Part shown: piece after piece, positions 1-49,808 of the stretch | How positions within the stretch are numbered: position 1 is the first letter of the stretch | Layout of the letters: each line of letters opens with the position of its first letter | From: an uncultured archaeon | GTDB taxonomy: Archaea; Aenigmatarchaeota; Aenigmatarchaeia; Aenigmatarchaeales; Aenigmatarchaeaceae | Assembly: GCA_964347265.1 (NCBI GenBank) | Contig: CAYFXV010000004.1 | Coordinates: forward strand, 1 to 49,808 | Direction: 5' to 3' | DNA: 49,808 bases | Program-made: the position numbers and the translations under genes | The notes under the pieces: generated by a model | The model's input: only the letters and a program-made list of their open reading frames with translations | Told to the model about the DNA's origin: nothing | Databases searched by the model: none

Positions 1-725
1 CATTTGTTGCTGATGAAGAAGTTGCAATGAAAGGCTCAGATTATTTGATTAAAAATAGAAAAGAAATTTTCAAAAATATTAAATATGGAGTAATGGGAGA
101 ATGTACAGACCTCAAAACTAGAATTGCACAAAAAGGAATAGTACAAATAAAAGTAAGGTTTAAAGGAAAGGCTGCTCATGGGTCAAAACCAGAATTAGGA
201 GATAACGCAATTTACAAAGCTTCAGATTTTATACAGGAAACGAGAAAATTAATAGAAAAATTAAAAAAAGAAAAACATCCTTTACTAGGAAGCGGAACTA
301 TAAACGTTGGTATTATTAAAGGTGGAACTAAAATTAATGTTGTTCCGGAGTTTTGTGATATAGAAATTGATAGAAGAATTATTCCTAAAGAAAATCCAAA
401 GATAGCAGTAAATCAGATAAAGAAAATATTAAGGAAATTAAAACTAAAAGCTGATGTTAAAGTTGAAAAAAGTAGATTAGCTATGCAATTAAGCCCAAAA
501 ATGGAATTAATAAGAATTTTAAAAGGTATTACAAAAACAAAATTGGTTGGTGAATCAGGTTATACAGAAGCTGAACTGTTTTATAGGGATGCAAAGCTTC
601 CATGTTTTAGTTATGGCCCAGGAACTTCAGAATTAGCTCATACAACTAATGAATACATACTGATTAAAAACTTAAAAAAGGCCGTGAAGATTTATGAAAG
701 ACTAATAAGAAGGATATGTTTATGA
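1..725 (+). CDS. M20 family metallopeptidase/deacylase (ArgE/DapE-like), 5'-truncated by window edge
   Basis: Frame is open upstream of ATG 27 (FVADEE motif from nt 3); GKAAHGS, GGTKINVVP, YGPG..LAHTTNEY motifs. Confidence 0.85.
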   Translation, partial: FVADEEVAMKGSDYLIKNRKEIFKNIKYGVMGECTDLKTRIAQKGIVQIKVRFKGKAAHGSKPELGDNAIYKASDFIQETRKLIEKLKKEKHPLLGSGTINVGIIKGGTKINVVPEFCDIEIDRRIIPKENPKIAVNQIKKILRKLKLKADVKVEKSRLAMQLSPKMELIRILKGITKTKLVGESGYTEAELFYRDAKLPCFSYGPGTSELAHTTNEYILIKNLKKAVKIYERLIRRICL

Positions 726-1987
726 AAACAATAAAAGGAACAAGAGATTTTTTACCTGAAGAAATGATTTTGAGACAGCAAGTGCTAGAAAAAATGAAAT
801 CTGTTTTTGAAATATTTGGATTTCAACCATTAGAAACTCCTGCTCTAGAAAGCTGGGAAGTTTTGTCTGCTAAGGGTGGTGGAGGACCTGAAATTTTAAA
901 AGAAACTTATAATTTTGAGGACTTTGGTGGAAGAAGAGTAGGCCTAAGGTTTGATTTAACAGTTCCTTTAGCAAGGGTAATGGCCTTAAATCCCAACCTA
1001 AATCTTCCATTCAAAAGATATCAAATACAAAATGTTTGGAGATATGCAGATATTGCTAAAGATAGGTTTAGAGAATTCTTACAAGCAGATATAGATACTA
1101 TTGGATCAGATAGTATGCTAGCAGACGCAGAAATTATTGCTTGCGTTATTTCTGTTTTGACTGAATTAGGCTTTAAAGATTTTACAGTAAGACTTAACAA
1201 TAGAAAAATATTGTCAGCTTTAGCAAAATATGCAGGAGTTTCAGAAGAAAAAATTATAGAAACGTTCCGAATAATTGATAAATTAATTAAAATCGGAGAA
1301 AAAGGAGTTGAGAAAGAATTAATTGAAAAAGGAATTTCTAAAGAAGCTTCAAAAAAAATCTTAGAGTTTATAAAAATTAAGGGAGAACCAGTTTTAGAAA
1401 AAGCTGAAAAACTGATTAAAGATAAAGAAGGGATTGAAGAATTAAAACAAATTATTTCTTATCTAAAACAAATGAAAGTTGAACCAAAATTTGAGATTGA
1501 TTTGAGTTTGGCAAGAGGTTTAGACTATTACACTGGTCCAATATTTGAAGTTTTTGCTGAAGAAGGAATAGGAAGTATTGCGGGCGGGGGAAGATATGAT
1601 AAAATGATTGGTTTGTTTTCAGGAAAAGATATTCCTGCAACAGGAATTAGTTTTGGAATAGAAAGATTAATAGAAGTTATAAAAGAAAGAAAAATGATTG
1701 AAGTAAAAAAATCAAGTGTTAAAGTTTTTGTTGTTGCTGTTAATGAAAAAGTAAGAGATAAAGTTTTAGAAATTGTTCAGTTATTAAGAAACAATTCAGT
1801 CTCAACTGATTTTGACTTAAGATCAAGGTCTTTGTCAAAACAATTGGATTATGCTAACTCTCTAATGATTCCAAATGTTATAATTGTTGGAGAAAAAGAA
1901 CTAAAAAATAATTCTGTTAAATTAAAGAAAATGGATACAGGTAAGGAGATTTCAGTTAAAATTGAGGATATAGTGAAATCGTTTTAG
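722..1987 (+). CDS. hisS: Histidyl-tRNA synthetase
   Basis: KGTRDF, LRFDLTVPLAR, RFREFLQADID, RGLDYYTG, GGGRYD motifs; ATGA overlap with upstream stop favours ATG 722. Confidence 0.97.
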   Translation: MKTIKGTRDFLPEEMILRQQVLEKMKSVFEIFGFQPLETPALESWEVLSAKGGGGPEILKETYNFEDFGGRRVGLRFDLTVPLARVMALNPNLNLPFKRYQIQNVWRYADIAKDRFREFLQADIDTIGSDSMLADAEIIACVISVLTELGFKDFTVRLNNRKILSALAKYAGVSEEKIIETFRIIDKLIKIGEKGVEKELIEKGISKEASKKILEFIKIKGEPVLEKAEKLIKDKEGIEELKQIISYLKQMKVEPKFEIDLSLARGLDYYTGPIFEVFAEEGIGSIAGGGRYDKMIGLFSGKDIPATGISFGIERLIEVIKERKMIEVKKSSVKVFVVAVNEKVRDKVLEIVQLLRNNSVSTDFDLRSRSLSKQLDYANSLMIPNVIIVGEKELKNNSVKLKKMDTGKEISVKIEDIVKSF

Positions 1988-2032
1988 GGTATTAATACAT
2001 AGTGGTGTGTAGAAAAAATCAAAAATCTTTTT

Positions 2033-2146
2033 TTAGTAGCTCACGAGTATGCCATCTTCAATTACAAAGCCGCATTTTCTGCAACTGACTTCTCCCAAAC
2101 TTCTTGCAATCTTTATTGAACCACACTCGGGGCATCTTATTTTCAT
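2033..2146 (-). CDS. Stand-alone TFIIB/TFB-type zinc-ribbon small protein (37 aa), not in ORF track
   Basis: Manual translation MKIRCPECGSIKIARSLGEVSCRKCGFVIEDGILVSY; CPxCG...GEVxCxxCGxVIE pattern; TTTAAAAA box 23 nt upstream on minus strand. Confidence 0.8.
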   Translation of the reverse strand: MKIRCPECGSIKIARSLGEVSCRKCGFVIEDGILVSY

Positions 2147-2238
2147 ATTAAGTCTTAAAACATAAAACTTTTTAAACTTTATTCTTTTTGAAACTATGTT
2201 TTTAAAAAATTATACGCGGAAATGTGAGTTAAAAAACA

Positions 2239-2246
2239 TTTATATA
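2239..2246 (+). promoter_or_regulatory. TATA box upstream of PINA
   Basis: TTTATATA preceded by A-rich BRE-like AAAAAACA, 34 nt before ATG 2280. Confidence 0.5.
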
Positions 2247-2279
2247 GTGTTTTAAATATTTCGCCAAATAAGTGATTTT

Positions 2280-4115
2280 ATGAAAAAAAGAAGAAAAATT
2301 GAAGAAAAAGATTTGAAATTAAATAAAATATGCGTAGACACATCTGCATTGATTCACGGAAAAGTCACAGATTTAATTAAATCAAAAAAACTAGATAATT
2401 CTGAAATAATAATTCCTGAACTTGTTATAGGCGAATTACAAGCTCAAGCAACTAGAGGAAGAGAAATAGGATTTATGGGTCTAGAGGAAATAAAGAAAAT
2501 AAGAAAATTAAAGGACAAACATAGAATAAATTTGAATTTTCTTGGTGAAAGACCTAGTTATGAAGATATCTTATTAGCAAAATCAGGAAGAATAGATGCA
2601 TTAATACAAGATGTTGCAAGAGAAAATAATGCAGTTCTAGTTACATGCGATCTTTTACAAGGTTTGGTTGCACAAGCTCAGGGAATAAAAGTAAAATATT
2701 TTGAGTCTTATAAGAAAAAGAAAAGAATTAAAATAGAGAATTTTCTTTCTCATGATACTATGTCTATTCATTTGAAAGAGGGAGCTATTCCTTATGCAAA
2801 AAAAGGAAAACCTGGAAAAATAAAATTCATTGCATTAAGAAAAAAACCAATGAAATACGAAGAATTAGAAGCAATAGCTGCAGAAATTCTTGATACAGCA
2901 AGATATGAGGAAGATTCTTTTGTAGAACTAGGATTACACGGAGCAACAGTCGTTCAATTAAAGGAAAAAAGAATTTCAATAGCAAGAAAACCATTTTCAG
3001 ATGGATTAGAAATAACTTTAGTTAGACCAATAGTCAAACTAACTTTGGATGATTACAAACTTTCTAGTAAATTAAAAAATAGATTGTCGGAAAAAGCAGA
3101 AGGAATAATTGTAGCAGGACCTCCAGGGAGTGGAAAATCAACTTTCTCAGCTTCCTTAGCAGAATTTTACTTTAAACAAGGCAAAATTGTTAAAACTTTG
3201 GAACAGCCAAGAGATTTACAAGTTCCACCAGAGATAACTCAGTATGCTCCTTTAAATGGAAGCTTTGTAAAATCAGCCAATATACTTCTCTTGGTAAGAC
3301 CAGATTATACTATATTTGATGATGTAAGAAATCCTAAAGAGTTTGATATATTTTCTGATATGAGACTTGCAGGAATAGGAATGATAGGTGTTGTCCATGC
3401 CACAGATCCTGTTGATGCTGTTCAGAGATTTATAGGAAAAATAGAATTAGGAGTCATACCACATGTTATTGATACTATAATATATATTAAAGATGGAAAA
3501 ATTGAAAGAGTTTATTCTTTAAGCTTAACTGTTAGAGTTCCTATTGGAATGACTGAAGCAGACTTAGCAAGACCAATTGTAGAAGTCAGAGATTTTGAGA
3601 CAAAGAGTTTGAAATATGAAATATATACTTATGGAGAACAAACAACAGTTATCCCTGTTAAAAAAGAGAAAAAATCTGCTATACAGAAATTGGCTTCTGA
3701 TAGAATAAAATCAGAAATAAGAAGATTTGATCCTTCAGCAAAAATAGAATTCTTATCTGAGAATAATGTGATTGTGAAAGTTAACAACAAAATAATACCT
3801 AAATTAATAGGAAAGGATGGAAAAACAATAAAATCAATAGAAGATAAACTTGGAATTTCAATAGAAGTGCAACCTATTGTTGAATCTCTTGGAAAGGAAA
3901 TAAAATTCGATGTCCATGAAACAGGAGCTTATATTGTTTTTACATTTGATAAAAGGATTTCTGGTAAAAATGCAAATATTTATGTTGATGATGAATATAT
4001 GTTTTCTGCAACCATTGGTAGAACAGGACAAATAAAAATTTCTAAAGGTTCAGATTTAGGCAAGTCTTTATTAAGATCAATAACTGGCAGGAAAGGTATT
4101 AAAGTTTTTATATGA
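2280..4115 (+). CDS. PINA ATPase (PIN domain + PilT-like ATPase + KH domain)
   Basis: N-terminal PIN (CVDTSALI, TCD), Walker A GPPGSGKST, LLLVRPDYTIFD, GVVHAT, C-terminal KH LIGKDGKTI. Confidence 0.93.
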   Translation: MKKRRKIEEKDLKLNKICVDTSALIHGKVTDLIKSKKLDNSEIIIPELVIGELQAQATRGREIGFMGLEEIKKIRKLKDKHRINLNFLGERPSYEDILLAKSGRIDALIQDVARENNAVLVTCDLLQGLVAQAQGIKVKYFESYKKKKRIKIENFLSHDTMSIHLKEGAIPYAKKGKPGKIKFIALRKKPMKYEELEAIAAEILDTARYEEDSFVELGLHGATVVQLKEKRISIARKPFSDGLEITLVRPIVKLTLDDYKLSSKLKNRLSEKAEGIIVAGPPGSGKSTFSASLAEFYFKQGKIVKTLEQPRDLQVPPEITQYAPLNGSFVKSANILLLVRPDYTIFDDVRNPKEFDIFSDMRLAGIGMIGVVHATDPVDAVQRFIGKIELGVIPHVIDTIIYIKDGKIERVYSLSLTVRVPIGMTEADLARPIVEVRDFETKSLKYEIYTYGEQTTVIPVKKEKKSAIQKLASDRIKSEIRRFDPSAKIEFLSENNVIVKVNNKIIPKLIGKDGKTIKSIEDKLGISIEVQPIVESLGKEIKFDVHETGAYIVFTFDKRISGKNANIYVDDEYMFSATIGRTGQIKISKGSDLGKSLLRSITGRKGIKVFI

Positions 4116-4127
4116 AGGTTGTTAATC

Positions 4128-4430
4128 ATGCCAATATATAGATTAACAGTTTTTGGAAAACAATCTCATGCATCAATGCCATGCTCAGGAGTAAATGCTA
4201 TCAGGTATGGAGCTAGATTAATATCAATGATGGAGATGCGCCTAGTGAGTATAGAGGGCGGACTTGCAGATAATATTATACCACCTTCATGTGAATTTAC
4301 TTTTAGTTCAGAAAAAAGTTTGAGAGAACTAAGAAAAAATGCTACAGAACAAATGGAAAAAATTAAAGAAGAGGGAGATAGATTAGTAAAAAAAAATTTG
4401 AGATATGAAATAGAATTATTGTATCCATGA
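4128..4430 (+). CDS. Small protein resembling an isolated M20 peptidase dimerisation domain
   Basis: GKQSHASMPCSGVNAI and IEGG..DNIIPPSCEF match the dimerisation-domain pattern of the M20 gene at 1-725; ATG 4128 preferred over TTG 4119. Confidence 0.6.
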   Translation: MPIYRLTVFGKQSHASMPCSGVNAIRYGARLISMMEMRLVSIEGGLADNIIPPSCEFTFSSEKSLRELRKNATEQMEKIKEEGDRLVKKNLRYEIELLYP

Positions 4431-4472
4431 GTTTATATAATTTTTATACTCTTAATTTCTATTAATCAATAT

Positions 4473-4547
4473 GCTCCTGTAGCTCAGTTTGGATAGAGCG
4501 GCTGCCTCCTAAGCAGTAGGTCGTGCGTTCAAATCGCACCAGGAGCA
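4473..4547 (+). tRNA. tRNA-Arg(CCT), intronless
   Basis: GCTCCTG/CAGGAGC acceptor, GCTGC-CT-CCT-AA-GCAGT anticodon arm, GTGCG-TTCAAAT-CGCAC T arm. Confidence 0.96.
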
Positions 4548-4581
4548 TTATTTTTTATATAAAACAACACGATAATTAATT

Positions 4582-5277
4582 ATGAAAAAAGAAAGAATAG
4601 AAACAGGAATCCCAGGAGTAGACAAATTAATAGGAGGAGGTCTATTGCCTCATTCTTTAACTTTATTAACAGGAACAACAGGAACAGGAAAAACTGTAAT
4701 GTCATCTCAATTCATTTATTTTGGAGTTAAAGAACATGATGCTCCTGGAGTTTACGTCAGTTTTGAAGAACCTGTAGATAATATAAGGAGAGATTGTTTG
4801 GATTTTGGTTGGGATTTTGAACCTTTAGAAAAGAGAAACAAAATTATTTTTGTTAGGTATGATCCTTTTCATGTTGAAGATATTTATGAGTTAATAGAAA
4901 CCAATGTTAAAAAGATAGGAGCAAAAAGAGTTGTTATAGATTCTATATCTGCTTTAGGTTTATATGTAAGAGATATTCCAGACATAAGAAGAATGGTATT
5001 TAACATATCATTGCTTTTAAGAAAATTAGGTTGTACATCAATTTTGATTTCTGAAACTTTGCCAATGCAAAATTCGTTATCAAGATTTGGAGTAGAGGAA
5101 TTTGTGACAGACAATGTTATTGTTTTATATTATACTAAGACAGGTTCTCAATTTTCAAGAGCGCTAACAATATGGAAAATGAGAGGTTCTGAACACTCAA
5201 ATAAGCTTCATCCTTATAGAATATCAAATAAAGGTGTTACAATATATAGTGAAGAAGAAGCATTTTCAAAACTTTAA
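4582..5277 (+). CDS. Single-domain KaiC-like (RAD55/GvpD) RecA-superfamily ATPase
   Basis: TGIPGVD, Walker A GTTGTGKT, YVSFEE, VVIDSI, IWKMRGSEH. Confidence 0.9.
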   Translation: MKKERIETGIPGVDKLIGGGLLPHSLTLLTGTTGTGKTVMSSQFIYFGVKEHDAPGVYVSFEEPVDNIRRDCLDFGWDFEPLEKRNKIIFVRYDPFHVEDIYELIETNVKKIGAKRVVIDSISALGLYVRDIPDIRRMVFNISLLLRKLGCTSILISETLPMQNSLSRFGVEEFVTDNVIVLYYTKTGSQFSRALTIWKMRGSEHSNKLHPYRISNKGVTIYSEEEAFSKL

Positions 5278-5308
5278 AGATATATATAAACTGTTCTAAA
5301 TTTATCTT

Positions 5309-6250
5309 ATGCCTAAAAGGACTAAGAAACACAGAACCAAAAAGCATATCAAGAAAATTAAGAAAGAAAAAGTAAAAGATTATCATTTTTTAAAGGTTCC
5401 AGCAATAAAACTTTTTGGTAGATCAGCAGATAAATATTCTGATTATTTTAATATAATAAAAACATCACTCCATAAGGCCGATGCAAAAATTTTATTTAGA
5501 ACTTATTTATCAATTATGTTCTTTCTCACGTCATTTGTTTTTGTTTTGTCACTCTTCTCTACTTTAGCATTTTCAATACATTTAGGTTTGAATATTTTAC
5601 AAACCATTTTAGGCTTGTTAATTTTACCAACTTTATTTTCTATTGTTACATTTCTTTCATATTATATTTATCCAATATCTTCGGCACAAAGAAGAAAAAA
5701 TGACATAGAATCAAATTTACCTTTTGCATTAAATCATATGTCAGCTATTGCAGGTTCTGGGGTTCCTCCAAGAGTCATGTTTAAAGTTATTTCAAGATTT
5801 AGGGAATATGGAGAAATTTCTAAAGAGGCGAACAAAATAAGAAGAAATGTCGAAGTTTTCGGTATGGATGAAATGACATCCATAAAAGAAGTTGCATCAA
5901 AATCTCCGTCACCACTCTTTAAAGACTTCTTACAAGGAATTCTAACAACAATTCAAACAGGAGGTAATCTTAACAATTTTTTAAAAGAAGAGGCTGAAAA
6001 AGCAATGTTTGATTATAGGATTAGAAGAAATAAGTACGTACAACAATTAACAATTTATGCAGATTTCTATACAGCATTGCTAATTGCAGCTCCTCTCATT
6101 TTCATAATAATGTTGCCTATTTTAAGTATAATGCAAGGAACCTTATTTGGATTTGGAATACATGAATTGATAAATCTTGGTTTAATCTCGCTTACAGTTT
6201 TAAATATAGGATTTTTAATATTCCTTCAATTAACTCAACCTAAAATGTGA
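5309..6250 (+). CDS. Type IV pilus membrane platform protein (T2SSF/TadC/ArlJ-like)
   Basis: IESNLPFALNHMSAIAGSG, YGEISKE, TGGNLNNFL, multiple TM segments. Confidence 0.88.
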   Translation: MPKRTKKHRTKKHIKKIKKEKVKDYHFLKVPAIKLFGRSADKYSDYFNIIKTSLHKADAKILFRTYLSIMFFLTSFVFVLSLFSTLAFSIHLGLNILQTILGLLILPTLFSIVTFLSYYIYPISSAQRRKNDIESNLPFALNHMSAIAGSGVPPRVMFKVISRFREYGEISKEANKIRRNVEVFGMDEMTSIKEVASKSPSPLFKDFLQGILTTIQTGGNLNNFLKEEAEKAMFDYRIRRNKYVQQLTIYADFYTALLIAAPLIFIIMLPILSIMQGTLFGFGIHELINLGLISLTVLNIGFLIFLQLTQPKM

Positions 6251-6254
6251 TTTA

Positions 6255-7061
6255 ATGAAAAAATCAAACCTCTTAATGAAAATAACATTGTTAACTACTC
6301 TAATAGGAATTTCACTTGCTATTTTAAATTTGATTTTGTTATCATCATTCACTTTAAGCGTAGTTTCTATTGTTATTATACCAATAGGTCCTTTTGTTTA
6401 TCAATATAGAAAATACAAAGAAAATAAAGAGATTGAAGAGAGATTTCCAGATTTTTTAAGAGATGTAGCACAAAACATAAGAACAGGAATGACAATACCT
6501 CAAGCAATAAAAGCAACAAAAGGTACTTATTATGGAGCATTAAGTCCTTATGTTGGAAAAATGATTGTTCAAATAGACTGGGGAGTCCCTTTTAATAAGA
6601 TTCTTACAGACTTTGCAAACAACACAACTAAATCTTTGAGAAGAACTGTTTTAACAATAATAGATACTCATAAAGGTGGAGGCGATATCGCCGACATATT
6701 TGATTCTGTTGGTAAAAGTATTATTGAAATTAATAGAATAAATAAAGAACGCTATTCTGTAATTTATAACCAAATGTTAACAGGATACATAATTTTCTTT
6801 GTTTTCATAGGAGTTTTAATTATGATGCAAATATATTTGATTCCAAGCTTACAAACCTTTGCTGCTCCAGAGGTTGGAATCTCAACTTTTGAACAGCTTG
6901 GCGGTTTTTATGCTAATGTTTTCAGGATACTTATAATATTACAAGGATTTTTCTCCGGTTTAGTTATAGGTAAATTATCTGAAGGTAGTACAATATCAGG
7001 CTTAAAGCACTCTATACTTTTAGTTATTATAGGTTCTCTTGCGCTTTGGGCTTTCATATAG
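6255..7061 (+). CDS. Second type IV pilus membrane platform protein (T2SSF/TadC-like)
   Basis: IEERFPDFLRDVAQNIRTGMT, YGALSP, GGDIADIF, QGFFSGLVIGKLSEG. Confidence 0.88.
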   Translation: MKKSNLLMKITLLTTLIGISLAILNLILLSSFTLSVVSIVIIPIGPFVYQYRKYKENKEIEERFPDFLRDVAQNIRTGMTIPQAIKATKGTYYGALSPYVGKMIVQIDWGVPFNKILTDFANNTTKSLRRTVLTIIDTHKGGGDIADIFDSVGKSIIEINRINKERYSVIYNQMLTGYIIFFVFIGVLIMMQIYLIPSLQTFAAPEVGISTFEQLGGFYANVFRILIILQGFFSGLVIGKLSEGSTISGLKHSILLVIIGSLALWAFI

Positions 7062-7092
7062 ATTTTTATTGTGGGTTAATCTACCATTTATT

Positions 7093-7503
7093 ATGAAAGC
7101 ACTTTATCCACCATTATCATACACACTTTTTATTGTAATCAGTATCGCTGCTTTATCTATTATATTAATAATAGTAAACACTTTTTCAGAAAATATACAA
7201 AGAAATTATGCTTATGGTCAATTAAATTATATAGCAGAAGTTATAAGACAAGATATTTTAAAATTGTACTCTACAAATGCTGAAGGAAGATTAGAATTAT
7301 CTATTCCTAAAGATATTATTGGAAAACAATATTTGATAGAGCTAGATCAAAAAAATTTAAAATTAAGTCTTGAATTTAAAGACGAAAGAATAGAAGTAGA
7401 ACGTTTTATAAATACTAGTGCTTCTTTAAGTGGAAGATTTTTCGCACCAGTTTCAATTGAAATGAATAAAACAAATGGAGACATTTCTATAAAGTTGGTT
7501 TAA
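7093..7503 (+). CDS. Pilin-like protein
   Basis: MKA followed by hydrophobic N-terminal helix (class III signal-like); lies in pilus cluster; ATG 7093 preferred. Confidence 0.65.
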   Translation: MKALYPPLSYTLFIVISIAALSIILIIVNTFSENIQRNYAYGQLNYIAEVIRQDILKLYSTNAEGRLELSIPKDIIGKQYLIELDQKNLKLSLEFKDERIEVERFINTSASLSGRFFAPVSIEMNKTNGDISIKLV

Positions 7504-8214
7504 ATGAGTCATATAGATTTTGCAATAGGTTTTGTTTTAATAATCTCAACAATATTTTTAATAATTTATTTTACTTCGAATTCTATATCAAATAATGTTA
7601 ATGATTTAAGTGTAAATGAAATTAAAGAATCTTCTTTATCTTTAGAAAAATATTTGTTTGAAATAAGTGATGATAAAAGTTTAATTTCAACTTTTAGAGA
7701 ACTTCAAACAATTCTAACTGAAGTTAATGATACAGATCATAGTGAAGAAATAAGAATATCAATAAAACCAGATGTTAGCAAAGTTAAAGTTTATGATAAT
7801 TTAATGAATGAAATCCCTTCAACATCTTCCCAATTAGTAGGAGAAACTGTTTTATCCTTTTTGCAAGATTTTACTGCAAACGAAGAGAAAAGTATTGGCA
7901 TATATTATTTTGGGGATGCAGTTGTGGATATTGATTATCTTTCTACTGAAAATAATATAAGTCTTAGAATACTCTCTAATAAAGAATTAAATGTGGTCTC
8001 TCAAGAAAAATGTTCTAATTTTAAAAGCAAATCTTATGAATATATTAAAGAAGATTTTGGTTTTCAAAATCAATTCAGACTAGATTTAGATGGTTGTAGT
8101 TACGGTCCAGAACCATCACTAACAGCAAATATAATACTTAAAAATATTCCCGTACTTTCTGAAAATTCTGATGGTTTGTTAAGAGCTAAAATTGCTAGGT
8201 TGAGAATATGGTAA
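7504..8214 (+). CDS. Pilin-like / pilus accessory protein
   Basis: N-terminal hydrophobic helix MSHIDFAIGFVLIISTIFLIIYF; coupled to neighbouring genes. Confidence 0.6.
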   Translation: MSHIDFAIGFVLIISTIFLIIYFTSNSISNNVNDLSVNEIKESSLSLEKYLFEISDDKSLISTFRELQTILTEVNDTDHSEEIRISIKPDVSKVKVYDNLMNEIPSTSSQLVGETVLSFLQDFTANEEKSIGIYYFGDAVVDIDYLSTENNISLRILSNKELNVVSQEKCSNFKSKSYEYIKEDFGFQNQFRLDLDGCSYGPEPSLTANIILKNIPVLSENSDGLLRAKIARLRIW

Positions 8215-8585
8215 TGAAAGGTTATGTTAAAACATTAGAAGCTGGAATTGCAATTATCTTAATTTTAATTTCAATGGTATTTTTATTTCCTGAAAAAACA
8301 AAAACCGAACCTCAAATCTCAGATGTAGGTTATAATTGTTTAAAATATTTAGATTATGGCAAGTCTTTAAGATATTATGCAGTAAATGATTTTGAATCCG
8401 ATTTGATTAATGATTTACGGAGTTGTTTACCTCCAATACTAAATTATACAGCAAAAATATGTACCACTACTCTTTGTAATACTGAACTTCCCTCAGATAA
8501 AACAGTCTTTTTATCAAGTTACTTAATAAGTGGAGAAGATTCTATTAACCCAGTTTTAATTAATCTTTGGGTTTGGTCAACATGA
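8214..8585 (+). CDS. Minor pilin-like protein
   Basis: MKG/YVKTLEA plus hydrophobic helix; TAATG overlap with upstream gene. Confidence 0.7.
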   Translation: MKGYVKTLEAGIAIILILISMVFLFPEKTKTEPQISDVGYNCLKYLDYGKSLRYYAVNDFESDLINDLRSCLPPILNYTAKICTTTLCNTELPSDKTVFLSSYLISGEDSINPVLINLWVWST

Positions 8586-8950
8586 AGGGACAAATTTTTA
8601 TAATGGCTGCAGTGTTAGTTTTAATAGCATTAATTTTGCTCAGAAATGCAATACAATCAATTGAAATTAAACCTAAGAATCTTCTTTATGAAAATTTTGT
8701 TAATTTAAAAAATGAATTAATTAAGACAGTAGACCTATCAATCTTAAATCAAGAAGATATTACAACAAATTTGAATAATTTTATAACATTTTCTACAAAT
8801 GTTCTTGAGCAAAGAGACTATGATGAAACTGTTGTATTTGAAATTTTTACTTATGGTAATACTACTGAAGTTTATATGAACATTTCCCTTAAACTAGAAA
8901 ATTCATTTATAGAAGATAAATTTATAATTAACAGGACGGTTTATTCATGA
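8582..8950 (+). CDS. Minor pilin-like protein
   Basis: MKG/QIFIMAAVLVLIALILL class III signal; ATGA overlap. Confidence 0.75.
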   Translation: MKGQIFIMAAVLVLIALILLRNAIQSIEIKPKNLLYENFVNLKNELIKTVDLSILNQEDITTNLNNFITFSTNVLEQRDYDETVVFEIFTYGNTTEVYMNISLKLENSFIEDKFIINRTVYS

Positions 8951-10434
8951 AAGGAATTGATACCTTAATAGCGGCAGTTTTTATTATTTTAATTTCTATA
9001 GTGGGTATTATAATTGTTTTAGAAACCAGCCAATCTTCTATCGGAAGATTAGAAGAAATAAGTTTGATGGAAGAGGGTCGAGATATTTTAACTCAAATAG
9101 ATAACGCTGTTAGAGATGTTGCACAACAAGGTGAAGGATCAAGCAGAGTGTTGACAATTAGTGTAAGTGGTGGAAATTATTTTATAGACACAGAAAATGA
9201 AGCTGTTGTCTTTTCTATGTCTAGCCATTCCCAAATACTTGGTGTAGGTATTTCTAAAACTGAAGGAAACATAAACATGTTCGGAGAAATAAATAGAGTT
9301 TTTTTGAATATATCACATTCTAATGTAAATATTACTGAGGGAGGTAGATTCGGAAGGGGATATCATAATTTATTTATAAGAAACAATGGCTATGATTTTG
9401 CAAATCAAAAACAGATAATTAGTATATCATTAATACCAGTGTTGCCTCCAACTGCTATAACAGTTCAATTCAATCAGTCCGGTTCACCACTTATAGTGAG
9501 CGGAATTTATTTCAGTGGGTCTGCAGATGATTTAAACACTTTAGGTGAAGGAAGTACATACGATGTTGAAGAGGAGGGCTCAGTTTTTGGTGAATCACAG
9601 TATGCAAGACCAAGTTCTGATTTTTCAACAGGAAATTGGTTGGATTATCTATACAGTGAACCACTTTATGATGATATAGACGAGATTACAGTAGATGATG
9701 CTGATTATATTCAATCATCAATTAATCCTTCAGTTGATGTTTGTGATATAGGACTTTCATCTGTTACAGATCCCGAAGTTCATACAGGACATATTGTCAG
9801 ATATAGATATGCAGCAGTAATGTCAGGAACAGGTAAACCATCAGAAATAGATTTAGTAGTTAGACTCATGGAAGGCACTACTGAAATAGCAAGTTGGTCG
9901 CACAGTAATTTAGCTGGCGACCTTCCATTTGTAACATCAACACAAACACTTACGGAAGAACAAGCAAGTCTAATTTCAGATTATTCAAATTTAAGATTAA
10001 GATTCATAGCAAACAGGGTTGGAAGAGGTACAAGAGATATCTGGATTGAAATTTCATGGACAGAATTTGAGATTCAAGGCGAAGAAATTAATTATGAAGT
10101 AGAGGTTTGGCATAATTCTACTCCAATTAGCTATTCTGGAAATTTATACAGTATTAATGTTACTGTTAATTTCACAACTAATTTTTTTGACACATACTCT
10201 TTGCAAATTTATGATTGGACAAATTTACAATGGACTTCTACAGGTTGTGGTTCAGGTGATGTTCAACCAGACACACCAACACAATGGTGGTGTACTGAAA
10301 ATATTGACCCTATGAACTACAATTCTTCTGATAATATAGTAAGGATTAGAATTAAATCAACTGCTGATTCAGATCAAGGAACTTTAAAAGAAGATTACAT
10401 ACAATATTTTGTTAATTATATTCCACCTTCATAG
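8947..10434 (+). CDS. Large minor pilin / putative adhesin
   Basis: MKG/IDTLIAAVFIILISIVGIIIV class III signal; acidic, beta-rich C-terminal domains. Confidence 0.75.
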   Translation: MKGIDTLIAAVFIILISIVGIIIVLETSQSSIGRLEEISLMEEGRDILTQIDNAVRDVAQQGEGSSRVLTISVSGGNYFIDTENEAVVFSMSSHSQILGVGISKTEGNINMFGEINRVFLNISHSNVNITEGGRFGRGYHNLFIRNNGYDFANQKQIISISLIPVLPPTAITVQFNQSGSPLIVSGIYFSGSADDLNTLGEGSTYDVEEEGSVFGESQYARPSSDFSTGNWLDYLYSEPLYDDIDEITVDDADYIQSSINPSVDVCDIGLSSVTDPEVHTGHIVRYRYAAVMSGTGKPSEIDLVVRLMEGTTEIASWSHSNLAGDLPFVTSTQTLTEEQASLISDYSNLRLRFIANRVGRGTRDIWIEISWTEFEIQGEEINYEVEVWHNSTPISYSGNLYSINVTVNFTTNFFDTYSLQIYDWTNLQWTSTGCGSGDVQPDTPTQWWCTENIDPMNYNSSDNIVRIRIKSTADSDQGTLKEDYIQYFVNYIPPS

Positions 10435-10447
10435 AAACCTTTATATG
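10434..10447 (+). promoter_or_regulatory. BRE-TATA promoter of major pilin (probably leaderless mRNA)
   Basis: GAAACC-TTTATATG ending 24 nt before ATG 10471; no SD motif. Confidence 0.6.
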
Positions 10448-10470
10448 CAGAGTTTTGCAATTTTTATAAC

Positions 10471-10902
10471 ATGAAAGGAATATCTCCAATTATAGCATCG
10501 GTTTTGTTAATTGCAATAACTATGAGTATTGCTGTTGTTTTGGCAGCCTATGTTACTACTTATACTAGAGAGGCTACAGAAGCTATACCATCAGCTTGTA
10601 TTGGTGGAGCACTGTTCTTTACAGAAACTTCTCCAACATATGATTCAGGAACTTGTGAGATCACCGCAGGTATAGAAGCACAATTTGTTGATTTAAATGG
10701 TTTTGTGGTTCAAACTGACAGAGGTGGAGTTATAAGTAATCAACCAACTACAGGCGTTACAGAATTAGATGCAGGTGATGCTGGAACAGTATATGCAGAT
10801 TTAGGAATTTCACCATGTCCAACAGATGTAGATTATGTCAGAGTTACGACAGCAAATTGTTTCAATGTTAGAACAGCTTGGGCAGCACCAACAGTAGTTT
10901 AA
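10471..10902 (+). CDS. Archaeal type IV pilin (probable major pilin)
   Basis: Canonical MKG/ISPIIASVLLIAITMSIAVVL N-terminus; 4 Cys; own promoter. Confidence 0.9.
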   Translation: MKGISPIIASVLLIAITMSIAVVLAAYVTTYTREATEAIPSACIGGALFFTETSPTYDSGTCEITAGIEAQFVDLNGFVVQTDRGGVISNQPTTGVTELDAGDAGTVYADLGISPCPTDVDYVRVTTANCFNVRTAWAAPTVV

Positions 10903-10952
10903 TAGTTATTTTTTATTTTTAGAAGATTTATTTAGTTAGAGAGGTGATAAAA

Positions 10953-11120
10953 GTGGCATATAGTCATAAAAATAGTAGAGGAGATACTTTTTGGCTACAT
11001 CAAAAAGGAAAACTATTTTTCTTTTCTAGAAATCCAGAAGGAGCTATAGATTTACCTCCACATTTGGAAGTATTTGAAAATCCAAGAACAGGTTTGCCAA
11101 TGGTAAGGAAAAAGAAATAA
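10953..11120 (+). CDS. Small basic protein of unknown function (55 aa), not in ORF track
   Basis: GAGGTGA SD then GTG; MAYSHKNSRGDTFWLHQKGKLFFFSRNPEGAIDLPPHLEVFENPRTGLPMVRKKK. Confidence 0.85.
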   Translation: MAYSHKNSRGDTFWLHQKGKLFFFSRNPEGAIDLPPHLEVFENPRTGLPMVRKKK

Positions 11121-11169
11121 TAACTCTTTCTTTTTTAAATATTAGTTTTAAAATAATAAATAGAATAAT

Positions 11170-11676
11170 ATGCCTAAAAGAAAAAAATCTTCTAAAAGAA
11201 GAAAAAGAGTTTCTAGACTACCACTAATAGTTTTTCTAATAATTATTTTGCTCTCTTTTGTAACAATAGCATTGGTTAACATGATAAATTTTGAAGACTA
11301 TCTAATTGCAAATGTTTTAGAGGTTTCAGGAAATACAATAATACTAGGCAATAATTGTACTGCCATAGTTGCTCAAACTTCCCCTGAAAGGGCTCACTCT
11401 ATTGAAATTGGTAAAAAAGGTATCATAGAACAAAGACCAAACACTCATGACATATTTGCACAGACTTTAAAAAGCTTTAATATAACTTTAGAGCAGGTTA
11501 CATTAGATAATTTTGAAGAAGGAATCTATTATGCCAATTTGCATTTAAGATCGGGAAATAAATTTTTAGAACTAGATGTAAAACCCTCAGACGGTATTTC
11601 TTTAGCTTTGAGAACCAATTCTTCGATTTATATTAACAAAACTCTATTAGAAGAAATTGGTAAGAACATTTGTTAA
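11170..11676 (+). CDS. Bifunctional nuclease (DUF151) domain protein with N-terminal membrane anchor
   Basis: RPNTHDIF, GIYYANLHL, LDVKPSDGISLALR; basic N-terminus followed by TM helix. Confidence 0.8.
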   Translation: MPKRKKSSKRRKRVSRLPLIVFLIIILLSFVTIALVNMINFEDYLIANVLEVSGNTIILGNNCTAIVAQTSPERAHSIEIGKKGIIEQRPNTHDIFAQTLKSFNITLEQVTLDNFEEGIYYANLHLRSGNKFLELDVKPSDGISLALRTNSSIYINKTLLEEIGKNIC

Positions 11677-12051
11677 TTAATCTAAACAAATTCTACAATC
11701 TTTTATATCAGGAAAAACTTTAATATGAATATCACATAACAACTTTCTCTTTCTAATTGTTTTACAAATATTGCAAAACGAATCTAATCTGGTTAGTGAA
11801 TTTAAATTACCAGAAGCTATCCTATCAACAAAAATTTCAATCTCTTTATTTATATTTTCATCTTTTTCTATACTTTTAATTTTAGAACCTCTTAGATTTC
11901 TCATATATTGTGATATAGCAGATTGGGTTAAACCTAATTTTAAAGCAGCATTTTGTTGTGTTAGTTTATATTTTTCCATTAATCTTTTTGCTATTAAAGC
12001 TCTCATTGTAGGAAGGACATACTGTGCAACAATTTCACAATAGGGTTTCAT
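11677..12051 (-). CDS. XRE-type HTH transcriptional regulator (COG2522-like)
   Basis: MKPYCEIV..VLP.MRALIAK, LTQQNAALKLGLTQSAISQY, C-terminal CxxC...CxxH...CxxC. Confidence 0.85.
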   Translation of the reverse strand: MKPYCEIVAQYVLPTMRALIAKRLMEKYKLTQQNAALKLGLTQSAISQYMRNLRGSKIKSIEKDENINKEIEIFVDRIASGNLNSLTRLDSFCNICKTIRKRKLLCDIHIKVFPDIKDCRICLD

Positions 12052-12067
12052 TATAACACTGTTATAA
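12051..12067. promoter_or_regulatory. Inverted repeat, candidate operator
   Basis: TTATAAC-ACT-GTTATAA (7-3-7) abutting the start codon of the HTH regulator. Confidence 0.5.
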
Positions 12068-12233
12068 AATAGTATTACAAATTTAAATTTTTAACCCATG
12101 TCACTGAGTTAACCTCCGATATGTTTTATAACCGACCAGTAGTATGTATTTAAATATCTTACTATTATAATATTAATTACAAAACAGTAGCAAAGTTTAA
12201 ATATAGAGATTATTTAATAAATAGAGTGATGAA

Positions 12234-13040
12234 ATGATAGTTTCACAAGACGTTTTAGACGCATTAAAACAAATCGGTTTAAACCTTTATGAAAGAAAAC
12301 TTTGGGTTGCTTTGCTTTCAAGAGGAACATCTACAGCCGGTGAGTTATCAACATTAGCTAAAGTTCCGCACAGTAGAACTTATGATGTCTTAGAATCTTT
12401 AGCAGAGAAAGGTTTTGTAATGATACAATCAACAAAACCTTTAAAGTACATAGCAATTCCTCCAAAAGAGTCCTTAGAAAGAGCAAAGAAAAAATTAAAG
12501 GAAAAAATGGAAGTTGGTATAGATAGAATAGAAAAATTTCAAAAATCTTTAGTTATAAAAGATTTAGAAAGAGTTTACAAGAAAGGAGTTAAGATTGTTG
12601 AACCTGGAGAAATGACAGGAGCTTTAAAAGGTAGGGATGCTCTGCATAGACAGCTTGAAACAGTTTTTAAAAATGCTAAGAATGAGGTATCAATTTTTAC
12701 AACAGCAAAAGGTTTAATGGAGTTGAACTCAAACCATAGTGATATTCTAAAGAAAGCAGCTAAAAAGGGAGTAAAAATAAGAATAGCAACCCCACTTGGA
12801 AAAAATACATCTAAAATTATAAATAGTTTAAAACAATTTGCTGAAATAAGGAAAATTGATAAACCAAATATTGCAGGAAGATTCGTTGTTTCAGATGGTA
12901 GTCATGTTGTTATGGCATTAACAGACGAGGAAGTTCATCCAACACAAGATTTTTCAATGTGGAGCCAAAGCGAACATGTAGCAGAAGATCTATTAGGTCC
13001 AATGTTCAATTTCATTTGGAAAAATTTAGAACCAGCTTAA
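12234..13040 (+). CDS. TrmB-family transcriptional regulator / chromatin protein (TrmBL2-like)
   Basis: LKQIGLNLYERKLWVALL, GELSTLAKVPHSRTYDVLESLAEKGFV, C-terminal PLD-like fold. Confidence 0.9.
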   Translation: MIVSQDVLDALKQIGLNLYERKLWVALLSRGTSTAGELSTLAKVPHSRTYDVLESLAEKGFVMIQSTKPLKYIAIPPKESLERAKKKLKEKMEVGIDRIEKFQKSLVIKDLERVYKKGVKIVEPGEMTGALKGRDALHRQLETVFKNAKNEVSIFTTAKGLMELNSNHSDILKKAAKKGVKIRIATPLGKNTSKIINSLKQFAEIRKIDKPNIAGRFVVSDGSHVVMALTDEEVHPTQDFSMWSQSEHVAEDLLGPMFNFIWKNLEPA

Positions 13041-13086
13041 TAATTAAAATTATAATTCTGCTTCTGTTAAGGGTTAGTGCCCTTCA

Positions 13087-14979
13087 TCATTTCTTGTTCT
13101 TAATGTCATTAAGAATTTGTTTAACAAAATCTTTAACATTTACACCGAATTTAACTTTTCCGTCCCGGGTTCTAACTGCTATACTTTTATTCTTTTCTTC
13201 TTTGTCTCCTACAGTCAAAGCATAGGGAATCTTTTCTAACTGCGCATTTCTAATTTTATATTCAACTGTAGTAGAACTTCTATCAACTTCTACTCTTATA
13301 TCACATTTTTCTAATTCTTCTTTAATATGATTAGCAAATTTAAAATTTCTATCAGTTACGGGAACTATTCTTACTTGAATTGGAGACAACCAAAAAGGAA
13401 AAGCTCCTCCATAATGTTCCACTAAAATTCCTATGAATCTTTCTAATGCTCCATATATTGTTCTATGTATCATTACAATCCTATGTGGTTTGTTATCTTC
13501 TCCTACATAACTTAAATCAAATTTTTCAGGCATTGCCATATCAAGTTGTATTGTTCCACATTGCCATGTTCTTCCTAATACATCTTTTAGATGAAAATCA
13601 ATTTTAGGTCCATAAAAAGCTCCATCACCAGGATTTAATTTATAATCTATTTTTAATTCTTCTAATGCTTCTTTTAATGCTGCTTCTGCAGTTTCCCATT
13701 GTTCATCTGTTCCAATAGATTTTTCAGGTCTTGTTGAAAGTTCCATATGGTATTCAAGACCAAATGTTTTGTATATTTTATCTGAAAGTTTGATAACTCC
13801 AATAATTTCATCTTTTATTTGTTCATTTGTCATGAATATATGAGCATCGTCCTGAGTGATTGATCTTACTCTGAATAAACCTGAAAGAACTCCAGACAAT
13901 TCTTGTCTGTGAACAAGTCCGACTTCAGCCATTCTTAAAGGAAGTTCTCTATATGAATGAAATCTTGCTTTGTAAATTAACATTCCTCCAGGGCAGTTCA
14001 TCGGCTTTATTGCAAAATCTGCATCATCAATTTTAGTAAAATACATATTTTCTTTATAGTGGTCCCAATGTCCACTCCTTATCCAAAGATCTTTTCTCAA
14101 TATAATAGGCGTCTTAACTTCTACATAACCAGCTTTTTTGTGTTCTTCTCTCCAGAATTTCATTAACTCATTCCATAATATAACACCTTTTGGATGAAAC
14201 AGTGGCATTCCAGGAGCTTCTTCTTGGAAACTGTATAAATCTAGTTGCTGTCCAATTTTTCTATGGTCTCTTTCTTCTGCTTTTCTTTTTAAGTCTAAGA
14301 AAGCATTTAATTCTTTTTGGGTTCTAAATGAAATTCCATAAATTCTTTGTAGCATCGGATTGTTAGAATCTCCTCTCCAATAAGCTCCTGATAATTTTAT
14401 TAGTTTTATTGCTCCAATTTTTCCAGATGAAGGAACATGAGGACCTCTACACATATCAACAAAATCTCCTAATTTGTAAATAGAGATTTTTTCATCTTCC
14501 AATTCGCCTATTAACTCTAATTTGAATTTTTCTTTTGCAAACAATTTTTTAGCTTCTTGTTTTGAAATTTCCTTTTTTTCAAATGGTATATCTTTTTCAA
14601 TTATTTTTTTTATTTCATCTTCTATTTTTTCTAAATCTTCATCAGTGATTTTCAAATTATCAAAATCATAATAAAAACCTTCTTCTATAGAAGGTCCTAT
14701 ACCAAAATGAACATTAGGATAAACTTTCTTTACTGCAGCAGCCATTATGTGAGAAGAGCTATGCCAATAAACTTCTTTCCCTTTCTTATGATCAAAAGTC
14801 AAGATTTCTATTTTACAATCCTCTTTTATTGGATAGTTTAGATCAACTATTTTCTCATTTATTCTTGCAGCTAATGCATCTTTGAACAGTCTTTCTCCTA
14901 ACGTTTTTGCTATTTCTGCAGGAGTAATTCCATCTTTATGTTTTTCAGTTGACTCATCAGGAAATGTTATGTTAACCAT
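13087..14979 (-). CDS. thrS: Threonyl-tRNA synthetase, bacterial-type architecture
   Basis: TGS domain, WHSSSHIMA/DMCRGPH editing domain, RDHRKIG, KPMNCP, QDDAHIF, WQCGTIQLD. Confidence 0.97.
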   Translation of the reverse strand: MVNITFPDESTEKHKDGITPAEIAKTLGERLFKDALAARINEKIVDLNYPIKEDCKIEILTFDHKKGKEVYWHSSSHIMAAAVKKVYPNVHFGIGPSIEEGFYYDFDNLKITDEDLEKIEDEIKKIIEKDIPFEKKEISKQEAKKLFAKEKFKLELIGELEDEKISIYKLGDFVDMCRGPHVPSSGKIGAIKLIKLSGAYWRGDSNNPMLQRIYGISFRTQKELNAFLDLKRKAEERDHRKIGQQLDLYSFQEEAPGMPLFHPKGVILWNELMKFWREEHKKAGYVEVKTPIILRKDLWIRSGHWDHYKENMYFTKIDDADFAIKPMNCPGGMLIYKARFHSYRELPLRMAEVGLVHRQELSGVLSGLFRVRSITQDDAHIFMTNEQIKDEIIGVIKLSDKIYKTFGLEYHMELSTRPEKSIGTDEQWETAEAALKEALEELKIDYKLNPGDGAFYGPKIDFHLKDVLGRTWQCGTIQLDMAMPEKFDLSYVGEDNKPHRIVMIHRTIYGALERFIGILVEHYGGAFPFWLSPIQVRIVPVTDRNFKFANHIKEELEKCDIRVEVDRSSTTVEYKIRNAQLEKIPYALTVGDKEEKNKSIAVRTRDGKVKFGVNVKDFVKQILNDIKNKK

Positions 14980-15039
14980 AAAACCACTATATTACTATAT
15001 TTATATAATCTTTTCTTAATTTATTTTATAATTGTATTT

Positions 15040-15149
15040 AGCCCCGTAGTGTAGCGGCCAAGCACACAGGGCTTTGGTCATAAGACTAAAGCATTGAGCT
15101 TTGCTATGAAAGAAACCCTGTAACGCAGGTTCGAATCCTGCCGGGGCTA
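15040..15149 (+). tRNA. tRNA-Gln(TTG) with 37-nt intron (15078-15114) at 37/38
   Basis: A1-U72 acceptor AGCCCCG/CGGGGCT; CAGGG/CCCTG stem; BHB helix CTTT/AAAG and outer CATA/TATG. Confidence 0.93.
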
Positions 15150-15190
15150 TTCTTTTAAATAATTCTAAATAATGTTACTATTGTGATAAA

Positions 15191-15565
15191 ATGGCTGAAA
15201 GAACATTAGGGGTTACTATAATTGCAATTTTGGGTATTATAGGTGCAATTATAATGGTTATTGGCGGAATAATTTTGCTGTTTGTAGGAGCAGCCCTAGT
15301 AGCATTTCTCGGACCATTCGGTGCATTAGGAATCATTGGAGGTATAGTAGTCTTAATAGTTGGAATAATTCAGTTTTTAATTAGTTATGGATTATTTAAA
15401 ATGAAAAAGTGGGCACTATACGTAGAATTAATACTCTTGATAATAGGGATTGTAGGCAGTATAATAATGATGGCATATATCGGTGATTTAACACAAATAA
15501 TAATCATAATAATATACGCAATTATCTTTTACTACCTATACACCAAGAGAACTTTGTTTTCCTGA
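15191..15565 (+). CDS. Membrane protein of unknown function (about 4 TM)
   Basis: RTLGVTIIAIL...ISYGLFKMKKWA; hydrophobic throughout. Confidence 0.75.
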   Translation: MAERTLGVTIIAILGIIGAIIMVIGGIILLFVGAALVAFLGPFGALGIIGGIVVLIVGIIQFLISYGLFKMKKWALYVELILLIIGIVGSIIMMAYIGDLTQIIIIIIYAIIFYYLYTKRTLFS

Positions 15566-15649
15566 TACCCCATTTTTTTTATTTTTCATATTTAAACCAA
15601 AAGATTTTTAAAGTCTTATTTCTAAATATGCAAATACTCGGTGATAATT

Positions 15650-16072
15650 ATGGGAATGTTTAGTGGAAGAGAACTAAAAAAGAGAAAGAAAAAATACAAG
15701 TGGAAAAAAACGAAATATAAAGTCAGGACACTCCAACTAAAAAAGAAAAAAGATCCATTAGAAGGAGCTCCTCAAGCAAAAGGTATTGTTATTAAGAAAT
15801 ATGGAATAGAACAAAAGCAGCCCCATTCAGGTATAATAAAGGTTGTTAGAGTTCAATTGTTAAAAAACAAAAAAGAAATAACAGTTTTTGTTCCTAAATC
15901 TGGTGGAATAGGTTTTATTAATGAGCATGATGAGGTTGTTGTTGAAGGTGTTGGAGGTTCTCAGGGAGGTCCTGTTGGTTCTCAGCATGGTTTAAGATGG
16001 AAAGTTGTTAAAGTTAATAAAATTCCTTTATCAGAACTCTTAAGAGGAAAGGTTAAAAAAGAGGTTAGATAA
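15650..16072 (+). CDS. rps12: 30S ribosomal protein S12 (uS12), divergent
   Basis: DPLEGAPQAKGIV, VRVQLLKN, INEHDEV; GGTGA SD before ATG 15650; first gene of str cluster. Confidence 0.93.
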   Translation: MGMFSGRELKKRKKKYKWKKTKYKVRTLQLKKKKDPLEGAPQAKGIVIKKYGIEQKQPHSGIIKVVRVQLLKNKKEITVFVPKSGGIGFINEHDEVVVEGVGGSQGGPVGSQHGLRWKVVKVNKIPLSELLRGKVKKEVR

Positions 16073-16671
16073 TGTCTTTAAAAATTTTTGATAAATGGGA
16101 AGTAGAAAATATCGATGTTAATGATAATGGTCTAAAAAATTATATAAATTTAAAACCTCTTATAGTCCCTAAAACATTTGGGAGATTTGCAGCAAAGCAA
16201 TTTCATAAAAGTCAAATGAATATAGTAGAAAGACTTGCAAATCATCTTTTTGTTACAGGTCATAGAGGTAAAAAACATCTTATTACAAGTGGGAGAAATG
16301 TTGGAAAAACCTTTAAAGTTTGGAAAATAATTAAAGACACATTTGATATTCTTGAAAAAAATGCAAATAAAAACCCTATAGAAGTTTTTGTTAGAGCTGT
16401 GGAGAATGCTGCTTTGAGAGAAGAGATAACTTCTTTCCAAGTTGGTGGTATAATTGTTAGAAAAGCTGTTATAACTTCACCACAAAGAAGAGTTGATATT
16501 GCTTTAAGATTAATAACACAAGGGGCATATCAAAAGGCTTTTGCTAATCCTAAAAAAATGGCCGAATGCTTAGCTGATGAAATATTTGCTGCTTATAATA
16601 GTGATTCTTCAAAATCTTATGCTGTAAAAGAAAAAGAGAGAAAGGAAAGAGAAGCTGGTGGAGCAAGATAG
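16072..16671 (+). CDS. rps7: 30S ribosomal protein S7 (uS7)
   Basis: NIVERLAN, NPIEVFVRAVENAALREE, SPQRRVDIALR, AECLADEI. Confidence 0.96.
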   Translation: MSLKIFDKWEVENIDVNDNGLKNYINLKPLIVPKTFGRFAAKQFHKSQMNIVERLANHLFVTGHRGKKHLITSGRNVGKTFKVWKIIKDTFDILEKNANKNPIEVFVRAVENAALREEITSFQVGGIIVRKAVITSPQRRVDIALRLITQGAYQKAFANPKKMAECLADEIFAAYNSDSSKSYAVKEKERKEREAGGAR

Positions 16672-16716
16672 TTAGGTTATTTTCATATAAGTTAGTTTTT
16701 CTAAAATTCCAAAACA

Positions 16717-16724
16717 TTTAAATA
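16717..16724 (+). promoter_or_regulatory. TATA box upstream of EF-2 gene
   Basis: AAAACA-TTTAAATA in the rps7-fusA intergenic region. Confidence 0.5.
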
Positions 16725-16757
16725 TGAATACCTCTTATTATTTCAAGTTGTGGTATT

Positions 16758-18947
16758 ATGGCAAAGGAAGAATATAGTGAAAAAGTACAAGAATTGATGA
16801 ATAATCCAAAGAATATCAGAAATATTGGTATTGTTTCTCATATTCATCATGGTAAAACTACTCTAACCGATAACTTAGCTGCTGCAGCAGGATTGATGGC
16901 TAGAGATTTAGTTGGAGAAAGAATGTTAACATGGATTGATGATCAAGAAAGAGAAAGATTAATGACAATTTATGGTGCAACAGTTACAATGTCTCATGAT
17001 TATGGGGGTGAAAGATACTTAATAAATCTTTTAGACACACCAGGACATGTTGATTTTGGTGCTGATGTTACTCAAGCTATGAGAGCTGTAGACGGAGCTG
17101 TAGTTCTTTGCTGTGCAGTTGAGGGTGTAATGCCACAAACAGAAACTGTTTTAAGACAAGCAATAGCAGAAAGAGTTAAACCTGTTTTATTTATTAATAA
17201 AGTTGACAGAGCAATAAGAGAACTAAAATTAACATCTGAACAATTGCAAAAAAGACTAGCAAAAATTGTTGTTGATGTTAATAAGTTTATTCAAAGACAT
17301 GTTGAAAAACAATATGCTAAAGATTGGGTAGTAAAAGTTGAAGATGGTTCTGTTGCATTTGGTTCAGCTTTGAAAAAATGGGCAATTTCTGTTCCTTTCA
17401 TGGAAAGGACAGGAGTAACATTTAAAGATATAATTGATTTATGCTCTCAAGAAAAAAATGAGGAATTAGCAGACAAAGCTCCAATGCATATTGTTGTTTT
17501 AGATATGGTTATTAAACACTTGCCAAATCCTCTAGAGGCTCAAGCTTACAGAATAGAAAGAATTTGGGAGGGTGATGTTAACTCAGAAATCGGTAAACAA
17601 TTAGTTAACTGCGATCCAAATGGAAAATTAGCTGCAGTTATAACTAAAATTACTTCTGATCCGCATGCTGGCATGATATCAACTTCAAGAATTTTTTCTG
17701 GTAAATTAACTAAAGGACAGAATATACATTTTGTTGATACTGGAAGAACTGCAAAAACTCAACAAGTTACAACATTTATTGCTTTAAGAAGGATACCAGT
17801 TGAGTATGCGCTTGCAGGAAATGTTGTTGGTATAGTTGGTTTATCAGAAGCTGCTGTTGGTCAAACAATAACTGAACCAGATTTTTCATTAGAAACTTTT
17901 AAAGCTATAAAACATATTTTTGAGCCAGTTGTTACAAAATCAATTGAACCTAAACATCCACAAGATTTACCCAAATTAATAGAAATCCTTAAAACATTAA
18001 GTAGAGAAGATACTACATTAAAAGTTAAAATAAATCCAGAAACTGGAGAAACTTTAGTTTCGGGTTTAGGTGAACTACATTTAGATGCAAAAGTTGAAAG
18101 GAAAATTAAAGAAAAAGGAATAGAAATTATAGCTTCGCCACCCATTGTTGTTTATAGGGAAAGTATTTTTTCCAATTCTCCTGTTATAGAAGGAAAATCT
18201 CCAAACAAACATAATAAATTTTATATTTCTGTTGAACCTCTTCCAAAAGAGATTTACAAAGTAATGACAGAAGGAGAAATAAGAGATGGAGAAATAAAAG
18301 GAAAGAATCTGGAATTAAGAAAGAGATTACAGGAATTAGGAATGAGTAAATCAGATGCAAAAGATTTAATTTTAATTCATAATCACTGTATGTTTTTAGA
18401 CTGTACAAAAGGTATTCAATATTTAAATGAAGCTATGGAAAATATAAAGGCTGCATTTATAAAAGTTATGGATGGAGGCCCTTTAGCACAAGAACCTTGT
18501 GCAGCTGTTATTGTTAGGTTGCATGATGCTGAATTGCATGAAGATGCTGTTCACAGAGGACCAGCACAGATTATGCCATCCATTCGTCGTCCAATTAATC
18601 AAGGCATGTTAAAAGCAGGTACTAGTTTTCTAGAACCCAGACAAATAATCAGGATAGATACTCCACAGGATTATATAGGAAATGTGACTGCTGAAGTTGG
18701 GAACAGGAGAGGAGAAATTCTAAATGTTGAACAAGAAGAATACACAGCAATTGTTACAGCCAAAGTTCCTGTTGCTGAAATGTTTGGTTTTGAAGGTGCT
18801 TTGAAGTCTGCTACAGGCGGTAAAGGCTTTCAATCTTTAATGGATGTTATGTTCGAGAAAATACCAAATGACCTAAGAGACCAGGTTGCTTTAAAAATTA
18901 GAGAAAGAAAAGGAATGCCTAAAGAAATTCCTAAATCTGAAATCTAA
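16758..18947 (+). CDS. fusA: Elongation factor aEF-2
   Basis: [34 protein letters not shown], diphthamide motif [11 protein letters not shown]. Confidence 0.96.
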
Positions 18948-18997
18948 ATCATAAACCTTTAAATAATTATATTTTTAATAAGCTAAAAGGTGATTTT

Positions 18998-20287
18998 ATG
19001 GCAGAAAAACCACACTTGAACTTAGTGACTATTGGTCACGTAGATCATGGAAAATCTACTTTAATTGGTAGAATGCTATATGATACTGGTAATTTAAGAG
19101 AAGAAGATTTAAGAAAACTAAAAGAATTAGCAAAAGAATTAAAAAAAGAAACCTTTGAGTTTGCTTTTGTAATGGATAAATTAAAAGAAGAAAGAGAAAG
19201 AGGAGTTACAATAGATGTAATGCACAAGAGATTTGATACAGCAAAATATTATTTCACAGTTATTGACGCACCAGGTCACAGAGACTTTGTTAAAAACATG
19301 ATAACAGGTGCTTCTCAAGCAGATGCTGCCTTGTTAGTTGTTTCAGCAAAGCAAGGAGAATTTGAGGCAGGTGTTGGAGCAACTGGGCAAACAAGAGAGC
19401 ACGTGTTCTTAATAAAGGTTTTAGGTGTAAAACAAATCGTAGTTGCAGTAAACAAAATGGATACTGTTGATTACAACCAAGAAAGATACAATAAAGTTAA
19501 AGAGGAAACAGAAAAACTTTTGAGAACTGTTGGTTATGATACAAGCAAAATGTTATTTGTTCCAACTTCAGCTTGGGAAGGATATAATGTTGCAAAAAAA
19601 CCAGAAAAAGCAACATGGTATAAGGGACCAACATTATATGAAGCGCTTGATACATTTATTGTACCAGAAAAACCAGTTGAAAAACCTTTAAGACTTCCAA
19701 TTCAAGATGTTTATACAATAACTGGAATTGGAACAGTTCCTGTTGGAAGAGTAGAAACAGGTGTTTTGAAAACAGGAGACAATTTAATATTTATGCCAGG
19801 TGGTGTAAAAGGCGAGGTAAAATCAATAGAGATGCACCATGAACAAATTCCAGAAGCAAAGCCAGGAGACAATGTTGGCTTCAGTGTTAGAGGTATAAGC
19901 AAGGCTGATGTAAAAAGAGGAGATGTTGCAGGTTTAGAATCAAATCCTCCAACAGTTGCAAAAGAATTTACAGCACAAATAATTGTATTACATCATCCAA
20001 ATGTTGTAACAAAGGGTTACACTCCAGTATTTCATTGTCACACAGCACAAGTAGCATGTAAAATAACAGAAATACCAAAGAAAATTGATCCAAAAACAGG
20101 AGCAGTAATTAAAGAAAATCCAGATTTTATAAAGACAGGAGATGCGGCAATTATAAAATGTGTCCCAAGTAAACCAATGGTTATTGAAAATTCAAAAGAT
20201 TTTCCAGAGTTGGCAAGATTCGCAATTAGAGATATGGGTCAAACGGTTGCTGCAGGAGTTTGCTTAGAAGTTACTCCTGCCAAATAA
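18998..20287 (+). CDS. tuf: Elongation factor aEF-1alpha
   Basis: [49 protein letters not shown]. Confidence 0.98.
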
Positions 20288-20329
20288 TTTTTTCTTTCTT
20301 AACTTCTTCTTTATTTTTTTCTTTTTAGT
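20288..20329 (+). terminator. T-rich archaeal terminator-like tract after tuf
   Basis: Repeated oligo-T runs directly after the stop codon. Confidence 0.5.
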
Positions 20330-20396
20330 AAATTATTTAAAAACATACTTGAAACACCAAGTAATATATAAATTGAAAATTCTAAATTCTAAGTGT

Positions 20397-20489
20397 ATGA
20401 ATTGGAAAGAATTTTGGATTGGATTTATAGTTGGATTTATAATTTGTCTAGGATTTGGTATATTTATTCTAGCATATTATAGTGGGTGA
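20397..20489 (+). CDS. 30-aa single-TM peptide, not in ORF track
   Basis: MNWKEFWIGFIVGFIICLGFGIFILAYYSG; its 3' end carries the GGTGA SD of the next gene. Confidence 0.6.
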   Translation: MNWKEFWIGFIVGFIICLGFGIFILAYYSG

Positions 20490-20495
20490 TGAAAA

Positions 20496-20846
20496 GTGAA
20501 AGATTTTATCAAAGGTTTTGTAATAGGTTTAGCTTTTGCTTGCTTAATAATTTTTTTATTAATTAGATTTTCTTATGAATATCATATGTCTAGGATATTT
20601 GCAAGTATACCTTCAGAAGAAAGGGCAAAAGTTAAATATTGTAGTATATTATTGAGAACTCGAAATGGTTGTAATATCCTCTATAATGTTTCAACTAATT
20701 CTATTTTTATAGAAGATTTTGATGCTAATAGAAATGGAGAATTAGATGATAAAGACACATTATTTGAATTATGTAAAAATTATTATGGTGCAATTAGTGA
20801 TTGTGAATGTAAAAAAGTTTGTGGTTGTGATATTCAGTGTGATTAA
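20496..20846 (+). CDS. Membrane-anchored Cys-rich protein with EF-hand/dockerin-like loop
   Basis: N-terminal TM; DANRNGELDDKD; Cys-rich tail. Confidence 0.7.
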   Translation: MKDFIKGFVIGLAFACLIIFLLIRFSYEYHMSRIFASIPSEERAKVKYCSILLRTRNGCNILYNVSTNSIFIEDFDANRNGELDDKDTLFELCKNYYGAISDCECKKVCGCDIQCD

Positions 20847-20956
20847 ATGACTTTTAAACAAGTCATGAATAGGCTATTTCTAAAAATCCGACTTAAAACA
20901 TATATGCTTATGTTTTAAGTAAATTATTTAAATACTTTAACAAATACATAGTGAAT

Positions 20957-21277
20957 ATGCAAAAAGCAAGAATAAAACTAATGAGTGCAGATCCCAAGAA
21001 ACTAGATGAGGTTTGTAATGAATTAAAAACAATAACTGATAGATTTGGCGTAGCCATGCGTGGGCCTATACCATTACCAACAAAAAAATTAAAAGTTGTT
21101 ACAATGAAAACTCCTTGTGGAGATGGAACAGGTCATGGAAATGCTACTTGGGATAGATGGGAAATGAGGATTCATAAAAGAGTTATTGATGTTTCTGCTG
21201 ATGAGAGAACATTAAGACAAATAATGAGAATAACTATTCCTGATGGAGTTTCTATAGGTATTCAATTAAGAGATTAA
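20957..21277 (+). CDS. rps10: 30S ribosomal protein S10 (uS10)
   Basis: [33 protein letters not shown]. Confidence 0.97.
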
Positions 21278-21342
21278 TTATTTTCTAGATATTTAATGGA
21301 ATTTTTTTAAATATAAAAACTCTTTTAATAAATATTCTTTAT

Positions 21343-21426
21343 GCCGAGATCGCATAACATGGTAGTGCGCTAGCTTGGAGAGCTAGTGGTCGAAAGGCCA
21401 TGGGGGTTCAAATCCCTCTCTCGGCG
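21343..21426 (+). tRNA. tRNA-Ser(GGA), intronless
   Basis: GCCGAGA/TCTCGGC acceptor, CTAGC-TT-GGA-GA-GCTAG, long variable arm, G73; position after rps10. Confidence 0.96.
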
Positions 21427-21470
21427 CAATTTATTTATTTTAATTAATAATAATCTATTAGGTGAAAAAG

Positions 21471-21512
21471 ATGTGTGGTTGCGGATCAAAGAAGAAAAAG
21501 AAGAAAAAATAA
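21471..21512 (+). CDS. Candidate 13-aa micropeptide MCGCGSKKKKKKK
   Basis: AGGTGA SD 5 nt before ATG; mixed AAG/AAA Lys codons. Confidence 0.4.
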   Translation: MCGCGSKKKKKKK

Positions 21513-21542
21513 CTTTAAATAATTCTTTTTCTCATCTTTCTT

Positions 21543-22007
21543 ATGTTTGAGAAAACAGCAATGGTAATTGTAGCTAATACTTTACCTTCTTTAGAACAAA
21601 TAGGTGGGATAGCATTAGGAATAGCTCTAGGCTTAGATCCAATTTATACATTATTGATATCATTATTAGTTAATTGTCTTTTATTTTTTCCAGTATTTTT
21701 TGGATTAAAATTATTTTACAAAAGTTTTTTATCGAAAATAAGAATTTTTAATAAATATATACAAAGAGTCAGGAGAATAGGCAAACCATATATTGACAAA
21801 TATGGGATTATTGGCCTAACCCTATTTATTTCATTGCCAACACCTTTAACAGGAACATATACAGCTTCTATTTTAAGTTGGTTCCTAGATTTAGATTGGA
21901 AAAGGTCTTTTATTGCTATAGCAATAGGTTCTACTATAGGCGGTATAATTATTTTACTAAGTTCTGTTGGTTTTTTAAACATTTTGAAGCTATTTTTTAA
22001 TATTTGA
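21543..22007 (+). CDS. COG2426 small multidrug-export-like membrane protein
   Basis: LPSLEQIGGIALG, KYGIIGLTLFISLPTPLTGTYTASI. Confidence 0.85.
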   Translation: MFEKTAMVIVANTLPSLEQIGGIALGIALGLDPIYTLLISLLVNCLLFFPVFFGLKLFYKSFLSKIRIFNKYIQRVRRIGKPYIDKYGIIGLTLFISLPTPLTGTYTASILSWFLDLDWKRSFIAIAIGSTIGGIIILLSSVGFLNILKLFFNI

Positions 22008-22097
22008 TACAAAAAATAGAAAAATTTAAATATCTAACTTTCTATAGATTACATAGATTATAACATAGCTTATAAACTATCGGTTTCGAGTGATAAA

Positions 22098-22598
22098 ATG
22101 AGCTTATTAAAAGGAATCAGAAGCACTGTTTCATCCATATATCCCATTTTTAATGGTAAACCCGAGAGTTATTTAGTATGCTCTCTTAGTCTTAGGGGTG
22201 AAACTATAAATGTTCTTGGAAATCACAATCCAAAAACAATTGACCCTGGAAAAAATTATGAAATTTCTGTAGAAAAGACAGATTACGATAGACTAAGAGG
22301 ACTTCTAGGAATGGGAGGACTCACAAGTGTTTTAAGTTCAGAAAGAAAAATTAGAGATTGTAATGGTACAATGTGTTTTAGTGTAAGTGGTTTTGAATAT
22401 CGAGAATTAGCAAAATTTGAAAAATTTTTAAATGAGAAAAACGGTAAAAAAGAGCAAAAATCTGGTCCTCCAACACCAATCTATAAAAATGGAGGATGGA
22501 GACCACCTAAAGAGATGAGAAATGCATGGAATTATGTTGCTAGAAAGAGAAAGAATTTTCCAAGATTTGGAACTGGCAAAAAATTTGAAAACGCTTAA
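22098..22598 (+). CDS. Hypothetical protein
   Basis: 166-aa ORF with GAGTGA SD; no family recognised. Confidence 0.6.
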   Translation: MSLLKGIRSTVSSIYPIFNGKPESYLVCSLSLRGETINVLGNHNPKTIDPGKNYEISVEKTDYDRLRGLLGMGGLTSVLSSERKIRDCNGTMCFSVSGFEYRELAKFEKFLNEKNGKKEQKSGPPTPIYKNGGWRPPKEMRNAWNYVARKRKNFPRFGTGKKFENA

Positions 22599-22700
22599 AT
22601 ACTTTCTTAAATATATTTAATTCTGGAAAGTTTTCACGAAAAAGCGTGTTCTGAGAAGATTTAAATAGGTTTAAAATTTCATATTATAAAATGTGATTTA

Positions 22701-23651
22701 ATGCCACAAAGAAAAAGACCTGGTAGAGGAAGCAAAGCATTTTACCCTAGAAAAAGGGCTAGACGTATTTATCCTCGGATAAAATCATGGCCTAAGTCCA
22801 AAGAAGTAAAACTTTTGGGATTTGCTGGATATAAGGCTGGGATGTCACATGTTATATTAATTGATAATAATCCAAACTCAACAACAAGGGGCCAACAGAT
22901 AACAAGACCAATAACAATCCTTGATTGCCCTCCTCTTTCTGTTTTTGGTTTTAGATGCTATATAAACAATAAATCTTCTTCTGATGTTTTTTCTGAAAAA
23001 ATAGATAAAAATTTATCAAGAAAAATAAAGGTTCCTAAAAAACCAAAAAACCTTGAAGAACAATTATCAAAAATACCAAAAAATGTTTCTAAAATAAATT
23101 TAATTTGTCGTACAAATCCTAATTTTAAGAAAAAACCTGAAATTTTTGAGATTGCTTTAGGAGGTTTTGTAGAAGAACAGCTAAAATATGCTAAAGAAGT
23201 TTTAGGAAAAGAAATAAAAGCCTCTGATGTATTTAAAGAAGGGGATTTGGTTGATGTTGTTGCTGTAACAAAAGGAAAAGGTTTTGAAGGTCCAGTTAAA
23301 AGATTTGGTGTAAGAACTCATTGGAGAAAAGCTCAACAAATGCAAAGACATGTTGCTCCATTAGGTCAGAATGAACCAGGAAAAGTTAGATGGACAATTC
23401 CTCAAGCAGGTCAAACAGGTTTTCAAACAAGAAATGAATTAAATAAAAGAATTTTAAAAATTTCTGATGGTTTTAATGTTAAGGGTGGGTTTGTAAATTA
23501 TGGTAATGTTTCTGGAGATTGTGTTTTATTAGAAGGTTCTGTACCCGGTCCTAAAAAAAGATTAATAAGATTAAGATTTGCTATAAGGCCAAAGAAAGTA
23601 TATCCAGTTGATATCAAATACACTTCTACAGAGAGTAAGCAAGGTGTATAA
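22701..23651 (+). CDS. rpl3: 50S ribosomal protein L3 (uL3)
   Basis: RPGRGSKAFYPRKRA, FAGYKAGMSH, TKGKGFEGPVKRFG, LEGSVPGPKKRLIRLR. Confidence 0.97.
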   Translation: MPQRKRPGRGSKAFYPRKRARRIYPRIKSWPKSKEVKLLGFAGYKAGMSHVILIDNNPNSTTRGQQITRPITILDCPPLSVFGFRCYINNKSSSDVFSEKIDKNLSRKIKVPKKPKNLEEQLSKIPKNVSKINLICRTNPNFKKKPEIFEIALGGFVEEQLKYAKEVLGKEIKASDVFKEGDLVDVVAVTKGKGFEGPVKRFGVRTHWRKAQQMQRHVAPLGQNEPGKVRWTIPQAGQTGFQTRNELNKRILKISDGFNVKGGFVNYGNVSGDCVLLEGSVPGPKKRLIRLRFAIRPKKVYPVDIKYTSTESKQGV

Positions 23652-23652
23652 A

Positions 23653-23898
23653 ATGAAAGAGAGTTTTGGTTATATTAAAACAATGGAACTGGGAGCTAAC
23701 AGAATCCTTGTAATAATGTCTAACATAAAACAACCAGTAGCTGGATCTGAACAGTTTATAATATCATATGATATTCTTGATATGCTTCCAAAAATTGGGA
23801 GAAGAAAAATAGGCACTGATTTAGATGTTCATGAATTGAATGATATTATGTATCATCGCTTAAGACACTTAATAAAAATAAATGGTGAAAGTTTATGA
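23653..23898 (+). CDS. Hypothetical protein inserted between rpl3 and rpl4
   Basis: ATG 2 nt after the rpl3 stop; ATGA overlap with rpl4. Confidence 0.65.
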   Translation: MKESFGYIKTMELGANRILVIMSNIKQPVAGSEQFIISYDILDMLPKIGRRKIGTDLDVHELNDIMYHRLRHLIKINGESL

Positions 23899-24692
23899 AA
23901 ACAATTGTTTTTGATGTTCAGGGTAATCAGAAAAGCGAGATCGAATTACCCAAACTATTTAATACAAATTTCAGACCAGATTTAATAAAAAGAGCTGTAT
24001 TATCTATTCAAAGTCATAAAAGACAACCTTATGGTCCAAATAAATTAGCTGGAAAAAGATCATCAGCTCATTATCATGGAGTAAGAAGAGGTCCACACCA
24101 CATGATGAATATAGAAAGAGCTAGAATGGCTAGAATACATGGTGGTCCCCCAAATTTACAAATGACAGCAAGAGTTATTCCTGGAGCAGTTAAAGGAAGA
24201 AAAGCTCATCCTCCAAAAATTGAGAAGATTTGGTATAGAAAAATTAATAATAAAGAAAGAGTTTTTGCTATTAAGTCTGCAATAGCAGCTACAGCTTTAA
24301 AAGACATTGTATTAAAAAGAGGACATTTAGTTGACAATATTAATTTACCTATTGTTATTGATGATTCTTTACAAGAATTTAAAAAATCAAAAAATGTTAA
24401 AGAATTTTTAGAAAAAATAGGCTTGAAAAAAGAATTAGAAAGAGCAAAAAATAAAAAAGTTAGAGCTGGTAAAGGAAAAAGAAGGGGTAGAAAATATAAG
24501 AAGAAAAAATCTGTTCTTTTTGTTATTTTTGAAGATAAAGGAATTTTTAAAGCAGCAAAAAATATTCCTGGTGTTGATATTTGTTTGGCAACAAATCTGA
24601 ATGCTGAATTATTGGCTCCTGGAACTCATGCTGGAAGACTTACAATTTTTACAGAATCAGCAATTAAAAAACTTGGTGAGGTTTATGGTTAA
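23895..24692 (+). CDS. rpl4: 50S ribosomal protein L4 (uL4)
   Basis: FRPDLIKRAV, GRKAHPPK, KINNKERVFAIKSAIAAT, LLAPGTHAGRLTIFT. Confidence 0.97.
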   Translation: MKTIVFDVQGNQKSEIELPKLFNTNFRPDLIKRAVLSIQSHKRQPYGPNKLAGKRSSAHYHGVRRGPHHMMNIERARMARIHGGPPNLQMTARVIPGAVKGRKAHPPKIEKIWYRKINNKERVFAIKSAIAATALKDIVLKRGHLVDNINLPIVIDDSLQEFKKSKNVKEFLEKIGLKKELERAKNKKVRAGKGKRRGRKYKKKKSVLFVIFEDKGIFKAAKNIPGVDICLATNLNAELLAPGTHAGRLTIFTESAIKKLGEVYG

Positions 24693-24945
24693 ATGGGAAA
24701 AAATGCAATCTAATTTAATTACTAGATTAGCTAGGAGAATTAAGGGGGAGGAATGTTTTATCCATTCTTCACATCCACAATATTCTTTATGCTTAAAACA
24801 TCCATTCCCATTAACTGATAATCTTTACAGTATTAAAGTATATCAAAATGGAAACGAGATAGAAGAGATTAATAAATTACCAGAACATTCGTTAGGTCAT
24901 ATGTTGGTTTTAATAGGAAAAAGATTGGTGAATAAAAATGCCTAA
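24685..24945 (+). CDS. Hypothetical protein inserted between rpl4 and rpl23
   Basis: GGTGAGG SD before ATG 24685; overlaps both neighbours by 8 nt. Confidence 0.65.
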   Translation: MVKWEKMQSNLITRLARRIKGEECFIHSSHPQYSLCLKHPFPLTDNLYSIKVYQNGNEIEEINKLPEHSLGHMLVLIGKRLVNKNA

Positions 24946-25240
24946 AAAAACAAAAAAGAAAGAAGAAAGACCATTGTTAGTTGATCCTTGGAGTATTTTA
25001 TCTTATCCTTTACTAACAGAAAAAGCAATTGGAAAAATAGAAACTGAAAATAAGTTGATTTTTATTGTTAATAGAAAATCAAACAAAAAACAAATAAAAT
25101 GGGCAACTGAAAAAGCTTTTAATGTTGAGGTTGATAATGTTAGAACTTTGATTGATAGAAAAGGAAGAAAAAAGGCTTGGATAAAACTTTCAAAAGAATA
25201 TTCAGCAAGTGACATTGCTACTAGATTAGGTATGTTGTGA
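24938..25240 (+). CDS. rpl23: 50S ribosomal protein L23 (uL23)
   Basis: YPLLTEKA, ENKLIFIV, KKAWIKL, ASDIATRLG. Confidence 0.96.
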   Translation: MPKKTKKKEERPLLVDPWSILSYPLLTEKAIGKIETENKLIFIVNRKSNKKQIKWATEKAFNVEVDNVRTLIDRKGRKKAWIKLSKEYSASDIATRLGML

Positions 25241-25244
25241 TAAT

Positions 25245-25934
25245 ATGGGTAAAAGAATAATTCAAAGAGCAAGAGGAAAAGGAGGGCCTCGTTATCGTAG
25301 CCCGGGCCATAGATTTGTAAGTAAAATTAAATATGGATTTAAAAAAGGAAAAGTTATTGATATTGTTCATGATCCTGGAAGAGATGCGCCCTTAGCTAAA
25401 ATAAAAACAGATGATAAAGAAATTTTCATAATAGCTGCTGAAGGTTTAAAAGTTGGTGATGTTTTAGATATGGATGGTGAAGTAAAAAAGGGAAATGTAT
25501 TATCATTAAGTAAAATACCAAAAGGTTCTTTTATCTTTGCTATGGAAAATTATCCTGGTTCAGGTCCAAAACTTTGTTGTTCTCCTGGAACAAAAGCAAT
25601 CATAGTTTCTCATGAATCCAATAAAGTTATTGTTCAAATGCCTTCAAAAGAATTCAAATCTTTTAATCCTAAATGTTTGGCAACAATAGGAATACCTGCT
25701 GGTGGCGGTAGAAGAGATAAACCATTTGTCAAAGCAGGTCAAAAATTTTATTTAATGAAAACAAGAAACAAGCTTTGGCCAAGGACATCAGGAGTGAAAA
25801 TGAATCCAGTTGATCACCCATTTGGTGGTAGAACAAAACCAGGAATTCCAATGACAGTTTCAAGACATGCTTCTCCAGGTTCAAAAGTTGGTTCATTAGC
25901 AGCTAGAAGAACTGGTAGAAAGAAAAAGAAGTGA
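25245..25934 (+). CDS. rpl2: 50S ribosomal protein L2 (uL2)
   Basis: MGKRIIQRARGKG, HDPGRDAPLA, GVKMNPVDHPFGG. Confidence 0.97.
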   Translation: MGKRIIQRARGKGGPRYRSPGHRFVSKIKYGFKKGKVIDIVHDPGRDAPLAKIKTDDKEIFIIAAEGLKVGDVLDMDGEVKKGNVLSLSKIPKGSFIFAMENYPGSGPKLCCSPGTKAIIVSHESNKVIVQMPSKEFKSFNPKCLATIGIPAGGGRRDKPFVKAGQKFYLMKTRNKLWPRTSGVKMNPVDHPFGGRTKPGIPMTVSRHASPGSKVGSLAARRTGRKKKK

Positions 25935-25938
25935 TAAT

Positions 25939-26319
25939 ATGGCTAGAGTATTTTTGTATAAAGGAAAAGAAATTGAACAATTGCAAAAAATGAGTTTAGA
26001 AGAATTTGCAAAATTAGTTCCAGCAAGAGAGAGAAGAAGTTTATTAAGAGGTTTTAATGATACTGAGAAAAAGTTTTTAGAAAAGTTAAGAAAATCTGAA
26101 AAACCTGTTAAAACACATTTAAGAGAAATGGTGATTATACCAGAAATGTTGTTTAAAAAAGTTTTGATTCATAATGGTAAGGAATGGATATTAGTTGACA
26201 TAAAAGCTGAAATGCTTGGACATCGTTTAGGAGAGTTTGCCTTAACAAGAAAGAAAGTTACCCATTCAGCACCTGGAGTTGGTGCTACTAAATCGTCAAA
26301 GTTCCTTCCACTAAAGTGA
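25939..26319 (+). CDS. rps19: 30S ribosomal protein S19 (uS19)
   Basis: KTHLREMVIIPEM, EMLGHRLGEF, HSAPGVGATKSS. Confidence 0.97.
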   Translation: MARVFLYKGKEIEQLQKMSLEEFAKLVPARERRSLLRGFNDTEKKFLEKLRKSEKPVKTHLREMVIIPEMLFKKVLIHNGKEWILVDIKAEMLGHRLGEFALTRKKVTHSAPGVGATKSSKFLPLK

Positions 26320-26323
26320 TGTT

Positions 26324-26737
26324 ATGAAATATTCAATAAAATCCAAAGAAAAGGTCCGTGCTCTAAGTACAGTTTCAATATCGCACATACATGCGTCAAA
26401 AGTTTGTAAAGTTTTGAATAGAAAAAAATTTAGTGATGCAAAAAAGTTTTTAGAGAAACTGATTAACAAAGAAGTTTCAATTAATGGAAAACATTTTACT
26501 AAAACTTCTGAAGAGATTTTAAAAATTTTAAATCAGTTGGAAAGTAATGCGAGAACTTTGGATTTGGATCTGAATTCACTAAATCTTTTCATATCATCCC
26601 ATAAAGGAACTACTATGTATAGAGGTAGACGAGATAGGAGACATGGTATTAAATTAAAATCAGCTCACATACAAGCTGTTTTGAGTGATAAAGATGGCTT
26701 TGGAAAAAAAGTTCGTGAAAGAAGCAATAAGAAATAG
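26324..26737 (+). CDS. rpl22: 50S ribosomal protein L22 (uL22), divergent
   Basis: Position between rps19 and rps3; SISHIHASKVC, KTSEEILKIL, KSAHIQAVL. Confidence 0.82.
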   Translation: MKYSIKSKEKVRALSTVSISHIHASKVCKVLNRKKFSDAKKFLEKLINKEVSINGKHFTKTSEEILKILNQLESNARTLDLDLNSLNLFISSHKGTTMYRGRRDRRHGIKLKSAHIQAVLSDKDGFGKKVRERSNKK

Positions 26738-27404
26738 AGACGTAGAAGAATTTTTAGCAAATTCTTTTTCTAGAGCAGGCTATAGTCATTCGGAAATACA
26801 AAGAACGCCATTAAGCATAAGAATCACTGTTTATGCTCATAAACCAGGAATAATAATCGGAAGAGGTGGAAAAAATATAGATACTATGATACAATCTTTA
26901 AAAGAAAGATTTGGTTTTGAAAATCCACAATTAGATGTTCAAGAAATAAAAATTCCAGACTTAGACCCCTTTATTATTTCAAAATGGATAGTATCTGCAA
27001 TTGAAAGAGGAATAAATTATAAAAGGGTTGCACATTTGGCCTTAGAAAGAGTTATGGGTGCTGGTGCTGTTGGTGTTGCAATTAGAATATCTGGAAAAAT
27101 AGGAGGCGATATGGCAAGAACAGAAAAGTTCTCTGAAGGCTATTTGAAATATTCAGGAGAGCCTGCAGAAACAGATGTTAAGACAGCTTATGCTCAAGCA
27201 AATGTCAAGTTAGGAACAATAGGAGTTCAAGTTAGAATATTAATAGAACCACCTAAAGAATTAGAAGTCTTAAAAAAGATTGAAAAACTGTCAGATGTGG
27301 TTGAAGAAGAAAAGGTAGAAGAAGAAACAAAAGAAGAACCTAAAGAAGAAAGTGAAGAAAAGGAGGTAGAAGAGGTTGGCAATAATAAAGAAAAAACAGA
27401 TTAA
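26694..27404 (+). CDS. rps3: 30S ribosomal protein S3 (uS3)
   Basis: RAGYSHSEI, KPGIIIGRGG, IRISGKIGG, KLGTIGVQVRI; acidic tail. Confidence 0.97.
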   Translation: MALEKKFVKEAIRNRDVEEFLANSFSRAGYSHSEIQRTPLSIRITVYAHKPGIIIGRGGKNIDTMIQSLKERFGFENPQLDVQEIKIPDLDPFIISKWIVSAIERGINYKRVAHLALERVMGAGAVGVAIRISGKIGGDMARTEKFSEGYLKYSGEPAETDVKTAYAQANVKLGTIGVQVRILIEPPKELEVLKKIEKLSDVVEEEKVEEETKEEPKEESEEKEVEEVGNNKEKTD

Positions 27405-27585
27405 AGAAATGACTCATGTTGATCTTATCAATAGATTAAATGAACTGAGATTGGAATTAGTAAAAGAGAAAGGACAGATTGCTATTGGAGGAAGTCCTAC
27501 TAATCCTGGAAGGATTAAAGAAACTAAAAAAACAATAGCGAGAATTTTAACTGAACTAAAAAGGAGGGGAGAAAAAACTGCCTGA
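27376..27585 (+). CDS. rpl29: 50S ribosomal protein L29 (uL29)
   Basis: RLNELRLEL, NPGRIKETKKTIARILT. Confidence 0.95.
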   Translation: MAIIKKKQIKEMTHVDLINRLNELRLELVKEKGQIAIGGSPTNPGRIKETKKTIARILTELKRRGEKTA

Positions 27586-27883
27586 AGTATGTCCGATTTG
27601 TGGCTTGCCTAAAGAGCTTTGTATTTGTAAGATCATAGCAAAAGAGGAAGCAAAGATAAAAGTTTACCTTGTAAAAAGGACCTATGGAAAGTCAGTGACT
27701 ATAATAGACGGAATCGAAGAAAAAGCGAATCCTAAGGATTTGGCAAAAAAATTAAAAACAAAACTGGCATGTGGGGGAACTTACAAAAATGGCAAGATAG
27801 AACTTAGAGGCGATCATAGAAGAAAATTAAAAAAGCTCTTAATTGATGCAGGCTTTCCAGAAGAAAAAATTGAAGTTGAATAA
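27578..27883 (+). CDS. sui1: Translation initiation factor aIF1 (SUI1), probable CTG start
   Basis: (M)PEVCPICGLPKELCIC, KLKTKLACGGT, IELRGDHR; in-frame TAA at 27557; GGAGG SD at 27563. Confidence 0.9.
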   Translation: MPEVCPICGLPKELCICKIIAKEEAKIKVYLVKRTYGKSVTIIDGIEEKANPKDLAKKLKTKLACGGTYKNGKIELRGDHRRKLKKLLIDAGFPEEKIEVE

Positions 27884-27884
27884 A

Positions 27885-28163
27885 ATGATCACAGCAAAGA
27901 ACTTGATTAGACATGAATTAATAGGCTTGAAAGTAGAGATTGAAAAAAGCTTTAATAAATCCCATAATGGAATAAAAGGTTCAGTTGTTGATGAAACAAA
28001 AAACCTTTTAATAATAGAAACTGGGAAAAAGATAAAAAAAATTCAGAAAAGAGGAACAAGCTTCATATTTACAATTCCAAATGGCAAAAAAGTTAAGGTT
28101 GATGGAACAGTAATCACAAAGAGGCCCGAGGATAGAATAAAATTAAAGGTGAAAAAATGGTGA
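27885..28163 (+). CDS. rnp1: RNase P protein subunit Rnp1 (Pop4/Rpp29)
   Basis: NLIRHELIGLKV, GSVVDETKNLL, KVDGTVITKRPEDR. Confidence 0.95.
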   Translation: MITAKNLIRHELIGLKVEIEKSFNKSHNGIKGSVVDETKNLLIIETGKKIKKIQKRGTSFIFTIPNGKKVKVDGTVITKRPEDRIKLKVKKW

Positions 28164-28498
28164 AACAAAAAACCAGAAACATAGGCTTAGATGTTAAATC
28201 ACCTAAAAAGACATGTAAAGATATTAAATGTCCATTTCATGGAAGACTTTCAATAAGAGGTAGAGTTTTTGTTGGAAGAGTTGTTAGTGATAAAGCATCA
28301 AAAACTGTAATTGTTAGGTGGGATTACCATCGTTACAATCCTAAATATGAGAGATATGAAAGAAGACATGGTAAGGTTGCAGCTTATAGTCCTGAATGCA
28401 TGAATGCCAAAGAAGGTGATATTGTTAAAATTGCTGAGTGCAGACCATTATCCAAAACTAAAAAATTTGTTGTTATTGAGAAGGTGGAGAAAAAATGA
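28157..28498 (+). CDS. rps17: 30S ribosomal protein S17 (uS17)
   Basis: CKDIKCPFHG, KYERYERR, IAECRPLSKTKKFVV. Confidence 0.97.
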   Translation: MVKQKTRNIGLDVKSPKKTCKDIKCPFHGRLSIRGRVFVGRVVSDKASKTVIVRWDYHRYNPKYERYERRHGKVAAYSPECMNAKEGDIVKIAECRPLSKTKKFVVIEKVEKK

Positions 28499-28893
28499 AA
28501 CCAATATCAGCAAAGGTAACAAAAGGCTTGCAAGTAGGAAGTTATATTAAATGTGTAGATAATTCAGGAGCAACATCCCTTCAAATAGTAGCTGTCAAAG
28601 GTTATAAAGGAGTAAAGAGTAGAATTCCGGGTTGTGGAGTTGCAAGTTGGATTATTTGTTCTGTAAAAGAGGGTGAACCAAAAATAAAACATGAAGTTGT
28701 TAATGCAGTTATAGTTAGACAAAAAAAAGAATACAGAAGAAAAAACGGAATGAGAGTTAAATTTGAAGATAATGCTGCTGTTTTAATTAGCGAAAAAGGT
28801 GAACCAAGAGGAACTAAAATTAAAGGACCGATCGCAAAGGAAGTTGTTGAAAGATTTTCAATGATTGGTAAAATTGCTACTATGGTGTTATAA
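28495..28893 (+). CDS. rpl14: 50S ribosomal protein L14 (uL14)
   Basis: CVDNSGA, AVIVRQKKEYRR, RVKFEDNAAV, IKGPIAKE. Confidence 0.97.
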   Translation: MKPISAKVTKGLQVGSYIKCVDNSGATSLQIVAVKGYKGVKSRIPGCGVASWIICSVKEGEPKIKHEVVNAVIVRQKKEYRRKNGMRVKFEDNAAVLISEKGEPRGTKIKGPIAKEVVERFSMIGKIATMVL

Positions 28894-29291
28894 TGAGATC
28901 AAAAAAACCAAGAAAACAAAGAAAAGCATTGTATAACGCACCTTTACATAAGAAACATAAATTATTCTCTGCTCATTTGTCAAAAGATTTGAGAAAGAGA
29001 TGGAGAAAAAGATCATTACCAGTTAGAAAAGATGATGAAGTAAAAGTTATGAAAGGAAAATTTAAAGGAACCATAGGAAAAATAACAAAAGTTGATTTAA
29101 AAAAACTAAAAATTTATATTGAAAAAGTTAAAAGAAGAAAAGTTTCAGGAGAAGAAGTTCATGTTTCAATACATCCTTCAAATCTGTTAATATTAAATCC
29201 TGCTATGGATGATAAAAAAAGATTAAAAATAATTAATAGATCTAAAAAAGGTGAAAAAGTTGGCAAAGTTAAAAAGACTAGCAGCTCCTAA
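28893..29291 (+). CDS. rpl24: 50S ribosomal protein L24 (uL24)
   Basis: SKKPRKQRKALYNAP, LPVRKDDEVKVMKG, IHPSNLLI. Confidence 0.96.
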   Translation: MRSKKPRKQRKALYNAPLHKKHKLFSAHLSKDLRKRWRKRSLPVRKDDEVKVMKGKFKGTIGKITKVDLKKLKIYIEKVKRRKVSGEEVHVSIHPSNLLILNPAMDDKKRLKIINRSKKGEKVGKVKKTSSS

Positions 29292-29928
29292 ATGGTGGCC
29301 AATTGAAAGAAAAACAAAGAAATTTACAGTTGTGTCTAGAGGTCCACATCCAAAAGACCTTTCTTTACCTTTACTTATTTTAATAAGGGATGTTTTTAAG
29401 CTTGCTGAAACAGGAAAAGAATCTAAGTCAATAATTAAAAAAGGTGAAATTCTTGTAGACAATAGAAAAGTAAAAGATCCGAAATTTGGAGTTGGAATTT
29501 TTGATGTTATTGAAATTCCAGCTTTAAAAAAAGCATGGAGAGCCATACCAAAAAATGGTTTAACTTTTATTGAAATACCAAAAAAAGATAAAAAATTAAA
29601 AATTTGTAAGATAATTGATAAAAAAACTTTGAAAGGAAATAAAACACAATTGAATATGAACGATGGTAGAAACATCTTAACAAATAAAAAATATTCTACT
29701 CAAGATTCTTTATTAATTGAATTACCAGAACAAAAAATAATTGAACATATAAAATTTGAGGAAGGCTCAATTGCAATGGTTTTAAGAGGCAAGAATGCTG
29801 GTATAATTGCTAAAATAAAAGAAATAGAAAAAAATAGAGTTTGGTTAGGTGAAGAAAAAACTTTTGAAGTTCCTAAAAGACTGTTAATCGTAGTTGGTAA
29901 AGATAAGATCATGATAAAGTTAGAGTGA
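29260..29928 (+). CDS. rps4e: 30S ribosomal protein S4e (eS4)
   Basis: LKRLAAPKWW, RGPHPK, KFGVGIFDVI, QLNMNDGRN; TTG 29260 follows GGTGA SD. Confidence 0.95.
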   Translation: MAKLKRLAAPKWWPIERKTKKFTVVSRGPHPKDLSLPLLILIRDVFKLAETGKESKSIIKKGEILVDNRKVKDPKFGVGIFDVIEIPALKKAWRAIPKNGLTFIEIPKKDKKLKICKIIDKKTLKGNKTQLNMNDGRNILTNKKYSTQDSLLIELPEQKIIEHIKFEEGSIAMVLRGKNAGIIAKIKEIEKNRVWLGEEKTFEVPKRLLIVVGKDKIMIKLE

Positions 29929-29932
29929 TTAA

Positions 29933-30337
29933 ATGGATAGTAGGATTAGAATCGGTAGTGCAGTAGTTTTAGAGAATGGTGAAGGAGAGATATTATTAAC
30001 TAAAAGAAAATACTCACCTGAAAAAGGAAAATGGGTCCTTCCAGGTGGTGGAATAAATTTTGGTGAAACTTTTAAAGAAACTGCTGAAAGAGAATTAAAA
30101 GAAGAAACAGGTCTTCGCATATCTATTGGAGATCGTATTGGCGTATACGAGCTTATTAAACCAAAAACAGGTCTTCATAGAGTTATAGCTTATCATAGAG
30201 CTACATTAGTAGACGGAACTTTGAAAGTAGCAGATGATGCTGATGACGGAATGTGGATAAAACCTGAAAAAATTAGTTCTGTGGAAAATCTTGGTGATCT
30301 GGTTACTAAAGTTTTAAAAAATGGTGATTATATATGA
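29933..30337 (+). CDS. NUDIX hydrolase inserted in spc operon
   Basis: Nudix box WVLPGGGINFGETFKETAERELKEETG. Confidence 0.92.
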   Translation: MDSRIRIGSAVVLENGEGEILLTKRKYSPEKGKWVLPGGGINFGETFKETAERELKEETGLRISIGDRIGVYELIKPKTGLHRVIAYHRATLVDGTLKVADDADDGMWIKPEKISSVENLGDLVTKVLKNGDYI

Positions 30338-30834
30338 ATCCTATGAGAAAAATTCAAATAGAAAAAATAACAATAAATATTGGTTGTGGTGAAGCAGGAG
30401 AAACTCTTGAAAAAGCTAAAGCACTATTAGAAAATCTAACCGCTAAAAAGGTTGTTATAACAAAGACTCATAAAAGAACAACTTTTGGAACTGCTGGAGG
30501 AAGACCAATTGGCTGTAAAGTTACTTTAAGAGGAAAAGACGCAGAAGAATTTTTAAAAAAGGCACTTGATGCAGTAGATAATAAACTTTCAAAAATTGTT
30601 TTTGATGTTCAAGGAAACTTTTCTTTTGGTATAAGAGAACATATTGATATTCTTGGAGTGAGATATGATCCTGAAATTGGTATTTTTGGTATGGATGTTT
30701 GCGTAACTTTGGAAAGACCGGGATTTAGAGTTAAAAGAAGGAAAGTATCAAGCAAAATAGGTAAAAAACATTTAATAAAACCTGAAGAAGCTATGGAATG
30801 GATTGCTAAAAATTATGGAGTTGAAATTATATGA
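30334..30834 (+). CDS. rpl5: 50S ribosomal protein L5 (uL5)
   Basis: NPMRKIQIEKITINIG, IGCKVTLRG, GNFSFGI, YDPEIGIFGMDV. Confidence 0.97.
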   Translation: MNPMRKIQIEKITINIGCGEAGETLEKAKALLENLTAKKVVITKTHKRTTFGTAGGRPIGCKVTLRGKDAEEFLKKALDAVDNKLSKIVFDVQGNFSFGIREHIDILGVRYDPEIGIFGMDVCVTLERPGFRVKRRKVSSKIGKKHLIKPEEAMEWIAKNYGVEII

Positions 30835-31196
30835 GAATATTTACTATGATAATTTTAGGTTTGATGTTAATTTTTTTGGCAGTAGTATTTTTTGTTCAGG
30901 AATCTTATGTTCCAACTGAAAAAAACCAATATAAATATTCACCAACAGAATTCATAGAACCTATTGAAAGATTTTTAAAATGTTTTGAAGATAGCGATTG
31001 TATAAAGGTCAGAGGTTCAGTTTGTCCTCCAAGTTCAGGAGGAACCGAAGTATGTGTTGATAAAGATTTTTTTCAAGAATATCTTTCAGAAATAGAAAAA
31101 AAAGCTGGAAGAGAGAATGAAATTGAATGTCCAGAAATATATTTGGTAAGTAATAAAACTTGTAGTTGTATTGAAAATACATGTGTTTTAATGTGA
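30831..31196 (+). CDS. Membrane-anchored Cys-rich protein inserted between rpl5 and rps14
   Basis: N-terminal TM; CFEDSDC...C...GG...C...C...CSC...C; ATGA overlap with rpl5. Confidence 0.75.
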
Positions 31197-31200
31197 TGTT

Positions 31201-31359
31201 ATGAAAACAGAAAGAAAAGAAAGAAAATTTGGAAGAGGAAGTAGAACTTGTAGACGTTGTGGTAGAAAAGGTGCTATAATCAGAAAATATGGTTTATATT
31301 ATTGTAGACAATGTTTTAGAGAAATAGCTAAAAAATTAGGATTTAAAAAATATTCGTGA
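31201..31359 (+). CDS. rps14: 30S ribosomal protein S14 (uS14, Zn-binding), not in ORF track
   Basis: [13 protein letters not shown]...[26 protein letters not shown]. Confidence 0.97.
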
Positions 31360-31364
31360 TATTT

Positions 31365-31751
31365 ATGAAACATGATTTGTTATCAGATGTTTTATCTGCA
31401 ATAAAAAATGGTGATAAGTCTGGAAAAAGAGAGACAGTTACTTCTTTTTCTAGATTAGTTAAGGACGTTTTGTTAATATTACAAAAACACAATTTCATAG
31501 GAGATTTTGAATACATAGACGATAAAAGAGGGGGTAAAATTAGAATACAACTTTTAGGAAAAGTTAATGATTGTAATTCGATCAAACCTAGATTTTATGT
31601 TAAAAAAGATGAATATGAGAAATGGGAAAAAAGATTTTTGCCAGCTGTTGGTTTTGGTCTACTTATAGTTTCCACACCTCAAGGAATAATAACACATGAT
31701 ATTGCAAAGAAAAAAAATATTGGAGGAACACTCTTAGTTTATGTTTATTAG
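31365..31751 (+). CDS. rps8: 30S ribosomal protein S8 (uS8)
   Basis: DLLSDVLSAIKN, IKPRFYVK, IVSTPQGIITH, GGTLLVYVY. Confidence 0.96.
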   Translation: MKHDLLSDVLSAIKNGDKSGKRETVTSFSRLVKDVLLILQKHNFIGDFEYIDDKRGGKIRIQLLGKVNDCNSIKPRFYVKKDEYEKWEKRFLPAVGFGLLIVSTPQGIITHDIAKKKNIGGTLLVYVY

Positions 31752-31759
31752 TGGTAAAT

Positions 31760-32284
31760 ATGGAGAGAATAGTTGAAATTCCAGAAGGAATACAAATAGA
31801 ATTGGATAATTTTAAAGTTAAGGTCACTGGATCTAAAGGAACTTTAGAAAAAGATTTTAATAGTCCTTTATTTAGAAAAGATATAACAATCAAGAAAACC
31901 GATAATAAAATTTTAATATCTTCAGAATCTAAACGAAAAAAAGTTAAAGCAATGTTAGGAGCAATCAAAGCCCATATTCTTAACATGATTAGAGGAGTTA
32001 CAGAAGGATACACAACAAAATTAAAAATAGTTTACATGCATTTTCCATTTACAGTTAAAATTTCAGGTAAAGAACTTTCGGTAAACAATTTCTTAGGTGA
32101 GAAAACCCCTAGAAAAACTAAGATTATTGGTGATTGTAAAGTTGACGTTAAAGGCGATGAAATAACTGTAACTGGAATAAACAAAGAAGATGTTGGTCAG
32201 ACTGCAGCAAATTTAGAAAGAACAACGTGGATAAGGTCAAGAGATAGAAGAGTTTTCCAAGATGGGATTTTTAGGTTAAAGTGA
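31760..32284 (+). CDS. rpl6: 50S ribosomal protein L6 (uL6)
   Basis: NMIRGVTEGY, YMHFPFTV, NFLGEK, RDRRVFQDGIF. Confidence 0.96.
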   Translation: MERIVEIPEGIQIELDNFKVKVTGSKGTLEKDFNSPLFRKDITIKKTDNKILISSESKRKKVKAMLGAIKAHILNMIRGVTEGYTTKLKIVYMHFPFTVKISGKELSVNNFLGEKTPRKTKIIGDCKVDVKGDEITVTGINKEDVGQTAANLERTTWIRSRDRRVFQDGIFRLK

Positions 32285-32288
32285 TTTT

Positions 32289-32702
32289 ATGAAAAAATTA
32301 AAATTGAGAGTTAAAAGAAAGAGAAAAAAACCAGAATTTATAAGACAAAGTGGAAGAAACTTAAAAAGATTAGGAAAAAAATGGAGAAGACCTCGTGGTA
32401 GTCAATCAAAACTTAGACAACATAAAAAAGCCAGAGGGTTTATTCCACATCCAGGTTATGGCTCTCCTAAATCTGTTAAAGGTTTACATCCTTCTGGATT
32501 TGAAGAGGTGTTGGTTTTTAATGTAAAAAATTTAGAAAAAATTAATCCAGAAAAACAAGCATGTAGAATTGCTTCAGCTGTTGGAATGAAGAAAAGACTT
32601 AAGATTATGGAAAAGACCAAAGAATTAAAAATAAAAGTTTTAAATCCATTAAGAATTGAAATTAAAAAAATTGAACCCCCAAAAGAAGGTGAGAAAAAAT
32701 GA
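32289..32702 (+). CDS. rpl32e: 50S ribosomal protein L32e
   Basis: KPEFIRQ, KWRRPRGSQSK, GYGSPKSVKGLHPSGFEEVLV. Confidence 0.96.
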   Translation: MKKLKLRVKRKRKKPEFIRQSGRNLKRLGKKWRRPRGSQSKLRQHKKARGFIPHPGYGSPKSVKGLHPSGFEEVLVFNVKNLEKINPEKQACRIASAVGMKKRLKIMEKTKELKIKVLNPLRIEIKKIEPPKEGEKK

Positions 32703-33322
32703 AAATAAAGTTTTTAGGTCACTCAGCATTTTTGATTGATGATTTACTTACTGATCCGTTTATTAAAAACAATCCTATTTGTCCAATTAAAGTTGAAGAC
32801 ATAAAATGTAAAATAATTTGTGTAACCCATGATCATCATGACCATTTAGGAGATGCCTTTGAAATAGCAAAAAATAATGATGCAACCATAGTTGGAATTT
32901 ACGACATGGTTAAAGAAGCTGATGAAAAAGGTTTGAAAACAGAACTTATGAATATAGGAGGACCAATAAAGGTTGAAAATTGGGAAATAAGACTTGTTCC
33001 AGCTACCCATTCAGGAAATCCTATTGGTTTTGTTTTGAAAAAAGATAATAAAACAATCTATCATGCTGGAGATACTGGGTTGTTCATGGACATGATGTTG
33101 ATAGGAGAATATAATATTGATGTTGCTTTGCTTCCTATTGGCGGAAGATATACGATGGATATTGAACAAGCCGTTGAAGCTTGTAAAATGTTAAAATGTA
33201 AAAAAGTGATACCAATGCACTATAACACTTGGAATACGATAGAAGCAAACCCTGAAGGATTTAAGAAAAAAGCTCCTTGCGATGTTATAATTTTAAAATC
33301 AGGAGAAACTTTTGAGGTATGA
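32699..33322 (+). CDS. Metallo-beta-lactamase-fold hydrolase (UPF0173-like) inserted in spc operon
   Basis: FLGHSAF, THDHHDHLGD, YHAGDTG, VIPMHYNT. Confidence 0.92.
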   Translation: MKIKFLGHSAFLIDDLLTDPFIKNNPICPIKVEDIKCKIICVTHDHHDHLGDAFEIAKNNDATIVGIYDMVKEADEKGLKTELMNIGGPIKVENWEIRLVPATHSGNPIGFVLKKDNKTIYHAGDTGLFMDMMLIGEYNIDVALLPIGGRYTMDIEQAVEACKMLKCKKVIPMHYNTWNTIEANPEGFKKKAPCDVIILKSGETFEV

Positions 33323-33324
33323 TT

Positions 33325-33486
33325 ATGTATTTAATTGGAAAAAGAAGATGTCCATCCTGTGGAGTAAAAGGACAGCGTTGGAAAGAAAATCCAGATGTTT
33401 TAATTTGTCCTAGTTGTCAGACTTTTTTCAATGAGTTCGGTGTTATTTTGGAATCAGAAATTGAAAGAGATGATGTGATTACATGA
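33325..33486 (+). CDS. 53-aa zinc-ribbon protein, not in ORF track
   Basis: MYLIGKRRCPSCGVKGQRWKENPDVLICPSCQTFFNEFGVILESEIERDDVIT; ATGA overlap with rpl19e. Confidence 0.78.
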   Translation: MYLIGKRRCPSCGVKGQRWKENPDVLICPSCQTFFNEFGVILESEIERDDVIT

Positions 33487-33908
33487 ATTTGCAAAGAAAA
33501 CTTGCAGCAAAAGTATTGAACTGCGGTACTGAAAAGGTTTGGATAGATCCAAAAAATGAAAAAGTAAGGCAAGCAATGACAAGAAGAGACATAAGAAGAT
33601 TTATTAAAGAAGGTATTATAAAAAAACTTCCTGATAAGAAAAAAACAAAAAGAAAAACAAAAAAAAGACAACAAAAAATTGGAAGTAGAAAAGGTTCAAG
33701 AGGAGCAAGACTGGGTAAAAAAACCAGTTGGTTAAGAATCGTGAGGCCTCAGAGAAGATTATTAAAAGAATTAAAAGAAAAAGGACAATTAAAACCTCTT
33801 GCTTACAGGAAAATTTACAAAATGATAAAAGGTAGTGCATTTAGAAGTAAAGCACATTTGATGTCTTATCTAAAGGATAAAGAACTTTTAAAAGAGGAGA
33901 AAAAATGA
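33483..33908 (+). CDS. rpl19e: 50S ribosomal protein L19e
   Basis: LQRKLAAKVL, KVWIDP, GSRKGSRGAR, YRKIYKMIKGSAFRS. Confidence 0.96.
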   Translation: MNLQRKLAAKVLNCGTEKVWIDPKNEKVRQAMTRRDIRRFIKEGIIKKLPDKKKTKRKTKKRQQKIGSRKGSRGARLGKKTSWLRIVRPQRRLLKELKEKGQLKPLAYRKIYKMIKGSAFRSKAHLMSYLKDKELLKEEKK

Positions 33909-34393
33909 AAAGATTACATTTAATGCAATTTAAGAGAAGAAGAGAAAAGAGAACAAATTATAAGAAAAGATTAGCCTTGTTAAAATCTGGAAAAACTAGA
34001 CTTGTTGTAAGAAAAAGTCTATCTAATATTTCTGTCCAATTTATTAATTTTAAAAATAAAAATGATGAAACAATTGCTTCTGCAAATTCAACTGAATTAA
34101 AAAAATTAGGTTGGAATAAGACCGGAAATGTTCCTGCTGCATATTTAACAGGTTTATTAGCAGGCAAAAAAGCAAGAAATAAAAAAATAGAAGAAGCAGT
34201 TTTAGATTTAGGAGTACAAACTTCAACAAAAGGTTCAAGACTTTATGCAGCACTAAAAGGAGTTTTAGATTCAGGGATAAAAGTTTCCCACTCTGAAGAA
34301 ATTTTACCTGCTGAAGACAGGATTAGAGGAAAACATATTTCAGGAGATATTGAAAGACAGTTCGAAGATATAAAAAATAAAATAGTTGGTTAA
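33905..34393 (+). CDS. rpl18: 50S ribosomal protein L18 (uL18)
   Basis: RRREKRTNYKKRLALLKS, GNVPAAYLTGLL, IRGKHI. Confidence 0.96.
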   Translation: MKRLHLMQFKRRREKRTNYKKRLALLKSGKTRLVVRKSLSNISVQFINFKNKNDETIASANSTELKKLGWNKTGNVPAAYLTGLLAGKKARNKKIEEAVLDLGVQTSTKGSRLYAALKGVLDSGIKVSHSEEILPAEDRIRGKHISGDIERQFEDIKNKIVG

Positions 34394-34394
34394 T

Positions 34395-35180
34395 ATGCCG
34401 AGAGAACCGAAAAAACAAGAAGTTGAAAAAGAAGAAAACATAGAAAAAGCAGAAGAAATAGTAGAAGAGAAATCTAAAGTTGTGGTTCCCGAAGGCTGGG
34501 AACCTAAAACAATGTTAGGGAAAAAAGTTTTTTCAGGAGAAATATCAGATATAGCAGAAGTTTTTGCCAAAGGAATTAAGATTGCTGAACCTCCAATAGC
34601 AGATGTTTTGCTACCTAATCTTGAGAGGGAAATAATTCTTATTGGCGGATCTACTGGAAAAGGTGGAGGAATAAGAAGAACTCCTTTCAAAAGAACTTCA
34701 AGAATGCATAAAAGTGGTAGACGCTATAGTATATCCACAATGGTAGTTGTTGGTAATAAAAATGGTTATGTTGGTTTAGGTTTGGCTTCTGGTCCGCCAG
34801 GAAAACATCAAGAAGTTATTGAAAAAGCTACAAACAAAGCTAAATTAAATATTATTCCTGTAAAAAGAGGTTGTGGTTCTTGGGAATGTTCATGTGGAGC
34901 AAACCATTCTATTCCTTTTTCTGTAAAGGGTAAGGTTGGTTCTATTATAGTTGAGCTTTTACCAGCTCCCAAAGGTATTGGTTTATGCGTTTCTGATGAA
35001 GTTAAAAAATTAATGAGATTGGCAGGTATAAGTGATATATGGTGTAAAACTAGAGGAAGTACTCATATGAGAGTTAATTTAATTAAAGCTACTTTTAATG
35101 CTCTTAATAAATTAAATACTTACAAAACAAAGTCAGAATTTGAAAAAGAAGTTGGTATGACAATTGGAAAGGTGGAATAA
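34395..35180 (+). CDS. rps5: 30S ribosomal protein S5 (uS5)
   Basis: WEPKTMLG, RMHKSGRR, RGCGSWEC, LLPAPKGIGL, NLIKATFNAL. Confidence 0.97.
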   Translation: MPREPKKQEVEKEENIEKAEEIVEEKSKVVVPEGWEPKTMLGKKVFSGEISDIAEVFAKGIKIAEPPIADVLLPNLEREIILIGGSTGKGGGIRRTPFKRTSRMHKSGRRYSISTMVVVGNKNGYVGLGLASGPPGKHQEVIEKATNKAKLNIIPVKRGCGSWECSCGANHSIPFSVKGKVGSIIVELLPAPKGIGLCVSDEVKKLMRLAGISDIWCKTRGSTHMRVNLIKATFNALNKLNTYKTKSEFEKEVGMTIGKVE

Positions 35181-35181
35181 C

Positions 35182-35607
35182 ATGTATGCTGTTATCAGAT
35201 TAAAGGGTTTGGTCAAGATAAGAAAAGATATTAAGGACACATTTAAAATGCTTAGACTTAATAGGAAAATGCATTGTGTTCTGTTAAAAGAAGATGATGT
35301 TGTAAAAGGTATGCTACAAAAAGTTAAAGATTGGTCAACATGGGGAGAAATTAATGATGATATATTAAAATTTTTAGTTGAGAAAAGAGGAAGGAAATCA
35401 GGCAATAAAAGATTAACAAAAGAAGAGGTTCAAGATGTTTTTAATAAAATAAAAGAAAATCAAAAAATTCCTAAAGAAATAAAATCTGTTTTTAGATTAA
35501 CTCCTCCATCTAAAGGATTCAAAAATTCCATAAAACAACATTATCCGAAAGGTGAATTAGGATACAGAGGAAAAGAAATTAATGAATTGTTAAAGAGGAT
35601 GATTTGA
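35182..35607 (+). CDS. rpl30: 50S ribosomal protein L30 (uL30)
   Basis: MYAVIRLKG, MLRLNRK, VKDWSTWGEI, FRLTPPSKGF, GELGYRG. Confidence 0.96.
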   Translation: MYAVIRLKGLVKIRKDIKDTFKMLRLNRKMHCVLLKEDDVVKGMLQKVKDWSTWGEINDDILKFLVEKRGRKSGNKRLTKEEVQDVFNKIKENQKIPKEIKSVFRLTPPSKGFKNSIKQHYPKGELGYRGKEINELLKRMI

Positions 35608-36020
35608 TGGTTGTTCATAGAAGAAAAAAGATTACAAAAAGAAGGGGAAAAAGAACATATGGTTGTGGTAGTCATAAAAAGAAAAGAGGAGGAGGTTCAA
35701 GAGGCGGAAGAGGAAAAGCAGGAAGAAAGAAACATAAAAAATCATGGGTTATGAGGTATCAACCTGATTATTATGGAAAAAGAGGATTTAAGATTCCTCC
35801 AAAAGCAAAAAAAGAAATAAAGGCAATAACTCTAAGAGATATCGATGTTCTTGCTAAAAAATTAAATAAAACTGAAATCAATCTTTCTGAACTAGGTTAT
35901 GATAAAGTTATTTCAACTGGAAATTTAACTCAACCATTAACAATTAAAGCTAAAAAGTTTGTTGAAAAAGCAAAACAAAAAATTGAAGGTGCAGGTGGAA
36001 AGGCGATAGAAAATGTTTAA
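35607..36020 (+). CDS. rpl15: 50S ribosomal protein L15 (uL15)
   Basis: RGKRTYGCG, RGGRGKAG, YGKRGF, KAKQKIEGAGG. Confidence 0.96.
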   Translation: MVVHRRKKITKRRGKRTYGCGSHKKKRGGGSRGGRGKAGRKKHKKSWVMRYQPDYYGKRGFKIPPKAKKEIKAITLRDIDVLAKKLNKTEINLSELGYDKVISTGNLTQPLTIKAKKFVEKAKQKIEGAGGKAIENV

Positions 36021-37545
36021 CATAGTTAAAATTGCATCTTATATACCAACAGTTACAGAACCTGTTCAAAAACTAACTTTCAGAGAAAAGGCCAAATGGA
36101 CTTTAATAGTTTTAATTCTATTTTTTGTTTTAGGTTCAATCACAGTTTGGGGGGTTAATCCTGATGCAGTTGCCCATTTTGAATTTTTAGAAATAGTTTT
36201 TGGTTCTAGATTTGGTTCAATAATAACATTAGGTATAGGTCCAATAGTAACAGCATCAATAATATTACAATTGTTAGTAGGAAGTAAAATTATTAATTGG
36301 GATTTATCTAATGAAGAACATAAGAAAAAATTTAGTGCTGTACAAAAAATATTAACACTTGCTTTTTGTTTCATAACAGCAATAGCATATGTAGTTTTAG
36401 GTGCAATACCTCCAGCAACTTCTGATCTAGTTTTGATAACATTTGTTGTTTTACAACTTGCATTAGGCGGAATAATTATAATGTTTATGGATGAAGTTGT
36501 TTCAAAATGGGGTTTTGGTTCTGGAGTTTCTTTATTCATTGCAGCTGGCGTTGCTAAAACAATACTTGTTAGAACATTAAATCCTCTAACACAAGCAGGT
36601 ACCTTTCCTATGGAGGGAGAGTATCCTTCAGGAATAATACCTTTAATGATTACTACTTTTTTAGAAGGAACCCCAGCCTTACTTAATTTGCTTCCTTTGT
36701 TAGGAACTATTTTAGTTTTTTTAATAGTTGTTTTTGTTCAAGATGTAAAAGTTGAAATACCAATGGCATTTTCTTTGCCTTTTGGAAAATTTGCTGCTAG
36801 AAGGTGGCCATTAAAATTCTTATATACATCAAACATACCAGTTATTTTGATAGCTGCTGTTTTAGCAAATCTACAGGTCTTAGGAAAAGTTCTCTATGAC
36901 AGAGGAATAACTTTTTTAGGAACATATACTGAACAAGGAGCTCCAAACCCTGGAGGTTTTATGTATTATGTGTCTACACCATCAGGTGAAGTTGGTATAA
37001 TGATAGTCACTATAATAGGCAGTATGGTTGCTTTAGCTTTTGTGATATTGGCTTTAAGAGTTTGGAAGAAAAATGCATTTAAAATCTGTATTTTAGGAGC
37101 AATTATCGGAATGATATTAGGATACTTTTTAATTTCATATTATAATCTCCCCGGAATAACAATAGACAGCATATTACATGTTATTGTTTATATTAGTGTT
37201 TATGTTTTAGGCTCAGTAATATTTTCTATTTTTTGGACTGCTACATCTGGCATGGATTCAAAATCAGTTGCTGAACAATTTAAAACATATTTTATAATGA
37301 TTCCTGGATTTAGACATGATCCAAGAATTGTCGAGAAGGTTTTAGATAGGTACATACCTGCATTAACTGTAATGGGTGGAGCATTTATTGGTTTTCTTGC
37401 AGCATATGCAGATTTAACATCTGCAATTGGAACAGGAACAGGTTTGCTTTTAGCTACTATGATTGTCTATCAATTTTATGAACAAATAACTTCTCAACAT
37501 AAAGAAGACATACCACCCACAATCAAAAAGTTTTTAGGTGATTGA
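36013..37545 (+). CDS. secY: Preprotein translocase SecY with internal hydrophobic insertion
   Basis: LGIGPIVTASIILQLL, KWGFGSGVSLFI, FLYTSNIPVIL, RYIPALT, GTGLLL. Confidence 0.96.
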   Translation: MFNIVKIASYIPTVTEPVQKLTFREKAKWTLIVLILFFVLGSITVWGVNPDAVAHFEFLEIVFGSRFGSIITLGIGPIVTASIILQLLVGSKIINWDLSNEEHKKKFSAVQKILTLAFCFITAIAYVVLGAIPPATSDLVLITFVVLQLALGGIIIMFMDEVVSKWGFGSGVSLFIAAGVAKTILVRTLNPLTQAGTFPMEGEYPSGIIPLMITTFLEGTPALLNLLPLLGTILVFLIVVFVQDVKVEIPMAFSLPFGKFAARRWPLKFLYTSNIPVILIAAVLANLQVLGKVLYDRGITFLGTYTEQGAPNPGGFMYYVSTPSGEVGIMIVTIIGSMVALAFVILALRVWKKNAFKICILGAIIGMILGYFLISYYNLPGITIDSILHVIVYISVYVLGSVIFSIFWTATSGMDSKSVAEQFKTYFIMIPGFRHDPRIVEKVLDRYIPALTVMGGAFIGFLAAYADLTSAIGTGTGLLLATMIVYQFYEQITSQHKEDIPPTIKKFLGD

Positions 37546-37546
37546 T

Positions 37547-38191
37547 ATGAAAATTGTTATGTTAGGTCCACAAGGTTCAGGAAAAGGAACTTATGCCTCT
37601 AGGCTAGGCCCCATTTTAGGAATACCACATATATCACCAGGTCAGATTTTTCGTGAAAATATAGCTAAAGGAACAGAATTAGGTAAAAGAGTAGAAAAAT
37701 TTGTAAAATCTGGCTTGCTTGTTCCAGATGATTTAACAATGGAAACTATAAAAGAAAGAATAAATAGACCAGATTGTAAAAATGGTTTTATTTTTGATGG
37801 TTTTCCAAGAACACTTAAGCAAGCAGAGGAATTTGAAAAAATATCAAATCTCGACTATGTAATAAATCTAGTTGTCCCTGATTGGGTATTAATTAAAAGA
37901 CTTTCTTTGAGAGTATCTTGTAAAAACTGTGGAGAAATTTATAATTTAGGATATTTGAAACCTAAAAAAGAAGGAATATGTGACAAGTGTGGAGCAAAAT
38001 TGGCTCAAAGAGAAGATGAAATAGAAGAATCAATTAAAATTAGATTAAAGGAGTACGAAGAAAAAACAAAACCCTTAATAGACCATTACAAGAATAAAGG
38101 CATACTTATAAACGTTTCAAACAATAAAATAGAAACGCCACCAGAAATTATTGTTGATAAAATATTAGAGATTTTAGGTGTGAAAAAATGA
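37547..38191 (+). CDS. adk: Adenylate kinase, bacterial-type with Zn-LID
   Basis: LGPQGSGKGT, HISPGQIFR, GLLVPD, FIFDGFPRT, CKNC...CDKC LID. Confidence 0.94.
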   Translation: MKIVMLGPQGSGKGTYASRLGPILGIPHISPGQIFRENIAKGTELGKRVEKFVKSGLLVPDDLTMETIKERINRPDCKNGFIFDGFPRTLKQAEEFEKISNLDYVINLVVPDWVLIKRLSLRVSCKNCGEIYNLGYLKPKKEGICDKCGAKLAQREDEIEESIKIRLKEYEEKTKPLIDHYKNKGILINVSNNKIETPPEIIVDKILEILGVKK

Positions 38192-38811
38192 CACTAACGG
38201 GTTTACCAATATTCATAGAAGAAATCTTATTCGCAGCTATTATTATATTTGTTACAACTTTAATTTACAAATTTTTAATAAATCAAAATGAGATAAGAGA
38301 ATTGAAAGAAAAACTAAAAGAAAAACAGGCAAAAACCAAAGAATTACAAAAAACAAATCCAGAAGAAGCAAAAAGAATTATGACTGAAACATTAAAACTT
38401 TCTAATAAACAATTTAGAATGACTATGAAACCCATGATGATAAGTTTAATATTAATTATAATAGTTTTACCATTTCTTGCTGAAATGTATGGTGATAAGA
38501 TAGTTACATTGGAAAACAATAAAGGTAGTTTGACATTAGATGAAAAAACTTATGATTTAGAGTTAACTGAAGAAAAATTAATTTTAGAAAATACAGAATG
38601 CAAGATTCCCTGTAATGATCAAGCAATTGGGGATTATAAGTGGGATATAAATCTAGAAGGAGAGAATAGTGTAAAGTTTTCAAGAATAGTAGTTTTACTA
38701 CCATTTTCACTTCCATTTTTTGGCAATGATTTTGGTTGGTTATTTTGGTACATATTAACTTCACTTATTTTAAATTCTCTTTTTAGGAGAATCTTAGGTG
38801 TTGAAATATGA
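38188..38811 (+). CDS. DUF106/EMC3-TMCO1 (Oxa1-superfamily) membrane insertase
   Basis: Position after adk; TM, coiled coil, FRMTMKPMMIS, FGWLFWYILTS. Confidence 0.88.
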   Translation: MTLTGLPIFIEEILFAAIIIFVTTLIYKFLINQNEIRELKEKLKEKQAKTKELQKTNPEEAKRIMTETLKLSNKQFRMTMKPMMISLILIIIVLPFLAEMYGDKIVTLENNKGSLTLDEKTYDLELTEEKLILENTECKIPCNDQAIGDYKWDINLEGENSVKFSRIVVLLPFSLPFFGNDFGWLFWYILTSLILNSLFRRILGVEI

Positions 38812-39056
38812 GAATTTCCAAATCAGTAAAGAGATATAAAGTTAAAACTCCAGGAGGAAAAAATGTTATGAATTTTAAGAAAAGAAAATCTAGCTATCCT
38901 AAATGTAAAAAATGTGGTGCAAAATTAAACAAACCAAAGTTAAGTGTTAAAAAACTTAAAACATTACCCAAAACTAAAAAGCGTCCTCAAAGACCGTTCC
39001 CAGAATTATGCTCAAGATGCATGAGAGAGTATTTTAAGGAAAAAGTGAGAACATGA
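38808..39056 (+). CDS. rpl34e: 50S ribosomal protein L34e
   Basis: VKTPGG, PKCKKCGAKL, KRPQRPF.ELCSRCMR. Confidence 0.92.
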   Translation: MRISKSVKRYKVKTPGGKNVMNFKKRKSSYPKCKKCGAKLNKPKLSVKKLKTLPKTKKRPQRPFPELCSRCMREYFKEKVRT

Positions 39057-39271
39057 AACTAAAAAGAATTTTTTTACCAAAATGGATTGCTTGGTTTATG
39101 TTAATAATTTTTATACCCATCTTGATTTTAATGGAATACGAAGCATTTTTTGGAAGCAATCAATTTCCTTTGATGGGAATAGTTATAGGATTTATGCTAA
39201 TAGCTATTATACTAATGATGTTTTTAATGAGCTATAGAAAATTACCTTATTTACTTATTGAGGAGATGTAG
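39053..39271 (+). CDS. Small 2-TM membrane protein occupying the usual cmk position
   Basis: Two hydrophobic helices; coupled to rpl34e and rpl14e. Confidence 0.7.
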   Translation: MKLKRIFLPKWIAWFMLIIFIPILILMEYEAFFGSNQFPLMGIVIGFMLIAIILMMFLMSYRKLPYLLIEEM

Positions 39272-39583
39272 ATGTTAGAACTAGGAAGAATCGTGTTAAA
39301 AATTGCAGGAAGAGAAGCAGGTAAGTATGCTGTTATTATTGACAATATTGATGATAATTTTGTTTTAATAACTGGACCTAAAACAATAACAGGTGTTAAA
39401 AGAAGAAAATGTAATATTGATCATATAGAACCAACTGAAAATAAATTTGATATTAATCCTAAAGCTGATGATGCTTCTATTGAGACTTTATGGAGAAGTT
39501 CTGGTTTAATTGAAAAACTTGAAATAAATGTTCCTGTTAAAAGAGAATTTAAAAAGGAACCCGTTGAAAAAGAAAAGAAATAG
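39272..39583 (+). CDS. rpl14e: 50S ribosomal protein L14e
   Basis: ELGRIVLKIAGREAGKYAVI, VLITGPK..TGVKRRKCNIDHIEPT. Confidence 0.96.
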   Translation: MLELGRIVLKIAGREAGKYAVIIDNIDDNFVLITGPKTITGVKRRKCNIDHIEPTENKFDINPKADDASIETLWRSSGLIEKLEINVPVKREFKKEPVEKEKK

Positions 39584-39666
39584 ATTGTATTAAAACGTCA
39601 AAGAAAATTTAAAGAAGCTATATTTATTAAAGAAGAATATAAAAAACGACATAAAGGAAATCGGAA

Positions 39667-39915
39667 CTAGAATATATTGTTATAATACAGTTCTTCTTCC
39701 CAAACTTCAGCTTTAACCTCGTTTATTCCCAGTCTTTTCAGTTCTATATCTGCTTTTTCTTTAGTAGTATCTTTAAACAGAACTATTGTTCCACTATGTC
39801 CAAACTTTTCCCATCCAGAACTTTTTAATCTTTCAACTATTTCTGTTAACCTTCTTACCTTTTTAGGAGCTTTCCAATCATATTCATTTATTAGAATTTC
39901 CATCATGCTTTCCAT
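39667..39915 (-). CDS. Hypothetical protein
   Basis: 82-aa ORF in an otherwise intergenic gap, divergent from cbf5. Confidence 0.6.
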   Translation of the reverse strand: MESMMEILINEYDWKAPKKVRRLTEIVERLKSSGWEKFGHSGTIVLFKDTTKEKADIELKRLGINEVKAEVWEEELYYNNIF

Positions 39916-40003
39916 TAAAAGTTAAGATAAGATAAAAATCAGTTACTACCCTAAGTTGTAAAGGGTTTATTTTAAGTATATAGGAATCAAAATAATTCTA
40001 TCT

Positions 40004-40930
40004 ATGGGTTGGCTAATAAAAAAACATGAAGCATCATTAACACCTTTTGGTTGTTATCCTGGTGCAAGAAGTTTAGAAGAACATATAAAAAATGGAATAA
40101 TAATTTTAGACAAACCTCCAGGACCAACTTCTCATAATGTTGATAAATGGATTAAAGATATATTAGAAGTAAAAAAATGCTCACATGGAGGCACATTAGA
40201 TCCAAGGGTTTCAGGAGTTCTAGTAATAGCATTAGAAAATGCAACAAAATTAATGCCAATTCTCTTATCATCTAAAAAAGAATATATAGGAATAATTAAC
40301 CTTCATGAGGAAGTTGAAAAGAAAAAAATTGAAAAAGCATTCAAAAGTTTTATTGGAAAAATTAAACAAATACCTCCTAAAAAATCTGCTGTTGCTAGAA
40401 AAGAAAGGGAAAGAGAAGTTTATTATTTAGAACTATTAGAACTAAAAGAAAGAAAGATCTTATTTAAAATTGGTTGCGAAGCTGGGTTCTATGTTAGAAG
40501 ATTTGCAGATGATTTAGGAAAGGAACTAGGAACAGGAGCACATTTACAGGAATTGAGAAGAACAAAAAGTGGAAATTTTTTTGAAGGATCTGCAATAACT
40601 TTACAAGATTTAGTTGATGCTAAAGAGGAAAATAGACTAAAAGAAGTTGTACTTCCTATGGAATTAGTTGCTGAAAACATAGGAAAAATAATAGTATCAG
40701 ATAATGCTATAGATAATATTTGTAATGGAGCACCTTTGGCTATTGGGGGAATTGTTAGATTTGAAGACAATATAAAAAAAAGACAATGGGTTGCTTTATT
40801 TTCTTTGAAAGGTGAGTTAATAGCTATTGGAAAAGCTCTAATGAATTCTGAAATGATATTAAATAAGAAAAGAGATTTGGCAGTTAAAACTGATAGGGTT
40901 CTAATGAAAAAAGGAACTTATCCAAAATAA
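40004..40930 (+). CDS. cbf5: H/ACA pseudouridine synthase Cbf5 (TruB family, PUA domain)
   Basis: LDKPPGPTSH, HGGTLDPRVSGVL, AHLQELRRTKSG, PUA domain, KTDRVLM..GTYP. Confidence 0.96.
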   Translation: MGWLIKKHEASLTPFGCYPGARSLEEHIKNGIIILDKPPGPTSHNVDKWIKDILEVKKCSHGGTLDPRVSGVLVIALENATKLMPILLSSKKEYIGIINLHEEVEKKKIEKAFKSFIGKIKQIPPKKSAVARKEREREVYYLELLELKERKILFKIGCEAGFYVRRFADDLGKELGTGAHLQELRRTKSGNFFEGSAITLQDLVDAKEENRLKEVVLPMELVAENIGKIIVSDNAIDNICNGAPLAIGGIVRFEDNIKKRQWVALFSLKGELIAIGKALMNSEMILNKKRDLAVKTDRVLMKKGTYPK

Positions 40931-41018
40931 TTTTTCTAAATTTTAAAAAACATGAAAAACTTTATAAGCTCATAAAATCATCTTATAAGAGGCGTTTACT
41001 ATACCTAGAGGGTAAAAA

Positions 41019-42215
41019 ATGATAGTTATTGAAGATTTACACTCAGTCCCCACTTCTGAACAAAAAGTAGAAGTTGTAGAAAGAAAAGGCATTGGACACC
41101 CAGACACCATTTGTGATTCTTTGATGAATAAAGTTTCTGTAGAGCTTTCAAAATATTATTTAGATAAGTTTGGAATAATACTTCATCATAACATTGATAA
41201 AGGCCTTTTGGTTGCAGGAGAAGCAGAACAAAAATTTGGAGGCGGAAAATTAACAACTCCAATGCTTTTGGTTTTTGGAGATAGAGCTACTTATGAATTC
41301 GAGGGACAATTAATTCCTGTTACAGAAATTGCTGTTGACAGTGCAAAAAAATGGTTTAAAGAAAATTTCAGATTTGTTAATCCTGAAAACGATGTGAATT
41401 ATCAAGTTGAATTAAAAAGAGGTTCCGCTGCTCTTAGAGACATATTTTTTAGGAAAGGAGAACTTTTAGGAGCAAATGATACATCCGCAGCAGTTGGTTA
41501 TGCTCCTTTAACAGAAATTGAAAAAATAATTTTGAGTACTGAAAAATTTTTAAATAGTAAAAGTTTTAAGAAAAGATTTCCTGAATCAGGAGAAGATATT
41601 AAAATTATGGGTTTGAGAACCAATGGAGAAATACATTTGACAGTTGCAATGCCGTCAGTAGATAGATTTGTTGAAAGTGAGAACGATTATTTTAGAAAAA
41701 AAGAAAAATTTATTGAGGAAATTAAAGATTTTGTTGCTAAAAAAACTGATTTCAAAACCTTTGTTTTTCTAAACACTTTAGATGCTAAAGGTAGAGGAAT
41801 TGATGGTTGTTATTTAACAGTTACTGGAACTTGTGCAGAGGATGCAGATTGTGGACAAGTTGGCAGAGGCAACAGAGTTAACGGTTTAATACCCTTGAAC
41901 AGACCTGTTAGTAATGAAGCAGCTGCTGGTAAAAACCCAGTTAGTCATGTTGGAAAAGTATACAATCTTTTAAGTCATAAAATTGCTAACGAAATCTATG
42001 AAAATGTTAGTGGTATAAAAGAAATTTACGTTTGGCTTTTAAGTCAAATTGGAATGCCTATTGATAAGCCGAAAATTGCTGCTGCACAAGTGATAATGAA
42101 TTCTGGTTCAGTTGATGACGTAAGAAAAGAGGTTAATGAAGTTATTCAGAAAGAATTCTCAAATATTAAACAGTTCTGTTTAGATTTAGCTCATGGAAAA
42201 TATGAAATTTGTTAA
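41019..42215 (+). CDS. mat: S-adenosylmethionine synthetase, archaeal type
   Basis: VERKGIGHPDTICD, LHHNIDK, ANDTS, GEDIKIMG, GRGNRVNGLI, GKNPVSHVGKVYN. Confidence 0.96.
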   Translation: MIVIEDLHSVPTSEQKVEVVERKGIGHPDTICDSLMNKVSVELSKYYLDKFGIILHHNIDKGLLVAGEAEQKFGGGKLTTPMLLVFGDRATYEFEGQLIPVTEIAVDSAKKWFKENFRFVNPENDVNYQVELKRGSAALRDIFFRKGELLGANDTSAAVGYAPLTEIEKIILSTEKFLNSKSFKKRFPESGEDIKIMGLRTNGEIHLTVAMPSVDRFVESENDYFRKKEKFIEEIKDFVAKKTDFKTFVFLNTLDAKGRGIDGCYLTVTGTCAEDADCGQVGRGNRVNGLIPLNRPVSNEAAAGKNPVSHVGKVYNLLSHKIANEIYENVSGIKEIYVWLLSQIGMPIDKPKIAAAQVIMNSGSVDDVRKEVNEVIQKEFSNIKQFCLDLAHGKYEIC

Positions 42216-42219
42216 TCTA

Positions 42220-42453
42220 ATGATGAGCCTTGCATCAAGATTATTAGTTTTAATTTTAGCATCTCTTACACTTCTTATAGGTTTTCTTGTAACATTCTCT
42301 TTAATGTCAGGTAAATTGTCGCCTTCTCAATTATTCACTAAAATTGAAATATCTACAGATCTATATTTGTTATTTGGAACTCTTTTAATAATAGGAATCT
42401 TAATTTTTGGGTTTCTTTTATCTTTAAAACAACATATTTTTAAACCTACGTAA
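42220..42453 (+). CDS. Small 2-TM membrane protein
   Basis: Two hydrophobic helices; ATG 42220 lies just after the mat stop. Confidence 0.6.
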   Translation: MMSLASRLLVLILASLTLLIGFLVTFSLMSGKLSPSQLFTKIEISTDLYLLFGTLLIIGILIFGFLLSLKQHIFKPT

Positions 42454-42507
42454 TTTTGTAGTGCGTTTTAGGTTAAATATTTAAAATTTGACTTCTATTT
42501 TTACTTT

Positions 42508-42795
42508 ATGGAAGAAAAAATTGAGTTAAATGTGTTCTTAAATAAGCTCGTATCATCTTTTGCCAAAAAATTTGAAAAATTAGAAAAAGATATAAAAGGA
42601 TTAAAATCAGATATTGAAAATTTTAAACAGTCTAAAGACAAAAATTCTCTAAAAGAAATTGAGGATAAGTTGAGAAAGTTAGAGATTTCAGTAAATTCTA
42701 TAAAAAACAAAAGTCAAATAGATAAATCAATTTTAAAATTGATTGAAAGCGAAGAACAGGAAAGAAAGAGTGAAGAATATGGAAGAAGATTTTGA
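42508..42795 (+). CDS. Coiled-coil hypothetical protein
   Basis: Heptad-like K/E/L pattern; overlaps next gene. Confidence 0.6.
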   Translation: MEEKIELNVFLNKLVSSFAKKFEKLEKDIKGLKSDIENFKQSKDKNSLKEIEDKLRKLEISVNSIKNKSQIDKSILKLIESEEQERKSEEYGRRF

Positions 42796-43141
42796 GTCTT
42801 TCATGAAGTCACAATTAAGAACACTAAAAAATCAAATGAAGATAATAAAAGATTACATTAATAGATACGAAGAGAGAAGCTTTAGACTTAGAAGAACTAT
42901 AACAAACGAACTCATAGATGCATTAATAAAGAGATTTGAAAGAAATGAGGAACTTATACAAGAATTAAATGAGAGACTAGAGTCTCTAAGTCTTAAACTC
43001 CATGAAAATTTGTCTCAATCTGTTAAAGAATTAAGAGAAGAAATAAGTGAAGCCGAGTTATCTAAAGCTATCTCAAAAATATTTGAAGAAAAAAAGATAA
43101 AGGTAAGTTCAAAGGCTTTAGAGGAATTGAAAAAGATTTAG
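42779..43141 (+). CDS. Coiled-coil hypothetical protein
   Basis: GAGTGA SD before ATG 42779; long heptad pattern. Confidence 0.65.
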   Translation: MEEDFESFMKSQLRTLKNQMKIIKDYINRYEERSFRLRRTITNELIDALIKRFERNEELIQELNERLESLSLKLHENLSQSVKELREEISEAELSKAISKIFEEKKIKVSSKALEELKKI

Positions 43142-43153
43142 TTATCTAAAATA

Positions 43154-45175
43154 CTAAGTTTTTTCTTCACTCTCGAAATCTTCTTCGCTATAAACATATT
43201 CAATTTCTTCTTCATCCTTAGTTTTTCTCCTTCCTCTGATTTTAATTCTCTTAAGAATGAAAATTAATACAACTATAACAATTACAATTATAAAAACAAT
43301 TACAATAAATGACATGTCAAAACCAAGTGCTGTTACTTCAACAGCATATTCATCAGATATTGACCATTCATTGCTAGTATCATTTGCATAAATTTTCCAA
43401 GCAACTATAGATCCAACACTTGAATTCAAAATTTTTGTAATATTAATCCATCCACTTTTTCCTGTTAAAGGAACCCAAGAATCATTTTCCCATACACCTG
43501 AATTATTTGAAGAAAAAATATAACCAGATAATCCAAAATCATCAGACCAATCTAATAGAAACATTACTTCTGATCCTGCAATGTCTGTATTAATTGAACC
43601 TTCAAAAAGAGATGGTGGCATATTTTGAATTGGACCAGTTATTAACATATCTAAATTTTCACTAACAACTATAGTTATTCCATCACTTGTGTTTCCACTA
43701 ACGCTTATTGTTATGCTATAAATTTTTGGTTCAGCATTAGAAGGTATATTGAAATTTATTTTTACTTCTTTTGTTACTCCACCATAAATAGATGAAGGTT
43801 GAGTTATGCTATACCATTCTGGAGGAACTCCTGCTAAGTCTATTTTTATATCAAAAATATTTTTTAACATATCATTTACTAGATTAAAACTTGCTTCTCC
43901 ACCCTCTCCCACTTCTACTGATGGAAAATTAATATTTTTTATTTTAAGTTCCCTAATTATTTCTTCATCCTCTGGTGGAGCTGAAGAAACAGTTATAGTT
44001 TTTATTATGCTTTGATTTGTATAATTTGCTGTTCCGCTTGTATTGCAAGTGAAATTGTATTTTCCAACACTTAATAAGAATATGTCCATTCTTGTTGAAG
44101 AACTTATATTTTCTATTAAATCAGAATTTTTGTAAAATTTAAATTTGGAAGCCGGAACTTGTATCGAATTAATAGAATAACAGGACGCTGTTATTTGTGT
44201 ACCTTCTCTAATGTTTGTAGATGGTAATACATCCATAACTAATGGATTCATTTTTAATACTTCATAATTAATAAAATTTGTAGAACTTTCATCATCTGAA
44301 CCATCTTTTGCGTGCCATTTATAAGAAAATTTTCTTGGTTTTAAATCCTTTAGAATTATCCAAAAAACCCCAGATGAATTTTGAACAGATGTATTTGATG
44401 TTGAATAATAATTTTTCATTTTTCCTGTATGATTTGATTCAAACCACACATCAACTAAATCTGCATCTTCACAATTTATTTGAAATTTATATTCAGTATT
44501 AGGAACATAACCAAATCTGGTACGTGGTGATGTTTCTTCATTTGAAAATTTTGGTGGCCCCATATCAAAATAATAAGTTATAGATGAAGAAGTATAATTT
44601 TCATCACCACTCCAAGAAGCTGTTACTGTAAATATGCCTGAAGATGTTAAATTTACTGAATATTCTATTATGGAAATATTATATTGTGTACTAAAGTCAG
44701 GATGTGTTGACTCAAGTTTTATTAGTTTGCCAGGTATATTCAATTTAGCAACAAAATCTGCTATTTCATTTAACTCAAAATTGTTACTTCCTTCTATTCC
44801 ATCTAATGTTAAAGTTATCGCTGTTGACGAGTTTATTATAATACTATAAGTATCAGAAAAGGTTAAAATATCACTTGTATTGTTAACTATCCATCTATAA
44901 GAATAATCACCAACCCCTAAATCTATTAAATCAATCCAATATACGCTACCACTATTTTGAACTGCAGGCGTTGTGTATTGTGTGTAATTATTACTATTCC
45001 ACTCAAAAATTACATCAGCGATATTATTTATGTCATCACAATTTATATGAAAACTATAGCTTCTTCCTGGTACGTATTGGGAACCTGAAGGAATGGAAGT
45101 GGTTAGTTCAACAGCTCCCACAATAGAGGGGAGAAGTAAAAATAGAAAAATGGAGCTAAAAAAATATTTTTTCAT
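43154..45175 (-). CDS. Cell-surface (glyco)protein with signal peptide, repeated Ig-like modules and C-terminal TM anchor
   Basis: Sec signal MKKYFFSSIFLFLLLPSIVGA; two similar modules; many N-x-S/T sequons; TM followed by basic/acidic tail. Confidence 0.82.
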   Translation of the reverse strand: MKKYFFSSIFLFLLLPSIVGAVELTTSIPSGSQYVPGRSYSFHINCDDINNIADVIFEWNSNNYTQYTTPAVQNSGSVYWIDLIDLGVGDYSYRWIVNNTSDILTFSDTYSIIINSSTAITLTLDGIEGSNNFELNEIADFVAKLNIPGKLIKLESTHPDFSTQYNISIIEYSVNLTSSGIFTVTASWSGDENYTSSSITYYFDMGPPKFSNEETSPRTRFGYVPNTEYKFQINCEDADLVDVWFESNHTGKMKNYYSTSNTSVQNSSGVFWIILKDLKPRKFSYKWHAKDGSDDESSTNFINYEVLKMNPLVMDVLPSTNIREGTQITASCYSINSIQVPASKFKFYKNSDLIENISSSTRMDIFLLSVGKYNFTCNTSGTANYTNQSIIKTITVSSAPPEDEEIIRELKIKNINFPSVEVGEGGEASFNLVNDMLKNIFDIKIDLAGVPPEWYSITQPSSIYGGVTKEVKINFNIPSNAEPKIYSITISVSGNTSDGITIVVSENLDMLITGPIQNMPPSLFEGSINTDIAGSEVMFLLDWSDDFGLSGYIFSSNNSGVWENDSWVPLTGKSGWINITKILNSSVGSIVAWKIYANDTSNEWSISDEYAVEVTALGFDMSFIVIVFIIVIVIVVLIFILKRIKIRGRRKTKDEEEIEYVYSEEDFESEEKT

Positions 45176-45248
45176 ATATTATATATGTCTATATAAGAAA
45201 TTATTTTGTTTTATAAATCAGAAAACTTAATTAAAATAAGGTGAAAAA

Positions 45249-45434
45249 ATGGTAGCTAGAAGAAGAAAAACAAGAAGAAAGACAAAAAGAAAGAAAAAAG
45301 CTTTCGGTGGTTATAGAATACATCCAGATGAACACTTAGAAAAGATAGTTGGTAAGAAACCAATAACACCATCTGAAATGACTAAAAAAATATGGTCACA
45401 TATTAGAAGAAAGAAGCTTGGAAAGAAAAAATAA
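45249..45434 (+). CDS. Small basic protein with SWIB/MDM2-like domain
   Basis: AGGTGA SD; Arg/Lys tail then HPDEHLEKIVGKKPITPSEMTKKIWSHIRRKKL. Confidence 0.75.
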   Translation: MVARRRKTRRKTKRKKKAFGGYRIHPDEHLEKIVGKKPITPSEMTKKIWSHIRRKKLGKKK

Positions 45435-45504
45435 TATAATTTTCCATAAAAGAATTTAGTAATTTCTTTAAGATTTAAAAATATCCAATTCTTAATCTAA
45501 ATAT

Positions 45505-45695
45505 GCCGTCGTGGCAGAACCAGGTAAATGCGCCAGAATCGTCTCAAGTTTTGATTTTGAGATGATAGCGATACTTGAGACAGATGATATTATGGCTTGA
45601 CTCTGAAATGCGGCGTAATGAAGAGTAAAAAGTAAAGTGATGTCGAGTTATCTGGTGCCCGAAAGGGCTTGCAGGTTCAAATCCTGCCGACGGCG
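45505..45695 (+). tRNA. tRNA-Ser(TGA) with two introns: 45537-45572 (30/31, 36 nt) and 45580-45649 (37/38, 70 nt)
   Basis: GCCGTCG/CGACGGC acceptor, G73, long variable arm GCCC-GAAA-GGGC; removing both introns restores CCAGA-CT-TGA-GA-TCTGG. Confidence 0.85.
45580..45649 (+). ncRNA. Putative box C/D guide sRNA encoded in tRNA-Ser intron 2
   Basis: ACA/TGT terminal stem; C ATGATAT 45584-90; 12 nt; D' CTGA 45603-06; C' ATGAAGA 45618-24; 12 nt; D GTGA 45637-40. Confidence 0.7.
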
Positions 45696-45728
45696 CTTCT
45701 TTTTAAGTGGGAAATCAAATAAAATTAT

Positions 45729-46079
45729 ATGGTAATGTTAGCACAGATTATCCCATTTTCAATATACGGAATCATTCCTATTGTTATTCAAATTTTATTC
45801 AGTACTATAACAGCTTGGTTAAGTGCGCAACTTGTAATAGGCGGTGCAAGATTACAGAATGCACTTATATATGCTTTAATAACTTACTTTGTCGTTTATT
45901 TAGTGGTATTAGTTCCCATACCAGCTATTCCTGTTATCAATACTATAGTCCTTGTTGAAGCACTACTAAAAATCTTCGTTGCCATGAAATTTTTTAATAC
46001 AGACTTTCGTGGAGGATTATCTATAGCAGGAGTTCAGATACTTCTTGGAACTATAATTAGTATACCCTTTTATTTTTAA
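45729..46079 (+). CDS. Membrane protein of unknown function (about 4 TM)
   Basis: Hydrophobic ORF downstream of tRNA-Ser. Confidence 0.7.
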   Translation: MVMLAQIIPFSIYGIIPIVIQILFSTITAWLSAQLVIGGARLQNALIYALITYFVVYLVVLVPIPAIPVINTIVLVEALLKIFVAMKFFNTDFRGGLSIAGVQILLGTIISIPFYF

Positions 46080-46124
46080 GACTCCATTTTTTATCATAAG
46101 AAGTTAAAGTTATTAAAGGATAAA

Positions 46125-46361
46125 ATGTTAAAAATAGTAGAATCTAAATCAAACTTCGACACCATATTTGAAGGAATAATTTTAACTCTATCAACCATAT
46201 TTATTTTTCTTGGTTTTGGTGGTCTAATAATAGTTATAACAACACACAGATATCGATCAGATGTATTGTTAGAATATGCATATGCTTTTGTTTATTCCTA
46301 CATGTTAGCTTTAGGAATCATTCTGTTGTTATACCGCAAGAAAATATTAGTTAAAAGATGA
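46125..46361 (+). CDS. Small 2-TM membrane protein (paralog of next gene)
   Basis: Shares LGxxG, SD, YML.LG..L..YRK.I.VK pattern with 46362-46604. Confidence 0.7.
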   Translation: MLKIVESKSNFDTIFEGIILTLSTIFIFLGFGGLIIVITTHRYRSDVLLEYAYAFVYSYMLALGIILLLYRKKILVKR

Positions 46362-46604
46362 TTGTTAATGGATTTTTTTAGCCCTGCAAGCTCAAAATTA
46401 GAGGATGTACTTGAATGGACTTTTCTTTGGTCAGGAATTGTTTTCTTAATTTTAGGTCTCGTAGGAATAATGCTTATGTTATCAGGATATAAAATAGTCT
46501 CAGATCGAGTACTTCAATTTGCTTTCATTTTCGTTAGTTTTTATATGTTGTTTCTTGGTTTATTTTTAATATTTTATCGTAAAACAATAGTAGTAAAATC
46601 CTAA
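46362..46604 (+). CDS. Small 2-TM membrane protein (tandem paralog)
   Basis: Same pattern as 46125-46361. Confidence 0.7.
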   Translation: MLMDFFSPASSKLEDVLEWTFLWSGIVFLILGLVGIMLMLSGYKIVSDRVLQFAFIFVSFYMLFLGLFLIFYRKTIVVKS

Positions 46605-46671
46605 TTCAAGAATAAATTTAACAAAGTTAATCTTTATAAACATTAATCTTTATAATGAAAAAAGTGGTTTT

Positions 46672-47241
46672 ATGGGAATGAGAAGACCTAAAAATATAGA
46701 CAAAACCAAAGAGATTAAAGAAGAAAAGTCTAAAAAGAAAAAGGTTTTAAAGAAAAAGAAAGTTTTAGAAGGCATTAGAGGAATTGTCAGAATTGGAGAG
46801 GTTGATGTAGAGGGAGATAAAAAAATAAGAGTTGCTTTATTAAAAGTTAGGGGTGTTGGGAAATCTTTAGCAAAGATATTTGCTATTGCTGCTGGTTTAA
46901 GCCCTGAAGCATTAATAGGAAGTTTAAATGATGAACAATTAAAGAAATTAGAAGATGTTATAAGAAATCCAGTAAACTATGATATTCCTTATCATATGTT
47001 CAATAGGAGAAATGATCCTCAAACAGGTGAACATAAACACCTAATAGGTTCTGAATTAAGATTTGCTATTAAATCTGATGTTGATTTAATGAGAAAAATT
47101 AGGTGCTACAAAGGAATAAGACACGAATCTGGATTACCTGTTAGAGGCCAAAGAACAAGATCTAGTTTTAGAAAAGGTGCAATTGTTGGCGTTATAAAGA
47201 AAAAGGCAGCAAGATCCAAAGCTAGAAAAGAATCTAAGTGA
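46672..47241 (+). CDS. rps13: 30S ribosomal protein S13 (uS13) with basic N-terminal extension
   Basis: IVRIGEVDVEG, VRGVGKSLA, CYKGIRHESGLPVRGQRTRS; TTTATAAA at 46633. Confidence 0.96.
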   Translation: MGMRRPKNIDKTKEIKEEKSKKKKVLKKKKVLEGIRGIVRIGEVDVEGDKKIRVALLKVRGVGKSLAKIFAIAAGLSPEALIGSLNDEQLKKLEDVIRNPVNYDIPYHMFNRRNDPQTGEHKHLIGSELRFAIKSDVDLMRKIRCYKGIRHESGLPVRGQRTRSSFRKGAIVGVIKKKAARSKARKESK

Positions 47242-47245
47242 TTAA

Positions 47246-47479
47246 ATGAATAAAAAAGAAATTCAAGATAAACTCGAAGAGCTTTCTGAAGATGAGATAA
47301 ACGAAGTTTTTAAAATATTGGGCACAATTCTAGTCACAGATGTTAGCAAAGATAGAAAAATAAGCATATTAATTTCAGAGATAACAGAAGATGAAGATGA
47401 CCTTGCTGGAATTTATATTGAAGATTTAGAAAATGCTATAAAAAGTGTTAAAAATGAAAAGACAAAAGAAAAAATTTGA
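47246..47479 (+). CDS. Acidic hypothetical protein inserted between rps13 and rps4
   Basis: 77-aa ORF with D/E-rich core; overlaps rps4 start by 26 nt. Confidence 0.65.
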   Translation: MNKKEIQDKLEELSEDEINEVFKILGTILVTDVSKDRKISILISEITEDEDDLAGIYIEDLENAIKSVKNEKTKEKI

Positions 47480-47927
47480 ACGACCAAAAAGACCATGGGA
47501 TAAGACAAGAATAGAAGAAGAAAAAAAGTTAATACAAAACTATGGTCTAAGGAGAAAAAAGGAAATTTGGAGAGCAGAATCTATTCTAAGAAACTATAGG
47601 AGGCTAGCAAGAGACCTTGCAGCTAAAAGAGATAAAGAAAAGGAAAAAATATTATTAGATAAACTTTTTAGAATGGGTTTAGTAAAAAAAGATGCAGATT
47701 TAGATGATGTCTTAGCTTTAACAGTAGAAAATATCTTAGATAGAAGATTGCAAACTTTGGTTTTTAAAAAAGGTTTAGCGCAAACTGTTAAACAGGCAAG
47801 ACAACACATTGTTCATGGTCATATAGCCTTTTATGGTAGAAAAACCAGATGGCCGAGTACTTTAGTTCCTTTGGGAGGAGAAGGAAAAATAAATTTTTAT
47901 GAAAAAAGTAAAATAAAAAAGGTGTAA
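47454..47927 (+). CDS. rps4: 30S ribosomal protein S4 (uS4)
   Basis: [39 protein letters not shown]. Confidence 0.96.
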
Positions 47928-47931
47928 GATC

Positions 47932-48333
47932 TTGAAAAAAGAAAGAAAAGAATTGAAATGGGGAATAGCATATATTTTTAGCTCTTCAAATAACACAATA
48001 ATTCATGTTACTGACATTACAGGCGCTGAAACCATATCTAGAATTTCAGCAGGTATGATGACAGATAAGGATAGAGAAGGTGGTTCTCCTTATCCTGCTT
48101 TATTAGCTGCAACAAAAGCTGCTGAAATTGCGTTGGAGAAAGGAATAACAGCAGTTCATATAAGAGTGAGGGCTCCAGGTGGTATAAGATCAAAAAATCC
48201 AGGAGCAGGTGCACAACCAGCTATTAGAGCTTTGGCAAGAACTGGTTTAAGAATAGGAAGAATAGAAGATCTAACACCAATTGGTCATGGAAAAATGAGA
48301 CCCAAAGGTGGCAGAAGGGGAAGAAGAATATGA
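47932..48333 (+). CDS. rps11: 30S ribosomal protein S11 (uS11)
   Basis: [42 protein letters not shown]. Confidence 0.97.
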
Positions 48334-48382
48334 ACCGAAAATTTAATAAACATCTATAACTACTCTTTACTAAGGTGGTTTT

Positions 48383-49165
48383 TTGAAAATCCAAATATTA
48401 GAAAAAACTGACACTGAAATAAAATTTTTACTAGAGGATTCTAATTTTCAATTCGCAAATACTTTAAGAAGAATAATGATGTCTGAAATACCTATTTTAG
48501 CTATAACTTATGTTGATTTTTCTCTAAATAATTCTGTCCTTTACAATGAAATAATAGCTCATAGATTAGGTTTAATACCATTAGTTTTTAATCCAAAAGA
48601 CTTTCACTTCAAAGAAGAGCATGAAAAAGGAAAAACTTGTTCTATGTGCGAGGTCGTTTTCGCAATAAACAAAAAAGGTCCTGGAATGATATACTCTAAG
48701 GATATGAAATCAAGCAACCCAGAAGTAAAACCCATGTATGATAATATTCCAATTGTAGAACTTTTTGATGATCAAAGATTAAAATTGGAGGCTTCTGCTT
48801 CTTTAGGTTTAGGACTAAAACATGCTAGATATCAGGCAGCAAATGCTTTTTACAGATTTTATCCTTCAGTTAAGATTAGTGGAAAAATAAATAATATAGA
48901 TGAGGTTATTAAATCATGCCCAAAAAATGCTTTTAAATTTGAAAATAATAAGTTTTCTGTTAGTTTAGATTGTGATTTATGTAAAGAATGTTTAAAAGTT
49001 GCTAGACCCAAAGGAAGTTTAGAAATTATTGGAGATAATACAAAGTTTATATTTAATATTGAGTCAATTTCTGGATTAAAACCAGAAGACATTGTTTTGA
49101 GCGCTGTTGATATACTTAAAGAGAAGGTTAAAGACCTTAATAAACAAGTAAAGAAGATTAAATAA
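48383..49165 (+). CDS. rpoD: RNA polymerase subunit D (Rpo3)
   Basis: FANTLRRIMMSEIP, EIIAHRLGLIPL, HARYQ, Cys cluster CDLCKEC, IESISGL. Confidence 0.96.
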   Translation: MKIQILEKTDTEIKFLLEDSNFQFANTLRRIMMSEIPILAITYVDFSLNNSVLYNEIIAHRLGLIPLVFNPKDFHFKEEHEKGKTCSMCEVVFAINKKGPGMIYSKDMKSSNPEVKPMYDNIPIVELFDDQRLKLEASASLGLGLKHARYQAANAFYRFYPSVKISGKINNIDEVIKSCPKNAFKFENNKFSVSLDCDLCKECLKVARPKGSLEIIGDNTKFIFNIESISGLKPEDIVLSAVDILKEKVKDLNKQVKKIK

Positions 49166-49200
49166 ATATTTATAAACTTACTTCTATATTTTTTAATCAC

Positions 49201-49333
49201 GCGGAGGTAGCCAAGTCTGGTCTAAGGCGCAGGACTTAAGATCGGACTCTTAAGTTTTGATGCAAGTAAATCTTGCTATGATAAGAAATCCTGTGGGTTA
49301 GTCCCTTCGTCGGTTCAAATCCGGCCCTCCGCA
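49201..49333 (+). tRNA. tRNA-Leu(TAA) with 47-nt intron (49241-49287) at 37/38
   Basis: GCGGAGG/CCTCCGC acceptor, A73, long variable arm, CAGGA/TCCTG stem, BHB helix CTTA/TAAG. Confidence 0.93.
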
Positions 49334-49356
49334 CCTTTATTTTACGAGAGATAAAA

Positions 49357-49808
49357 ATGAGAAAATTGTGGTTTAAAAAATTAAAAAATAAAATTAAAGT
49401 GTCACTAAAAAAAGACTATTCAGGTCATAATTATTGGCATGCCATTAGAGTTTGTAATATCTGTAAATATATTAGAAAAAAAGAAAAAGCAGATTTAGAT
49501 GTTCTTTTAGCTGCTAGTCTTCTTCATGATATTTATGCAGGAAAAAATTATGCAACCCATGTTGAAAAGGCTATTAAATTTGCTAAAAAAGTTTTAAAAG
49601 AAATAGGATTTCCTAAAAATAAAATCCCAGATGTTTTAGATTGTATAAAAAATCATGAAAAATATAATTGGGGTAAAACTAGCAAAATATCAAAAGAAGC
49701 GAAAATACTTCAAGATGCTGATAGACTTGATGCATTGGGAGCAATAGGAATTGCAAGAATTTTCACTTTTGGTGGTTTTTATGGAAGACCTATATACAAT
49801 CCAAAAGA
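49357..49808 (+). CDS. HD-domain phosphohydrolase (COG1418-like), 3'-truncated by window edge, not in ORF track
   Basis: GHNYWHAIRV, AASLLHDI, KILQDADRLDALGAIGIAR. Confidence 0.9.
   Translation, partial: MRKLWFKKLKNKIKVSLKKDYSGHNYWHAIRVCNICKYIRKKEKADLDVLLAASLLHDIYAGKNYATHVEKAIKFAKKVLKEIGFPKNKIPDVLDCIKNHEKYNWGKTSKISKEAKILQDADRLDALGAIGIARIFTFGGFYGRPIYNPK

Follow-up and report, generated by a model that had tools for sequence, protein, structure and literature searches.

Mini-introns of three U34 tRNAs in an Aenigmatarchaeota contig share a conserved layout resembling a minimal C/D guide for the wobble uridine

The window analysed here, a stretch of 49,808 nucleotides from Candidatus Aenigmatarchaeota (an uncultured DPANN archaeon), carries three U34 tRNA genes, Gln-UUG, Ser-UGA and Leu-UAA, whose mini-introns follow one layout: an element antisense to the anticodon loop of its own tRNA, 2 nt, UUGA, a spacer of 7-17 nt and AUGA(U/A)A(A/G). 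Judging from the sequence, these mini-introns are probably intron-encoded guides of the box D'/C' type with a single K-turn ("half-mers"), which would direct Um34 formation on the pre-tRNA in competition with its splicing fold. If so, they would represent a stripped-down form of the known RNA-guided ribose methylation, aimed at their own wobble uridine. The genes and elements concerned are listed by position.

4472-4548: Arg-CCU tRNA, intron-less
15040-15149, + strand: tRNA-Gln(UUG) gene (Rfam tRNA match of 55.2 bits, with a 40-nt insertion); exon 1 at 15040-15077, exon 2 from 15115 (+); C32 = 15072, U34 = 15074, G37 = 15077
15078-15114, + strand: Gln intron, 37 nt, at the canonical 37/38 site
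15084-15093, + strand: Gln guide-like antisense element GACUAAAGCA, identified by sequence, in-register scan and shuffle control
15094-15097, + strand: Gln D'-like box UUGA
15106-15112, + strand: Gln C'-like box AUGAAAG, overlapping the BHB 3' strand AAAG (15109-15112)
21343-21427: Ser-GGA tRNA, intron-less
45505-45696, + strand: tRNA-Ser(UGA) gene with two introns, gene body from ARAGORN -i; anticodon loop CUUGAGA at 45574-45580, U34 = 45576
45537-45572, + strand: Ser mini-intron, 36 nt, at the non-canonical 30/31 site
45541-45550, + strand: Ser guide-like element GUCUCAAGUU, layout conserved in relatives L002, L007 and L010
45551-45554, + strand: Ser D'-like box UUGA
45562-45568, + strand: Ser C'-like box AUGAUAG
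45580-45649, + strand: second Ser intron, 70 nt, at the canonical 37/38 site, BHB central helix CUUG x CGAG
45584-45590: C box AUGAUAU of the second Ser intron
45591-45602: its 12-nt guide
45603-45606: its D' box CUGA
45618-45624: its C' box AUGAAGA, followed by a 12-nt spacer
45637-45640: its D box GUGA
49201-49333, + strand: tRNA-Leu(UAA) gene (Rfam match of 46.5 bits); C32 = 49235, U34 = 49237, G37 = 49240, exon 2 from 49288
49241-49287, + strand: Leu intron, 47 nt, at the canonical 37/38 site
49247-49256, + strand: Leu guide-like element CUCUUAAGUU
49257-49260, + strand: Leu D'-like box UUGA
49261-49277, + strand: Leu spacer, hairpin GCAAG/CUUGC, the C-stem of the proposed K-turn
49278-49284, + strand: Leu C'-like box AUGAUAA, its last 3 nt overlapping the BHB 3' strand UAAG

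In regard to the register, C32 is paired to the third and U34 to the fifth nucleotide ahead of the D'-like box in all three introns, so that the layout claimed by the initial annotation, with the fifth nucleotide upstream of UUGA facing U34, is present in 3/3. In Gln, GACUAAAGCA forms 9 bp (one of them G.U) with G31-G37 and intron nucleotides 1-2, and is followed by UUGA, 8 nt and AUGAAAG. The Ser element GUCUCAAGUU pairs with A31-G37 and the first 2 nt of the second intron ahead of UUGA, 7 nt and AUGAUAG, while CUCUUAAGUU of Leu pairs with G30-G37 and intron nucleotide 1 ahead of UUGA, 17 nt and AUGAUAA. Downstream of the guide element, and distinct from it, lies the BHB 3' strand, which is AAAG in Gln and UAAG in Leu. 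Among 2,000,000 composition-preserving shuffles of each intron, the full in-register layout was scored 143 times for Gln, 59 for Ser and 206 for Leu, that is, at a frequency of 3e-5 to 1e-4 per intron, and the comparison with shuffled introns proposed earlier thus places the layout of the three window introns far above chance. Against a guide function, the boxes are degenerate (UUGA instead of CUGA, AUGAUAA instead of RUGAUGA), and each mini-intron has a single box pair: at a distance of 12 nt, neither a C-like box was found ahead of the guide nor a D-like box after C'.

Splicing signals of the Gln and Leu introns are strict hBHBh' motifs, at 15077/15115 with an outer helix of 6 and an inner helix of 4, and at 49240/49288 with helices of 7 and 3, respectively. 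The tRNA-Ser(UGA) gene is missed by Rfam and by default ARAGORN, and ARAGORN -i miscalls it as Thr-AGU. The BHB of its mini-intron has 3/4 central pairs and an 11-bp inner helix; in L007 all 4/4 central pairs are formed, the N3' C being compensatory and pairing with G39. The 30/31 placement follows from this BHB geometry and the compensatory N3' C:G39 pair, and the position given initially (45538-45573) is therefore one base too far to the right, although the intron length and the mature sequence were correct. Likewise, a 36-nt intron is indeed present in Ser-UGA, but the second, canonical intron of 70 nt had gone unmentioned.

The layout is retained in relatives. The Leu intron was compared in 18 species-level Aenigmatarchaeota genomes, the window and 17 further ones, at an S11 identity of 69-94%. 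The hexamer YUUAAG, exactly 2 nt before the box, is kept in 18/18, as is an AUGA 6-20 nt downstream of the D'-like box, while the 5' segment (2-11 nt) and the spacer differ in length and sequence. The D'-like box reads UUGA in 14 genomes, CUGA in two, and UCGA and CAGA in one each, always with GA. The Gln intron is identical in the close relatives L161, L162, L165 and L166 except at intron nucleotides 5-7, and the exon stems differ. The pairing of the fifth position with U34 is kept in all 18 Leu introns, in 4/4 Ser homologues and in 5/5 complete Gln homologues, bearing out the earlier expectation that homologous introns would hold the register. By these comparisons, the arrangement of antisense element, NUGA and AUGA is under purifying selection in the relatives.

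Archaeal C'/D' motifs are known to adopt K-turn or K-loop alternatives. The box pairs fit the rules for such structures, with GA and AUGA invariant. Positions D'1 and C'6 form a Watson-Crick pair in 17/18 Leu introns (U-A in 15, C-G in L012 and L026, where C'6 is G), the exception being a C.U in L004, and D'2:C'5 is mostly U.U, with C-G in L007 (UCGA/AUGAGAU). The box covariation stems from one or two evolutionary events. The Leu spacer is either a hairpin with compensatory changes (GCGAG/CUCGU, GCAGG/CCUGC or GCAGAA/UUCUGC in relatives) or a short A-rich loop. Position 2 of the Leu guide pairs with nucleotide 31 in 17/18, changing from U-A to C-G in L012 and L026. The covariation of guide with anticodon proposed as a check did not materialise, as the guide helix is invariant across the introns compared. 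The AUGA does not change even though relatives differ in the segment opposite it in the splicing fold, and BHB pairing alone is therefore insufficient to explain it; in the Ser C'-like box, too, the AUGA stays while the hairpin partner differs among L002, L007 and L010. Positions 5-7 of C' double as the BHB strand in several introns, and part of their conservation consequently has another cause. Finally, the Leu motif is absent in L021 and L038, and L003, L006 and L009 have a Ser gene lacking exactly these 36 nt, which makes the element dispensable in some lineages.

From these features we infer protein binding, methylation, action in cis and an order of events. In the unspliced pre-tRNA, the antisense element would pair with the anticodon loop (C32-G37), nucleotides 30/31 and the first intron nucleotides, and the adjacent NUGA together with the downstream AUGANNN would form a kink-turn or K-loop. 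L7Ae would bind this structure, where a Nop5-fibrillarin unit would be recruited to 2'-O-methylate U34, the nucleotide paired to the fifth position upstream of the D'-like box; refolding and splicing would come afterwards. The guide and BHB folds draw on the same nucleotides (those of the anticodon loop, the C'-like box and a portion of the guide), and their mutual exclusion suggests this sequence of methylation before splicing. Energies of the guide and BHB folds are -18.0 and -12.3 kcal/mol for Leu and -16.0 and -17.1 kcal/mol for Gln, which predicts for the guide fold a stability similar to that of the BHB fold or above it. The target would seem to be the unspliced pre-tRNA, given that the complementarity often continues into the start of the intron. 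The second Ser intron also counts in favour of a guide function: judged by its boxes, which are of the AUGANNN style seen in the mini-introns, and by its 12-nt spacers, it looks like a full C/D sRNA of canonical appearance in the same lineage. Its D' guide AUGGCUUGACU is invariant in seven genomes (the window, L002, L003, L006, L007, L009 and L010), and no target for it was found in the DNA searched. In regard to the proteins, L7Ae and neighbouring genes for a Nop-domain (Nop5-type) protein and fibrillarin are found in published genome tables of Aenigmarchaeota; on the other side, in a published KO table flpA is called in only 6/20 Aenigmarchaeota genomes, with 2 more under K14563.

Several other explanations have to be weighed. 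It is possible, if rather unlikely, that the mini-introns serve as an L7Ae-dependent, fibrillarin-free switch of folding or splicing, in which the K-turn and the antisense helix would keep the anticodon loop out of the BHB fold, whether to time splicing, to chaperone it or to provide quality control. The two exclusive folds of close energy agree with this, as does the ability of the Gln and Ser guides to pair alternatively with an internal copy of the anticodon loop in sense orientation, as a two-state switch would; moreover, one K-turn suffices for L7Ae binding and is atypical of a specific methylation guide. However, a pure switch has no need of the constant distance of exactly 2 nt between antisense helix and box, which is shared by three unrelated tRNAs and by 18 species, or of a match to the N+5 rule at the wobble base, and other archaea methylate these positions by C/D guides. 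Still less probable is a version built on the circle of the initial annotation, in which the excised intron becomes a circular single-K-turn guide with a fixed guide loop of 18-19 nt, acting in trans on the mature tRNA. Archaeal tRNA introns do become circularised, Nanoarchaeum equitans has permuted C/D sRNAs whose box order is correct only as circles, and the D-before-C order of the introns would fit a circle. The loop lengths of 18, 18 and 19 nt in the window are arithmetically right, but they range from 14 to 26 nt among the Leu homologues, and a length that is not conserved gives no reason to suppose that circularisation is needed. In the normal internal order, moreover, D' precedes C', and no circle is required for this; the complementarity runs into intron nucleotides 1-4 (Gln, L008, L012, L016, L023, L025) instead of A38/N39 of the spliced tRNA, and the excised Gln and Ser introns fold as hairpins that bury the guide.

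A protein-free structure, in which antisense element and boxes lack any K-turn function and are parts of intron hairpins (the BHB inner helix) or remnants of an anticodon region duplicated locally, seems improbable. The Ser guide and C'-like box do make the 11-bp inner helix, AAAGC of Gln pairs with GCUUU, and an origin by duplication is suggested by the likeness of UUGAGAUGAUAG, which makes up the 3' half of the Ser mini-intron, to the adjoining loop and C box, CUUGAGACAGAUGAUA. Against this reading, NUGA is conserved although it falls in hairpin loops or unpaired stretches, AUGA stays the same where the segments pairing with it differ (L007, L010 and the Leu 5' segments), and short-spacer Leu introns, which have no such hairpin, retain all the motifs. 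Chance resemblance in AT-rich introns is most unlikely: a loose pattern (7-mer inverted repeat, N[U/C]GA and AUGA) does turn up in unrelated DNA, at roughly one per 7-8 kb per strand pair, but the layout in register with its own anticodon arises in at most 1e-4 of shuffles per intron and yet is found in 3/3 introns and conserved in 18 species. Shuffles and conservation together exclude chance as its cause.

The mini-introns, read as half-mer guides, have several known counterparts. In Haloferax and Pyrococcus, the euryarchaeal pre-tRNA-Trp intron is a box C/D sRNA guiding Cm34 and Um39; there, too, a guide lies inside the BHB intron of its own target tRNA, follows the N+5 rule to a wobble target and folds in competition with splicing. 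The Trp intron is long, with full C, D', C' and D boxes and two guides, whereas the mini-introns have 36-47 nt, one D'/C'-like pair and one guide, and reside in Gln, Ser and Leu tRNAs with U34 in a DPANN lineage. In the DPANN archaeon N. equitans, the 66-nt intron of elongator tRNA-Met is a stable, hairpin-containing RNA with a single C and a single D box, a putative C/D guide whose function, like that of the mini-introns, is only proposed; reduced boxes and the D-before-C order of some of its sRNAs are further likenesses, although the tRNA is another one, the intron is longer and no wobble-registered self-antisense element has been reported. Furthermore, sRNAs of Pyrococcus are directed at the wobble position in Leu-UAA, Leu-CAA, Met and Trp, and in S. 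acidocaldarius, where Um34 of Gln-UUG is observed, an sRNA has been predicted for this nucleotide. U34 of Leu-UAA and of Gln-UUG is a known or predicted C/D-guided target in other archaea, an analogy supporting the guide reading; the antisense logic is the same, yet those sRNAs are free-standing and bipartite, unlike the intron-borne half-mers. Engineered half-mer RNAs with one K-turn and one guide assemble with L7Ae, Nop5 and fibrillarin and are catalytically active, but these are laboratory constructs that methylate without site specificity: Hardin and Batey found the single-site archaeal complex active in vitro with site specificity lost, both motifs being needed for it. A natural half-mer would need another means of fixing the site, e.g. 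cis tethering in a hairpin, or two RNAs paired on the Nop5 dimer. With the archaeal C'/D' K-loop/K-turn the introns share the D'-loop-C' order, the tandem GA/GA potential, a U before GA in the C' strand, a Watson-Crick 4b:4n pair and a variable loop or stem, although that motif normally stands alongside a terminal C/D K-turn in the same RNA. As intron-hosted C/D guides are already known, from tRNA-Trp and putatively from N. equitans tRNA-Met, the mini-introns are not a new kind of system, and of the novelty claimed initially the variant stands.

The Um34 mini-guide idea itself holds for layout, register and kink-turn-like boxes, but neither for circularisation nor for a scope of all U34 tRNAs, since Ala-UGC of L012, a relative that carries the motif, has an intron without it. 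The tRNA positions given initially all match, including Arg-CCU and Ser-GGA without introns, and a Pro-GGG tRNA on the same contig, missing from the earlier tally, is also non-U34 and intron-less. Introns thus occur in 3/3 U34 tRNAs vs 0/3 others on this one contig (Fisher p = 0.05). The window also encodes Cbf5, an L7Ae-dependent guide enzyme.

The short introns of tRNA-Gln(UUG), tRNA-Ser(UGA) and tRNA-Leu(UAA), here called mini-introns, are on present sequence comparisons probably intron-borne C′/D′-type guides aimed at U34 of their own host tRNAs. The window has a G+C content of 30% and carries archaeal operons (ribosomal-protein, str, spc and alpha), genes for Cbf5 and SAM synthetase and a type IV pilus-like cluster, and the neighbours of its S11 gene in a collection of species-level genomes belong to Candidatus Aenigmatarchaeota (DPANN), with identities of at most 94%. 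Among the sequencing runs searched, those containing this organism were DNA metagenomes only, mostly of marine sediment, and no RNA runs were found. Rfam searches of the window, at the gathering threshold and at E ≤ 1, returned nothing beyond four tRNAs. The tRNA genes and their introns are the following.

4472-4548, tRNA-Arg(CCU), no intron (default ARAGORN and Rfam)
15040-15149, tRNA-Gln(UUG), with a 40-nt insertion in the anticodon loop by Rfam
15078-15114, Gln intron of 37 nt at the canonical 37/38 site (bulge-helix-bulge, BHB, scan; 4 central pairs, outer and inner helices of 6 and 4)
21343-21427, tRNA-Ser(GGA), no intron (default ARAGORN and Rfam)
45505-45696, tRNA-Ser(UGA), found only by ARAGORN with introns allowed, which miscalls the gene
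45537-45572, Ser mini-intron at site 30/31, a proper BHB on re-parsing
45580-45649, large Ser intron of 70 nt at site 37/38
49201-49333, tRNA-Leu(UAA), with a 50-nt insertion in the anticodon loop by Rfam
49241-49287, Leu intron of 47 nt at the canonical 37/38 site (BHB scan; 4 central pairs, outer and inner helices of 7 and 3)
same contig, tRNA-Pro(GGG), no intron

The Gln and Leu introns have the strict hBHBh′ structure of archaeal BHB introns, in which a 4-bp helix parts two 3-nt bulges that hold the splice sites and further helices flank them. The three introns share one layout, in which an element antisense to the gene's own anticodon loop (the guide) is followed by a D′-like box, a spacer and a C′-like box.

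Gln: antisense GACUAAAGCA, UUGA box, 8-nt spacer, second box AUGAAAG
Ser: antisense GUCUCAAGUU, UUGA box, 7-nt spacer, second box AUGAUAG
Leu: antisense CUCUUAAGUU, UUGA box, 17-nt spacer, second box AUGAUAA

Counting upstream from the box, positions 3, 4 and 5 pair with C32, U33 and U34 in all three introns, within guide helices of 9-10 bp, and the 3′ strand of the BHB is a distinct segment downstream of the antisense element. The layout, the placing of position 5 opposite U34 and the separation of the BHB strand had all been proposed in the initial annotation, and each of them held. A sequence counted as having the full layout if it offered six in-register pairs to nt 32-37, one G·U being allowed, followed by UGA at the right offset and by AUGA 3-25 nt downstream. 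In two million composition-preserving shuffles per intron this layout arose 143 times for Gln, 59 times for Ser and 206 times for Leu; given this rarity, its presence in three introns out of three is not due to chance. A loose version of the pattern occurs about once per 7-8 kb of random DNA, and the improbable part is the register on the gene's own anticodon. Among the tRNAs of this genome sample, including tRNA-Pro(GGG), the element is found in 3/3 with U34 versus 0/3 of the others (Fisher p = 0.05).

The structure of the tRNA-Ser(UGA) gene, where 113 nt separate the two strands of the anticodon stem, was resolved from its relatives. In three other genomes (L003, L006 and L009) the stem strand (GCGCCAGA/GCUAGC) is followed at once by the loop CUUGAG, and at that point an extra 35-37 nt is present in the window and in L002, L007 and L010. 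The second intron is common to all seven of these genomes. As the relatives without the short insertion resolve the gene, it is read as tRNA-Ser(UGA) with two introns; the short one was mentioned in the initial annotation, and the 70-nt one was not. A placement of the mini-intron at 31/32 was rejected, there being no BHB, and the parse at 30/31 gives one, with a central helix between nt 25-28 and intron positions -7 to -4 (three of four pairs in the window, all four in L007), bulges AG/A and AU/A, and an inner helix of 11 bp. The first base of exon 2 after the L007 mini-intron is C, which matches G39 of that genome.

Unlike the mini-introns, the large Ser intron contains both box pairs with 12-nt spacers, in the order C (AUGANNN), 12-nt guide, D′ (CUGA), C′ (AUGAAGA), 12-nt spacer and D (NUGA), inside a BHB whose central helix, by inspection, is CUUG × CGAG. 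From its sequence it looks like a complete, canonical C/D sRNA. Its D′ guide, AUGGCUUGACU, is invariant in the seven genomes. The target predicted from it, AGUCAAGCCAU, to be methylated on the fifth base, is absent from all DNA examined and may be part of an rRNA. A sequence AAGA, which overlaps the BHB strand, takes the place of the D box in L007, L009 and L010. A strict regular expression found no further canonical C/D sRNAs in the window; the boxes of this lineage are too degenerate for the pattern. The 3′ half of the mini-intron (45555-45568, UUUGAGAUGAUAG) resembles the adjacent anticodon loop and the C box of the large intron (45574-45590, CUUGAGACAGAUGAUAU), a likeness that suggests an origin by local duplication.

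In regard to conservation, the homologous tRNA-Leu(UAA) intron was found downstream of rpoD in 18 species-level genomes (the window, L001-L005, L007-L012, L014, L016, L022, L023, L025 and L026), whose S11 identity to the window is 69-94%, and these introns were aligned by anchoring on the motifs. Position 5 lies opposite U34 in 18/18 Leu, 4/4 Ser and all five complete Gln homologues, so that the proposed register extends beyond the window. Of the Leu introns, 17 carry CUUAAG as the hexamer and the remaining one UUUAAG, and the 3′ end of the hexamer always lies exactly 2 nt from the box, which is UUGA in 14, CUGA in two, UCGA in one and CAGA in one (GA in 18/18), with AUGA 6-20 nt further on in every case. 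By contrast with these fixed elements, the 5′ segment (2-11 nt) and the spacer vary in length and sequence. Guide position 2 pairs with nt 31 in 17/18, the pair changing from U-A to C-G in L012 and L026. Covariation statistics on this alignment are weak: the spacer hairpin gives two compensatory pairs and the guide helix is invariant, so the covariation of guide with anticodon put forward as a check yields no signal. More distant Leu introns, from Aenigmatarchaeota L021 and L038 and Nanohaloarchaeota L029 and L034-L037, are without the motif.

The box pair also behaves in the manner predicted for a kink-turn, with G·A, A·G, a variable 3b·3n and a Watson-Crick 4b:4n pair. Position 1 of the Leu box forms a Watson-Crick pair with position 6 of AUGANNN in 17/18 genomes (U-A in 15, C-G in L012 and L026, in which a shared role in the BHB helix makes position 6 a G), the exception being L004 with C·U. 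Position 2 against position 5 is mostly U·U, with C-G in L007 (UCGA with AUGAGAU). The spacer forms a hairpin in eight Leu genomes, with the compensatory variants GCAAG/CUUGC, GCGAG/CUCGU, GCAGG/CCUGC and GCAGAA/UUCUGC, and in the remaining ones it is a loop of 6-11 nt, mostly A-rich. Both K-turn and K-loop forms are known for internal C′/D′ motifs.

The Ser mini-intron keeps (C/U)CAAG-NN-UUGA-spacer-AUGA(U/C)AG in the four genomes that carry it, with changing hairpin partners. Four close relatives (L161, L162, L165 and L166) have the same Gln intron except at its nt 5-7, and in these relatives the exon anticodon and T stems change and the neighbouring protein is 61-87% identical. Distant homologues (P0006, P0008) of the 124-aa ORF downstream of tRNA-Gln have no tRNA upstream, so the Gln conservation concerns close relatives only; a metagenome scan anchored on the neighbouring ThrRS gave matches of 52-57% identity, with no close relatives and no Gln homologues among them.

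The guide and the splicing motif compete for the same nucleotides, as nt 32-35 are needed by both the guide helix and the BHB. The C′-like box is shared with the BHB fold as well: in Gln and many Leu introns its last bases make up the 3′ strand of the BHB, the inner helix h′ is formed by its UGA or GAUA together with the 5′ end of the intron, which is variable, and in Ser it sits within the 11-bp inner helix. AUGA stays fixed while these partners change, which points to a constraint on the C′-like box itself. Free-energy minimisation folds Leu into the guide form at -18.0 kcal/mol, compared with -12.3 kcal/mol when the BHB is imposed, and in Gln the guide and BHB folds are nearly isoenergetic (-16.0 and -17.1 kcal/mol). 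The excised Gln and Ser introns carry an internal sense copy of the anticodon loop, and in computed folds the guide pairs with this copy in a hairpin, which would free the real anticodon loop for the BHB. We infer a two-state RNA that alternates between a methylation-competent and a splicing-competent fold. The complementarity often continues past G37 into the intron (over nt 1-2 in Gln and, among the Leu relatives, in L008, L012 and L025; in L016 over nt 1-4; in L023 over nt 1) and does not reach A38/N39 of the spliced tRNA, so the likely substrate is the unspliced pre-tRNA, in cis or in trans.

Several explanations of these features have been weighed. The guide reading has partial support: it agrees with the sequence, the register, the conservation and the pairing of the boxes, and its chemistry is plausible in view of the precedents. 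In the window introns the antisense element gives 9-10 bp, where about 8 nt would be the least for such a guide, and it ends by the D′-like box with U34 opposite position 5. All three introns contain NUGA and AUGANNN boxes, degenerate relative to the RUGAUGA/CUGA consensus and predicted to give a K-turn or K-loop with tandem sheared G·A pairs, and, as in pre-tRNA-Trp, the putative guide lies inside a BHB intron of its own target tRNA and is aimed at position 34. Against it stands the architecture. There is one box pair per mini-intron instead of the bipartite C/D and C′/D′ arrangement with spacers of about 12 nt, and inspection of the three window introns for a C box 12 nt upstream of each guide and a D box 12 nt downstream of each C′-like box found no second pair; the single-motif architecture thus fails one defining feature of C/D sRNAs.

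The same box pairing and competing folds could belong to an L7Ae-dependent switch of folding or splicing without methylation, which we consider unlikely; position 5 lies opposite U34 in every complete homologue. A version in which only the circular intron acts, in trans, draws on the guide loop of 18-19 nt that circularisation would give in the window, a length stated correctly in the initial annotation. Among the Leu homologues this loop measures 14-26 nt; a circular guide loop of fixed length was therefore rejected, circularisation is not required by the data and is likely the ordinary fate of the intron, and the circle-only version seems quite improbable. An RNA structure that works free of protein has a very small probability. 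Chance has next to none in view of the shuffles, in which the full in-register layout was so rare.

Taking the guide reading further, the elements could tentatively be seen as natural half-mer C/D guides in the 31-47-nt tRNA introns of Aenigmatarchaeota, a composite picture that we put forward as possible, with the balance somewhat against it. A single K-turn and one guide would act in cis on the pre-tRNA, the methylation site would be set by hairpin geometry and not by a second K-turn, the RNA would toggle between the methylation and the splicing fold, and formation of Um34 at the wobble position would be a checkpoint ahead of intron removal. On this picture the short tRNA introns would have been kept, in a lineage of reduced genome, for a directly functional reason, and they would represent a minimal natural form of RNA-guided methylation.

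Full-text literature searches found no description of such mini-intron elements. Reviews give one established case, that of euryarchaeal pre-tRNA-Trp, whose intron contains a box C/D sRNA directing Cm34 and Um39; it is the only functional case cited in a 2024 review. That intron is a full C/D sRNA with two guides, for positions 34 and 39, whereas one guide and one box pair are found here, in Gln, Ser and Leu hosts. In the DPANN archaeon N. equitans, the tRNA-Met intron, 66 nt long, is reported to be stable and to contain a single C box and a single D box, and permuted circular C/D sRNAs, fibrillarin and Nop56 are reported as well. Free-standing sRNAs of Pyrococcus are predicted to act on the wobble base of Leu-UAA, Leu-CAA, Met and Trp, and in S. 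acidocaldarius one is predicted for U34 of Gln-UUG, where Um34 was observed; two of the three targets are thus positions methylated by C/D RNPs in other archaea. The form differs, being a single box pair and a single guide in an intron of 36-47 nt. In vitro, a single-site C/D complex assembles and is active but methylates non-specifically, specificity having required both motifs, and half-mer RNAs crystallise on Nop5-fibrillarin-L7Ae with target. The loss of specificity makes a natural half-mer interesting and is at the same time the main argument against the proposal.

As for the protein machinery, L7Ae, Nop5 and fibrillarin were not found in the window or the other loci examined, and regular expressions for fibrillarin/Nop5 motifs and tblastn with an approximate M. 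jannaschii fibrillarin query gave no match in 1.3 Mb, a result that speaks for those loci only. In a study of Aenigmarchaeota, Rpl7Ae and adjacent genes for a Nop-domain protein (arCOG01923) and fibrillarin (arCOG00078) were reported, with NOP56 called in 14/20 genomes and flpA in 6/20, plus two under another KO; the Nop-domain protein and fibrillarin also serve as near-universal archaeal single-copy markers. The canonical-looking C/D sRNA of the large Ser intron would be an indirect sign of C/D machinery.

The retention of introns by archaeal tRNA genes has long been a puzzle, and the tRNA-Trp intron guide is the only functional case in textbooks. If the mini-introns do direct Um34 formation, several tRNAs would share a recurrent strategy of self-guides carried in introns, a single K-turn could suffice in vivo despite the two-motif conclusion drawn in vitro, and wobble modification would be tied to the order of splicing. 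With about 30 nt of functional RNA, the elements are small as well as precisely defined, and could be a minimal scaffold for programmable RNA methylation.

Further introns were observed in the relatives. The tRNA-Leu(UAA) gene has up to three in L001 (3251-3428), L002 (near 6250-6400), L004 (2801-2973), L010 (7537-7725) and L011 (near 3470-3620): one in the D-loop, one of 17-18 nt at 30/31, and the canonical mini-guide intron. Those at 30/31, including in L001 and L004, have a good BHB and the recurrent 3′ end GCGAUA/GCGUUA, and the Ser mini-intron shares their site and 3′ motif. A tRNA upstream of S13 in two motif-carrying relatives was parsed by hand in L012 (3770-3872) as Ala-UGC, its 12-nt intron being at 33/34 and a further insertion lying close to the T arm; in L016 (2993-3085) ARAGORN called Cys-GCA with a 20-nt intron, and a hand parse was not achieved. 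The guide/K-turn layout is absent from both, and since the L012 gene is a U34 tRNA, the initial pattern, in which every U34 tRNA of the window carries the element, does not hold for all U34 tRNAs. The 51-55-nt introns of tRNA-Tyr(GUA) in L051 (7724-7846, minus strand) and L058 (8947-9073, minus strand), labelled Woesearchaeota and Methanosarcinales, contain CUGA ... AUGA(G/A) box-like pairs, e.g. GCUGAGGAUGAAAGC, with no evident wobble-registered antisense; K-turn-like motifs in tRNA introns may therefore be commoner across DPANN.

About 2 kb past the window end on the same contig (L167, 13576-14517, minus strand) lies a radical-SAM wyosine-formation gene of the Taw1/TYW1 type, so the organism invests in anticodon-loop hypermodification despite its small genome. 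The ThrRS upstream of tRNA-Gln (13087-14979, minus strand; 630 aa, TGS and SAD domains), with best metagenome matches only as close as stated for the scan, has as its counterpart at the same locus of the relative L164 (1339-3078, minus strand) a 579-aa ThrRS with the archaeal tRNA-Thr_ED editing domain, which looks like an in-place exchange of ThrRS type. The type IV pilus/archaellum-like cluster (4582-10902) encodes a KaiC-type ATPase, two T2SSF-type membrane proteins, an archaeal type IV pilin and several ORFs without a Pfam match, and upstream of it lies a PIN-ATPase-KH protein (2280-4115). Large ORFs without a Pfam match comprise 236 aa (7504-8214, plus strand), 495 aa (8947-10434, plus strand) and 673 aa (43154-45175, minus strand), the last directly upstream of the two-intron tRNA-Ser gene. 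Two separate ORFs (27-725 and 4119-4430), which flank the HisRS and PIN-ATPase genes, match the M20 peptidase dimerisation domain and may be a split or duplicated peptidase gene.

Follow-up and report, generated by a model that had tools for sequence, protein, structure and literature searches.

The 37-nt intron of a tRNA-Gln(UUG) gene from an uncultured archaeon of the Aenigmatarchaeota is probably a miniature box C/D-type methylation guide that targets the wobble base of its own tRNA. The gene lies in a stretch of 49,808 nucleotides (hereafter, the window) that belongs to an AT-rich contig (GC content of 0.27–0.34; sediment-type metagenomes) and encodes ThrRS, ribosomal proteins S12, S7, L3, and L4, EF-2, EF-1alpha, SecY, adenylate kinase, Cbf5, and SAM synthetase. 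The window is collinear with two other loci, L017, from an uncultured archaeon (75–83 per cent nucleotide identity), and L011, from a Candidatus Aenigmatarchaeota MAG (76 per cent); judged by this similarity, its host is most likely a DPANN archaeon. The Gln locus recurs with identical sequence in Logan contigs from two independent metagenome runs. The coordinates of the features discussed below are given in Table 1.

Table 1. Intron-bearing tRNA genes of the window and elements of the candidate guide module in the tRNA-Gln(UUG) intron.
Feature	Position	Strand	Remarks
tRNA-Gln(UUG) gene with intron	15040..15149	+	5' exon 15040–15077, 3' exon 15115–15149
Target strand GCUUUGGUC, nt 31–37 and intron bases 1–2	15071..15079	+	9-bp duplex
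37-nt intron at the canonical 37/38 position, hBHBh' motif	15078..15114	+	
Putative guide (anti-anticodon) GACUAAAGC, n10..n2	15084..15092	+	Unpaired spacer n1 = A15093
D'-type box UUGA, non-bulged kink-turn strand	15094..15097	+	
Mini hairpin GC-UUU-GC closing the kink-turn (C-helix or K-loop loop)	15098..15104	+	
C'-type box AUGAAAG	15106..15112	+	
tRNA-Ser(UGA), two introns	45505..45695	+	Previously undetected; found via module scan
tRNA-Leu(UAA), 47-nt intron (49241–49287) with the same module	49201..49333	+	Rfam; spliced ARAGORN

The Rfam tRNA model matches the Gln gene over its full span, with a score of 55.2 bits and a 40-nt insertion in the anticodon loop. Parsed by hand, the gene has an acceptor stem at 15040–46/15142–48 and an anticodon stem formed by CAGGG (15067–71) and CCCUG (15116–20), and its anticodon loop reads C32, U33, U34 (15074), U35, G36, and G37 (15077), followed by the intron and then by A38 (15115). 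Beyond its 37/38 position, the intron shares with other archaeal BHB tRNA introns two 3-nt bulges, GG/U (15076–78) and AA/A (15113–15; the slash marks the exon–intron junction), separated by a 4-bp central helix of CUUU (15072–75) and AAAG (15109–12), and its h' helix consists of CAUA (15079–82) and UAUG (15105–08). ARAGORN did not call the unspliced gene, and with its intron option it mis-parsed nearly all intron-containing tRNAs (Gln as 'tRNA-Stop', Met as 'tRNA-Ser'). We therefore parsed such genes by hand or by regular expression and then ran ARAGORN on in-silico spliced sequences, where the Gln gene is called as tRNA-Gln(ttg), i.e. as a normal tRNA-Gln product. The reading of the locus as a tRNA-Gln(UUG) gene with a 37-nt intron, proposed in the initial annotation, is thus borne out by the hand parse, the Rfam match, and the spliced ARAGORN call.

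Within the intron, GACUAAAGC pairs with GCUUUGGUC in a duplex of 9 bp that contains a single G-U pair (U15087-G15076). Because one spacer base (A15093) precedes UUGA, the fifth base upstream of this box (n5) is A15089, which faces U15074, i.e. U34. The arrangement follows the rule of C/D guides by which the fifth base upstream of box D' faces the target, and U34 is the predicted site of 2'-O-methylation. The duplex of 7–9 bp is shorter than the usual archaeal C/D guides of 10–12 nt (PMC7994747). The two boxes carry the features on which the published kink-turn test for C/D RNAs relies, namely a GA dinucleotide in each box, a U preceding that of C or C', and a Watson–Crick C6-D1 pair (PMC7994747). 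Specifically, the UUGA and AUGAAAG of the window form G.A, A.G, A5-U2, and A6-U1 pairs, in which G15108 and A15109 of C' are the sheared G.A partners of A15097 and G15096 of D', and A15110 and A15111 are paired with U15095 and U15094. Some bases serve twice: AAAG (15109–12) is shared by the C' box and the BHB central helix, and GCUUU, the 5' part of the mini hairpin, doubles as the mask of the guide in the BHB conformer. The initial annotation had described the 9-bp pairing with one G-U, the UUGA with its fifth upstream base facing U34, and the C-like AUGAAAG, and all three are present in the sequence at the positions that it gave.

Chance complementarity in an A/U-rich intron could account for the duplex taken by itself, as 9 bp (G-U allowed) arise in ∼1 per cent of mononucleotide shuffles of the Gln intron and any 7-nt complement arises in ∼9 per cent. 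The whole module, however (a 7-nt guide in register, YUGA, and a downstream RUGA), arises in 6–7e-5 of the shuffles, yet it is found in the window's three intron-bearing tRNAs and in 23 distinct orthologs among the matches listed. We consider the chance explanation effectively refuted.

The orthologs come from a scan of metagenome contigs with a pattern built from exon bases only (GGGCUUUGR, a gap, ACCC, and the T-loop). The resulting set, which includes the window copy, comprises at least 120 genes and at least 96 distinct tRNA-Gln(UUG) introns of 12–42 nt. The module, defined here as a 7-nt guide to nucleotides 31–37, exactly one spacer base, NNGA, a loop of 3–13 nt, and RUGA, is present in 23 of the 96 distinct introns (among the matches listed). 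Its register is constant, with the fifth upstream base facing U34 in 23 out of 23 module introns among the matches listed. The guide has the form (C/U)-(C/U)AAAGC in these 23 listed introns, and n8–n2 are invariant in them except at n7, where C and U both pair with G36. Among the same listed matches, the D' box is UUGA in 16 introns, CUGA in five, CGGA in one, and UCGA in one. The YUGA form was observed in 21 introns (among the matches listed) versus 0.0025 expected per set from shuffling, and a 7-nt complement of any kind to nucleotides 31–37 occurs in 24 introns, of which 23 have the module (again among the matches listed). Canonical boxes occur as well: C' is AUGAUGA in L075, and D' is CUGA in L091, L095, L144, L158, and L181. 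Length and sequence differ freely among the orthologs in the leader, i.e. the stretch of intron that precedes the guide, and in the loop that separates the two boxes, and in some orthologs the leader is just 3–4 nt long.

The other 73 introns (among the matches listed) are mostly GC-rich and short; they keep the splice motif, and 1 of the 73 has a 7-nt complement. Splicing is therefore independent of the guide, which itself appears, from these sequences, to be a function added to the intron and strictly retained where present. A comparison of orthologous introns had been suggested in the initial annotation, with loss of the complementarity under a conserved BHB named as the outcome that would speak against a guide; the joint retention of complementarity and boxes in 23 of 96 introns (among the matches listed) favours the guide.

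The paired positions of the two boxes covary. In the 23 module introns among the matches listed, D'1:C'6 is U-A in 16, C-G in six, and U.G in one, with no mismatch, and D'2:C'5 is U-A, U.U, or U.G wherever D'2 is U. The two introns in which D'2 is not U have G-C (L119; CGGA/AUGACGA) and C-G (L128; UCGA/AUGAGAG) at this position. In a fixed-column alignment, the covariation score is 0.230 versus 0.142 ± 0.027 in shuffles and is reached by 1 of 500 of them, and the pairing is lost when the partner columns are slid. At least one double change is recent, since the 5' exon halves, read over 28 nt upstream of G29, do not differ between L158 (CUGA...G6) and L084/L183 (UUGA...A6). In L080, the boxes form a textbook kink-turn (UUGA/GAGCC-UA-GGCUC/UGU/GA, with a 5-bp hairpin, a 3-nt bulge, and GA), and the window copy follows the same plan, its helix being 2 bp long (UUGA/GC-UUU-GC/UAU/GA). 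Judged by their sequences, the boxes behave like a C/D kink-turn, and their order, D'-loop-C', is that of the internal K-loop in archaeal C/D sRNAs.

These patterns also bear on the idea of a relic, left by shared ancestry or by introns that spread between tRNA genes, in which complementarity to the insertion site once served integration and the boxes no longer have a function. The introns of the window's tRNA-Gln and tRNA-Leu do resemble each other at their 3' ends (both end in ...UUGCUAUGA followed by 4 nt and AA), and several DPANN tRNAs carry multiple introns. A relic would, however, leave unexplained the compensatory covariation of the boxes and the invariance of the guides while neighbouring intron bases drift. 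For instance, the ThrRS genes adjacent to the tRNA in the window and in L125 are 76.5 per cent identical, yet their introns match throughout 15084–15114 and differ only at three bases of the leader, so that the module is 100 per cent conserved between genomes with ∼76 per cent identical flanking genes. Moreover, most other tRNA-Gln introns splice without such complementarity. We regard a relic as very improbable.

Despite its C/D-like kink-turn, the window copy departs from canonical C/D sRNAs in several respects. AUGAAAG matches the consensus RUGAUGA at 4 of 7 positions and UUGA matches CUGA at 3 of 4, and Rfam returned no C/D family over the Gln intron, even at E ≤ 10. A canonical sRNA combines a terminal C/D and an internal C'/D' motif in ∼50–70 nt, and the Gln intron has one D'/C' motif in 37 nt; a second GA/GA pair was found neither at the ends of the intron nor in the exons. 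Guides for both positions 34 and 39 do not occur together: Gln, Leu(UAA), Ser, and Met have only a guide for position 34, and Cys and Leu(UAG) only one for position 39. Because two kink-turns and consensus boxes are absent in the window copy, we do not class it as a canonical C/D sRNA. It is a single-kink-turn half-mer rather than a full two-motif RNA, and its motif is a D'-hairpin/loop-C' kink-turn of the K-loop type, the sole kink-turn in the intron. By its sequence, the element would correspond in action to the D' half of such a two-motif RNA.

The established intron-borne guide is that of archaeal pre-tRNA-Trp, known from Haloferax volcanii and Pyrococcus (Clouet d'Orval 2001; Singh 2004; both as summarized in PMC11408192, PMC2584109, and PMC7994747). 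Reviews from 2021 and 2024 list it as the sole guide of this kind, and Grosjean et al. (2008) describe pre-tRNA-Trp as unique in carrying boxes and the tRNA-Met Cm34 guide as 'always exonic'. The Gln and Trp introns have in common the 37/38 position with a BHB, an intronic antisense element, a duplex that spans the exon–intron junction, the N+5 rule leading to position 34 (and 39), and a guide pairing that excludes the BHB, so that any methylation has to come before splicing. They differ in that the tRNA-Trp intron is 60–105 nt long, with C/D and C'/D' motifs and two guides (for 34 and 39), whereas the Gln intron has 37 nt, one D'/C' motif, and one guide, for U34.

A stable C/D-like intron of 66 nt in elongator tRNA-Met is known from the DPANN archaeon Nanoarchaeum equitans, which encodes fibrillarin and Nop56 (Randau 2012, PMC3491384). 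It resembles our case in its DPANN host, in having one box C-like and one box D element, and in being a proposed methylation guide. It differs in the tRNA and in the greater length of the intron, and the part of PMC3491384 considered here reports neither a target register nor comparative support for it.

The predicted target is orthodox, because both Um34 and guides acting in trans on N34 are known. Um34 is present in tRNA-Gln(UUG) of S. acidocaldarius (PMC7668247), and Pyrobaculum sR27 is a predicted trans guide for U34 of tRNA-Gln (PMC6009581). Sites in the wobble bases of Leu(UAA), Leu(CAA), Met, and Trp are targets of Pyrococcus sRNAs, and the haloarchaeal sR-tMet is a trans-acting C/D sRNA for a tRNA wobble base. 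The target class is therefore the same (N34 of Gln, Leu(UAA), and Met), but the trans-acting sRNAs are stand-alone genes with two kink-turns, whereas the putative guide of the window sits in the intron of its own substrate.

Single kink-turns have precedents of their own. Engineered half-mer or hemi archaeal C/D RNPs retain activity in vitro but no longer act at a defined site, and both motifs were found to be needed for specificity (Hardin and Batey 2006, PMC1635284), which counts against site-specific guidance by the one motif of the Gln intron. The engineered RNPs share with the Gln element one kink-turn and one guide, which in that system suffice for activity (PMC1635284). One kink-turn and one guide are likewise sufficient for activity in a minimal single-domain snoRNA (Deryusheva and Gall 2019, as cited in PMC7994747). 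In this eukaryotic RNA, as outlined there, the guide lies between C and D and there is a terminal stem, whereas in the window the guide is outside the D'-loop-C' hairpin and tethered to the target. The K-loop of archaeal C/D sRNAs (Nolivos 2005, as cited in PMC7994747) has the same succession of D', a short loop, and C', with tandem G.A pairs and a D'1-C'6 pair; the K-loop of the window type stands alone, without a terminal C/D kink-turn, and its loop is often enlarged to a small hairpin (window, L080, Leu, and Met). The novelty lies in the carrier: introns of 29–47 nt, in tRNA-Gln and several further tRNAs, each with a single kink-turn and a single guide.

Conservation of the duplex beyond the exon points to the substrate. 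As in tRNA-Trp, the duplex of the window crosses the exon–intron junction, where it includes intron bases 1 and 2. In 21 of the 23 Gln module introns among the matches listed, guide base n9 can pair with the first base of the intron (as A-U, U-A, U.G, or G.U), and the pairing is kept with changes on both sides; n9 fits A38 of the mature tRNA in 6 of 23 (among the matches listed). This difference supports the unspliced pre-tRNA as the substrate of the putative guide, which the initial annotation had considered the best target.

The pre-tRNA can adopt two folds. In its minimum free energy (MFE) fold, the guide is masked by pairing of AAAGC (15088–92) with GCUUU (15098–102), as the initial annotation had stated for the splice-competent fold. 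It had also called for both conformers to be folded: the guide conformer has −42.2 kcal/mol and the BHB conformer −42.9 kcal/mol, a difference of 0.7. For Leu(UAA), the guide state (−47.6 kcal/mol) lies below the BHB state (−43.6 kcal/mol), and the guide duplex is part of the MFE fold. The kink-turn uses bases of the BHB central helix or h', and the guide uses the anticodon-loop bases of this central helix, so the guide and BHB states are mutually exclusive. With two exclusive and nearly isoenergetic folds of the Gln pre-tRNA, the conformational switch between guide and BHB that the initial annotation had suggested is plausible on these models, and the mutual exclusion implies that methylation would come before splicing.

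We propose the following sequence of events, inferred from sequence from L7Ae binding and fibrillarin recruitment to Um34 and the order of steps. In the unspliced pre-tRNA-Gln, the guide would be released from the hairpin within the intron and form base pairs with nucleotides 31–37 of the anticodon loop and with the first two intron bases, and UUGA (D') and AUGAAAG (C') would fold around the tiny hairpin into a kink-turn or K-loop, with tandem sheared G.A pairs and two A-U pairs. This kink-turn would be the binding site of L7Ae, through which Nop5-fibrillarin would be brought in, and fibrillarin would methylate the 2'-OH opposite the fifth guide base upstream of D', yielding Um34. The kink-turn and the guide duplex share bases with the BHB helices, and the RNP must therefore leave before splicing: after its dissociation, the RNA would refold to the BHB, and the splicing endonuclease would then remove the intron. 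The order would be methylation first and splicing second, and the excised intron could possibly act in trans on other pre-tRNA-Gln molecules. A motif search for fibrillarin and Nop5 in the 50-kb window and 1.3 Mb of fetched loci returned neither, and a regular-expression search of the window for stand-alone C/D sRNAs returned loose C...D matches only, apparently inside listed ORFs. A search for RNA-seq runs that contain the locus or the 10 kb around it returned none.

The same folds would suit a module that binds L7Ae and, by sequestering the anticodon loop, times folding or splicing, acting without fibrillarin and guiding no methylation. A protein would then hold the pre-tRNA in a non-BHB conformer, and splicing would be delayed or regulated, or the anticodon loop protected. 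The exclusion of the BHB helices by the kink-turn and guide duplex and the near-equal energies of the folds fit this idea, and a single kink-turn is atypical for C/D RNPs. To our knowledge, L7Ae is universal in archaea and binds kink-turns outside C/D RNAs too, and the one L7Ae gene found by motif search of the window and the 1.3 Mb of fetched loci is on L091, a contig that carries the module. A mere sequestering helix, however, has no need of the 1-nt spacer between guide and box that is fixed in every lineage and tRNA, nor would one anticipate that such a helix is centred precisely on 34 or 39, where C/D guides are known to act in pre-tRNA-Trp. The D'1:C'6 and D'2:C'5 pairings are of the C/D-specific kink-turn flavour. 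We favour methylation guidance and consider a timer unlikely.

It is also conceivable that the excised intron, as a stable linear or circular RNA, is the functional guide and acts in trans on other RNAs, whether further copies of the pre-tRNA or an unrelated target, and that its cis complementarity is incidental. The tRNA-Trp intron RNP works in trans in vitro. Moreover, leaders of 3–4 nt in some orthologs block the full cis duplex, which there could form only in trans. Nevertheless, the sole conserved complement that we found is the host's anticodon loop together with the intron's own first base. On this evidence, the intron would at most act on its own kind of pre-tRNA in trans instead of in cis, and the idea is better seen as a version of our main explanation than as its competitor. 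We find this alternative rather improbable, and we retain a guide for the intron's own pre-tRNA as the preferred explanation.

The module is present in each of the three U34 tRNAs of the window (Gln, Leu-UAA, and Ser-UGA), which are also its three intron-bearing tRNAs; the tRNAs Arg(CCU) and Ser(GGA) of the window are intron-less. In Leu(UAA), the guide UCUUAAGU (49248–55) is followed by the spacer U49256, D' UUGA (49257–60), a GCAAG/CUUGC hairpin (49262–76), and C' AUGAUAA (49278–84), and n5 (A49252) faces U34 (49237). In Ser(UGA), the module is carried by intron 1 (45538–45573, at about position 31/32), for which no clean BHB could be drawn. Its guide GUCUCAAGU (45541–49), followed by the spacer U45550, D' UUGA (45551–54), and C' AUGAUAG (45562–68), pairs with ACUUGAGAC (45573–81), so that n5 (A45546) faces U34 (45576). 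ARAGORN reported none of the three intron-bearing tRNAs, and Ser(UGA) was also missed by Rfam at the gathering threshold; module-bearing intron tRNAs are overlooked by standard tRNA finders.

Other genomes extend this range. A relaxed module scan of all loci, used only to spot candidates that were then verified by hand, gave 106 matches versus 48 on reversed sequences, so that many of the matches are false positives. Leu(UAA) modules are also found in L011 and L017; as exceptions, the tRNA-Leu of L011 has D' C1 opposite C' U6, and the tRNA-Ser guide of L017 has a C.A mismatch at A36. L134 and L162 have Ser(UGA) with a canonical CUGA module (for U34) on the same contigs as module-bearing Gln. 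In tRNA-Cys (L026), 9 bp span the 3' junction and n5 faces C39; in tRNA-Leu(UAG) (L057 and L022), there are 6 bp, and n5 likewise faces C39. The established tRNA-Trp intron guides modification at precisely these two positions, 34 and 39. The module of Woesearchaeota tRNA-Trp is weaker, with 6 bp and n5 facing C34.

With the 3' motif common to the window introns as the query, a scan of GTDB genomes returned the Leu(UAA) modules of L011 and L017, the Woesearchaeota tRNA-Trp, and the Cys and Leu(UAG) cases named above, together with more than 30 elongator tRNA-Met introns of Micrarchaeota and Marsarchaeota. In the 15 distinct introns that were parsed, the guide pairs with nucleotides 31–36 in every case and with nucleotide 37 too in 12, and n5 faces C34; D'1:C'6 in Micrarchaeota is mostly A.G, an exception to the pattern. 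The Micrarchaeota introns are 41–45 nt long and, by analogy, may be a miniature of the N. equitans Met intron. In total, module-bearing introns are 29–47 nt long, and the GC content of module loci ranges from 25 to 54 per cent.

We lean slightly towards a general reading, in which minimal single-kink-turn C/D guides are widespread in short tRNA introns of DPANN (and perhaps other) archaea and methylate position 34 or 39 of their own pre-tRNA. If so, they would constitute a natural half-mer C/D RNP that derives its specificity from tethering to the substrate, and would provide a direct functional reason for the retention of tRNA introns in reduced genomes. The retention of introns in archaeal tRNA genes is a long-standing question, and a function is so far accepted only for the intron of tRNA-Trp, which is a full C/D sRNA. 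If the module works, intron-borne guidance would extend to no fewer than six further tRNAs, namely Gln, Leu(UAA), Leu(UAG), Ser(UGA), Met, and Cys, across lineages of 25–54 per cent GC. A working module would also offer a natural test of the two-kink-turn rule for site specificity of archaeal C/D RNPs and suggest how very small genomes obtain wobble-base methylation without separate guide genes.

Two further introns differ in architecture. For the Micrarchaeota tRNA-Met introns, we considered and rejected a topology with GUGAUGA as an upstream box C and UAUGA as box D, which allows no C-stem and does not fit the Gln family. Intron 2 of the window's tRNA-Ser(UGA) (45580–45649, at position 37/38) looks, by its sequence, like a full C/D sRNA. 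The 3' splice region was discarded as a cis target of its D' guide, the pairing being lost in L017; the guide itself (UAUGGCUUGAC) is conserved.

The putative kink-turn module (guide, one spacer base, D' box, loop and C' box) is also found in introns of tRNA-Cys(GCA) and tRNA-Leu(UAG), at locus L026 for the former and at L057 and L022 for the latter, with a coarsely parsed intron of L003 as a further candidate (these four sequences come from Woesearchaeota, an uncultured archaeon and a Methanosarcinales-labelled MAG). In these tRNA-Cys(GCA) and tRNA-Leu(UAG) introns, the pairing of the guide spans the 3' splice junction, and the fifth guide base upstream of the D' box, which faces the predicted methylation site, lies opposite C39, not position 34. 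A guide to C34 is present in the 41–45-nt introns of elongator tRNA-Met(CAU) from Micrarchaeota and Marsarchaeota (loci within L002–L068 of those compared), in which the D'1:C'6 pair is A.G in most cases and the D' site has GUGAUGA, a sequence resembling a box C. Such a predicted intron-borne guide contradicts the published rule that the guide for Met Cm34 is always a separate gene.

Among tRNA-Gln introns of the UUGA type (L134, L162 and many other Gln orthologs), guide, spacer and box together read CAAAGCUUUG, a perfect 10-nt palindrome that is absent from CUGA-type introns and that could allow two introns or pre-tRNAs to dimerise. A related strain co-occurring in metagenome run X2 differs from the window by G>A at 15128 and C>U at 15138, a compensatory change in one T-stem pair of tRNA-Gln, and shows zero differences over the covered part of the intron (15098–15114).

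The tRNA-Ser(UGA) gene of the window was detected neither by ARAGORN nor by Rfam at the gathering threshold; in-silico splicing yields a clean 86-nt tRNA-Ser(tga). Intron 1 (36 nt) lies at about position 31/32, with a 1-nt ambiguity in the exact placement of its splice sites, and no clean BHB could be drawn for it. Intron 2 (70 nt, position 37/38) looks like a complete C/D sRNA from the order of its putative boxes and guides (see the table), and its Rfam matches are weak only, to Afu_298 (17 bits) and sR17. Its D' guide, UAUGGCUUGACU, is kept in the L017 ortholog and its D guide is not; a target of the D' guide would contain the complementary sequence, GUCAAGCCAUA. The orthologous tRNA-Leu(UAA) genes of L017 and L011 carry additional introns absent from the window copy, namely a D-loop insertion and approximately 17 nt at position 31–33, and a single tRNA-Leu(UAA) gene can thus hold up to three introns.

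Coordinates of tRNA genes, intron elements and other genes
Feature	Locus	Position	Strand	Basis
tRNA-Leu(UAA) ortholog	L017	about 2664-2900	minus	
tRNA-Leu(UAA) ortholog	L011	about 6536-6730	minus	
PIN + secretion-ATPase + KH protein, then KaiC-like ATPase, two T2SS-F-like membrane proteins, pilin-like ORFs	window	2280-10902	+	
Cbf5 and adjoining archaeal SAM synthetase	window	40004-42215	+	Cbf5: TruB_N, PUA, DKCLD domains
61-aa lysine/arginine-rich ORF, half SWIB/MDM2 domain	window	45249-45434	+	Pfam
tRNA-Ser(UGA) gene, two introns	window	45505-45695	+	in-silico splicing
tRNA-Ser(UGA) intron 2	window	45580-45649	+	C/D-type boxes, weak Rfam matches
Intron 2 box C, AUGAUAU	window	45584-90	+	
Intron 2 guide, 12 nt	window	between box C and D'		
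Intron 2 box D', CUGA	window	45603-06	+	
Intron 2 box C', AUGAAGA	window	45618-24	+	
Intron 2 guide, 12 nt	window	between box C' and D		
Intron 2 box D, GUGA	window	45637-40	+	

The window also encodes Cbf5, the H/ACA pseudouridine synthase, as a neighbour of the SAM synthetase, and the genome therefore uses L7Ae-dependent RNA-guided modification machinery. The gene group at 2280-10902 resembles a type IV pilus-like locus. The half SWIB/MDM2 domain, a match of 24.4 bits that falls slightly below the Pfam cut-off of 25, is unusual in an archaeon.

Follow-up and report, generated by a model that had tools for sequence, protein, structure and literature searches.

Two fidelity factors of translation initiation are known to be autoregulated through the start of their own genes, bacterial IF3 via an AUU start codon and eukaryotic eIF1 via a poor start context (PMC4705826; PMC6237735). 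For eIF1, the work of Ivanov et al. (2010), as it is cited in PMC4705826 and PMC6237735, describes an AUG in poor Kozak context and autoregulation by the level of eIF1. Streptomyces sigR is reported to have a GTC start that is repressed by IF3 (PMC5472188). 30S binding and discrimination against non-AUG codons are also known for the archaeal factor aIF1 of S. solfataricus and P. abyssi (PMC4705826; PMC6237735), and with S. solfataricus aIF1 the 30S complex rejects an AUU mRNA (PMC4705826; PMC6237735).

Here we analyse the aIF1 gene in a stretch of 49,808 nt (contig CAYFXV010000004.1 of assembly GCA_964347265.1, forward strand) from an uncultured archaeon of the Aenigmatarchaeota, order Aenigmatarchaeales. 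This whole stretch is called the window in the following. A first-pass annotation had proposed that the gene starts at CUG, and that such a start may allow autoregulation by start codon stringency. Archaeal initiation takes GUG and UUG readily, and to our knowledge AUG, GUG and UUG are the only starts that are generally accepted in archaea. A full-text literature search, of incomplete coverage, found no published description of an aIF1 gene in archaea that lacks a canonical start.

Results

The aIF1 Gene of the Window and Its Start Region

The host genome comprises 825 kb in 39 contigs, is about 91% complete and has a GC content of 30%. Genes for L22, S3, L29, SUI1/aIF1, Rpp29, S17, L14 and L24 follow each other in the window, as in an archaeal ribosomal-protein operon. 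S3 (26685–27404) has a GTG start and a long acidic, lysine-rich C-terminal tail (EEEKVEEETKEEPKEESEEKEVEE...). The L29 gene (27376–27585, forward strand; Pfam PF00831, E 1.5e-15) has a TTG start that falls within the end of S3. Its TGA stop (27583–27585) overlaps the aIF1 start region (CTGCCTGA), and the overlap of L29 and aIF1 amounts to 8 nt. Rpp29, a protein component of RNase P (27885–28163, forward strand; Pfam PF01868, E 7.7e-25), has an ATG start one base past the aIF1 stop and completes the conserved order L29-aIF1-Rpp29-S17-L14. Canonical starts other than ATG are common in this operon among the relatives, TTG or GTG being present in 13 of 30 L29 genes.

Read from the proposed near-cognate start codon CUG (CTG at 27578–27580), the aIF1 coding sequence (27578–27883, forward strand) has 101 codons and a TAA stop at 27881–27883. 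The frame reads TAA(27557) AAA GGA GGG GAG AAA AAA CTG(27578) CCT GAA GTA TGT CCG ATT TGT GGC TTG(27605) CCT. The in-frame TAA at 27557–27559 (forward strand) closes the frame upstream, and no ATG, GTG or TTG lies in the aIF1 frame of the window sequence between this stop and the TTG at 27605–27607. The description given in the first-pass annotation, an in-frame TAA followed by GGAGG at 27563–27567 and no ATG, GTG or TTG ahead of the CTG, thus holds in the sequence.

The TTG at 27605–27607 is the first canonical start in the aIF1 frame and the one picked by the gene caller. It encodes Leu10 within the N-terminal zinc knuckle C5-x2-C8-G-L-P-x3-C15-x-C17 (27590–27628, forward strand), which in the window protein is C5-P-I-C8-G-L10-P-K-E-L-C15-I-C17. 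A start at this codon would, as had been pointed out before, cut the cysteine motif: Cys5 and Cys8 are lost and the product has 92 aa. The residues C, C, G, L, P, C and C of the knuckle are without variation in an alignment of 26 relatives (A1), and the same motif is found in aIF1 of M. jannaschii.

The protein read from CTG was matched by Pfam PF01253 (SUI1; E 9.5e-20, 71.3 bits against a cut-off of 25.5) and by NCBIfam NF002096 (137 bits against a cut-off of 98), with profile positions 2–101 of 102 covered in the latter case. Residues 1–100 aligned to residues 1–101 of M. jannaschii aIF1 (PDB 4MO0) with an E value of 3.6e-33, which places the CTG codon opposite Met1. The N-terminus of the window protein, lPEVCPICGLPKELCIC (l standing for CTG), compares to MPEICPRCGLPKELCVC in M. 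jannaschii. A SUI1 score above the curated cut-off, the archaeal zinc knuckle, the position between L29 and Rpp29 and the single copy together mark the gene as aIF1. It is the one SUI1 gene in the window's genome, and SUI1 is single copy in each of the tested genomes with CTG. For the window protein, 30S binding and discrimination against codons other than AUG are assumed by orthology.

The first-pass annotation had also remarked on RGDHR in place of QGDHR, the motif of most archaea. This is correct (27806–27820, forward strand), and is unrelated to the CTG start, since CTG also occurs together with QGDH in other families and in Hadarchaeota. The change from Q to R is limited to part of family f1 (genera g1, g4, g6 and g11). 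The neighbouring D and Q/H positions presumably correspond to those changed in the classical yeast sui1 mutations D83G and Q84P, and the substitution could still affect stringency.

Reliability of the CTG Codon

Positions 27578–27580 showed no alternative letter in assembler contigs from three public metagenome runs, and the ATG at 27578 that would have contradicted a CUG start was not seen. One of the three runs belongs to a different study, with strain variants that are 90–99% alike. The same public contigs do differ at 27570 (GAG/GTG) and at 27581 (CCT/TCT). With the exchange of A and T at 27570, an in-frame GTG inside the Shine-Dalgarno (SD) sequence appears or disappears between strains, while the CTG is fixed.

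Since the contigs of the public runs agree on CTG, and since CTG is kept in 24 further species of the order, an assembly error can be ruled out. An artefact in the wider sense, either a sequencing or assembly error at an original ATG or a decaying pseudogene, is a negligible explanation, in favour of which only the oddity of the codon can be cited. Against it stand the independent contigs of three runs and the presence of CTG in the 24 other species as well as in 32 Hadarchaeota (see below), and the aIF1 gene is intact, single-copy and highly conserved.

Shine-Dalgarno Sequence and Initiator tRNA

The 3′ end of L29 contains the SD sequence of aIF1 (AGGAGGGG, 27562–27569, forward strand). Its AGGAGG (27562–27567) can pair with the 16S rRNA 3′ end ...GGAUCACCUCCU, which was located in contig C2 of the same genome; the 3′ end of this 16S rRNA, ...GGATCACCTCCTTAA, is complementary to the AGGAGG. 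The spacing between the GGAGG core and the CTG is 10 nt.

For the comparison of loci, the SD distance was measured between the start codon and position 1 of the SD consensus GGAGGTGA, and SD runs of at least 4 nt were counted. At CTG loci the SD distance was 13–15 nt with a mode of 15, and an SD run was present in 56 of 57. The ATA and ATC loci had an SD distance of 14 nt and an SD run in all seven cases. The distance was looser at ATG loci (8–23 nt), where an SD run was found in 70 of 90. Nearly every weak start codon is thus accompanied by a strong SD at an optimal distance. A regulatory hairpin was not found around the aIF1 start, and this region folds worse than shuffled sequence (z +1.59).

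The initiator tRNA gene lies outside the window (contig C2, about 59222–59315, minus strand) and has the sequence AGCGGGA...GGGCTCATAACCC...TCCCGCTACCA. Its anticodon is a normal CAU, A1:U72 and the three G-C pairs are present, and the D-loop region contains an insertion of about 17–20 nt. Due to this insertion ARAGORN reports no tRNA-Met and mis-calls the initiator as Thr(tgt) with an intron. An unusual initiator tRNA as the basis of the CUG start was considered and ruled out, because a motif search yielded this canonical CAU initiator.

Start Codons in the Order and the Phylum

A survey of aIF1 start codons by alignment of N-termini had been suggested in the first-pass annotation, and in it near-cognate starts were clearly enriched, with CTG in the order of the window and in about half of the Hadarchaeota species, and AUA or AUC in two families. 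Within the order, the position three to four codons ahead of the first cysteine was surveyed in 40 aIF1-bearing genomes. CTG was present in 25 of these, including all five genomes of the window's genus and members of families f1, f3, f4, f5, f7 and f8. ATA was found in four genomes, namely all of family f2, where it follows an in-frame TGA. The remaining genomes had ATG (7), GTG (3) or TTG (1). When 371 genomes of the phylum were searched with a sequence pattern, the CTG arrangement came up in 21, all from the window's order, and not once in the 329 others; in four further genomes of the order, outside these 21 matches, the CTG is one codon nearer to the cysteine.

For about 11 of the 25 CTG genes, neither the eight codons upstream nor the stretch between the CTG and the knuckle contains a canonical start in frame, and in two loci (L018, L020) a TAG is located immediately 5′ of the CTG. 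An in-frame GTG or TTG is nearby in 13 of the 25, mostly two to three codons upstream and inside the SD (GGGGTGA, AAGGTGA). In the window and in locus L003 this upstream GTG is GAG, and the CTG is kept.

In two families the only possible start is neither CTG nor a canonical codon. It is AUA in f2 (L016, L019, L028, L042; TGA AAA GAA ATA GAA RTN Cys) and AUC in f9 (L027, L032; TAA ATC GCT AAC Cys), with the SD 14 nt upstream in both. In another genome of the same class (G058, locus L054), aIF1 lacks the zinc knuckle and has MVEIDPKTGLPKELGVWES instead of CxxCGLPxxLCxC.

The first base of the start flips among C, A, G and T within the order (25 CTG versus 7 ATG, 3 GTG and 1 TTG), which shows that CUG is not obligatory. 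CUG could be merely tolerated here, the site being strongly driven by its SD and coupled to upstream translation.

Constraint on the Codon and Specificity for aIF1

Codon use was compared in 25 CTG loci of 27–56% GC. For the invariant Leu of G-L-P the codon was TTG in 12 loci, CTT in 7, TTA in 3 and CTG in 2, and for the Leu of E-L-C it was CTT in 15, CTC in 4 and CTG in 3. In the gene body of aIF1, CTG makes up 28% of the Leu codons of the CTG loci. At the start position, CTT, CTC, CTA and TTA were never found across this range of GC content. All states seen there (CTG, ATG, GTG, TTG, ATA and ATC) are at most one base away from AUG, which is the signature of a start codon and not of leucine. 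The constraint bears on the codon and not on the amino acid alone. The synonymous variation at Leu10 (TTG, CTT, TTA, CTG) among the relatives, on the other hand, indicates that the TTG at 27605 is not kept as a start.

The N-termini of L22, S3, L29, Rpp29, S17, L14 and L24 were projected in 30 of the aIF1 loci. None of about 190 instances of these seven neighbour genes had a CTG start; all had ATG, GTG or TTG at or beside the projected start. In the whole genome of the window, 7 of 229 CTGs (3.1%) were preceded by an SD, compared to 9.9% for ATG and a background of 3–5%, and by this SD enrichment no general use of CTG starts was seen. Four CTGs in the genome have an SD, lie upstream of the first canonical start and open a reading frame of at least 100 codons. 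Apart from aIF1 these fall into tRNA- or rRNA-like sequence or apparent antisense reading frames, leaving aIF1 as the only credible candidate. The odd start is a property of aIF1 and not a genome-wide habit.

Hadarchaeota and Other Archaea

When 80 aIF1 loci from across the archaea were sampled, most starts were ATG, and CTG came to light in Hadarchaeota. There, 32 of 66 species have the L29 stop, one codon, CTG and then CxxCGLP (e.g., G413:C11:62777–62814), and 65 of the 66 species have one aIF1 each. The layout is GGAGGTG-N2-TGA/TAA-NNN-CTG, and the L29 stop ends 3 nt ahead of the CTG in 31 of 31 well-resolved loci. Tandem stops, TGA TAG, are located directly 5′ of the CTG in one genome. A few Hadarchaeota (L071, L077, L115) have ATG instead of CTG.

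A first DNA pattern for a global search was too degenerate and gave mostly chance bacterial matches among the matches listed, so that a longer pattern was substituted. Over all species representatives this pattern gave 69 matches, all of them archaeal. Matches in Methanomassiliicoccales/Thermoplasmata read CTG ATG GCN (L-M-A-V-C), with the ATG as the start, and were excluded. About 20 Aenigmatarchaeota, 33 loci of the Hadarchaeota type, one Nitrososphaeria genome and one unclassified archaeon were left, and the latter two have CTG without any canonical option. In the matches from Micrarchaeota and in one from Thermoplasmatota the start is ambiguous.

Methanomethylicia-like genomes (L067, L072, L083) share a conserved TTG start (AAC TTG AGT GAG ATH Cys), and aIF1 of two Heimdallarchaeota (L085, L093) starts with GTG. 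Weak starts of the canonical kind thus seem to be favoured for aIF1 as well.

A tree of aIF1 places at least two origins of CTG on well-supported branches; the 12 origins obtained by parsimony are a figure at the upper end. This tree is built on 98 columns of aIF1 only, is poorly resolved and misplaces the window's sequence, and was used for the minimum count of origins alone. The sequences indicate that the CTG start arose independently in Hadarchaeota and in the Aenigmatarchaeota order.

Coupling to L29

The stop of L29 lies in or directly beside the aIF1 start in most loci, whether these are of the ATG or the CTG type. Offsets of the L29 stop in CTG loci of Aenigmatarchaeota were −4, −5, −12, −14, −17, −27, +5 and +8, in varied frames, and in family f3 (L015, L017, L022) it lies 87–333 nt upstream of the aIF1 start. 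The same coupling exists at loci of the ATG type and therefore does not account for which codon is used. Pure termination-reinitiation explains neither the selection at the codon level, nor the f3 loci, nor the coupled neighbour genes that are free of CTG.

A programmed frameshift or readthrough fusion of L29 and aIF1 was rejected, as neither the frame relation nor a slippery context is constant. For Hadarchaeota, a +1 frameshift after initiation at an ATG in another frame (ATGA overlap) was likewise rejected because of variants with a TAA stop that lack this ATG.

Discussion

The alignment to Met1 of PDB 4MO0, the placement of the SD and the conservation at the codon level all support the first-pass proposal that aIF1 starts at CUG. 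Judged from these sequence comparisons, the CUG at 27578 is very probably the initiation codon of aIF1, and this is the only reading that fits all of the evidence. The start is conserved and non-optimal and the odd codon is specific for one gene, as would be expected for a fidelity factor that is autoregulated through a suboptimal start. We infer that the CUG is decoded by Met-tRNAi and that the level of aIF1 controls its use. In such a scheme the strong, optimally spaced SD at the 3′ end of L29 would position the 30S subunit at the CUG, which the standard CAU initiator tRNA would decode with a mismatch at the first position. As aIF1 is expected to destabilise initiation complexes on non-AUG codons, high levels would suppress initiation on its own mRNA, and low levels would relieve this suppression. 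The resulting negative feedback loop would follow the same logic as that of infC with its AUU start and of eIF1 with its poor context. If aIF1 discriminates against CUG, feedback follows automatically, and repeated, gene-specific near-cognate starts in aIF1 are what the feedback model predicts. Feedback also agrees with the pattern of starts and with the known biochemistry of aIF1. We favour feedback through aIF1's own discrimination against near-cognate starts, with a probability of roughly 0.6.

The main rival takes the CUG as the start as well, and sees in it a static attenuator or a nearly neutral, tolerated state: the strong SD and the coupling to L29 would make any NUG workable, and no feedback would arise. 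As an attenuator, the weak codon would lower the output of aIF1 relative to the highly translated ribosomal-protein genes of the same operon. Such a state is in line with an L29 stop at or near the aIF1 start in most loci of both codon types and with the nearly universal SD at CTG loci, and the frequent switching among all four NTG codons at this position within one order speaks in its favour. It does not account for the seven neighbour genes, which are similarly coupled and never drift to CTG, or for the persistence of CTG in an order and half a phylum, after independent origins, in the gene of the start codon proofreader only. Moreover, any discrimination of aIF1 against CUG would bring feedback with it. 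For these reasons we consider a static state unlikely, and feedback the better explanation of the CUG.

Two further readings deny that the CUG is a start, and both are highly improbable. Translation might begin at a canonical codon, either the TTG at 27605, which is the first in frame and would give the 92 aa protein that lacks Cys5 and Cys8, or a GTG that relatives have three codons upstream of the CTG; 13 of the 25 CTG relatives do have an in-frame GTG or TTG just upstream at which initiation could in principle occur. The stretch PEVCPICG 5′ of the TTG is, however, conserved as protein with invariant cysteines, and the Leu10 codon is not kept as TTG. Neither the window nor L003 has the upstream GTG, at least nine other species lack it too, an intervening stop makes it impossible in L018, L020 and 32 Hadarchaeota, and strains switch between GAG and GTG at 27570 with the CTG unchanged. 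Where it exists, it lies within the SD (GGTGA), too near to work with that SD. Alternatively, aIF1 might have no start of its own and be made as an extension of L29 by frameshifting, by transcriptional slippage on the A6 run at 27572–27577, or by readthrough. The A6 run does precede the CTG of the window, where the genes overlap, and in Hadarchaeota L29 and aIF1 are in one frame with only the stop and one codon between them. Yet the frame relations vary across the CTG loci of Aenigmatarchaeota, with the L29 stop as far upstream as it is in f3, and the A run is missing from many of these loci. The stop in Hadarchaeota is TGA or TAA, and in one case the tandem TGA TAG. An extension of L29 would also leave the conservation of the CTG codon and the fixed SD spacing unexplained.

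A start at CUG has practical consequences. It predicts an N-terminal peptide of the form MPEVCPICGLPK, LPEVCPICGLPK or PEVCPICGLPK. Gene callers restricted to ATG, GTG and TTG truncate the essential aIF1, here to the TTG at 27605, and yield a model without two zinc ligands; the same truncation is likely in dozens of species of Aenigmatarchaeota and Hadarchaeota. The gene also provides a natural CUG mRNA for testing the discrimination by aIF1 in initiation complexes of P. abyssi or S. solfataricus. The comparative evidence for CUG, AUA and AUC as natural archaeal start codons is strong.

The feedback proposed here would be a new archaeal variant of the theme known from the autoregulation of IF3 and eIF1. 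If it is true, self-control of a fidelity factor through a weak start reaches the third domain, by convergence on a protein that is unrelated in the case of IF3 and orthologous in the case of eIF1. In a still wider view, all domains would make their proofreader from a poor start (AUU for IF3, a poor-context AUG for eIF1, and CUG, AUA or AUC for aIF1), as a homeostatic control of stringency. In archaea this would have occurred repeatedly, in one order of Aenigmatarchaeota, in the AUA and AUC families, in half of the Hadarchaeota and sporadically in Nitrososphaeria, with an optimal, strong SD inside L29 and with CUG as a genuine natural start. We see the chances of this wider view as evenly balanced.

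The aIF1 proteins of M. jannaschii, P. abyssi and S. solfataricus (PDB 4MO0, 5JB3) align over the full length to the window protein. They share the N-terminus (M)PE(I/V)CPxCGLPKELC(V/I)C with its zinc knuckle, the region of the SUI1 fold and the place in the operon after L29. The studied model genes for aIF1 start with ATG (e.g., the Methanocaldococcus locus L123), whereas the gene of the window has CTG.

Streptomyces sigR is likewise reported to have a very weak non-canonical start that makes expression sensitive to a fidelity factor (PMC5472188), as we propose for aIF1. This bacterial gene is a target of the factor, while aIF1 is the factor's own gene.

The closest parallel in bacteria is infC, which also encodes a factor that rejects non-canonical starts, and which is under translational autorepression from an AUU (or AUC/AUA) start (PMC4705826). 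As in infC, a conserved non-canonical start stands behind an SD in an operon with ribosomal-protein genes, and surplus factor would be expected to turn off its own initiation. aIF1 is unrelated to IF3 in fold and descent, and its codon is mostly CUG, with the mismatch at the first position; AUA and AUC occur in sister families. In contrast to the near-universal start of infC, the CUG of aIF1 is confined to one order and half of the Hadarchaeota.

Eukaryotic eIF1 (SUI1) belongs to the orthologous family, and here too the site at which synthesis of a fidelity factor begins is deliberately weak, as proposed for aIF1. In eIF1 the AUG is kept and its context is weakened, in a system that relies on scanning, whereas the aIF1 described here uses a near-cognate codon that is placed by an SD on a polycistronic mRNA.

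Follow-up and report, generated by a model that had tools for sequence, protein, structure and literature searches.

We found that positions 45505-45695 on the forward strand of the window, that is, the whole 49,808-nt stretch of Aenigmatarchaeota DNA analysed here, are a genuine tRNA-Ser(UGA) gene with two introns only 7 nt apart, confirming an earlier observation made on the same DNA. The locus unites known features in a new host tRNA and a new phylum; Aenigmatarchaeota belongs to the kingdom Nanobdellati, or DPANN. The explanation that best accounts for the whole of 45505-45695, to which we assign a probability of roughly 85%, is a functional Ser(UGA) gene whose precursor would be processed by the splicing pathway proposed below and whose second intron would hold a nested box C/D module. 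The gene and its surroundings comprise the following features:

45474..45484, + strand: TATA-like box TTTAAAAATAT, ~27 nt upstream of the tRNA 5′ end (direct reading)
45505..45536, + strand: exon 1, tRNA positions 1-30, with the 5′ strand of the acceptor stem, the D arm and the anticodon-stem strand CCAG
45537..45572, + strand: intron 1, 36 nt, at the non-canonical position 30/31, with a relaxed BHB motif of the HBh′ type
45573..45579, + strand: micro-exon ACUUGAG, tRNA positions 31-37, made up of stem nucleotide 31, C32, U33, UGA and G37
45580..45649, + strand: intron 2, 70 nt, at the canonical position 37/38, with the BHB helix CUUG/CGAG
45580..45643, + strand: box C/D sRNA-like module within intron 2, based on box order and spacing in relatives
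45591..45602, + strand: D′ spacer, putative guide UAUGGCUUGACU, based on conservation in relatives
45650..45695, + strand: exon 3, tRNA positions 38-73, with A38, the 3′ strand of the anticodon stem, the variable arm, the T arm, the 3′ strand of the acceptor stem and G73
45700..45704, + strand: T5 run, a likely transcription stop (direct reading)

All parts of a class II tRNA are present in 45505-45695 save a contiguous anticodon arm. The acceptor stem pairs GCCGTCG (45505-11) with CGACGGC (45688-94) and is followed by G73 at 45695, and CCA is not encoded at the 3′ end. Read directly, the D stem has 3 bp and the T arm is GCAGG/CCTGC, while the long variable arm (45657-68, GCCC-GAAA-GGGC) has a 4-bp stem. 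The anticodon-stem strands CCAGA (45533-37) and TCTGG (45651-55) are separated by a gap of 113 nt. Removing 45537-72 and 45580-649 in silico left 85 nt, which ARAGORN called as tRNA-Ser(tga), and the spliced product has the cloverleaf, the long variable arm, the G73 and the Ser anticodon of a class II tRNA-Ser. The earlier note had proposed a Ser(UGA) tRNA with two introns around a 7-nt micro-exon; its coordinates were all correct on direct reading, and the proposal was borne out both by this call on the spliced product and by the DNA of relatives. Upstream of the gene, a TTTAAAAAT or TTAAAAA element lies at an equal distance in all relatives, and the TATA-like box at 45474..45484 probably acts as the promoter. 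Similarly, T-runs are found downstream of the gene in relatives too, and the T5 run at 45700..45704 would serve as the terminator.

The two junctions rest on the DNA of relatives and not on folding alone, and it is this comparative evidence that is decisive and lends them strong support. Pattern scans yielded 20 loci, 4 from genomes and 16 from metagenomes. Both introns were present in 12 genes, counting the window and two loci (L015 and L020) that are cut by contig ends. A further seven loci (L002, L004, L006, L008, L012, L013 and L019) lacked exactly intron 1 and kept intron 2: in these, ...GCGCCAG runs straight into ACTTGAG, and in a MAFFT alignment the gap falls at exactly the intron-1 columns. 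The same joint was seen in metagenome DNA contigs (45536>45573, 36 nt skipped, with the 1-nt A/A ambiguity that is expected), and DNA contigs of the metagenomes X3 and X4 contained the joint of the other intron (45579>45650, 70 nt skipped, with a 1-nt A/A ambiguity). The two joints were found across three independent marine-sediment runs. Each intron is thus separately absent in relatives' DNA, which makes this a multiple-intron tRNA gene.

L013, an orthologue in conserved synteny whose flanking genes are the same and whose identity is ~90%, lacks exactly the 36 nt; L001, from the MAG WVXN01, is identical to L013 across their overlap and ~93% identical to the window. L018 has GCTGG as its 3′ stem strand and C as the first nucleotide of the micro-exon, so that C31:G39 co-varies; nucleotide 31 can therefore come only from the micro-exon, which places the junction at 30/31. 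Globally, the cloverleaf pairs were 100% kept in 13 distinct sequences, with compensatory changes at 5:68, at 31:39 (A:U in 12 and C:G in 1 of the 13) and in the variable arm. Among metatranscriptomes, X23 alone contained a related contig, which is unspliced and extends 65 nt beyond the tRNA 3′ end; it may be DNA and is silent on splicing.

Standard scanners handled the gene poorly, as had been forecast from the sequence; ARAGORN in default mode and the Rfam tRNA model missed it, and ARAGORN in intron mode miscalled it. In default mode, ARAGORN missed the unspliced gene at 45505-45695, and the Rfam tRNA model missed it both at its gathering threshold and in a lax scan of the whole window; in a local scan with this model, the T arm alone scored (14 bits). 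The same model gave 41-45 bits for the one-intron relatives and missed the two-intron forms except L018. DPANN genomes frequently seem short of tRNAs. A gene that is invisible to ARAGORN and the Rfam tRNA model would lead to Ser(UGA) being counted as missing in these MAGs, and the locus is therefore of practical value for DPANN genome annotation, with a moderate interest for specialists.

In intron mode, ARAGORN called the gene Thr(agt) and put an intron of 106 nt within the anticodon. Taken literally, the gene would have this one intron and the anticodon AGU (Thr), a reading to which we give next to no credence. A long variable arm and a G73 mark a class II Ser tRNA, the intron would have to lie at 35/36 within the anticodon and would do so without a BHB motif, and the reading is already contradicted by the one-intron relatives, in which the CUUGAGA loop is joined directly to the stem. 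Two alternative anticodon loops within the inserts, CTTGACT (45596-602) and TTTGAGA (45556-62), were rejected on similar grounds, as one-intron relatives put ACTTGAG right after the stem; alternative loops of this kind also imply an abnormal C37 or an unpaired 31:39.

The rejection by standard scanners, together with the relaxed motif of intron 1, could also be due to the window copy being a pseudogene that was broken by a 36-bp insertion, in which case another gene would supply Ser(UGA). The window covers only part of the genome, and a second intact Ser(UGA) gene is conceivable. We nevertheless consider this very improbable. The insertion, its hairpin and its helix are kept in at least eight distinct lineages that are up to ~18% diverged, the exons remain perfectly tRNA-like and show compensatory changes, the promoter box and the T-run are kept, and the apparent source samples show the two-intron form only, at a depth of 44-65. 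Furthermore, redundant tRNA genes are rare in archaeal genomes, and in small DPANN genomes especially.

To locate the splice sites, we defined the BHB geometry as a 4-bp central helix with 3-nt bulges, cut after the second nucleotide of each bulge, and calibrated it on the Gln(UUG) gene (intron 15078-15114) and the Leu(UAA) gene (intron 49241-49287) of the window. This recovered both introns to the nucleotide, and the hBHBh′ motif is perfect in each of them. Applied to the unspliced Ser gene of the window, a strict BHB scan recovered neither of its introns and gave chance candidates only. Intron 1 fails the strict hBHBh′ motif and was found only by a relaxed scan. The strands of its central helix, CGCC (45531-34) and AGCG (45567-70), form 3 bp (C45531:G45570, G45532:C45569 and C45533:G45568) and a C45534·A45567 mismatch; the bulges are AG|A on the 5′ side and AU|A on the 3′ side. 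Inside lies a hairpin of 10 bp (45538-47 with 45557-66, -11.3 kcal/mol), and the outer helix is near-absent, being limited to G45530:C45574 and then a mismatch. With its 5′ bulge AG|A between the central helix and the 10-bp hairpin, intron 1 belongs to the relaxed HBh′ class.

This structure is conserved. Eight distinct carriers retain both the central helix and the hairpin, with 88% of the hairpin cells paired among carriers and one compensatory pair. In L018 the helix is a perfect 4 bp (CGCC/GGCG), and in L005 and L011 it turns to G·U. The intron-1 helix takes up one D-stem nucleotide (C25), G26 and two anticodon-stem nucleotides (C27-C28), so that the splicing fold and the cloverleaf are mutually exclusive there.

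The central helix of intron 2 pairs CUUG at 45574-77 (tRNA positions 32-35) with CGAG at 45644-47, and its 3′ bulge is UU|A. The earlier note had pointed to this helix (CTTG/CGAG in DNA letters), and had placed intron 1 at 30/31 with a relaxed CGCC/AGCG motif containing one mismatch; the former is present on direct reading, and the latter held up against direct reading as well as relatives. Once exon 1 has been joined to the micro-exon, the 5-bp anticodon stem provides the outer helix of intron 2. Most relatives have CAAG instead of CGAG, and L002, L004, L005, L011 and L016 have a perfect CUUG/CAAG helix. In L002 and L005, the 5′ bulge has 3 nt and a strict hBHBh′ scan of the intron-1-free sequence succeeds. 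The 5′ bulge of the window lineage, AG(|A), is slightly relaxed at 2-3 nt, since its A is able to pair, and the alternatives in this lineage are a 2-nt 5′ bulge or an unpaired U45643. Because the 5′ bulge is one nucleotide short, intron 2 of the window fails the strict scan even without intron 1. With this slight relaxation in the window lineage, intron 2 is an archaeal BHB intron.

The micro-exon, read directly, consists of 1 nt from the bulge of intron 1, the 4-nt helix strand and 2 nt from the bulge of intron 2. At 1 + 4 + 2 nt it is therefore the shortest exon that two abutting motifs permit, and the locus thus defines the minimal exon under this geometry. Judging from the sequence, the helix of intron 2 may act as the flanking helix that is missing at the 3′ bulge of intron 1.

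In the pathway that we propose, a precursor of ~191 nt would be transcribed from the gene, the archaeal splicing endonuclease EndA would cut four sites on the two adjoining BHB motifs, and an RtcB-type ligase would unite exons of 32, 7 and 46 nt into a class II tRNA of 85 nt. That each intron is precisely absent from the DNA of some relatives gives the predicted cleavage and ligation sites indirect support. Intron 2 would be the ancestral canonical 37/38 intron, in which the terminal stem of the C/D module doubles as the inner helix of the BHB motif, and intron 1 a 36-nt hairpin intron with a relaxed motif that some lineages carry and that is precisely absent from close relatives. The relaxed motif at 30/31 predicts that the EndA of Aenigmatarchaeota has a broad specificity. 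Relaxed motifs have been tied to EndA variants with specific loops, including the L3 loop of DPANN lineages (PMC5829648), and closely spaced archaeal tRNA introns that are handled by iterative removal have already been described (PMC8450103). These precedents make ordered splicing plausible, and likewise an endonuclease of broad specificity. EndA, fibrillarin and Nop5 were not found among 30 ORFs of the window that were scanned with Pfam; most of the remainder is the ribosomal-protein cluster.

As for the order of removal, the earlier note had held that the BHB motif of intron 2 could form only once intron 1 was gone. This is more than the sequence shows, as the CCAG/CUGG stem and A31:U39 can also pair while intron 1 branches off as a hairpin. 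The helix of intron 1 uses the stem nucleotides C27-C28, so that two conformations compete, and from the sequence either order of removal appears possible, as does a composite fold. An obligatory order, in which intron 1 leaves first, the anticodon stem then becomes the outer helix of intron 2, and intron 2 is cut last, has in our estimate somewhat less than an even chance. It would fit the competition of both motifs for C27-C28 and the outer helix of intron 2, which, with intron 1 in place, is reduced to 1 bp (A31:U39) followed by the 36-nt branch. It would also fit the perfect strict hBHBh′ motif that intron 2 has in the intron-1-free sequence of L002 and L005, and the sequential removal of some closely spaced introns that is a premise of tRNAscan-SE 2.0 (PMC8450103). 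However, formation of CCAG/CUGG around the intron-1 hairpin would already present the bulges of intron 2. Moreover, when intron 2 was removed in silico, the MFE fold retained the helix and hairpin of intron 1, which makes the reverse order feasible, and, by direct reading, a composite fold in which the helix of intron 2 flanks the 3′ bulge of intron 1 presents three of the four sites together. MFE folds of the whole precursor were not cloverleaf-like and did not settle the order.

Intron 2 is long because a C/D-like module is nested inside it. The module has the complete architecture of a box C/D sRNA (C-D′-C′-D), and, judging from this architecture, intron 2 looks like the carrier of a methylation-guide RNA. 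The elements are:

45580-82 with 45641-43, + strand: terminal stem ACA/UGU, 3 bp, abutting the splice site
beside the terminal stem, + strand: bulge GAU, 3 nt (direct reading)
45584-90, + strand: C box AUGAUAU (box table)
45591-602, + strand: C-to-D′ spacer, 12 nt (box table)
45603-06, + strand: D′ box CUGA (box table)
45607-17, + strand: loop, 11 nt (box table)
45618-24, + strand: C′ box AUGAAGA (box table)
45625-36, + strand: C′-to-D spacer, 12 nt (box table)
45637-40, + strand: D box GUGA (box table)

Neither this module nor the relaxation of the 5′ bulge of intron 2 had featured in the earlier analysis of this intron.

Across relatives, the box order C-D′-C′-D was correct in 17/17 and the 12 + 12 nt spacing was present in 15, the exceptions being L005 and L018 with a shortened D spacer. 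The D′ box CUGA is exact and the C′ box AUGAAGA has one deviation from the consensus; in the C (AUGAUnn) and D (RUGA) boxes, the GA/UGA cores are kept and deviations occur at C6/C7 and D1. The pair between C-box position 6 and D-box position 1 is usually G:C. Among relatives it is mostly U:A, so that the pairing normally made by G:C is preserved. A generic C/D pattern, present in 14 loci, occurred once in the window and in 0/100 shuffles, a comparison that is indicative only because the pattern was defined post hoc. The sequence is compatible with a k-turn formed by the ACA/UGU stem, the GAU bulge, G86·A40, A87·G39 and U·U, pairs that hardly vary and show no covariation; on the K-loop side, an ACUCU/AGAGU stem adjoins GA/GA. 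Two stems were recovered independently by RNAalifold: the terminal one and ACUCU/AGAGU next to the C′/D′ boxes. The loop and the D spacer vary among relatives; in the D′ spacer, AUGGCUUGACU, 11 of 12 nt are invariant across relatives with ~18% divergence.

The predicted perfect target of the D′ spacer is 5′-AGUCAAGCCAUA-3′, and 5′-AGUCAAGCCAU-3′ and 5′-UUUGCCUAUCAC-3′ would be candidate target sequences for the C/D spacers. Allowing G·U pairs and one mismatch, a search of the window and the 20 loci returned only the opposite strand of the gene itself and a chance site in the EF-2 CDS at 17070. Against the mature host Ser tRNA, the best pairings were broken by several mismatches; rather than complementing the anticodon loop (CUUGA), the D′ spacer has the same sense. 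The rRNA of E. coli, searched as a proxy for that of this lineage, contained no convincing spacer target: the best match was a contiguous 10-bp duplex with one G·U at 1193-1202 of the E. coli 16S rRNA. No rRNA genes lie within any fetched locus. The Rfam C/D families scored below threshold only (Afu_298, 17.1 bits against a gathering threshold of 40; sR17, 11.1 bits against 36), and, as these families are guide-specific, a miss by their covariance models is a weak test. The Cbf5 gene in the window indicates that guide-RNP machinery is present in the organism.

The outcome of the target searches in the host tRNA, the window, the loci and the E. coli rRNA proxy could also mean that the core of intron 2 is not a methylation guide and is instead a hairpin stabilised by L7Ae and a k-turn, which would aid presentation of the BHB motif. 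Internal pairings speak for such a hairpin: RNAalifold pairs the two spacers with each other (GCUUG of the D′ spacer with the D spacer), and by direct reading CUUGAC at 45596-601 is able to pair in cis with GUCGAG at 45642-47, at the 3′ end of the intron. The D spacer has furthermore decayed in the window, L005, L018 and L019. On the other hand, several features speak against a structural hairpin: both spacers are exactly 12 nt long in 15 of the 17 relatives, the boxes follow in the right order, 11 nucleotides of the D′ spacer stay invariant while the neighbouring loop is variable, and C6/D1 pairing is kept, mostly as U:A; in addition, the rRNA that was searched was the E. coli proxy. We give the structural hairpin a minority share of the probability, though a sizeable one. 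If the C/D module is an active guide, tRNA-Ser would be the third known tRNA host of an intronic guide RNA, and one that is not self-targeting.

The set of natural alleles (both introns, intron 2 alone, and contigs without intron 2) in related uncultured archaea provides clean material on the gain and loss of tRNA introns. The intron-1 sequences are homologous in all carriers. In a rough neighbour-joining tree built from the exons and intron 2, intron-1-free genes fell in at least three separate places, and the two most divergent genes, L018 and L005, carry intron 1. With low confidence, owing to the short alignment, this pattern favours an ancestral intron 1 that would have been lost repeatedly and precisely. 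Intron 1 also resembles its surroundings. Its 5′ arm, TCTCAAGT, matches exactly, as reverse complement, the sequence ACTTGAGA, which comprises the micro-exon and one further nucleotide, and its 3′ arm repeats TTGA...GATGATA of the boundary between the micro-exon and the C box of intron 2. In L018 this repeat is 15/16 identical and both copies contain a lineage-specific A-run (shuffle p ~0.0005). The pattern could have arisen because intron 1 originated in a local duplication, through concerted evolution, or because an alternative pairing has a function. It is unlikely, in our view, that intron 1 was recently born from an inverted and direct duplication of the anticodon-loop region, or shaped by concerted evolution, with repeated precise loss; if it was recently born, a C/D RNP on intron 2 might sway which splicing conformation forms.

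Archaeal tRNA genes with multiple introns, including non-canonical BHB introns, were reportedly described by Sugahara et al. in 2007/2008. Several features of the present gene have counterparts elsewhere. Multi-intron tRNAs with non-canonical introns are well known from Thermoproteales, Thaumarchaeota and ARMAN (PMC4033280, PMC8450103, PMC3239211), and as in these our gene has two endonuclease-type introns, one at 37/38 and one at a non-canonical site with a relaxed HBh′-like motif, which lie so close that their motifs interfere and standard scanners fail. It differs from them in its Aenigmatarchaeota host, in the micro-exon at the geometric minimum (1 + 4 + 2 nt) and in the C/D-like module in the canonical intron.

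A box C/D sRNA in a tRNA intron is known from the tRNA-Trp of Euryarchaeota (Omer 2000; Clouet d'Orval 2001; Singh 2004; summarised in PMC4090602). That intron is likewise long (~65-70 nt) and at the canonical position, with C, D′, C′ and D boxes adjoining the BHB motif. In contrast to our Ser(UGA) host, however, the guides there are complementary to the anticodon arm of their host tRNA, at positions 34 and 39; the spacers described here are not complementary to the host exons, so that the Cm34/Um39 self-targeting paradigm is inapplicable. Within DPANN, the 66-nt tRNA-Met intron of Nanoarchaeum equitans yields a stable RNA resembling a C/D box sRNA (Randau 2012, PMC3491384). It shares with intron 2 the long canonical-position intron, the C/D elements, one non-consensus box and an uncertain target, but the host tRNA and the phylum differ; the stability of that intron is backed by RNA-seq, whereas our evidence comes from DNA, and our gene has a second intron.

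The polymorphism of intron 1 is paralleled in a natural population of Caldiarchaeum, where the presence of an intron in tRNA-Thr(GGU) is heterogeneous (Sugahara 2012, PMC3293823). In both cases, close environmental genomes differ by one extra non-canonical intron in an orthologous gene. The extra intron of Caldiarchaeum came with a 1.8-kb mobile element that encodes a recombinase, whereas our genes differ by a clean indel of 36 bp, in conserved synteny and with no mobile element visible. The window has a G+C content of 30%, its genes include archaeal ribosomal-protein, EF-2, RpoD, MAT and Cbf5 genes, and three of its five tRNA genes are interrupted.

Alignment of contigs from the metagenome runs X3 and X4 to window 45440-45760 revealed, in both runs, the joint 45579>45650 in DNA contigs of relatives, that is, the exact absence of intron 2 from their tRNA-Ser(UGA) genes. 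Another X4 contig was without intron 1 and had a different anticodon stem (GCGC-TAGC-CTTGAG).

Both arms of intron 1 resemble the sequence that follows it (window 45537-45572 versus 45573-45590): the 5′ arm, TCTCAAGT, exactly matches the reverse complement of the micro-exon extended by one nucleotide, and the TTGA...GATGATA of the micro-exon/intron-2 boundary recurs in the 3′ arm. In L018, a relative's locus carrying the gene, the copy of this 3′-arm repeat is identical at 15 of 16 positions, with an A-run common to both (371-404 versus 405-425). GATGATA, which looks like a second C box, does not vary across all carriers of intron 1.

We also observed an 8-bp complementarity between the D-loop sequence CCAGGUAA (window 45520-45527) and UUAUCUGG (window 45648-45655), which comprises the 3′ splice site of intron 2 and the stem strand. 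RNAfold includes this helix when the complete precursor is folded to minimum free energy, and the helix would mask the 3′ splice site; among relatives, the complementarity is kept only partly.

Interrupted tRNA genes account for three of the five in the window, including two with canonical introns and perfect hBHBh' (strict bulge-helix-bulge) motifs:

15040-15149, tRNA-Gln(UUG) gene, intron of 37 nt at 15078-15114
49201-49333, tRNA-Leu(UAA) gene, intron of 47 nt at 49241-49287

Default ARAGORN detected neither of these two genes. Their introns end alike at the 3′ side (...GCTATGA(A/T)AAGAA), and each holds an internal copy of its own anticodon-loop sequence.

Further features of the window, and one on a relative's contig, are as follows:

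27-725 and 4119-4430, a pair of separate ORFs, both matching the peptidase M20 dimerisation domain
4582-10902, type-IV-pilus/archaellum-like cluster
40004-40930, Cbf5-type pseudouridine synthase ORF (DKCLD, TruB_N and PUA domains)
45249-45434, very basic ORF of 61 aa, directly upstream of tRNA-Ser(UGA)
L016 415-687, archaeal SRP RNA (136 bits)

H/ACA guide RNPs have the Cbf5-type enzyme as their catalytic subunit. Given its ORF in the window, L7Ae-dependent guide-RNA machinery is therefore present in the organism. The 61-aa ORF weakly matched the SWI/SWIB-like C-terminal domain of topoisomerase fusion proteins, and showed synteny and conservation in the relatives' loci L010 and L013. On the contig of L016, another relative, the SRP RNA lies ∼11 kb from that relative's Ser(UGA) gene.

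The two M20-domain ORFs, which may represent one duplicated or fragmented gene, flank HisRS and a PIN/ATPase/KH gene, the second of them lying just upstream of tRNA-Arg(CCU) (4472-4548). The pilus/archaellum-like cluster comprises a KaiC-like ATPase, two T2SSF-family membrane proteins, a DUF7266 protein and an archaeal type IV pilin, as well as several ORFs without a family.

What the first reader, a model, noticed from the sequence alone, without database searches (positions are those of the whole stretch)
49241..49287. tRNA-Leu(UAA) 47-nt intron carries an anti-anticodon guide with D+5 on U34 and a near-perfect K-turn scaffold
Seen: UCUUAAGUU (49248-56) pairs with GACUUAAGA (49233-41; 9 bp). 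D-like UUGA is at 49257-60, so D+5 = A49252, which pairs with U49237 = U34. A GCAAG/CUUGC stem-loop then leads to C-like AUGAUAA (49278-84), giving the tandem GA/GA geometry of a C/D K-turn. Known: Leu(UAA) is the tRNA whose U34 is 2'-O-methylated by TrmL and Trm7 in other domains, so the predicted product is biologically expected.
Basis: partly seen in the sequence, partly recalled or inferred. Interest (0 to 1): 0.85.

Follow-up and report, generated by a model that had tools for sequence, protein, structure and literature searches.

The report
Wobble-methylation guide inside tRNA introns
The intron of this archaeal leucine tRNA, like those of two other tRNAs in the window, carries a conserved kink-turn next to a short antisense stretch, placed where box C/D machinery would methylate the tRNA's own wobble base; this is a minimal version of the guide so far established only for tryptophan tRNA introns.

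Summary
The window is from a Candidatus Aenigmatarchaeota (DPANN) archaeon. tRNA-Leu(UAA) is at 49201-49333, with a canonical 47-nt intron at position 37/38. An exon-only scan of 185,579 genomes found the same module in about 26 divergent tRNA-Leu(UAA) introns: CUUAAGU, one free nucleotide, NNGA, a hairpin with at least 13 different stem sequences, a 3-nt bulge ending in U, then GA. The module also sits in introns of tRNA-Gln(UUG) and tRNA-Ser(UGA) in this window, and of tRNA-Met(CAU) in a relative. In each case the antisense stretch is retuned to that anticodon. In all 44 instances the fifth nucleotide upstream of NNGA faces nucleotide 34. The guide covaries with tRNA positions 31 and 33. I read this as an intron-borne, C'/D'-type single-K-turn guide for 2'-O-methylation of the wobble nucleotide. 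It competes with the splicing (BHB) fold for the same bases.

Four points weaken this reading:
- There is only one K-turn, whereas natural C/D RNAs have two.
- The guide duplex is only about 7 bp.
- Fibrillarin and Nop5 were not confirmed in this lineage.
- There are no RNA or modification data.

The closest precedents are the tRNA-Trp intron guide and an uncharacterised N. equitans tRNA-Met intron.

The parts
49201..49240 (+). tRNA-Leu(UAA) exon 1. The anticodon stem 5' strand is 49230-34, the loop C32-G37 is 49235-40 and U34 is 49237.
   Evidence: Rfam tRNA at 46.5 bits; sequence; coordinates.
49241..49287 (+). 47-nt intron at the canonical 37/38 position.
   Evidence: Canonical hBHBh' motif read by hand: C32-G49285, U33-A49284, U34-A49283, A35-U49282; bulges A36 G37 A49241 and A49286 A49287 A49288; h' helix U49242-A49281, C49243-G49280, G49244.U49279. 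Scored 4/4 and 3/3.
49249..49255 (+). Guide CUUAAGU (k8..k2), complementary to A31-G37. A49252 (k5) faces U34. In this window the pairing extends to U49248 and U49256.
   Evidence: Invariant or nearly so in 25 orthologous introns. This register is the best in all of them.
49257..49260 (+). D'-like box UUGA, the non-bulged strand of the K-turn (G49259, A49260).
   Evidence: NNGA sits at fixed spacing in all module introns, as UUGA, CUGA, UCGA, AUGA, CAGA or AAGA.
49261..49276 (+). Extra U49261, then the K-turn C-helix hairpin GCAAG-UAAAU-CUUGC.
   Evidence: MFE fold. At least 13 different compensating stem sequences among Leu orthologues and 15 among Gln. 90% of C-stem cells are paired.
49277..49284 (+). 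3-nt bulge UAU (49277-79) and the C'-like box: G49280 A49281 (tandem G.A with A49260 and G49259), U49282 opposite U49258, and A49283 paired with U49257.
   Evidence: The bulge is always N(A/G)U and the GA is invariant. D' position 2 against C' position 5 is mostly U.U, with C-G, A-U, U-A and U.G variants.
49282..49288 (+). BHB 3' strand UAAG (pairs with C32-A35) and the 3' bulge containing the 3' splice site. It overlaps the C'-like box.
   Evidence: In most orthologues there is no gap between the C' GA and the BHB H strand.
49288..49333 (+). tRNA-Leu(UAA) exon 2.
15040..15149 (+). tRNA-Gln(UUG) with the same module in its 37-nt intron (15078-15114). The guide CUAAAGC is at 15086-92 (A15089 faces U34), k1 is A15093 and D' UUGA is at 15094-97. 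The hairpin GC-UUU-GC is at 15098-104, the bulge UAU at 15105-07 and the GA at 15108-09. The BHB strand AAAG (15109-12) shares A15109 with the GA.
45505..45696 (+). tRNA-Ser(UGA) with two introns. Intron 1 (45538-73, at position 31/32) carries the guide CUCAAGU at 45543-49 (A45546 faces U34), D' UUGA at 45551-54, the loop UUUUGA, the bulge GAU and the GA at 45564-65. Intron 2 (45580-649) looks like a full bipartite C/D RNA.
   Evidence: Weak Rfam hits, to C/D-box families among others (E about 3).

Best explanation
The intron carries a minimal methylation guide of the box C'/D' type.

Shown: a conserved K-turn and a conserved antisense stretch. The K-turn is NNGA, a hairpin-capped C helix, a 3-nt bulge and GA. 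The 7-nt antisense stretch pairs with nucleotides 31-37 of the host tRNA, so that the fifth nucleotide upstream of the D'-like box faces the wobble nucleotide 34.

Inferred: L7Ae binds the K-turn and Nop5-fibrillarin docks on it. Fibrillarin then 2'-O-methylates U34 (C34 in tRNA-Met). This could happen in cis on the precursor, or in trans from another precursor or from the excised, possibly circularised, intron.

Shown for this window's Leu and Gln introns: the GA and the following bases of the C'-like box are also the h' and H strands of the BHB splice motif. The guide/K-turn fold and the splicing fold therefore cannot exist at the same time.

Inferred: this ordering makes the precursor a two-state molecule, methylated first and spliced after the RNP leaves. 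The single K-turn is compensated either by the tethered substrate or by two introns sharing one Nop5 dimer.
For: 1. All bases and coordinates are verified.
2. An exon-only scan, unbiased with respect to intron content, returned 119 DPANN tRNA-Leu(UAA) genes with introns. About 26 of them, mostly labelled Aenigmatarchaeota, share CUUAAGU-N-NNGA-hairpin-N(R)U-GA. Their 5' segments, loops, stem sequences and lengths differ (for L034).
3. The U after AAG is invariant. This rules out a direct copy of the palindromic loop.
4. The same module is found in tRNA-Gln(UUG) (window plus 14 others from a second exon-only scan), tRNA-Ser(UGA) (window, L002, L090) and tRNA-Met(CAU) (L086), with guides matching each anticodon.
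5. The register with k5 facing nucleotide 34 is the best one in 44/44 cases. Shuffled guides reach 6/7 or more pairs at that register in 2.2% of trials.
6. There is covariation. With U33, k4 is A in 9/9 cases; with C33, k4 is G in 5/6. Position 31 pairs with k2 as G-C, G.U, U-A, C-G and A-U. The covariation score is 0.61 against 0.20 in shuffles (0/500) and 0.04-0.15 when the partners are slid.
7. The K-turn has C/D character: a U.U pair at 3b.3n, a C' consensus of (R)AUGA(U/A/G)(A/G)A, and canonical CUGA in L004, L005, L034 and L204.
8. Within the window, 3/3 U34 tRNAs carry the module and 2/2 non-U34 tRNAs have no intron. The tRNA-Gln(CUG) isoacceptors of this group that were recovered (L134, L185, L216, L248) have no 37/38 intron.
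9. The same wobble positions are predicted or observed C/D targets elsewhere in Archaea (PMC7994747, PMC7668247). Intron-borne guides have precedent in tRNA-Trp and in a candidate in N. equitans tRNA-Met (PMC4090602, PMC3491384).
10. The same genome has a bipartite C/D-like RNA in tRNA-Ser intron 2 and encodes Cbf5.
Against: - There is only one K-turn. Natural archaeal C/D RNAs are bipartite, and single-motif hemi-RNPs were weakly active and lost site specificity in vitro (PMC1635284).
- The conserved duplex is only about 7 bp, and position 31 must be pulled out of the anticodon stem.
- Only the GA of the D' box is conserved.
- The window's K-turn has an extra pyrimidine (U49261) opposite U49277.
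- Fibrillarin and Nop5 were not found for Aenigmatarchaeota. They were recovered only in other DPANN lineages, and the samples were capped.
- No RNA runs exist for this locus, so expression, splicing order and methylation are all unobserved.
- The fixed spacing could partly reflect common descent of one intron family.
- Not every U34 tRNA of these lineages has the module: L080 and L094 tRNA-Ser(UGA) and L086 tRNA-Ile(UAU) lack it.
Confidence: 0.7

Rival explanations
1. The module is an L7Ae-dependent structural switch or anticodon mask with no methylation. The antisense stretch sequesters the anticodon loop and the K-turn (with L7Ae) stabilises that fold. This would time or license BHB formation and splicing, or shield the unspliced anticodon loop.
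For: The K-turn and the BHB motif compete for the same bases. The most stable predicted fold is the anticodon-guide helix, not the BHB. A single K-turn is enough for L7Ae binding but is atypical for a methylation guide (PMC1635284).
Against: A mask does not need the helix to start exactly one nucleotide from the box, with k5 on nucleotide 34, in four tRNA families. The C/D-specific features (a U.U pair at 3b.3n, an RUGAU-like C' box, occasional CUGA) are not required for L7Ae binding alone. The tRNAs concerned match known or predicted wobble-methylation targets (PMC7994747, PMC7668247).
Confidence: 0.15
2. The antisense stretch is a by-product of how this intron family spreads and is maintained. 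The introns would move between tRNA genes, and complementarity to the anticodon loop would be kept for insertion or for alternative BHB registers. The K-turn would belong to the mobile unit (C/D sRNAs are thought to be mobile) rather than act on the host tRNA.
For: The Leu and Gln introns of the window share their ends (GCUAUGA(U)AAGAA) and their architecture, which suggests common descent. Relatives carry up to four introns per tRNA. C/D sRNAs have been proposed to be mobile and to sit in tRNA introns (PMC3491384).
Against: The BHB already has its own separate antisense strand at the intron's 3' end, which also covaries, so the second antisense stretch is not needed for splicing. Purifying selection on the guide, the spacing and the K-turn persists while all other intron positions diverge.
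Confidence: 0.08
3. The resemblance is chance in AT-rich sequence helped by the palindromic CUUAAG loop, and the element has no function.
For: Loosely defined 'GA...UGA plus 7-bp complement' motifs are very common in this DNA: 4878 and 5545 hits in about 1-1.8 Mb. The intron alone does not fold better than shuffled sequence (z = -0.9).
Against: The module is conserved across about 40 divergent introns, with compensatory stems, guide-target covariation and a constant register in non-palindromic anticodons (Gln, Ser, Met).
Confidence: 0.03

Closest known systems
Box C/D guide in the intron of archaeal pre-tRNA-Trp(CCA) (Haloferax, Pyrococcus sR50; Clouet d'Orval 2001, Singh 2004, as reviewed in PMC4090602, PMC11408192 and PMC7994747)
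   Same: The guide lies in a BHB intron at position 37/38 of the tRNA it targets. It targets the wobble nucleotide 34 by the N+5 rule. The guide fold and the splicing fold are alternatives.
   Different: The Trp intron is a full bipartite C/D RNA (C, D', C', D) of about 65-105 nt with two guides (C34 and U39). Here there is one hairpin-capped K-turn and one guide in 34-54 nt. The hosts are Leu(UAA), Gln(UUG), Ser(UGA) and Met(CAU), and the lineage is DPANN (Aenigmatarchaeota). The two reviews (2014, 2024) cite tRNA-Trp as the only example; PMC4090602 calls it unique.
Stable 66-nt intron of Nanoarchaeum equitans elongator tRNA-Met, proposed as a C/D box sRNA (Randau 2012, PMC3491384)
   Same: It is from a DPANN archaeon and is a tRNA intron outside tRNA-Trp. 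It has one box C (a variant), one box D and a stable hairpin. tRNA-Met is also a host here (L086).
   Different: In that paper its role is only suggested: no target is tested and no comparative or covariation evidence is given for it. I did not compare the sequences, because the N. equitans sequence was not retrieved.
Trans-acting archaeal C/D sRNAs that target tRNA wobble positions: Pyrococcus sRNAs for tRNA-Leu(UAA), Leu(CAA) and Met (PMC7994747); a Sulfolobus sRNA for tRNA-Gln(UUG) U34, with Um34 observed (PMC7668247); Haloferax sR-tMet (from my own knowledge)
   Same: The substrates and the position are the same (nucleotide 34 of Leu(UAA), Gln(UUG) and Met), and so is the N+5 geometry.
   Different: Those guides are separate genes with bipartite architecture and roughly 12-nt spacers. 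Here the guide is embedded in the substrate's own intron and has a single K-turn.
Engineered half-mer or hemi C/D RNPs (Hardin and Batey 2006, PMC1635284; half-mer crystal structures recalled from memory)
   Same: They have one K-turn, one guide and the target at N+5.
   Different: They are artificial. The hemi-RNP needed high salt and lost site specificity. No natural single-motif methylation guide is established.
Protein-only Nm34 methyltransferases: bacterial TrmL and eukaryotic Trm7/FTSJ1 (from my own knowledge; FTSJ1 is mentioned in PMC11408192)
   Same: The predicted product is the same: Nm34 on tRNA-Leu(UAA) among other tRNAs.
   Different: These enzymes use no guide RNA and are unrelated in mechanism.

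Membership tests
Kink-turn (K-turn) RNA motif | A canonical (C) helix, a 3-nt bulge, then tandem sheared G.A/A.G pairs that open the non-canonical helix. | tested here: met
   The pattern NNGA | hairpin | N(R)U | GA is present in 23/25 Leu and 15/15 Gln introns. Both GA dinucleotides are invariant and the bulge always ends in U. 90% of C-helix cells are paired, with many compensatory changes. The window's copy has one extra pyrimidine (U49261) opposite U49277. The fold itself was not determined.
Archaeal box C/D methylation guide sRNA | Box C (RUGAUGA) and box D (CUGA) sequences forming the K-turn, with a U.U pair next to the G.A pairs. | tested here: met
   The C'-like box matches (R)AUGA(U/A/G)(A/G)A. 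The D'-like box is UUGA in most introns and canonical CUGA in four (L004, L005, L034, L204). D' position 2 against C' position 5 is mostly U.U, with paired variants. Only the GA of the D box is invariant.
Archaeal box C/D methylation guide sRNA | Bipartite architecture: both a C/D and a C'/D' motif, separated by guides of about 12 nt. | tested here: not met
   No second pair of boxes exists in the 47-nt intron or in the flanking exons (inspection). The same holds for the Gln intron. By contrast, tRNA-Ser intron 2 in the same window does show C-13nt-D'-loop-C'-12nt-D.
Archaeal box C/D methylation guide sRNA | An antisense element directly 5' of box D or D', with the nucleotide to be modified paired to the fifth guide nucleotide upstream of the box. 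| tested here: met
   k2-k8 pair with nucleotides 31-37 and k1 is free. k5 faces nucleotide 34 in 44/44 modules of four tRNA families (the Met case was corrected by hand). Covariation is seen at positions 31 and 33. The duplex is short, at 7 bp conserved.
Archaeal box C/D methylation guide sRNA | L7Ae, Nop5 and fibrillarin are encoded by the organism and assemble on the RNA. | tested here: inconclusive
   No fibrillarin was found in the window or in 1.8 Mb of held loci. Fibrillarin was recovered from Nanohaloarchaeota, Micrarchaeia and Nanopusillus contigs, and Parvarchaeota-labelled fibrillarin appears in the protein search. None was labelled Aenigmatarchaeota in the capped samples. In the literature, fibrillarin and Nop5 are in the archaeal single-copy marker set (PMC9258230) and fibrillarin is present in more than 90% of archaeal taxa (PMC8481954). 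Assembly on the RNA cannot be tested here.
Archaeal box C/D methylation guide sRNA | A 2'-O-methylated product at the predicted site. | not testable with these tools
   No RNA or modification data exist for this organism.
Intron-encoded guide of the pre-tRNA-Trp type | The guide lies inside a BHB intron of the tRNA that it targets. | tested here: met
   The intron has a canonical hBHBh' motif at position 37/38, and the guide is complementary to the host's own anticodon loop.
Intron-encoded guide of the pre-tRNA-Trp type | A complete C/D sRNA with two guides (C34 and U39), hosted by tRNA-Trp(CCA). | tested here: not met
   There is one K-turn and one guide, and the hosts are Leu(UAA), Gln(UUG), Ser(UGA) and Met(CAU).
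Archaeal BHB tRNA intron | A 4-bp helix flanked by two 3-nt bulges that carry the splice sites, at position 37/38. | tested here: met
   Window Leu: H helix 4/4 pairs and h' helix 3/3. Window Gln: 4/4 and 3/3. Most orthologues score 3-4 of 4 in the H helix.

The most novel reading that the evidence does not exclude
Aenigmatarchaeota and some neighbouring DPANN lineages use a natural single-K-turn ('half-mer') C/D guide that acts on its own precursor. Because the K-turn and the BHB motif share nucleotides, the intron would work as a two-state switch that enforces wobble methylation before splicing. The module would have spread among wobble-sensitive tRNAs (Leu-UAA, Gln-UUG, Ser-UGA, Met-CAU) simply by retuning 7 nucleotides. 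That would give a concrete selective reason why these introns persist in very small genomes, and it would show that the bipartite rule of C/D RNPs is not absolute.
Probability: 0.4. Interest if true: 0.85.

Novelty: new variant of a known kind. Interest (0 to 1): 0.72.

Why it matters
What tRNA introns are for is an old question. The only established archaeal answer is the tRNA-Trp intron that guides its own methylation. Here the same logic appears in a stripped-down form in at least four other tRNAs of a poorly known DPANN phylum, with comparative evidence as good as sequence alone can give.

If it is confirmed, it would do four things:
- It would explain why these introns are retained.
- It would provide a natural single-K-turn C/D guide, against the view that bipartite architecture is obligatory.
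- It would offer a simple built-in checkpoint coupling modification to splicing.
- It would give annotators a recognisable signature (antisense 7-mer, N, NNGA, hairpin, NRU, GA) for predicting wobble Nm34 in uncultivated archaea.

It is directly testable with one in vitro transcript and three recombinant proteins.

Tried and rejected
- **Genome-wide motif scans.** Scans for 'NNGA-hairpin/loop-NNUGA plus a 7-bp complement nearby' gave thousands of hits in AT-rich DNA. They are useless as a statistic or a discovery tool. I used exon-only retrieval instead.
- **Direct-repeat model.** The idea that the intron copies the palindromic anticodon loop was rejected, because the base after AAG is always U (pairing with A31), never the A a copy would have.
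- **A second box pair.** I looked in the intron and exons, and in the circularised form, and found none.
- **Standalone canonical C/D sRNAs in the window.** A regex search gave only one hit, inside a coding region, probably chance.
- **Fibrillarin in Aenigmatarchaeota.** I ran tblastn with remembered human and M. jannaschii sequences against the held loci, a protein search, a degenerate DVAQP-motif genome scan and a DPANN-profile search. Fibrillarin turned up in other DPANN lineages, but none was labelled Aenigmatarchaeota within the capped outputs. This is inconclusive, not negative.
- **RNA evidence.** No RNA runs hold the locus.
- **Targets of the two guides of tRNA-Ser intron 2.** No rRNA was on hand, and only self-matches were found.
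- **ARAGORN with introns.** It mis-assigns anticodons in multi-intron tRNAs, so these were parsed by hand.
- **Rfam.** No C/D family reaches significance on either intron.

Full report
**Observation.**
- Rfam's tRNA model covers 49201-49333 at 46.5 bits with a 50-nt insertion after the anticodon. ARAGORN in default mode misses the gene.
- Exon 1 is 49201-49240, ending at G37. The intron is 49241-49287 (47 nt). A38 is 49288 and U34 is 49237.
- UCUUAAGUU (49248-56) pairs with GACUUAAGA (49233-41) over 9 bp, one of them G.U.
- UUGA is at 49257-60. The fifth base upstream of it, A49252, pairs with U34.
- GCAAG/CUUGC (49262-66 and 49272-76) is a hairpin in the predicted folds.
- AUGAUAA is at 49278-84.

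**Context.** The RpoD gene just upstream (48383-49165) has its closest relatives, 73-86% identical, in Candidatus Aenigmatarchaeota MAGs. The window is therefore from a DPANN archaeon. It holds the ribosomal-protein cluster, HisRS, ThrRS, Cbf5 and SAM synthetase.

**The intron is also a canonical BHB intron.** C32-A35 pair with UAAG 49282-85. The 3-nt bulges are A36 G37 A49241 and A49286-A49288. An h' helix pairs U49242, C49243 and G49244 with A49281, G49280 and U49279 (scored). The C'-like box and the BHB 3' strand therefore use the same nucleotides.

**Orthologues.**
- Loci syntenic with RpoD already showed the same intron design in nine relatives.
- To avoid ascertainment bias I scanned 185,579 genomes with a pattern made only of exon sequence flanking a 25-55-nt gap. 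It returned 119 DPANN tRNA-Leu(UAA) genes.
- Their introns fall into two classes. About 26 have the module (C/U/A)UUAAGU, one variable nucleotide, NNGA, a hairpin or short loop, a 3-nt bulge N(A/G)U, then GA (L034). Eleven of these are labelled Aenigmatarchaeota and most of the rest are unlabelled. The others, mostly labelled Woesearchaeota, Pacearchaeota or Nanoarchaeota, lack it.
- Within the module class, the 5' segment (2-11 nt), the loop, the stem sequence (at least 13 different, several with UUCG or GAAA loops) and the total length (34-54 nt) all vary. The antisense stretch, its distance to NNGA, both GA dinucleotides and the bulge length do not.
- CUUAAG is a palindrome, so a direct copy of the loop had to be excluded. 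The base after AAG is always U, which pairs with A31. A copy would carry A.

**Other tRNAs.**
- The window's tRNA-Gln(UUG) (15040-15149) has a 37-nt intron with CUAAAGC-A-UUGA-GC UUU GC-UAU-GA.
- The window's tRNA-Ser(UGA) (45505-45696) was found only with ARAGORN's intron option and a T-arm scan. It has CUCAAGU-U-UUGA-loop-GAU-GA in an intron at position 31/32.
- tRNA-Met(CAU) of a relative (L086) has UAUGAGC-U-AUGA-CGAAAG-GAU-GA.
- A second exon-only scan, using the 5' half of tRNA-Gln, gave 14 more UUG isoacceptors with the module. All have different hairpins. The CUG isoacceptors of this group that were recovered (L134, L185, L216, L248) have no 37/38 intron.
- In the window, all three U34 tRNAs carry the module, and the two others (Arg-CCU, Ser-GGA) have no intron.

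**Register and covariation.**
- Anchored on the K-turn, the register in which the fifth nucleotide upstream of NNGA faces nucleotide 34 is the best one in all 44 modules. The single Met case was mis-typed in the script and checked by hand.
- Shuffled guides reach 6/7 pairs in that register in 2.2% of trials.
- A clade of tRNA-Gln has C33 instead of U33. Five of its six guides have G instead of A at k4, and the BHB strand changes too, from AAAG to GAGG.
- Position 31 pairs with k2 as G-C, G.U, U-A, C-G and A-U in different genes.
- On a hand-trimmed 40-column alignment, 90% of cells are paired against 68% in shuffles (0/500). The covariation score is 0.61 against 0.20 (0/500), and 0.04-0.15 when the partners are slid.
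- D' position 2 and C' position 5 are mostly U.U, as in C/D K-turns, with C-G, A-U, U-A and U.G variants.
- Caveats: the alignment was built by me, the choice of the GA in the Gln set used the pairing score, and the sequences are related.

**What it most likely is.** It looks like a box C'/D'-type K-turn with one guide, set to direct fibrillarin to the 2'-OH of the wobble nucleotide. Literature supports the plausibility of the product.
- Pyrococcus has C/D sRNAs against the wobble base of tRNA-Leu(UAA), Leu(CAA), Met and Trp (PMC7994747).
- Sulfolobus tRNA-Gln(UUG) carries Um34, with a predicted C/D guide (PMC7668247).
- Two reviews (2014, 2024) cite the tRNA-Trp intron as the only intron-borne guide, the 2014 one calling it a unique example (PMC4090602, PMC11408192).
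- A single earlier hint exists for DPANN: the stable 66-nt tRNA-Met intron of N. equitans, with one box C, one box D and a hairpin, whose role in that paper is only suggested (PMC3491384).
- Full-text searches found no paper that describes this module, or intron-borne guides in tRNA-Leu, Gln or Ser.

**Weak points.**
- There is one K-turn only. Hemi-RNPs are weakly active and unspecific in vitro, and natural C/D RNAs are described as always bipartite (PMC1635284). Membership in the C/D sRNA family therefore fails one defining feature, although the thing may still work like one. It could act on a tethered substrate, or as two introns on one Nop5 dimer.
- The conserved duplex is 7 bp.
- I could not show fibrillarin or Nop5 in Aenigmatarchaeota. 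They were recovered in Nanohaloarchaeota, Micrarchaeia and Nanopusillus contigs, with Parvarchaeota-labelled hits in the protein search. They are near-universal archaeal markers (PMC9258230, PMC8481954).
- A bipartite C/D-like RNA in tRNA-Ser intron 2, in this window and in two relatives, suggests the machinery is in use.
- No RNA data exist for the locus.

**Mechanism and rivals.**
- I commit to intron-guided Nm34 formation, with a K-turn/BHB conformational alternation, at 0.7 confidence. The motif, the pairing, the register, the covariation and the overlap are shown. Protein binding, methylation, cis versus trans action and the order of events are inferred.
- The rivals are an L7Ae-dependent masking or splicing switch without methylation (0.15), a by-product of intron mobility (0.08) and chance (0.03).

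**Verdict.** It is a new variant of a known kind: an intron-borne wobble-methylation guide in minimal single-K-turn form, in new host tRNAs and a new lineage. Interest is 0.72.

Noticed in passing
window 45505-45696 (+): tRNA-Ser(UGA) with two introns is missed by default ARAGORN and by Rfam at gathering score. Intron 2 (45580-45649) looks like a complete bipartite C/D sRNA. It has a terminal stem GACA/UGUC, box C GAUGAUA, the 13-nt guide UUAUGGCUUGACU, D' CUGA, C' AUGAAGA, the 12-nt guide GUAAAAAGUAAA and D GUGA. It is conserved in L002 and L004. Its first guide has the same sense as the anticodon loop (CUUGA) and is complementary to the intron's own BHB strand. No rRNA target could be checked.
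   Followed up: partly
L009:2380-2500, L141, L142, L161, L186, L202 (tRNA-Gln UUG); L134, L248 (tRNA-Gln CUG): A clade of tRNA-Gln genes has C at position 33, where U33 is almost universal. Both the intron guide and the BHB strand carry the compensating G.
   Followed up: partly
L009:910-994 (-), L222:2677-2816, L141:6521-6626 (-), L186:4145-4250, L202:4890-5004: These are tRNA-Leu genes whose 7-nt loop reads CUAAGGA, which gives anticodon AAG with A34; this is unusual for Archaea. In L222 the 37/38 intron has a K-turn (AAGA-GAGG CUUGU CCUC-UAU-GA), and its guide would put N+5 on C32 rather than on 34. This is a single case and could be chance.
   Followed up: no
L001:3251-3428, L002:3819-3994, L004, L005, L006, L007: Orthologous tRNA-Leu(UAA) genes carry up to four introns: in the D-loop, at position 31/32 (ending ...GCGAUA or GCGAAA), at 37/38 and in the T-arm. 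ARAGORN mis-assigns their anticodons.
   Followed up: partly
L013-L130, e.g. L101, L122, L073, L077, L083: Many of the tRNA-Leu(UAA) introns that lack the module (Woesearchaeota, Pacearchaeota) share a GGACAC motif followed by a hairpin whose 3' arm ends in GAGAU. GGAC also copies nucleotides 29-32 of the anticodon arm.
   Followed up: no
L097:7016-7179 (-): An 85-nt tRNA-Thr(UGU) intron from a Woesearchaeota genome contains a good K-turn (AUGA-GGCUU U AAGCC-GAU-GA). Its upstream 7-mer is complementary to D-arm nucleotides 10-16, not to the anticodon.
   Followed up: no
window 40004-40930 (+), 41019-42215 (+): Cbf5, the H/ACA pseudouridine synthase (TruB_N, PUA and DKCLD domains), lies next to SAM synthetase. 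RNA-guided modification machinery is therefore encoded at least in part in this window.
   Followed up: partly
L018, L025, L030, L120 and others (record titles): Many contigs titled 'uncultured Methanosarcinales archaeon' carry DPANN-type intron-containing tRNA-Leu genes. The labels look unreliable.
   Followed up: no
window 2280-4115 (+), 4582-7061 (+): A PIN domain fused to a T2SSE-type ATPase is followed by a KaiC-like ATPase and two T2SSF-family membrane proteins. This looks like an archaeal pilus or archaellum-type assembly cluster.
   Followed up: no
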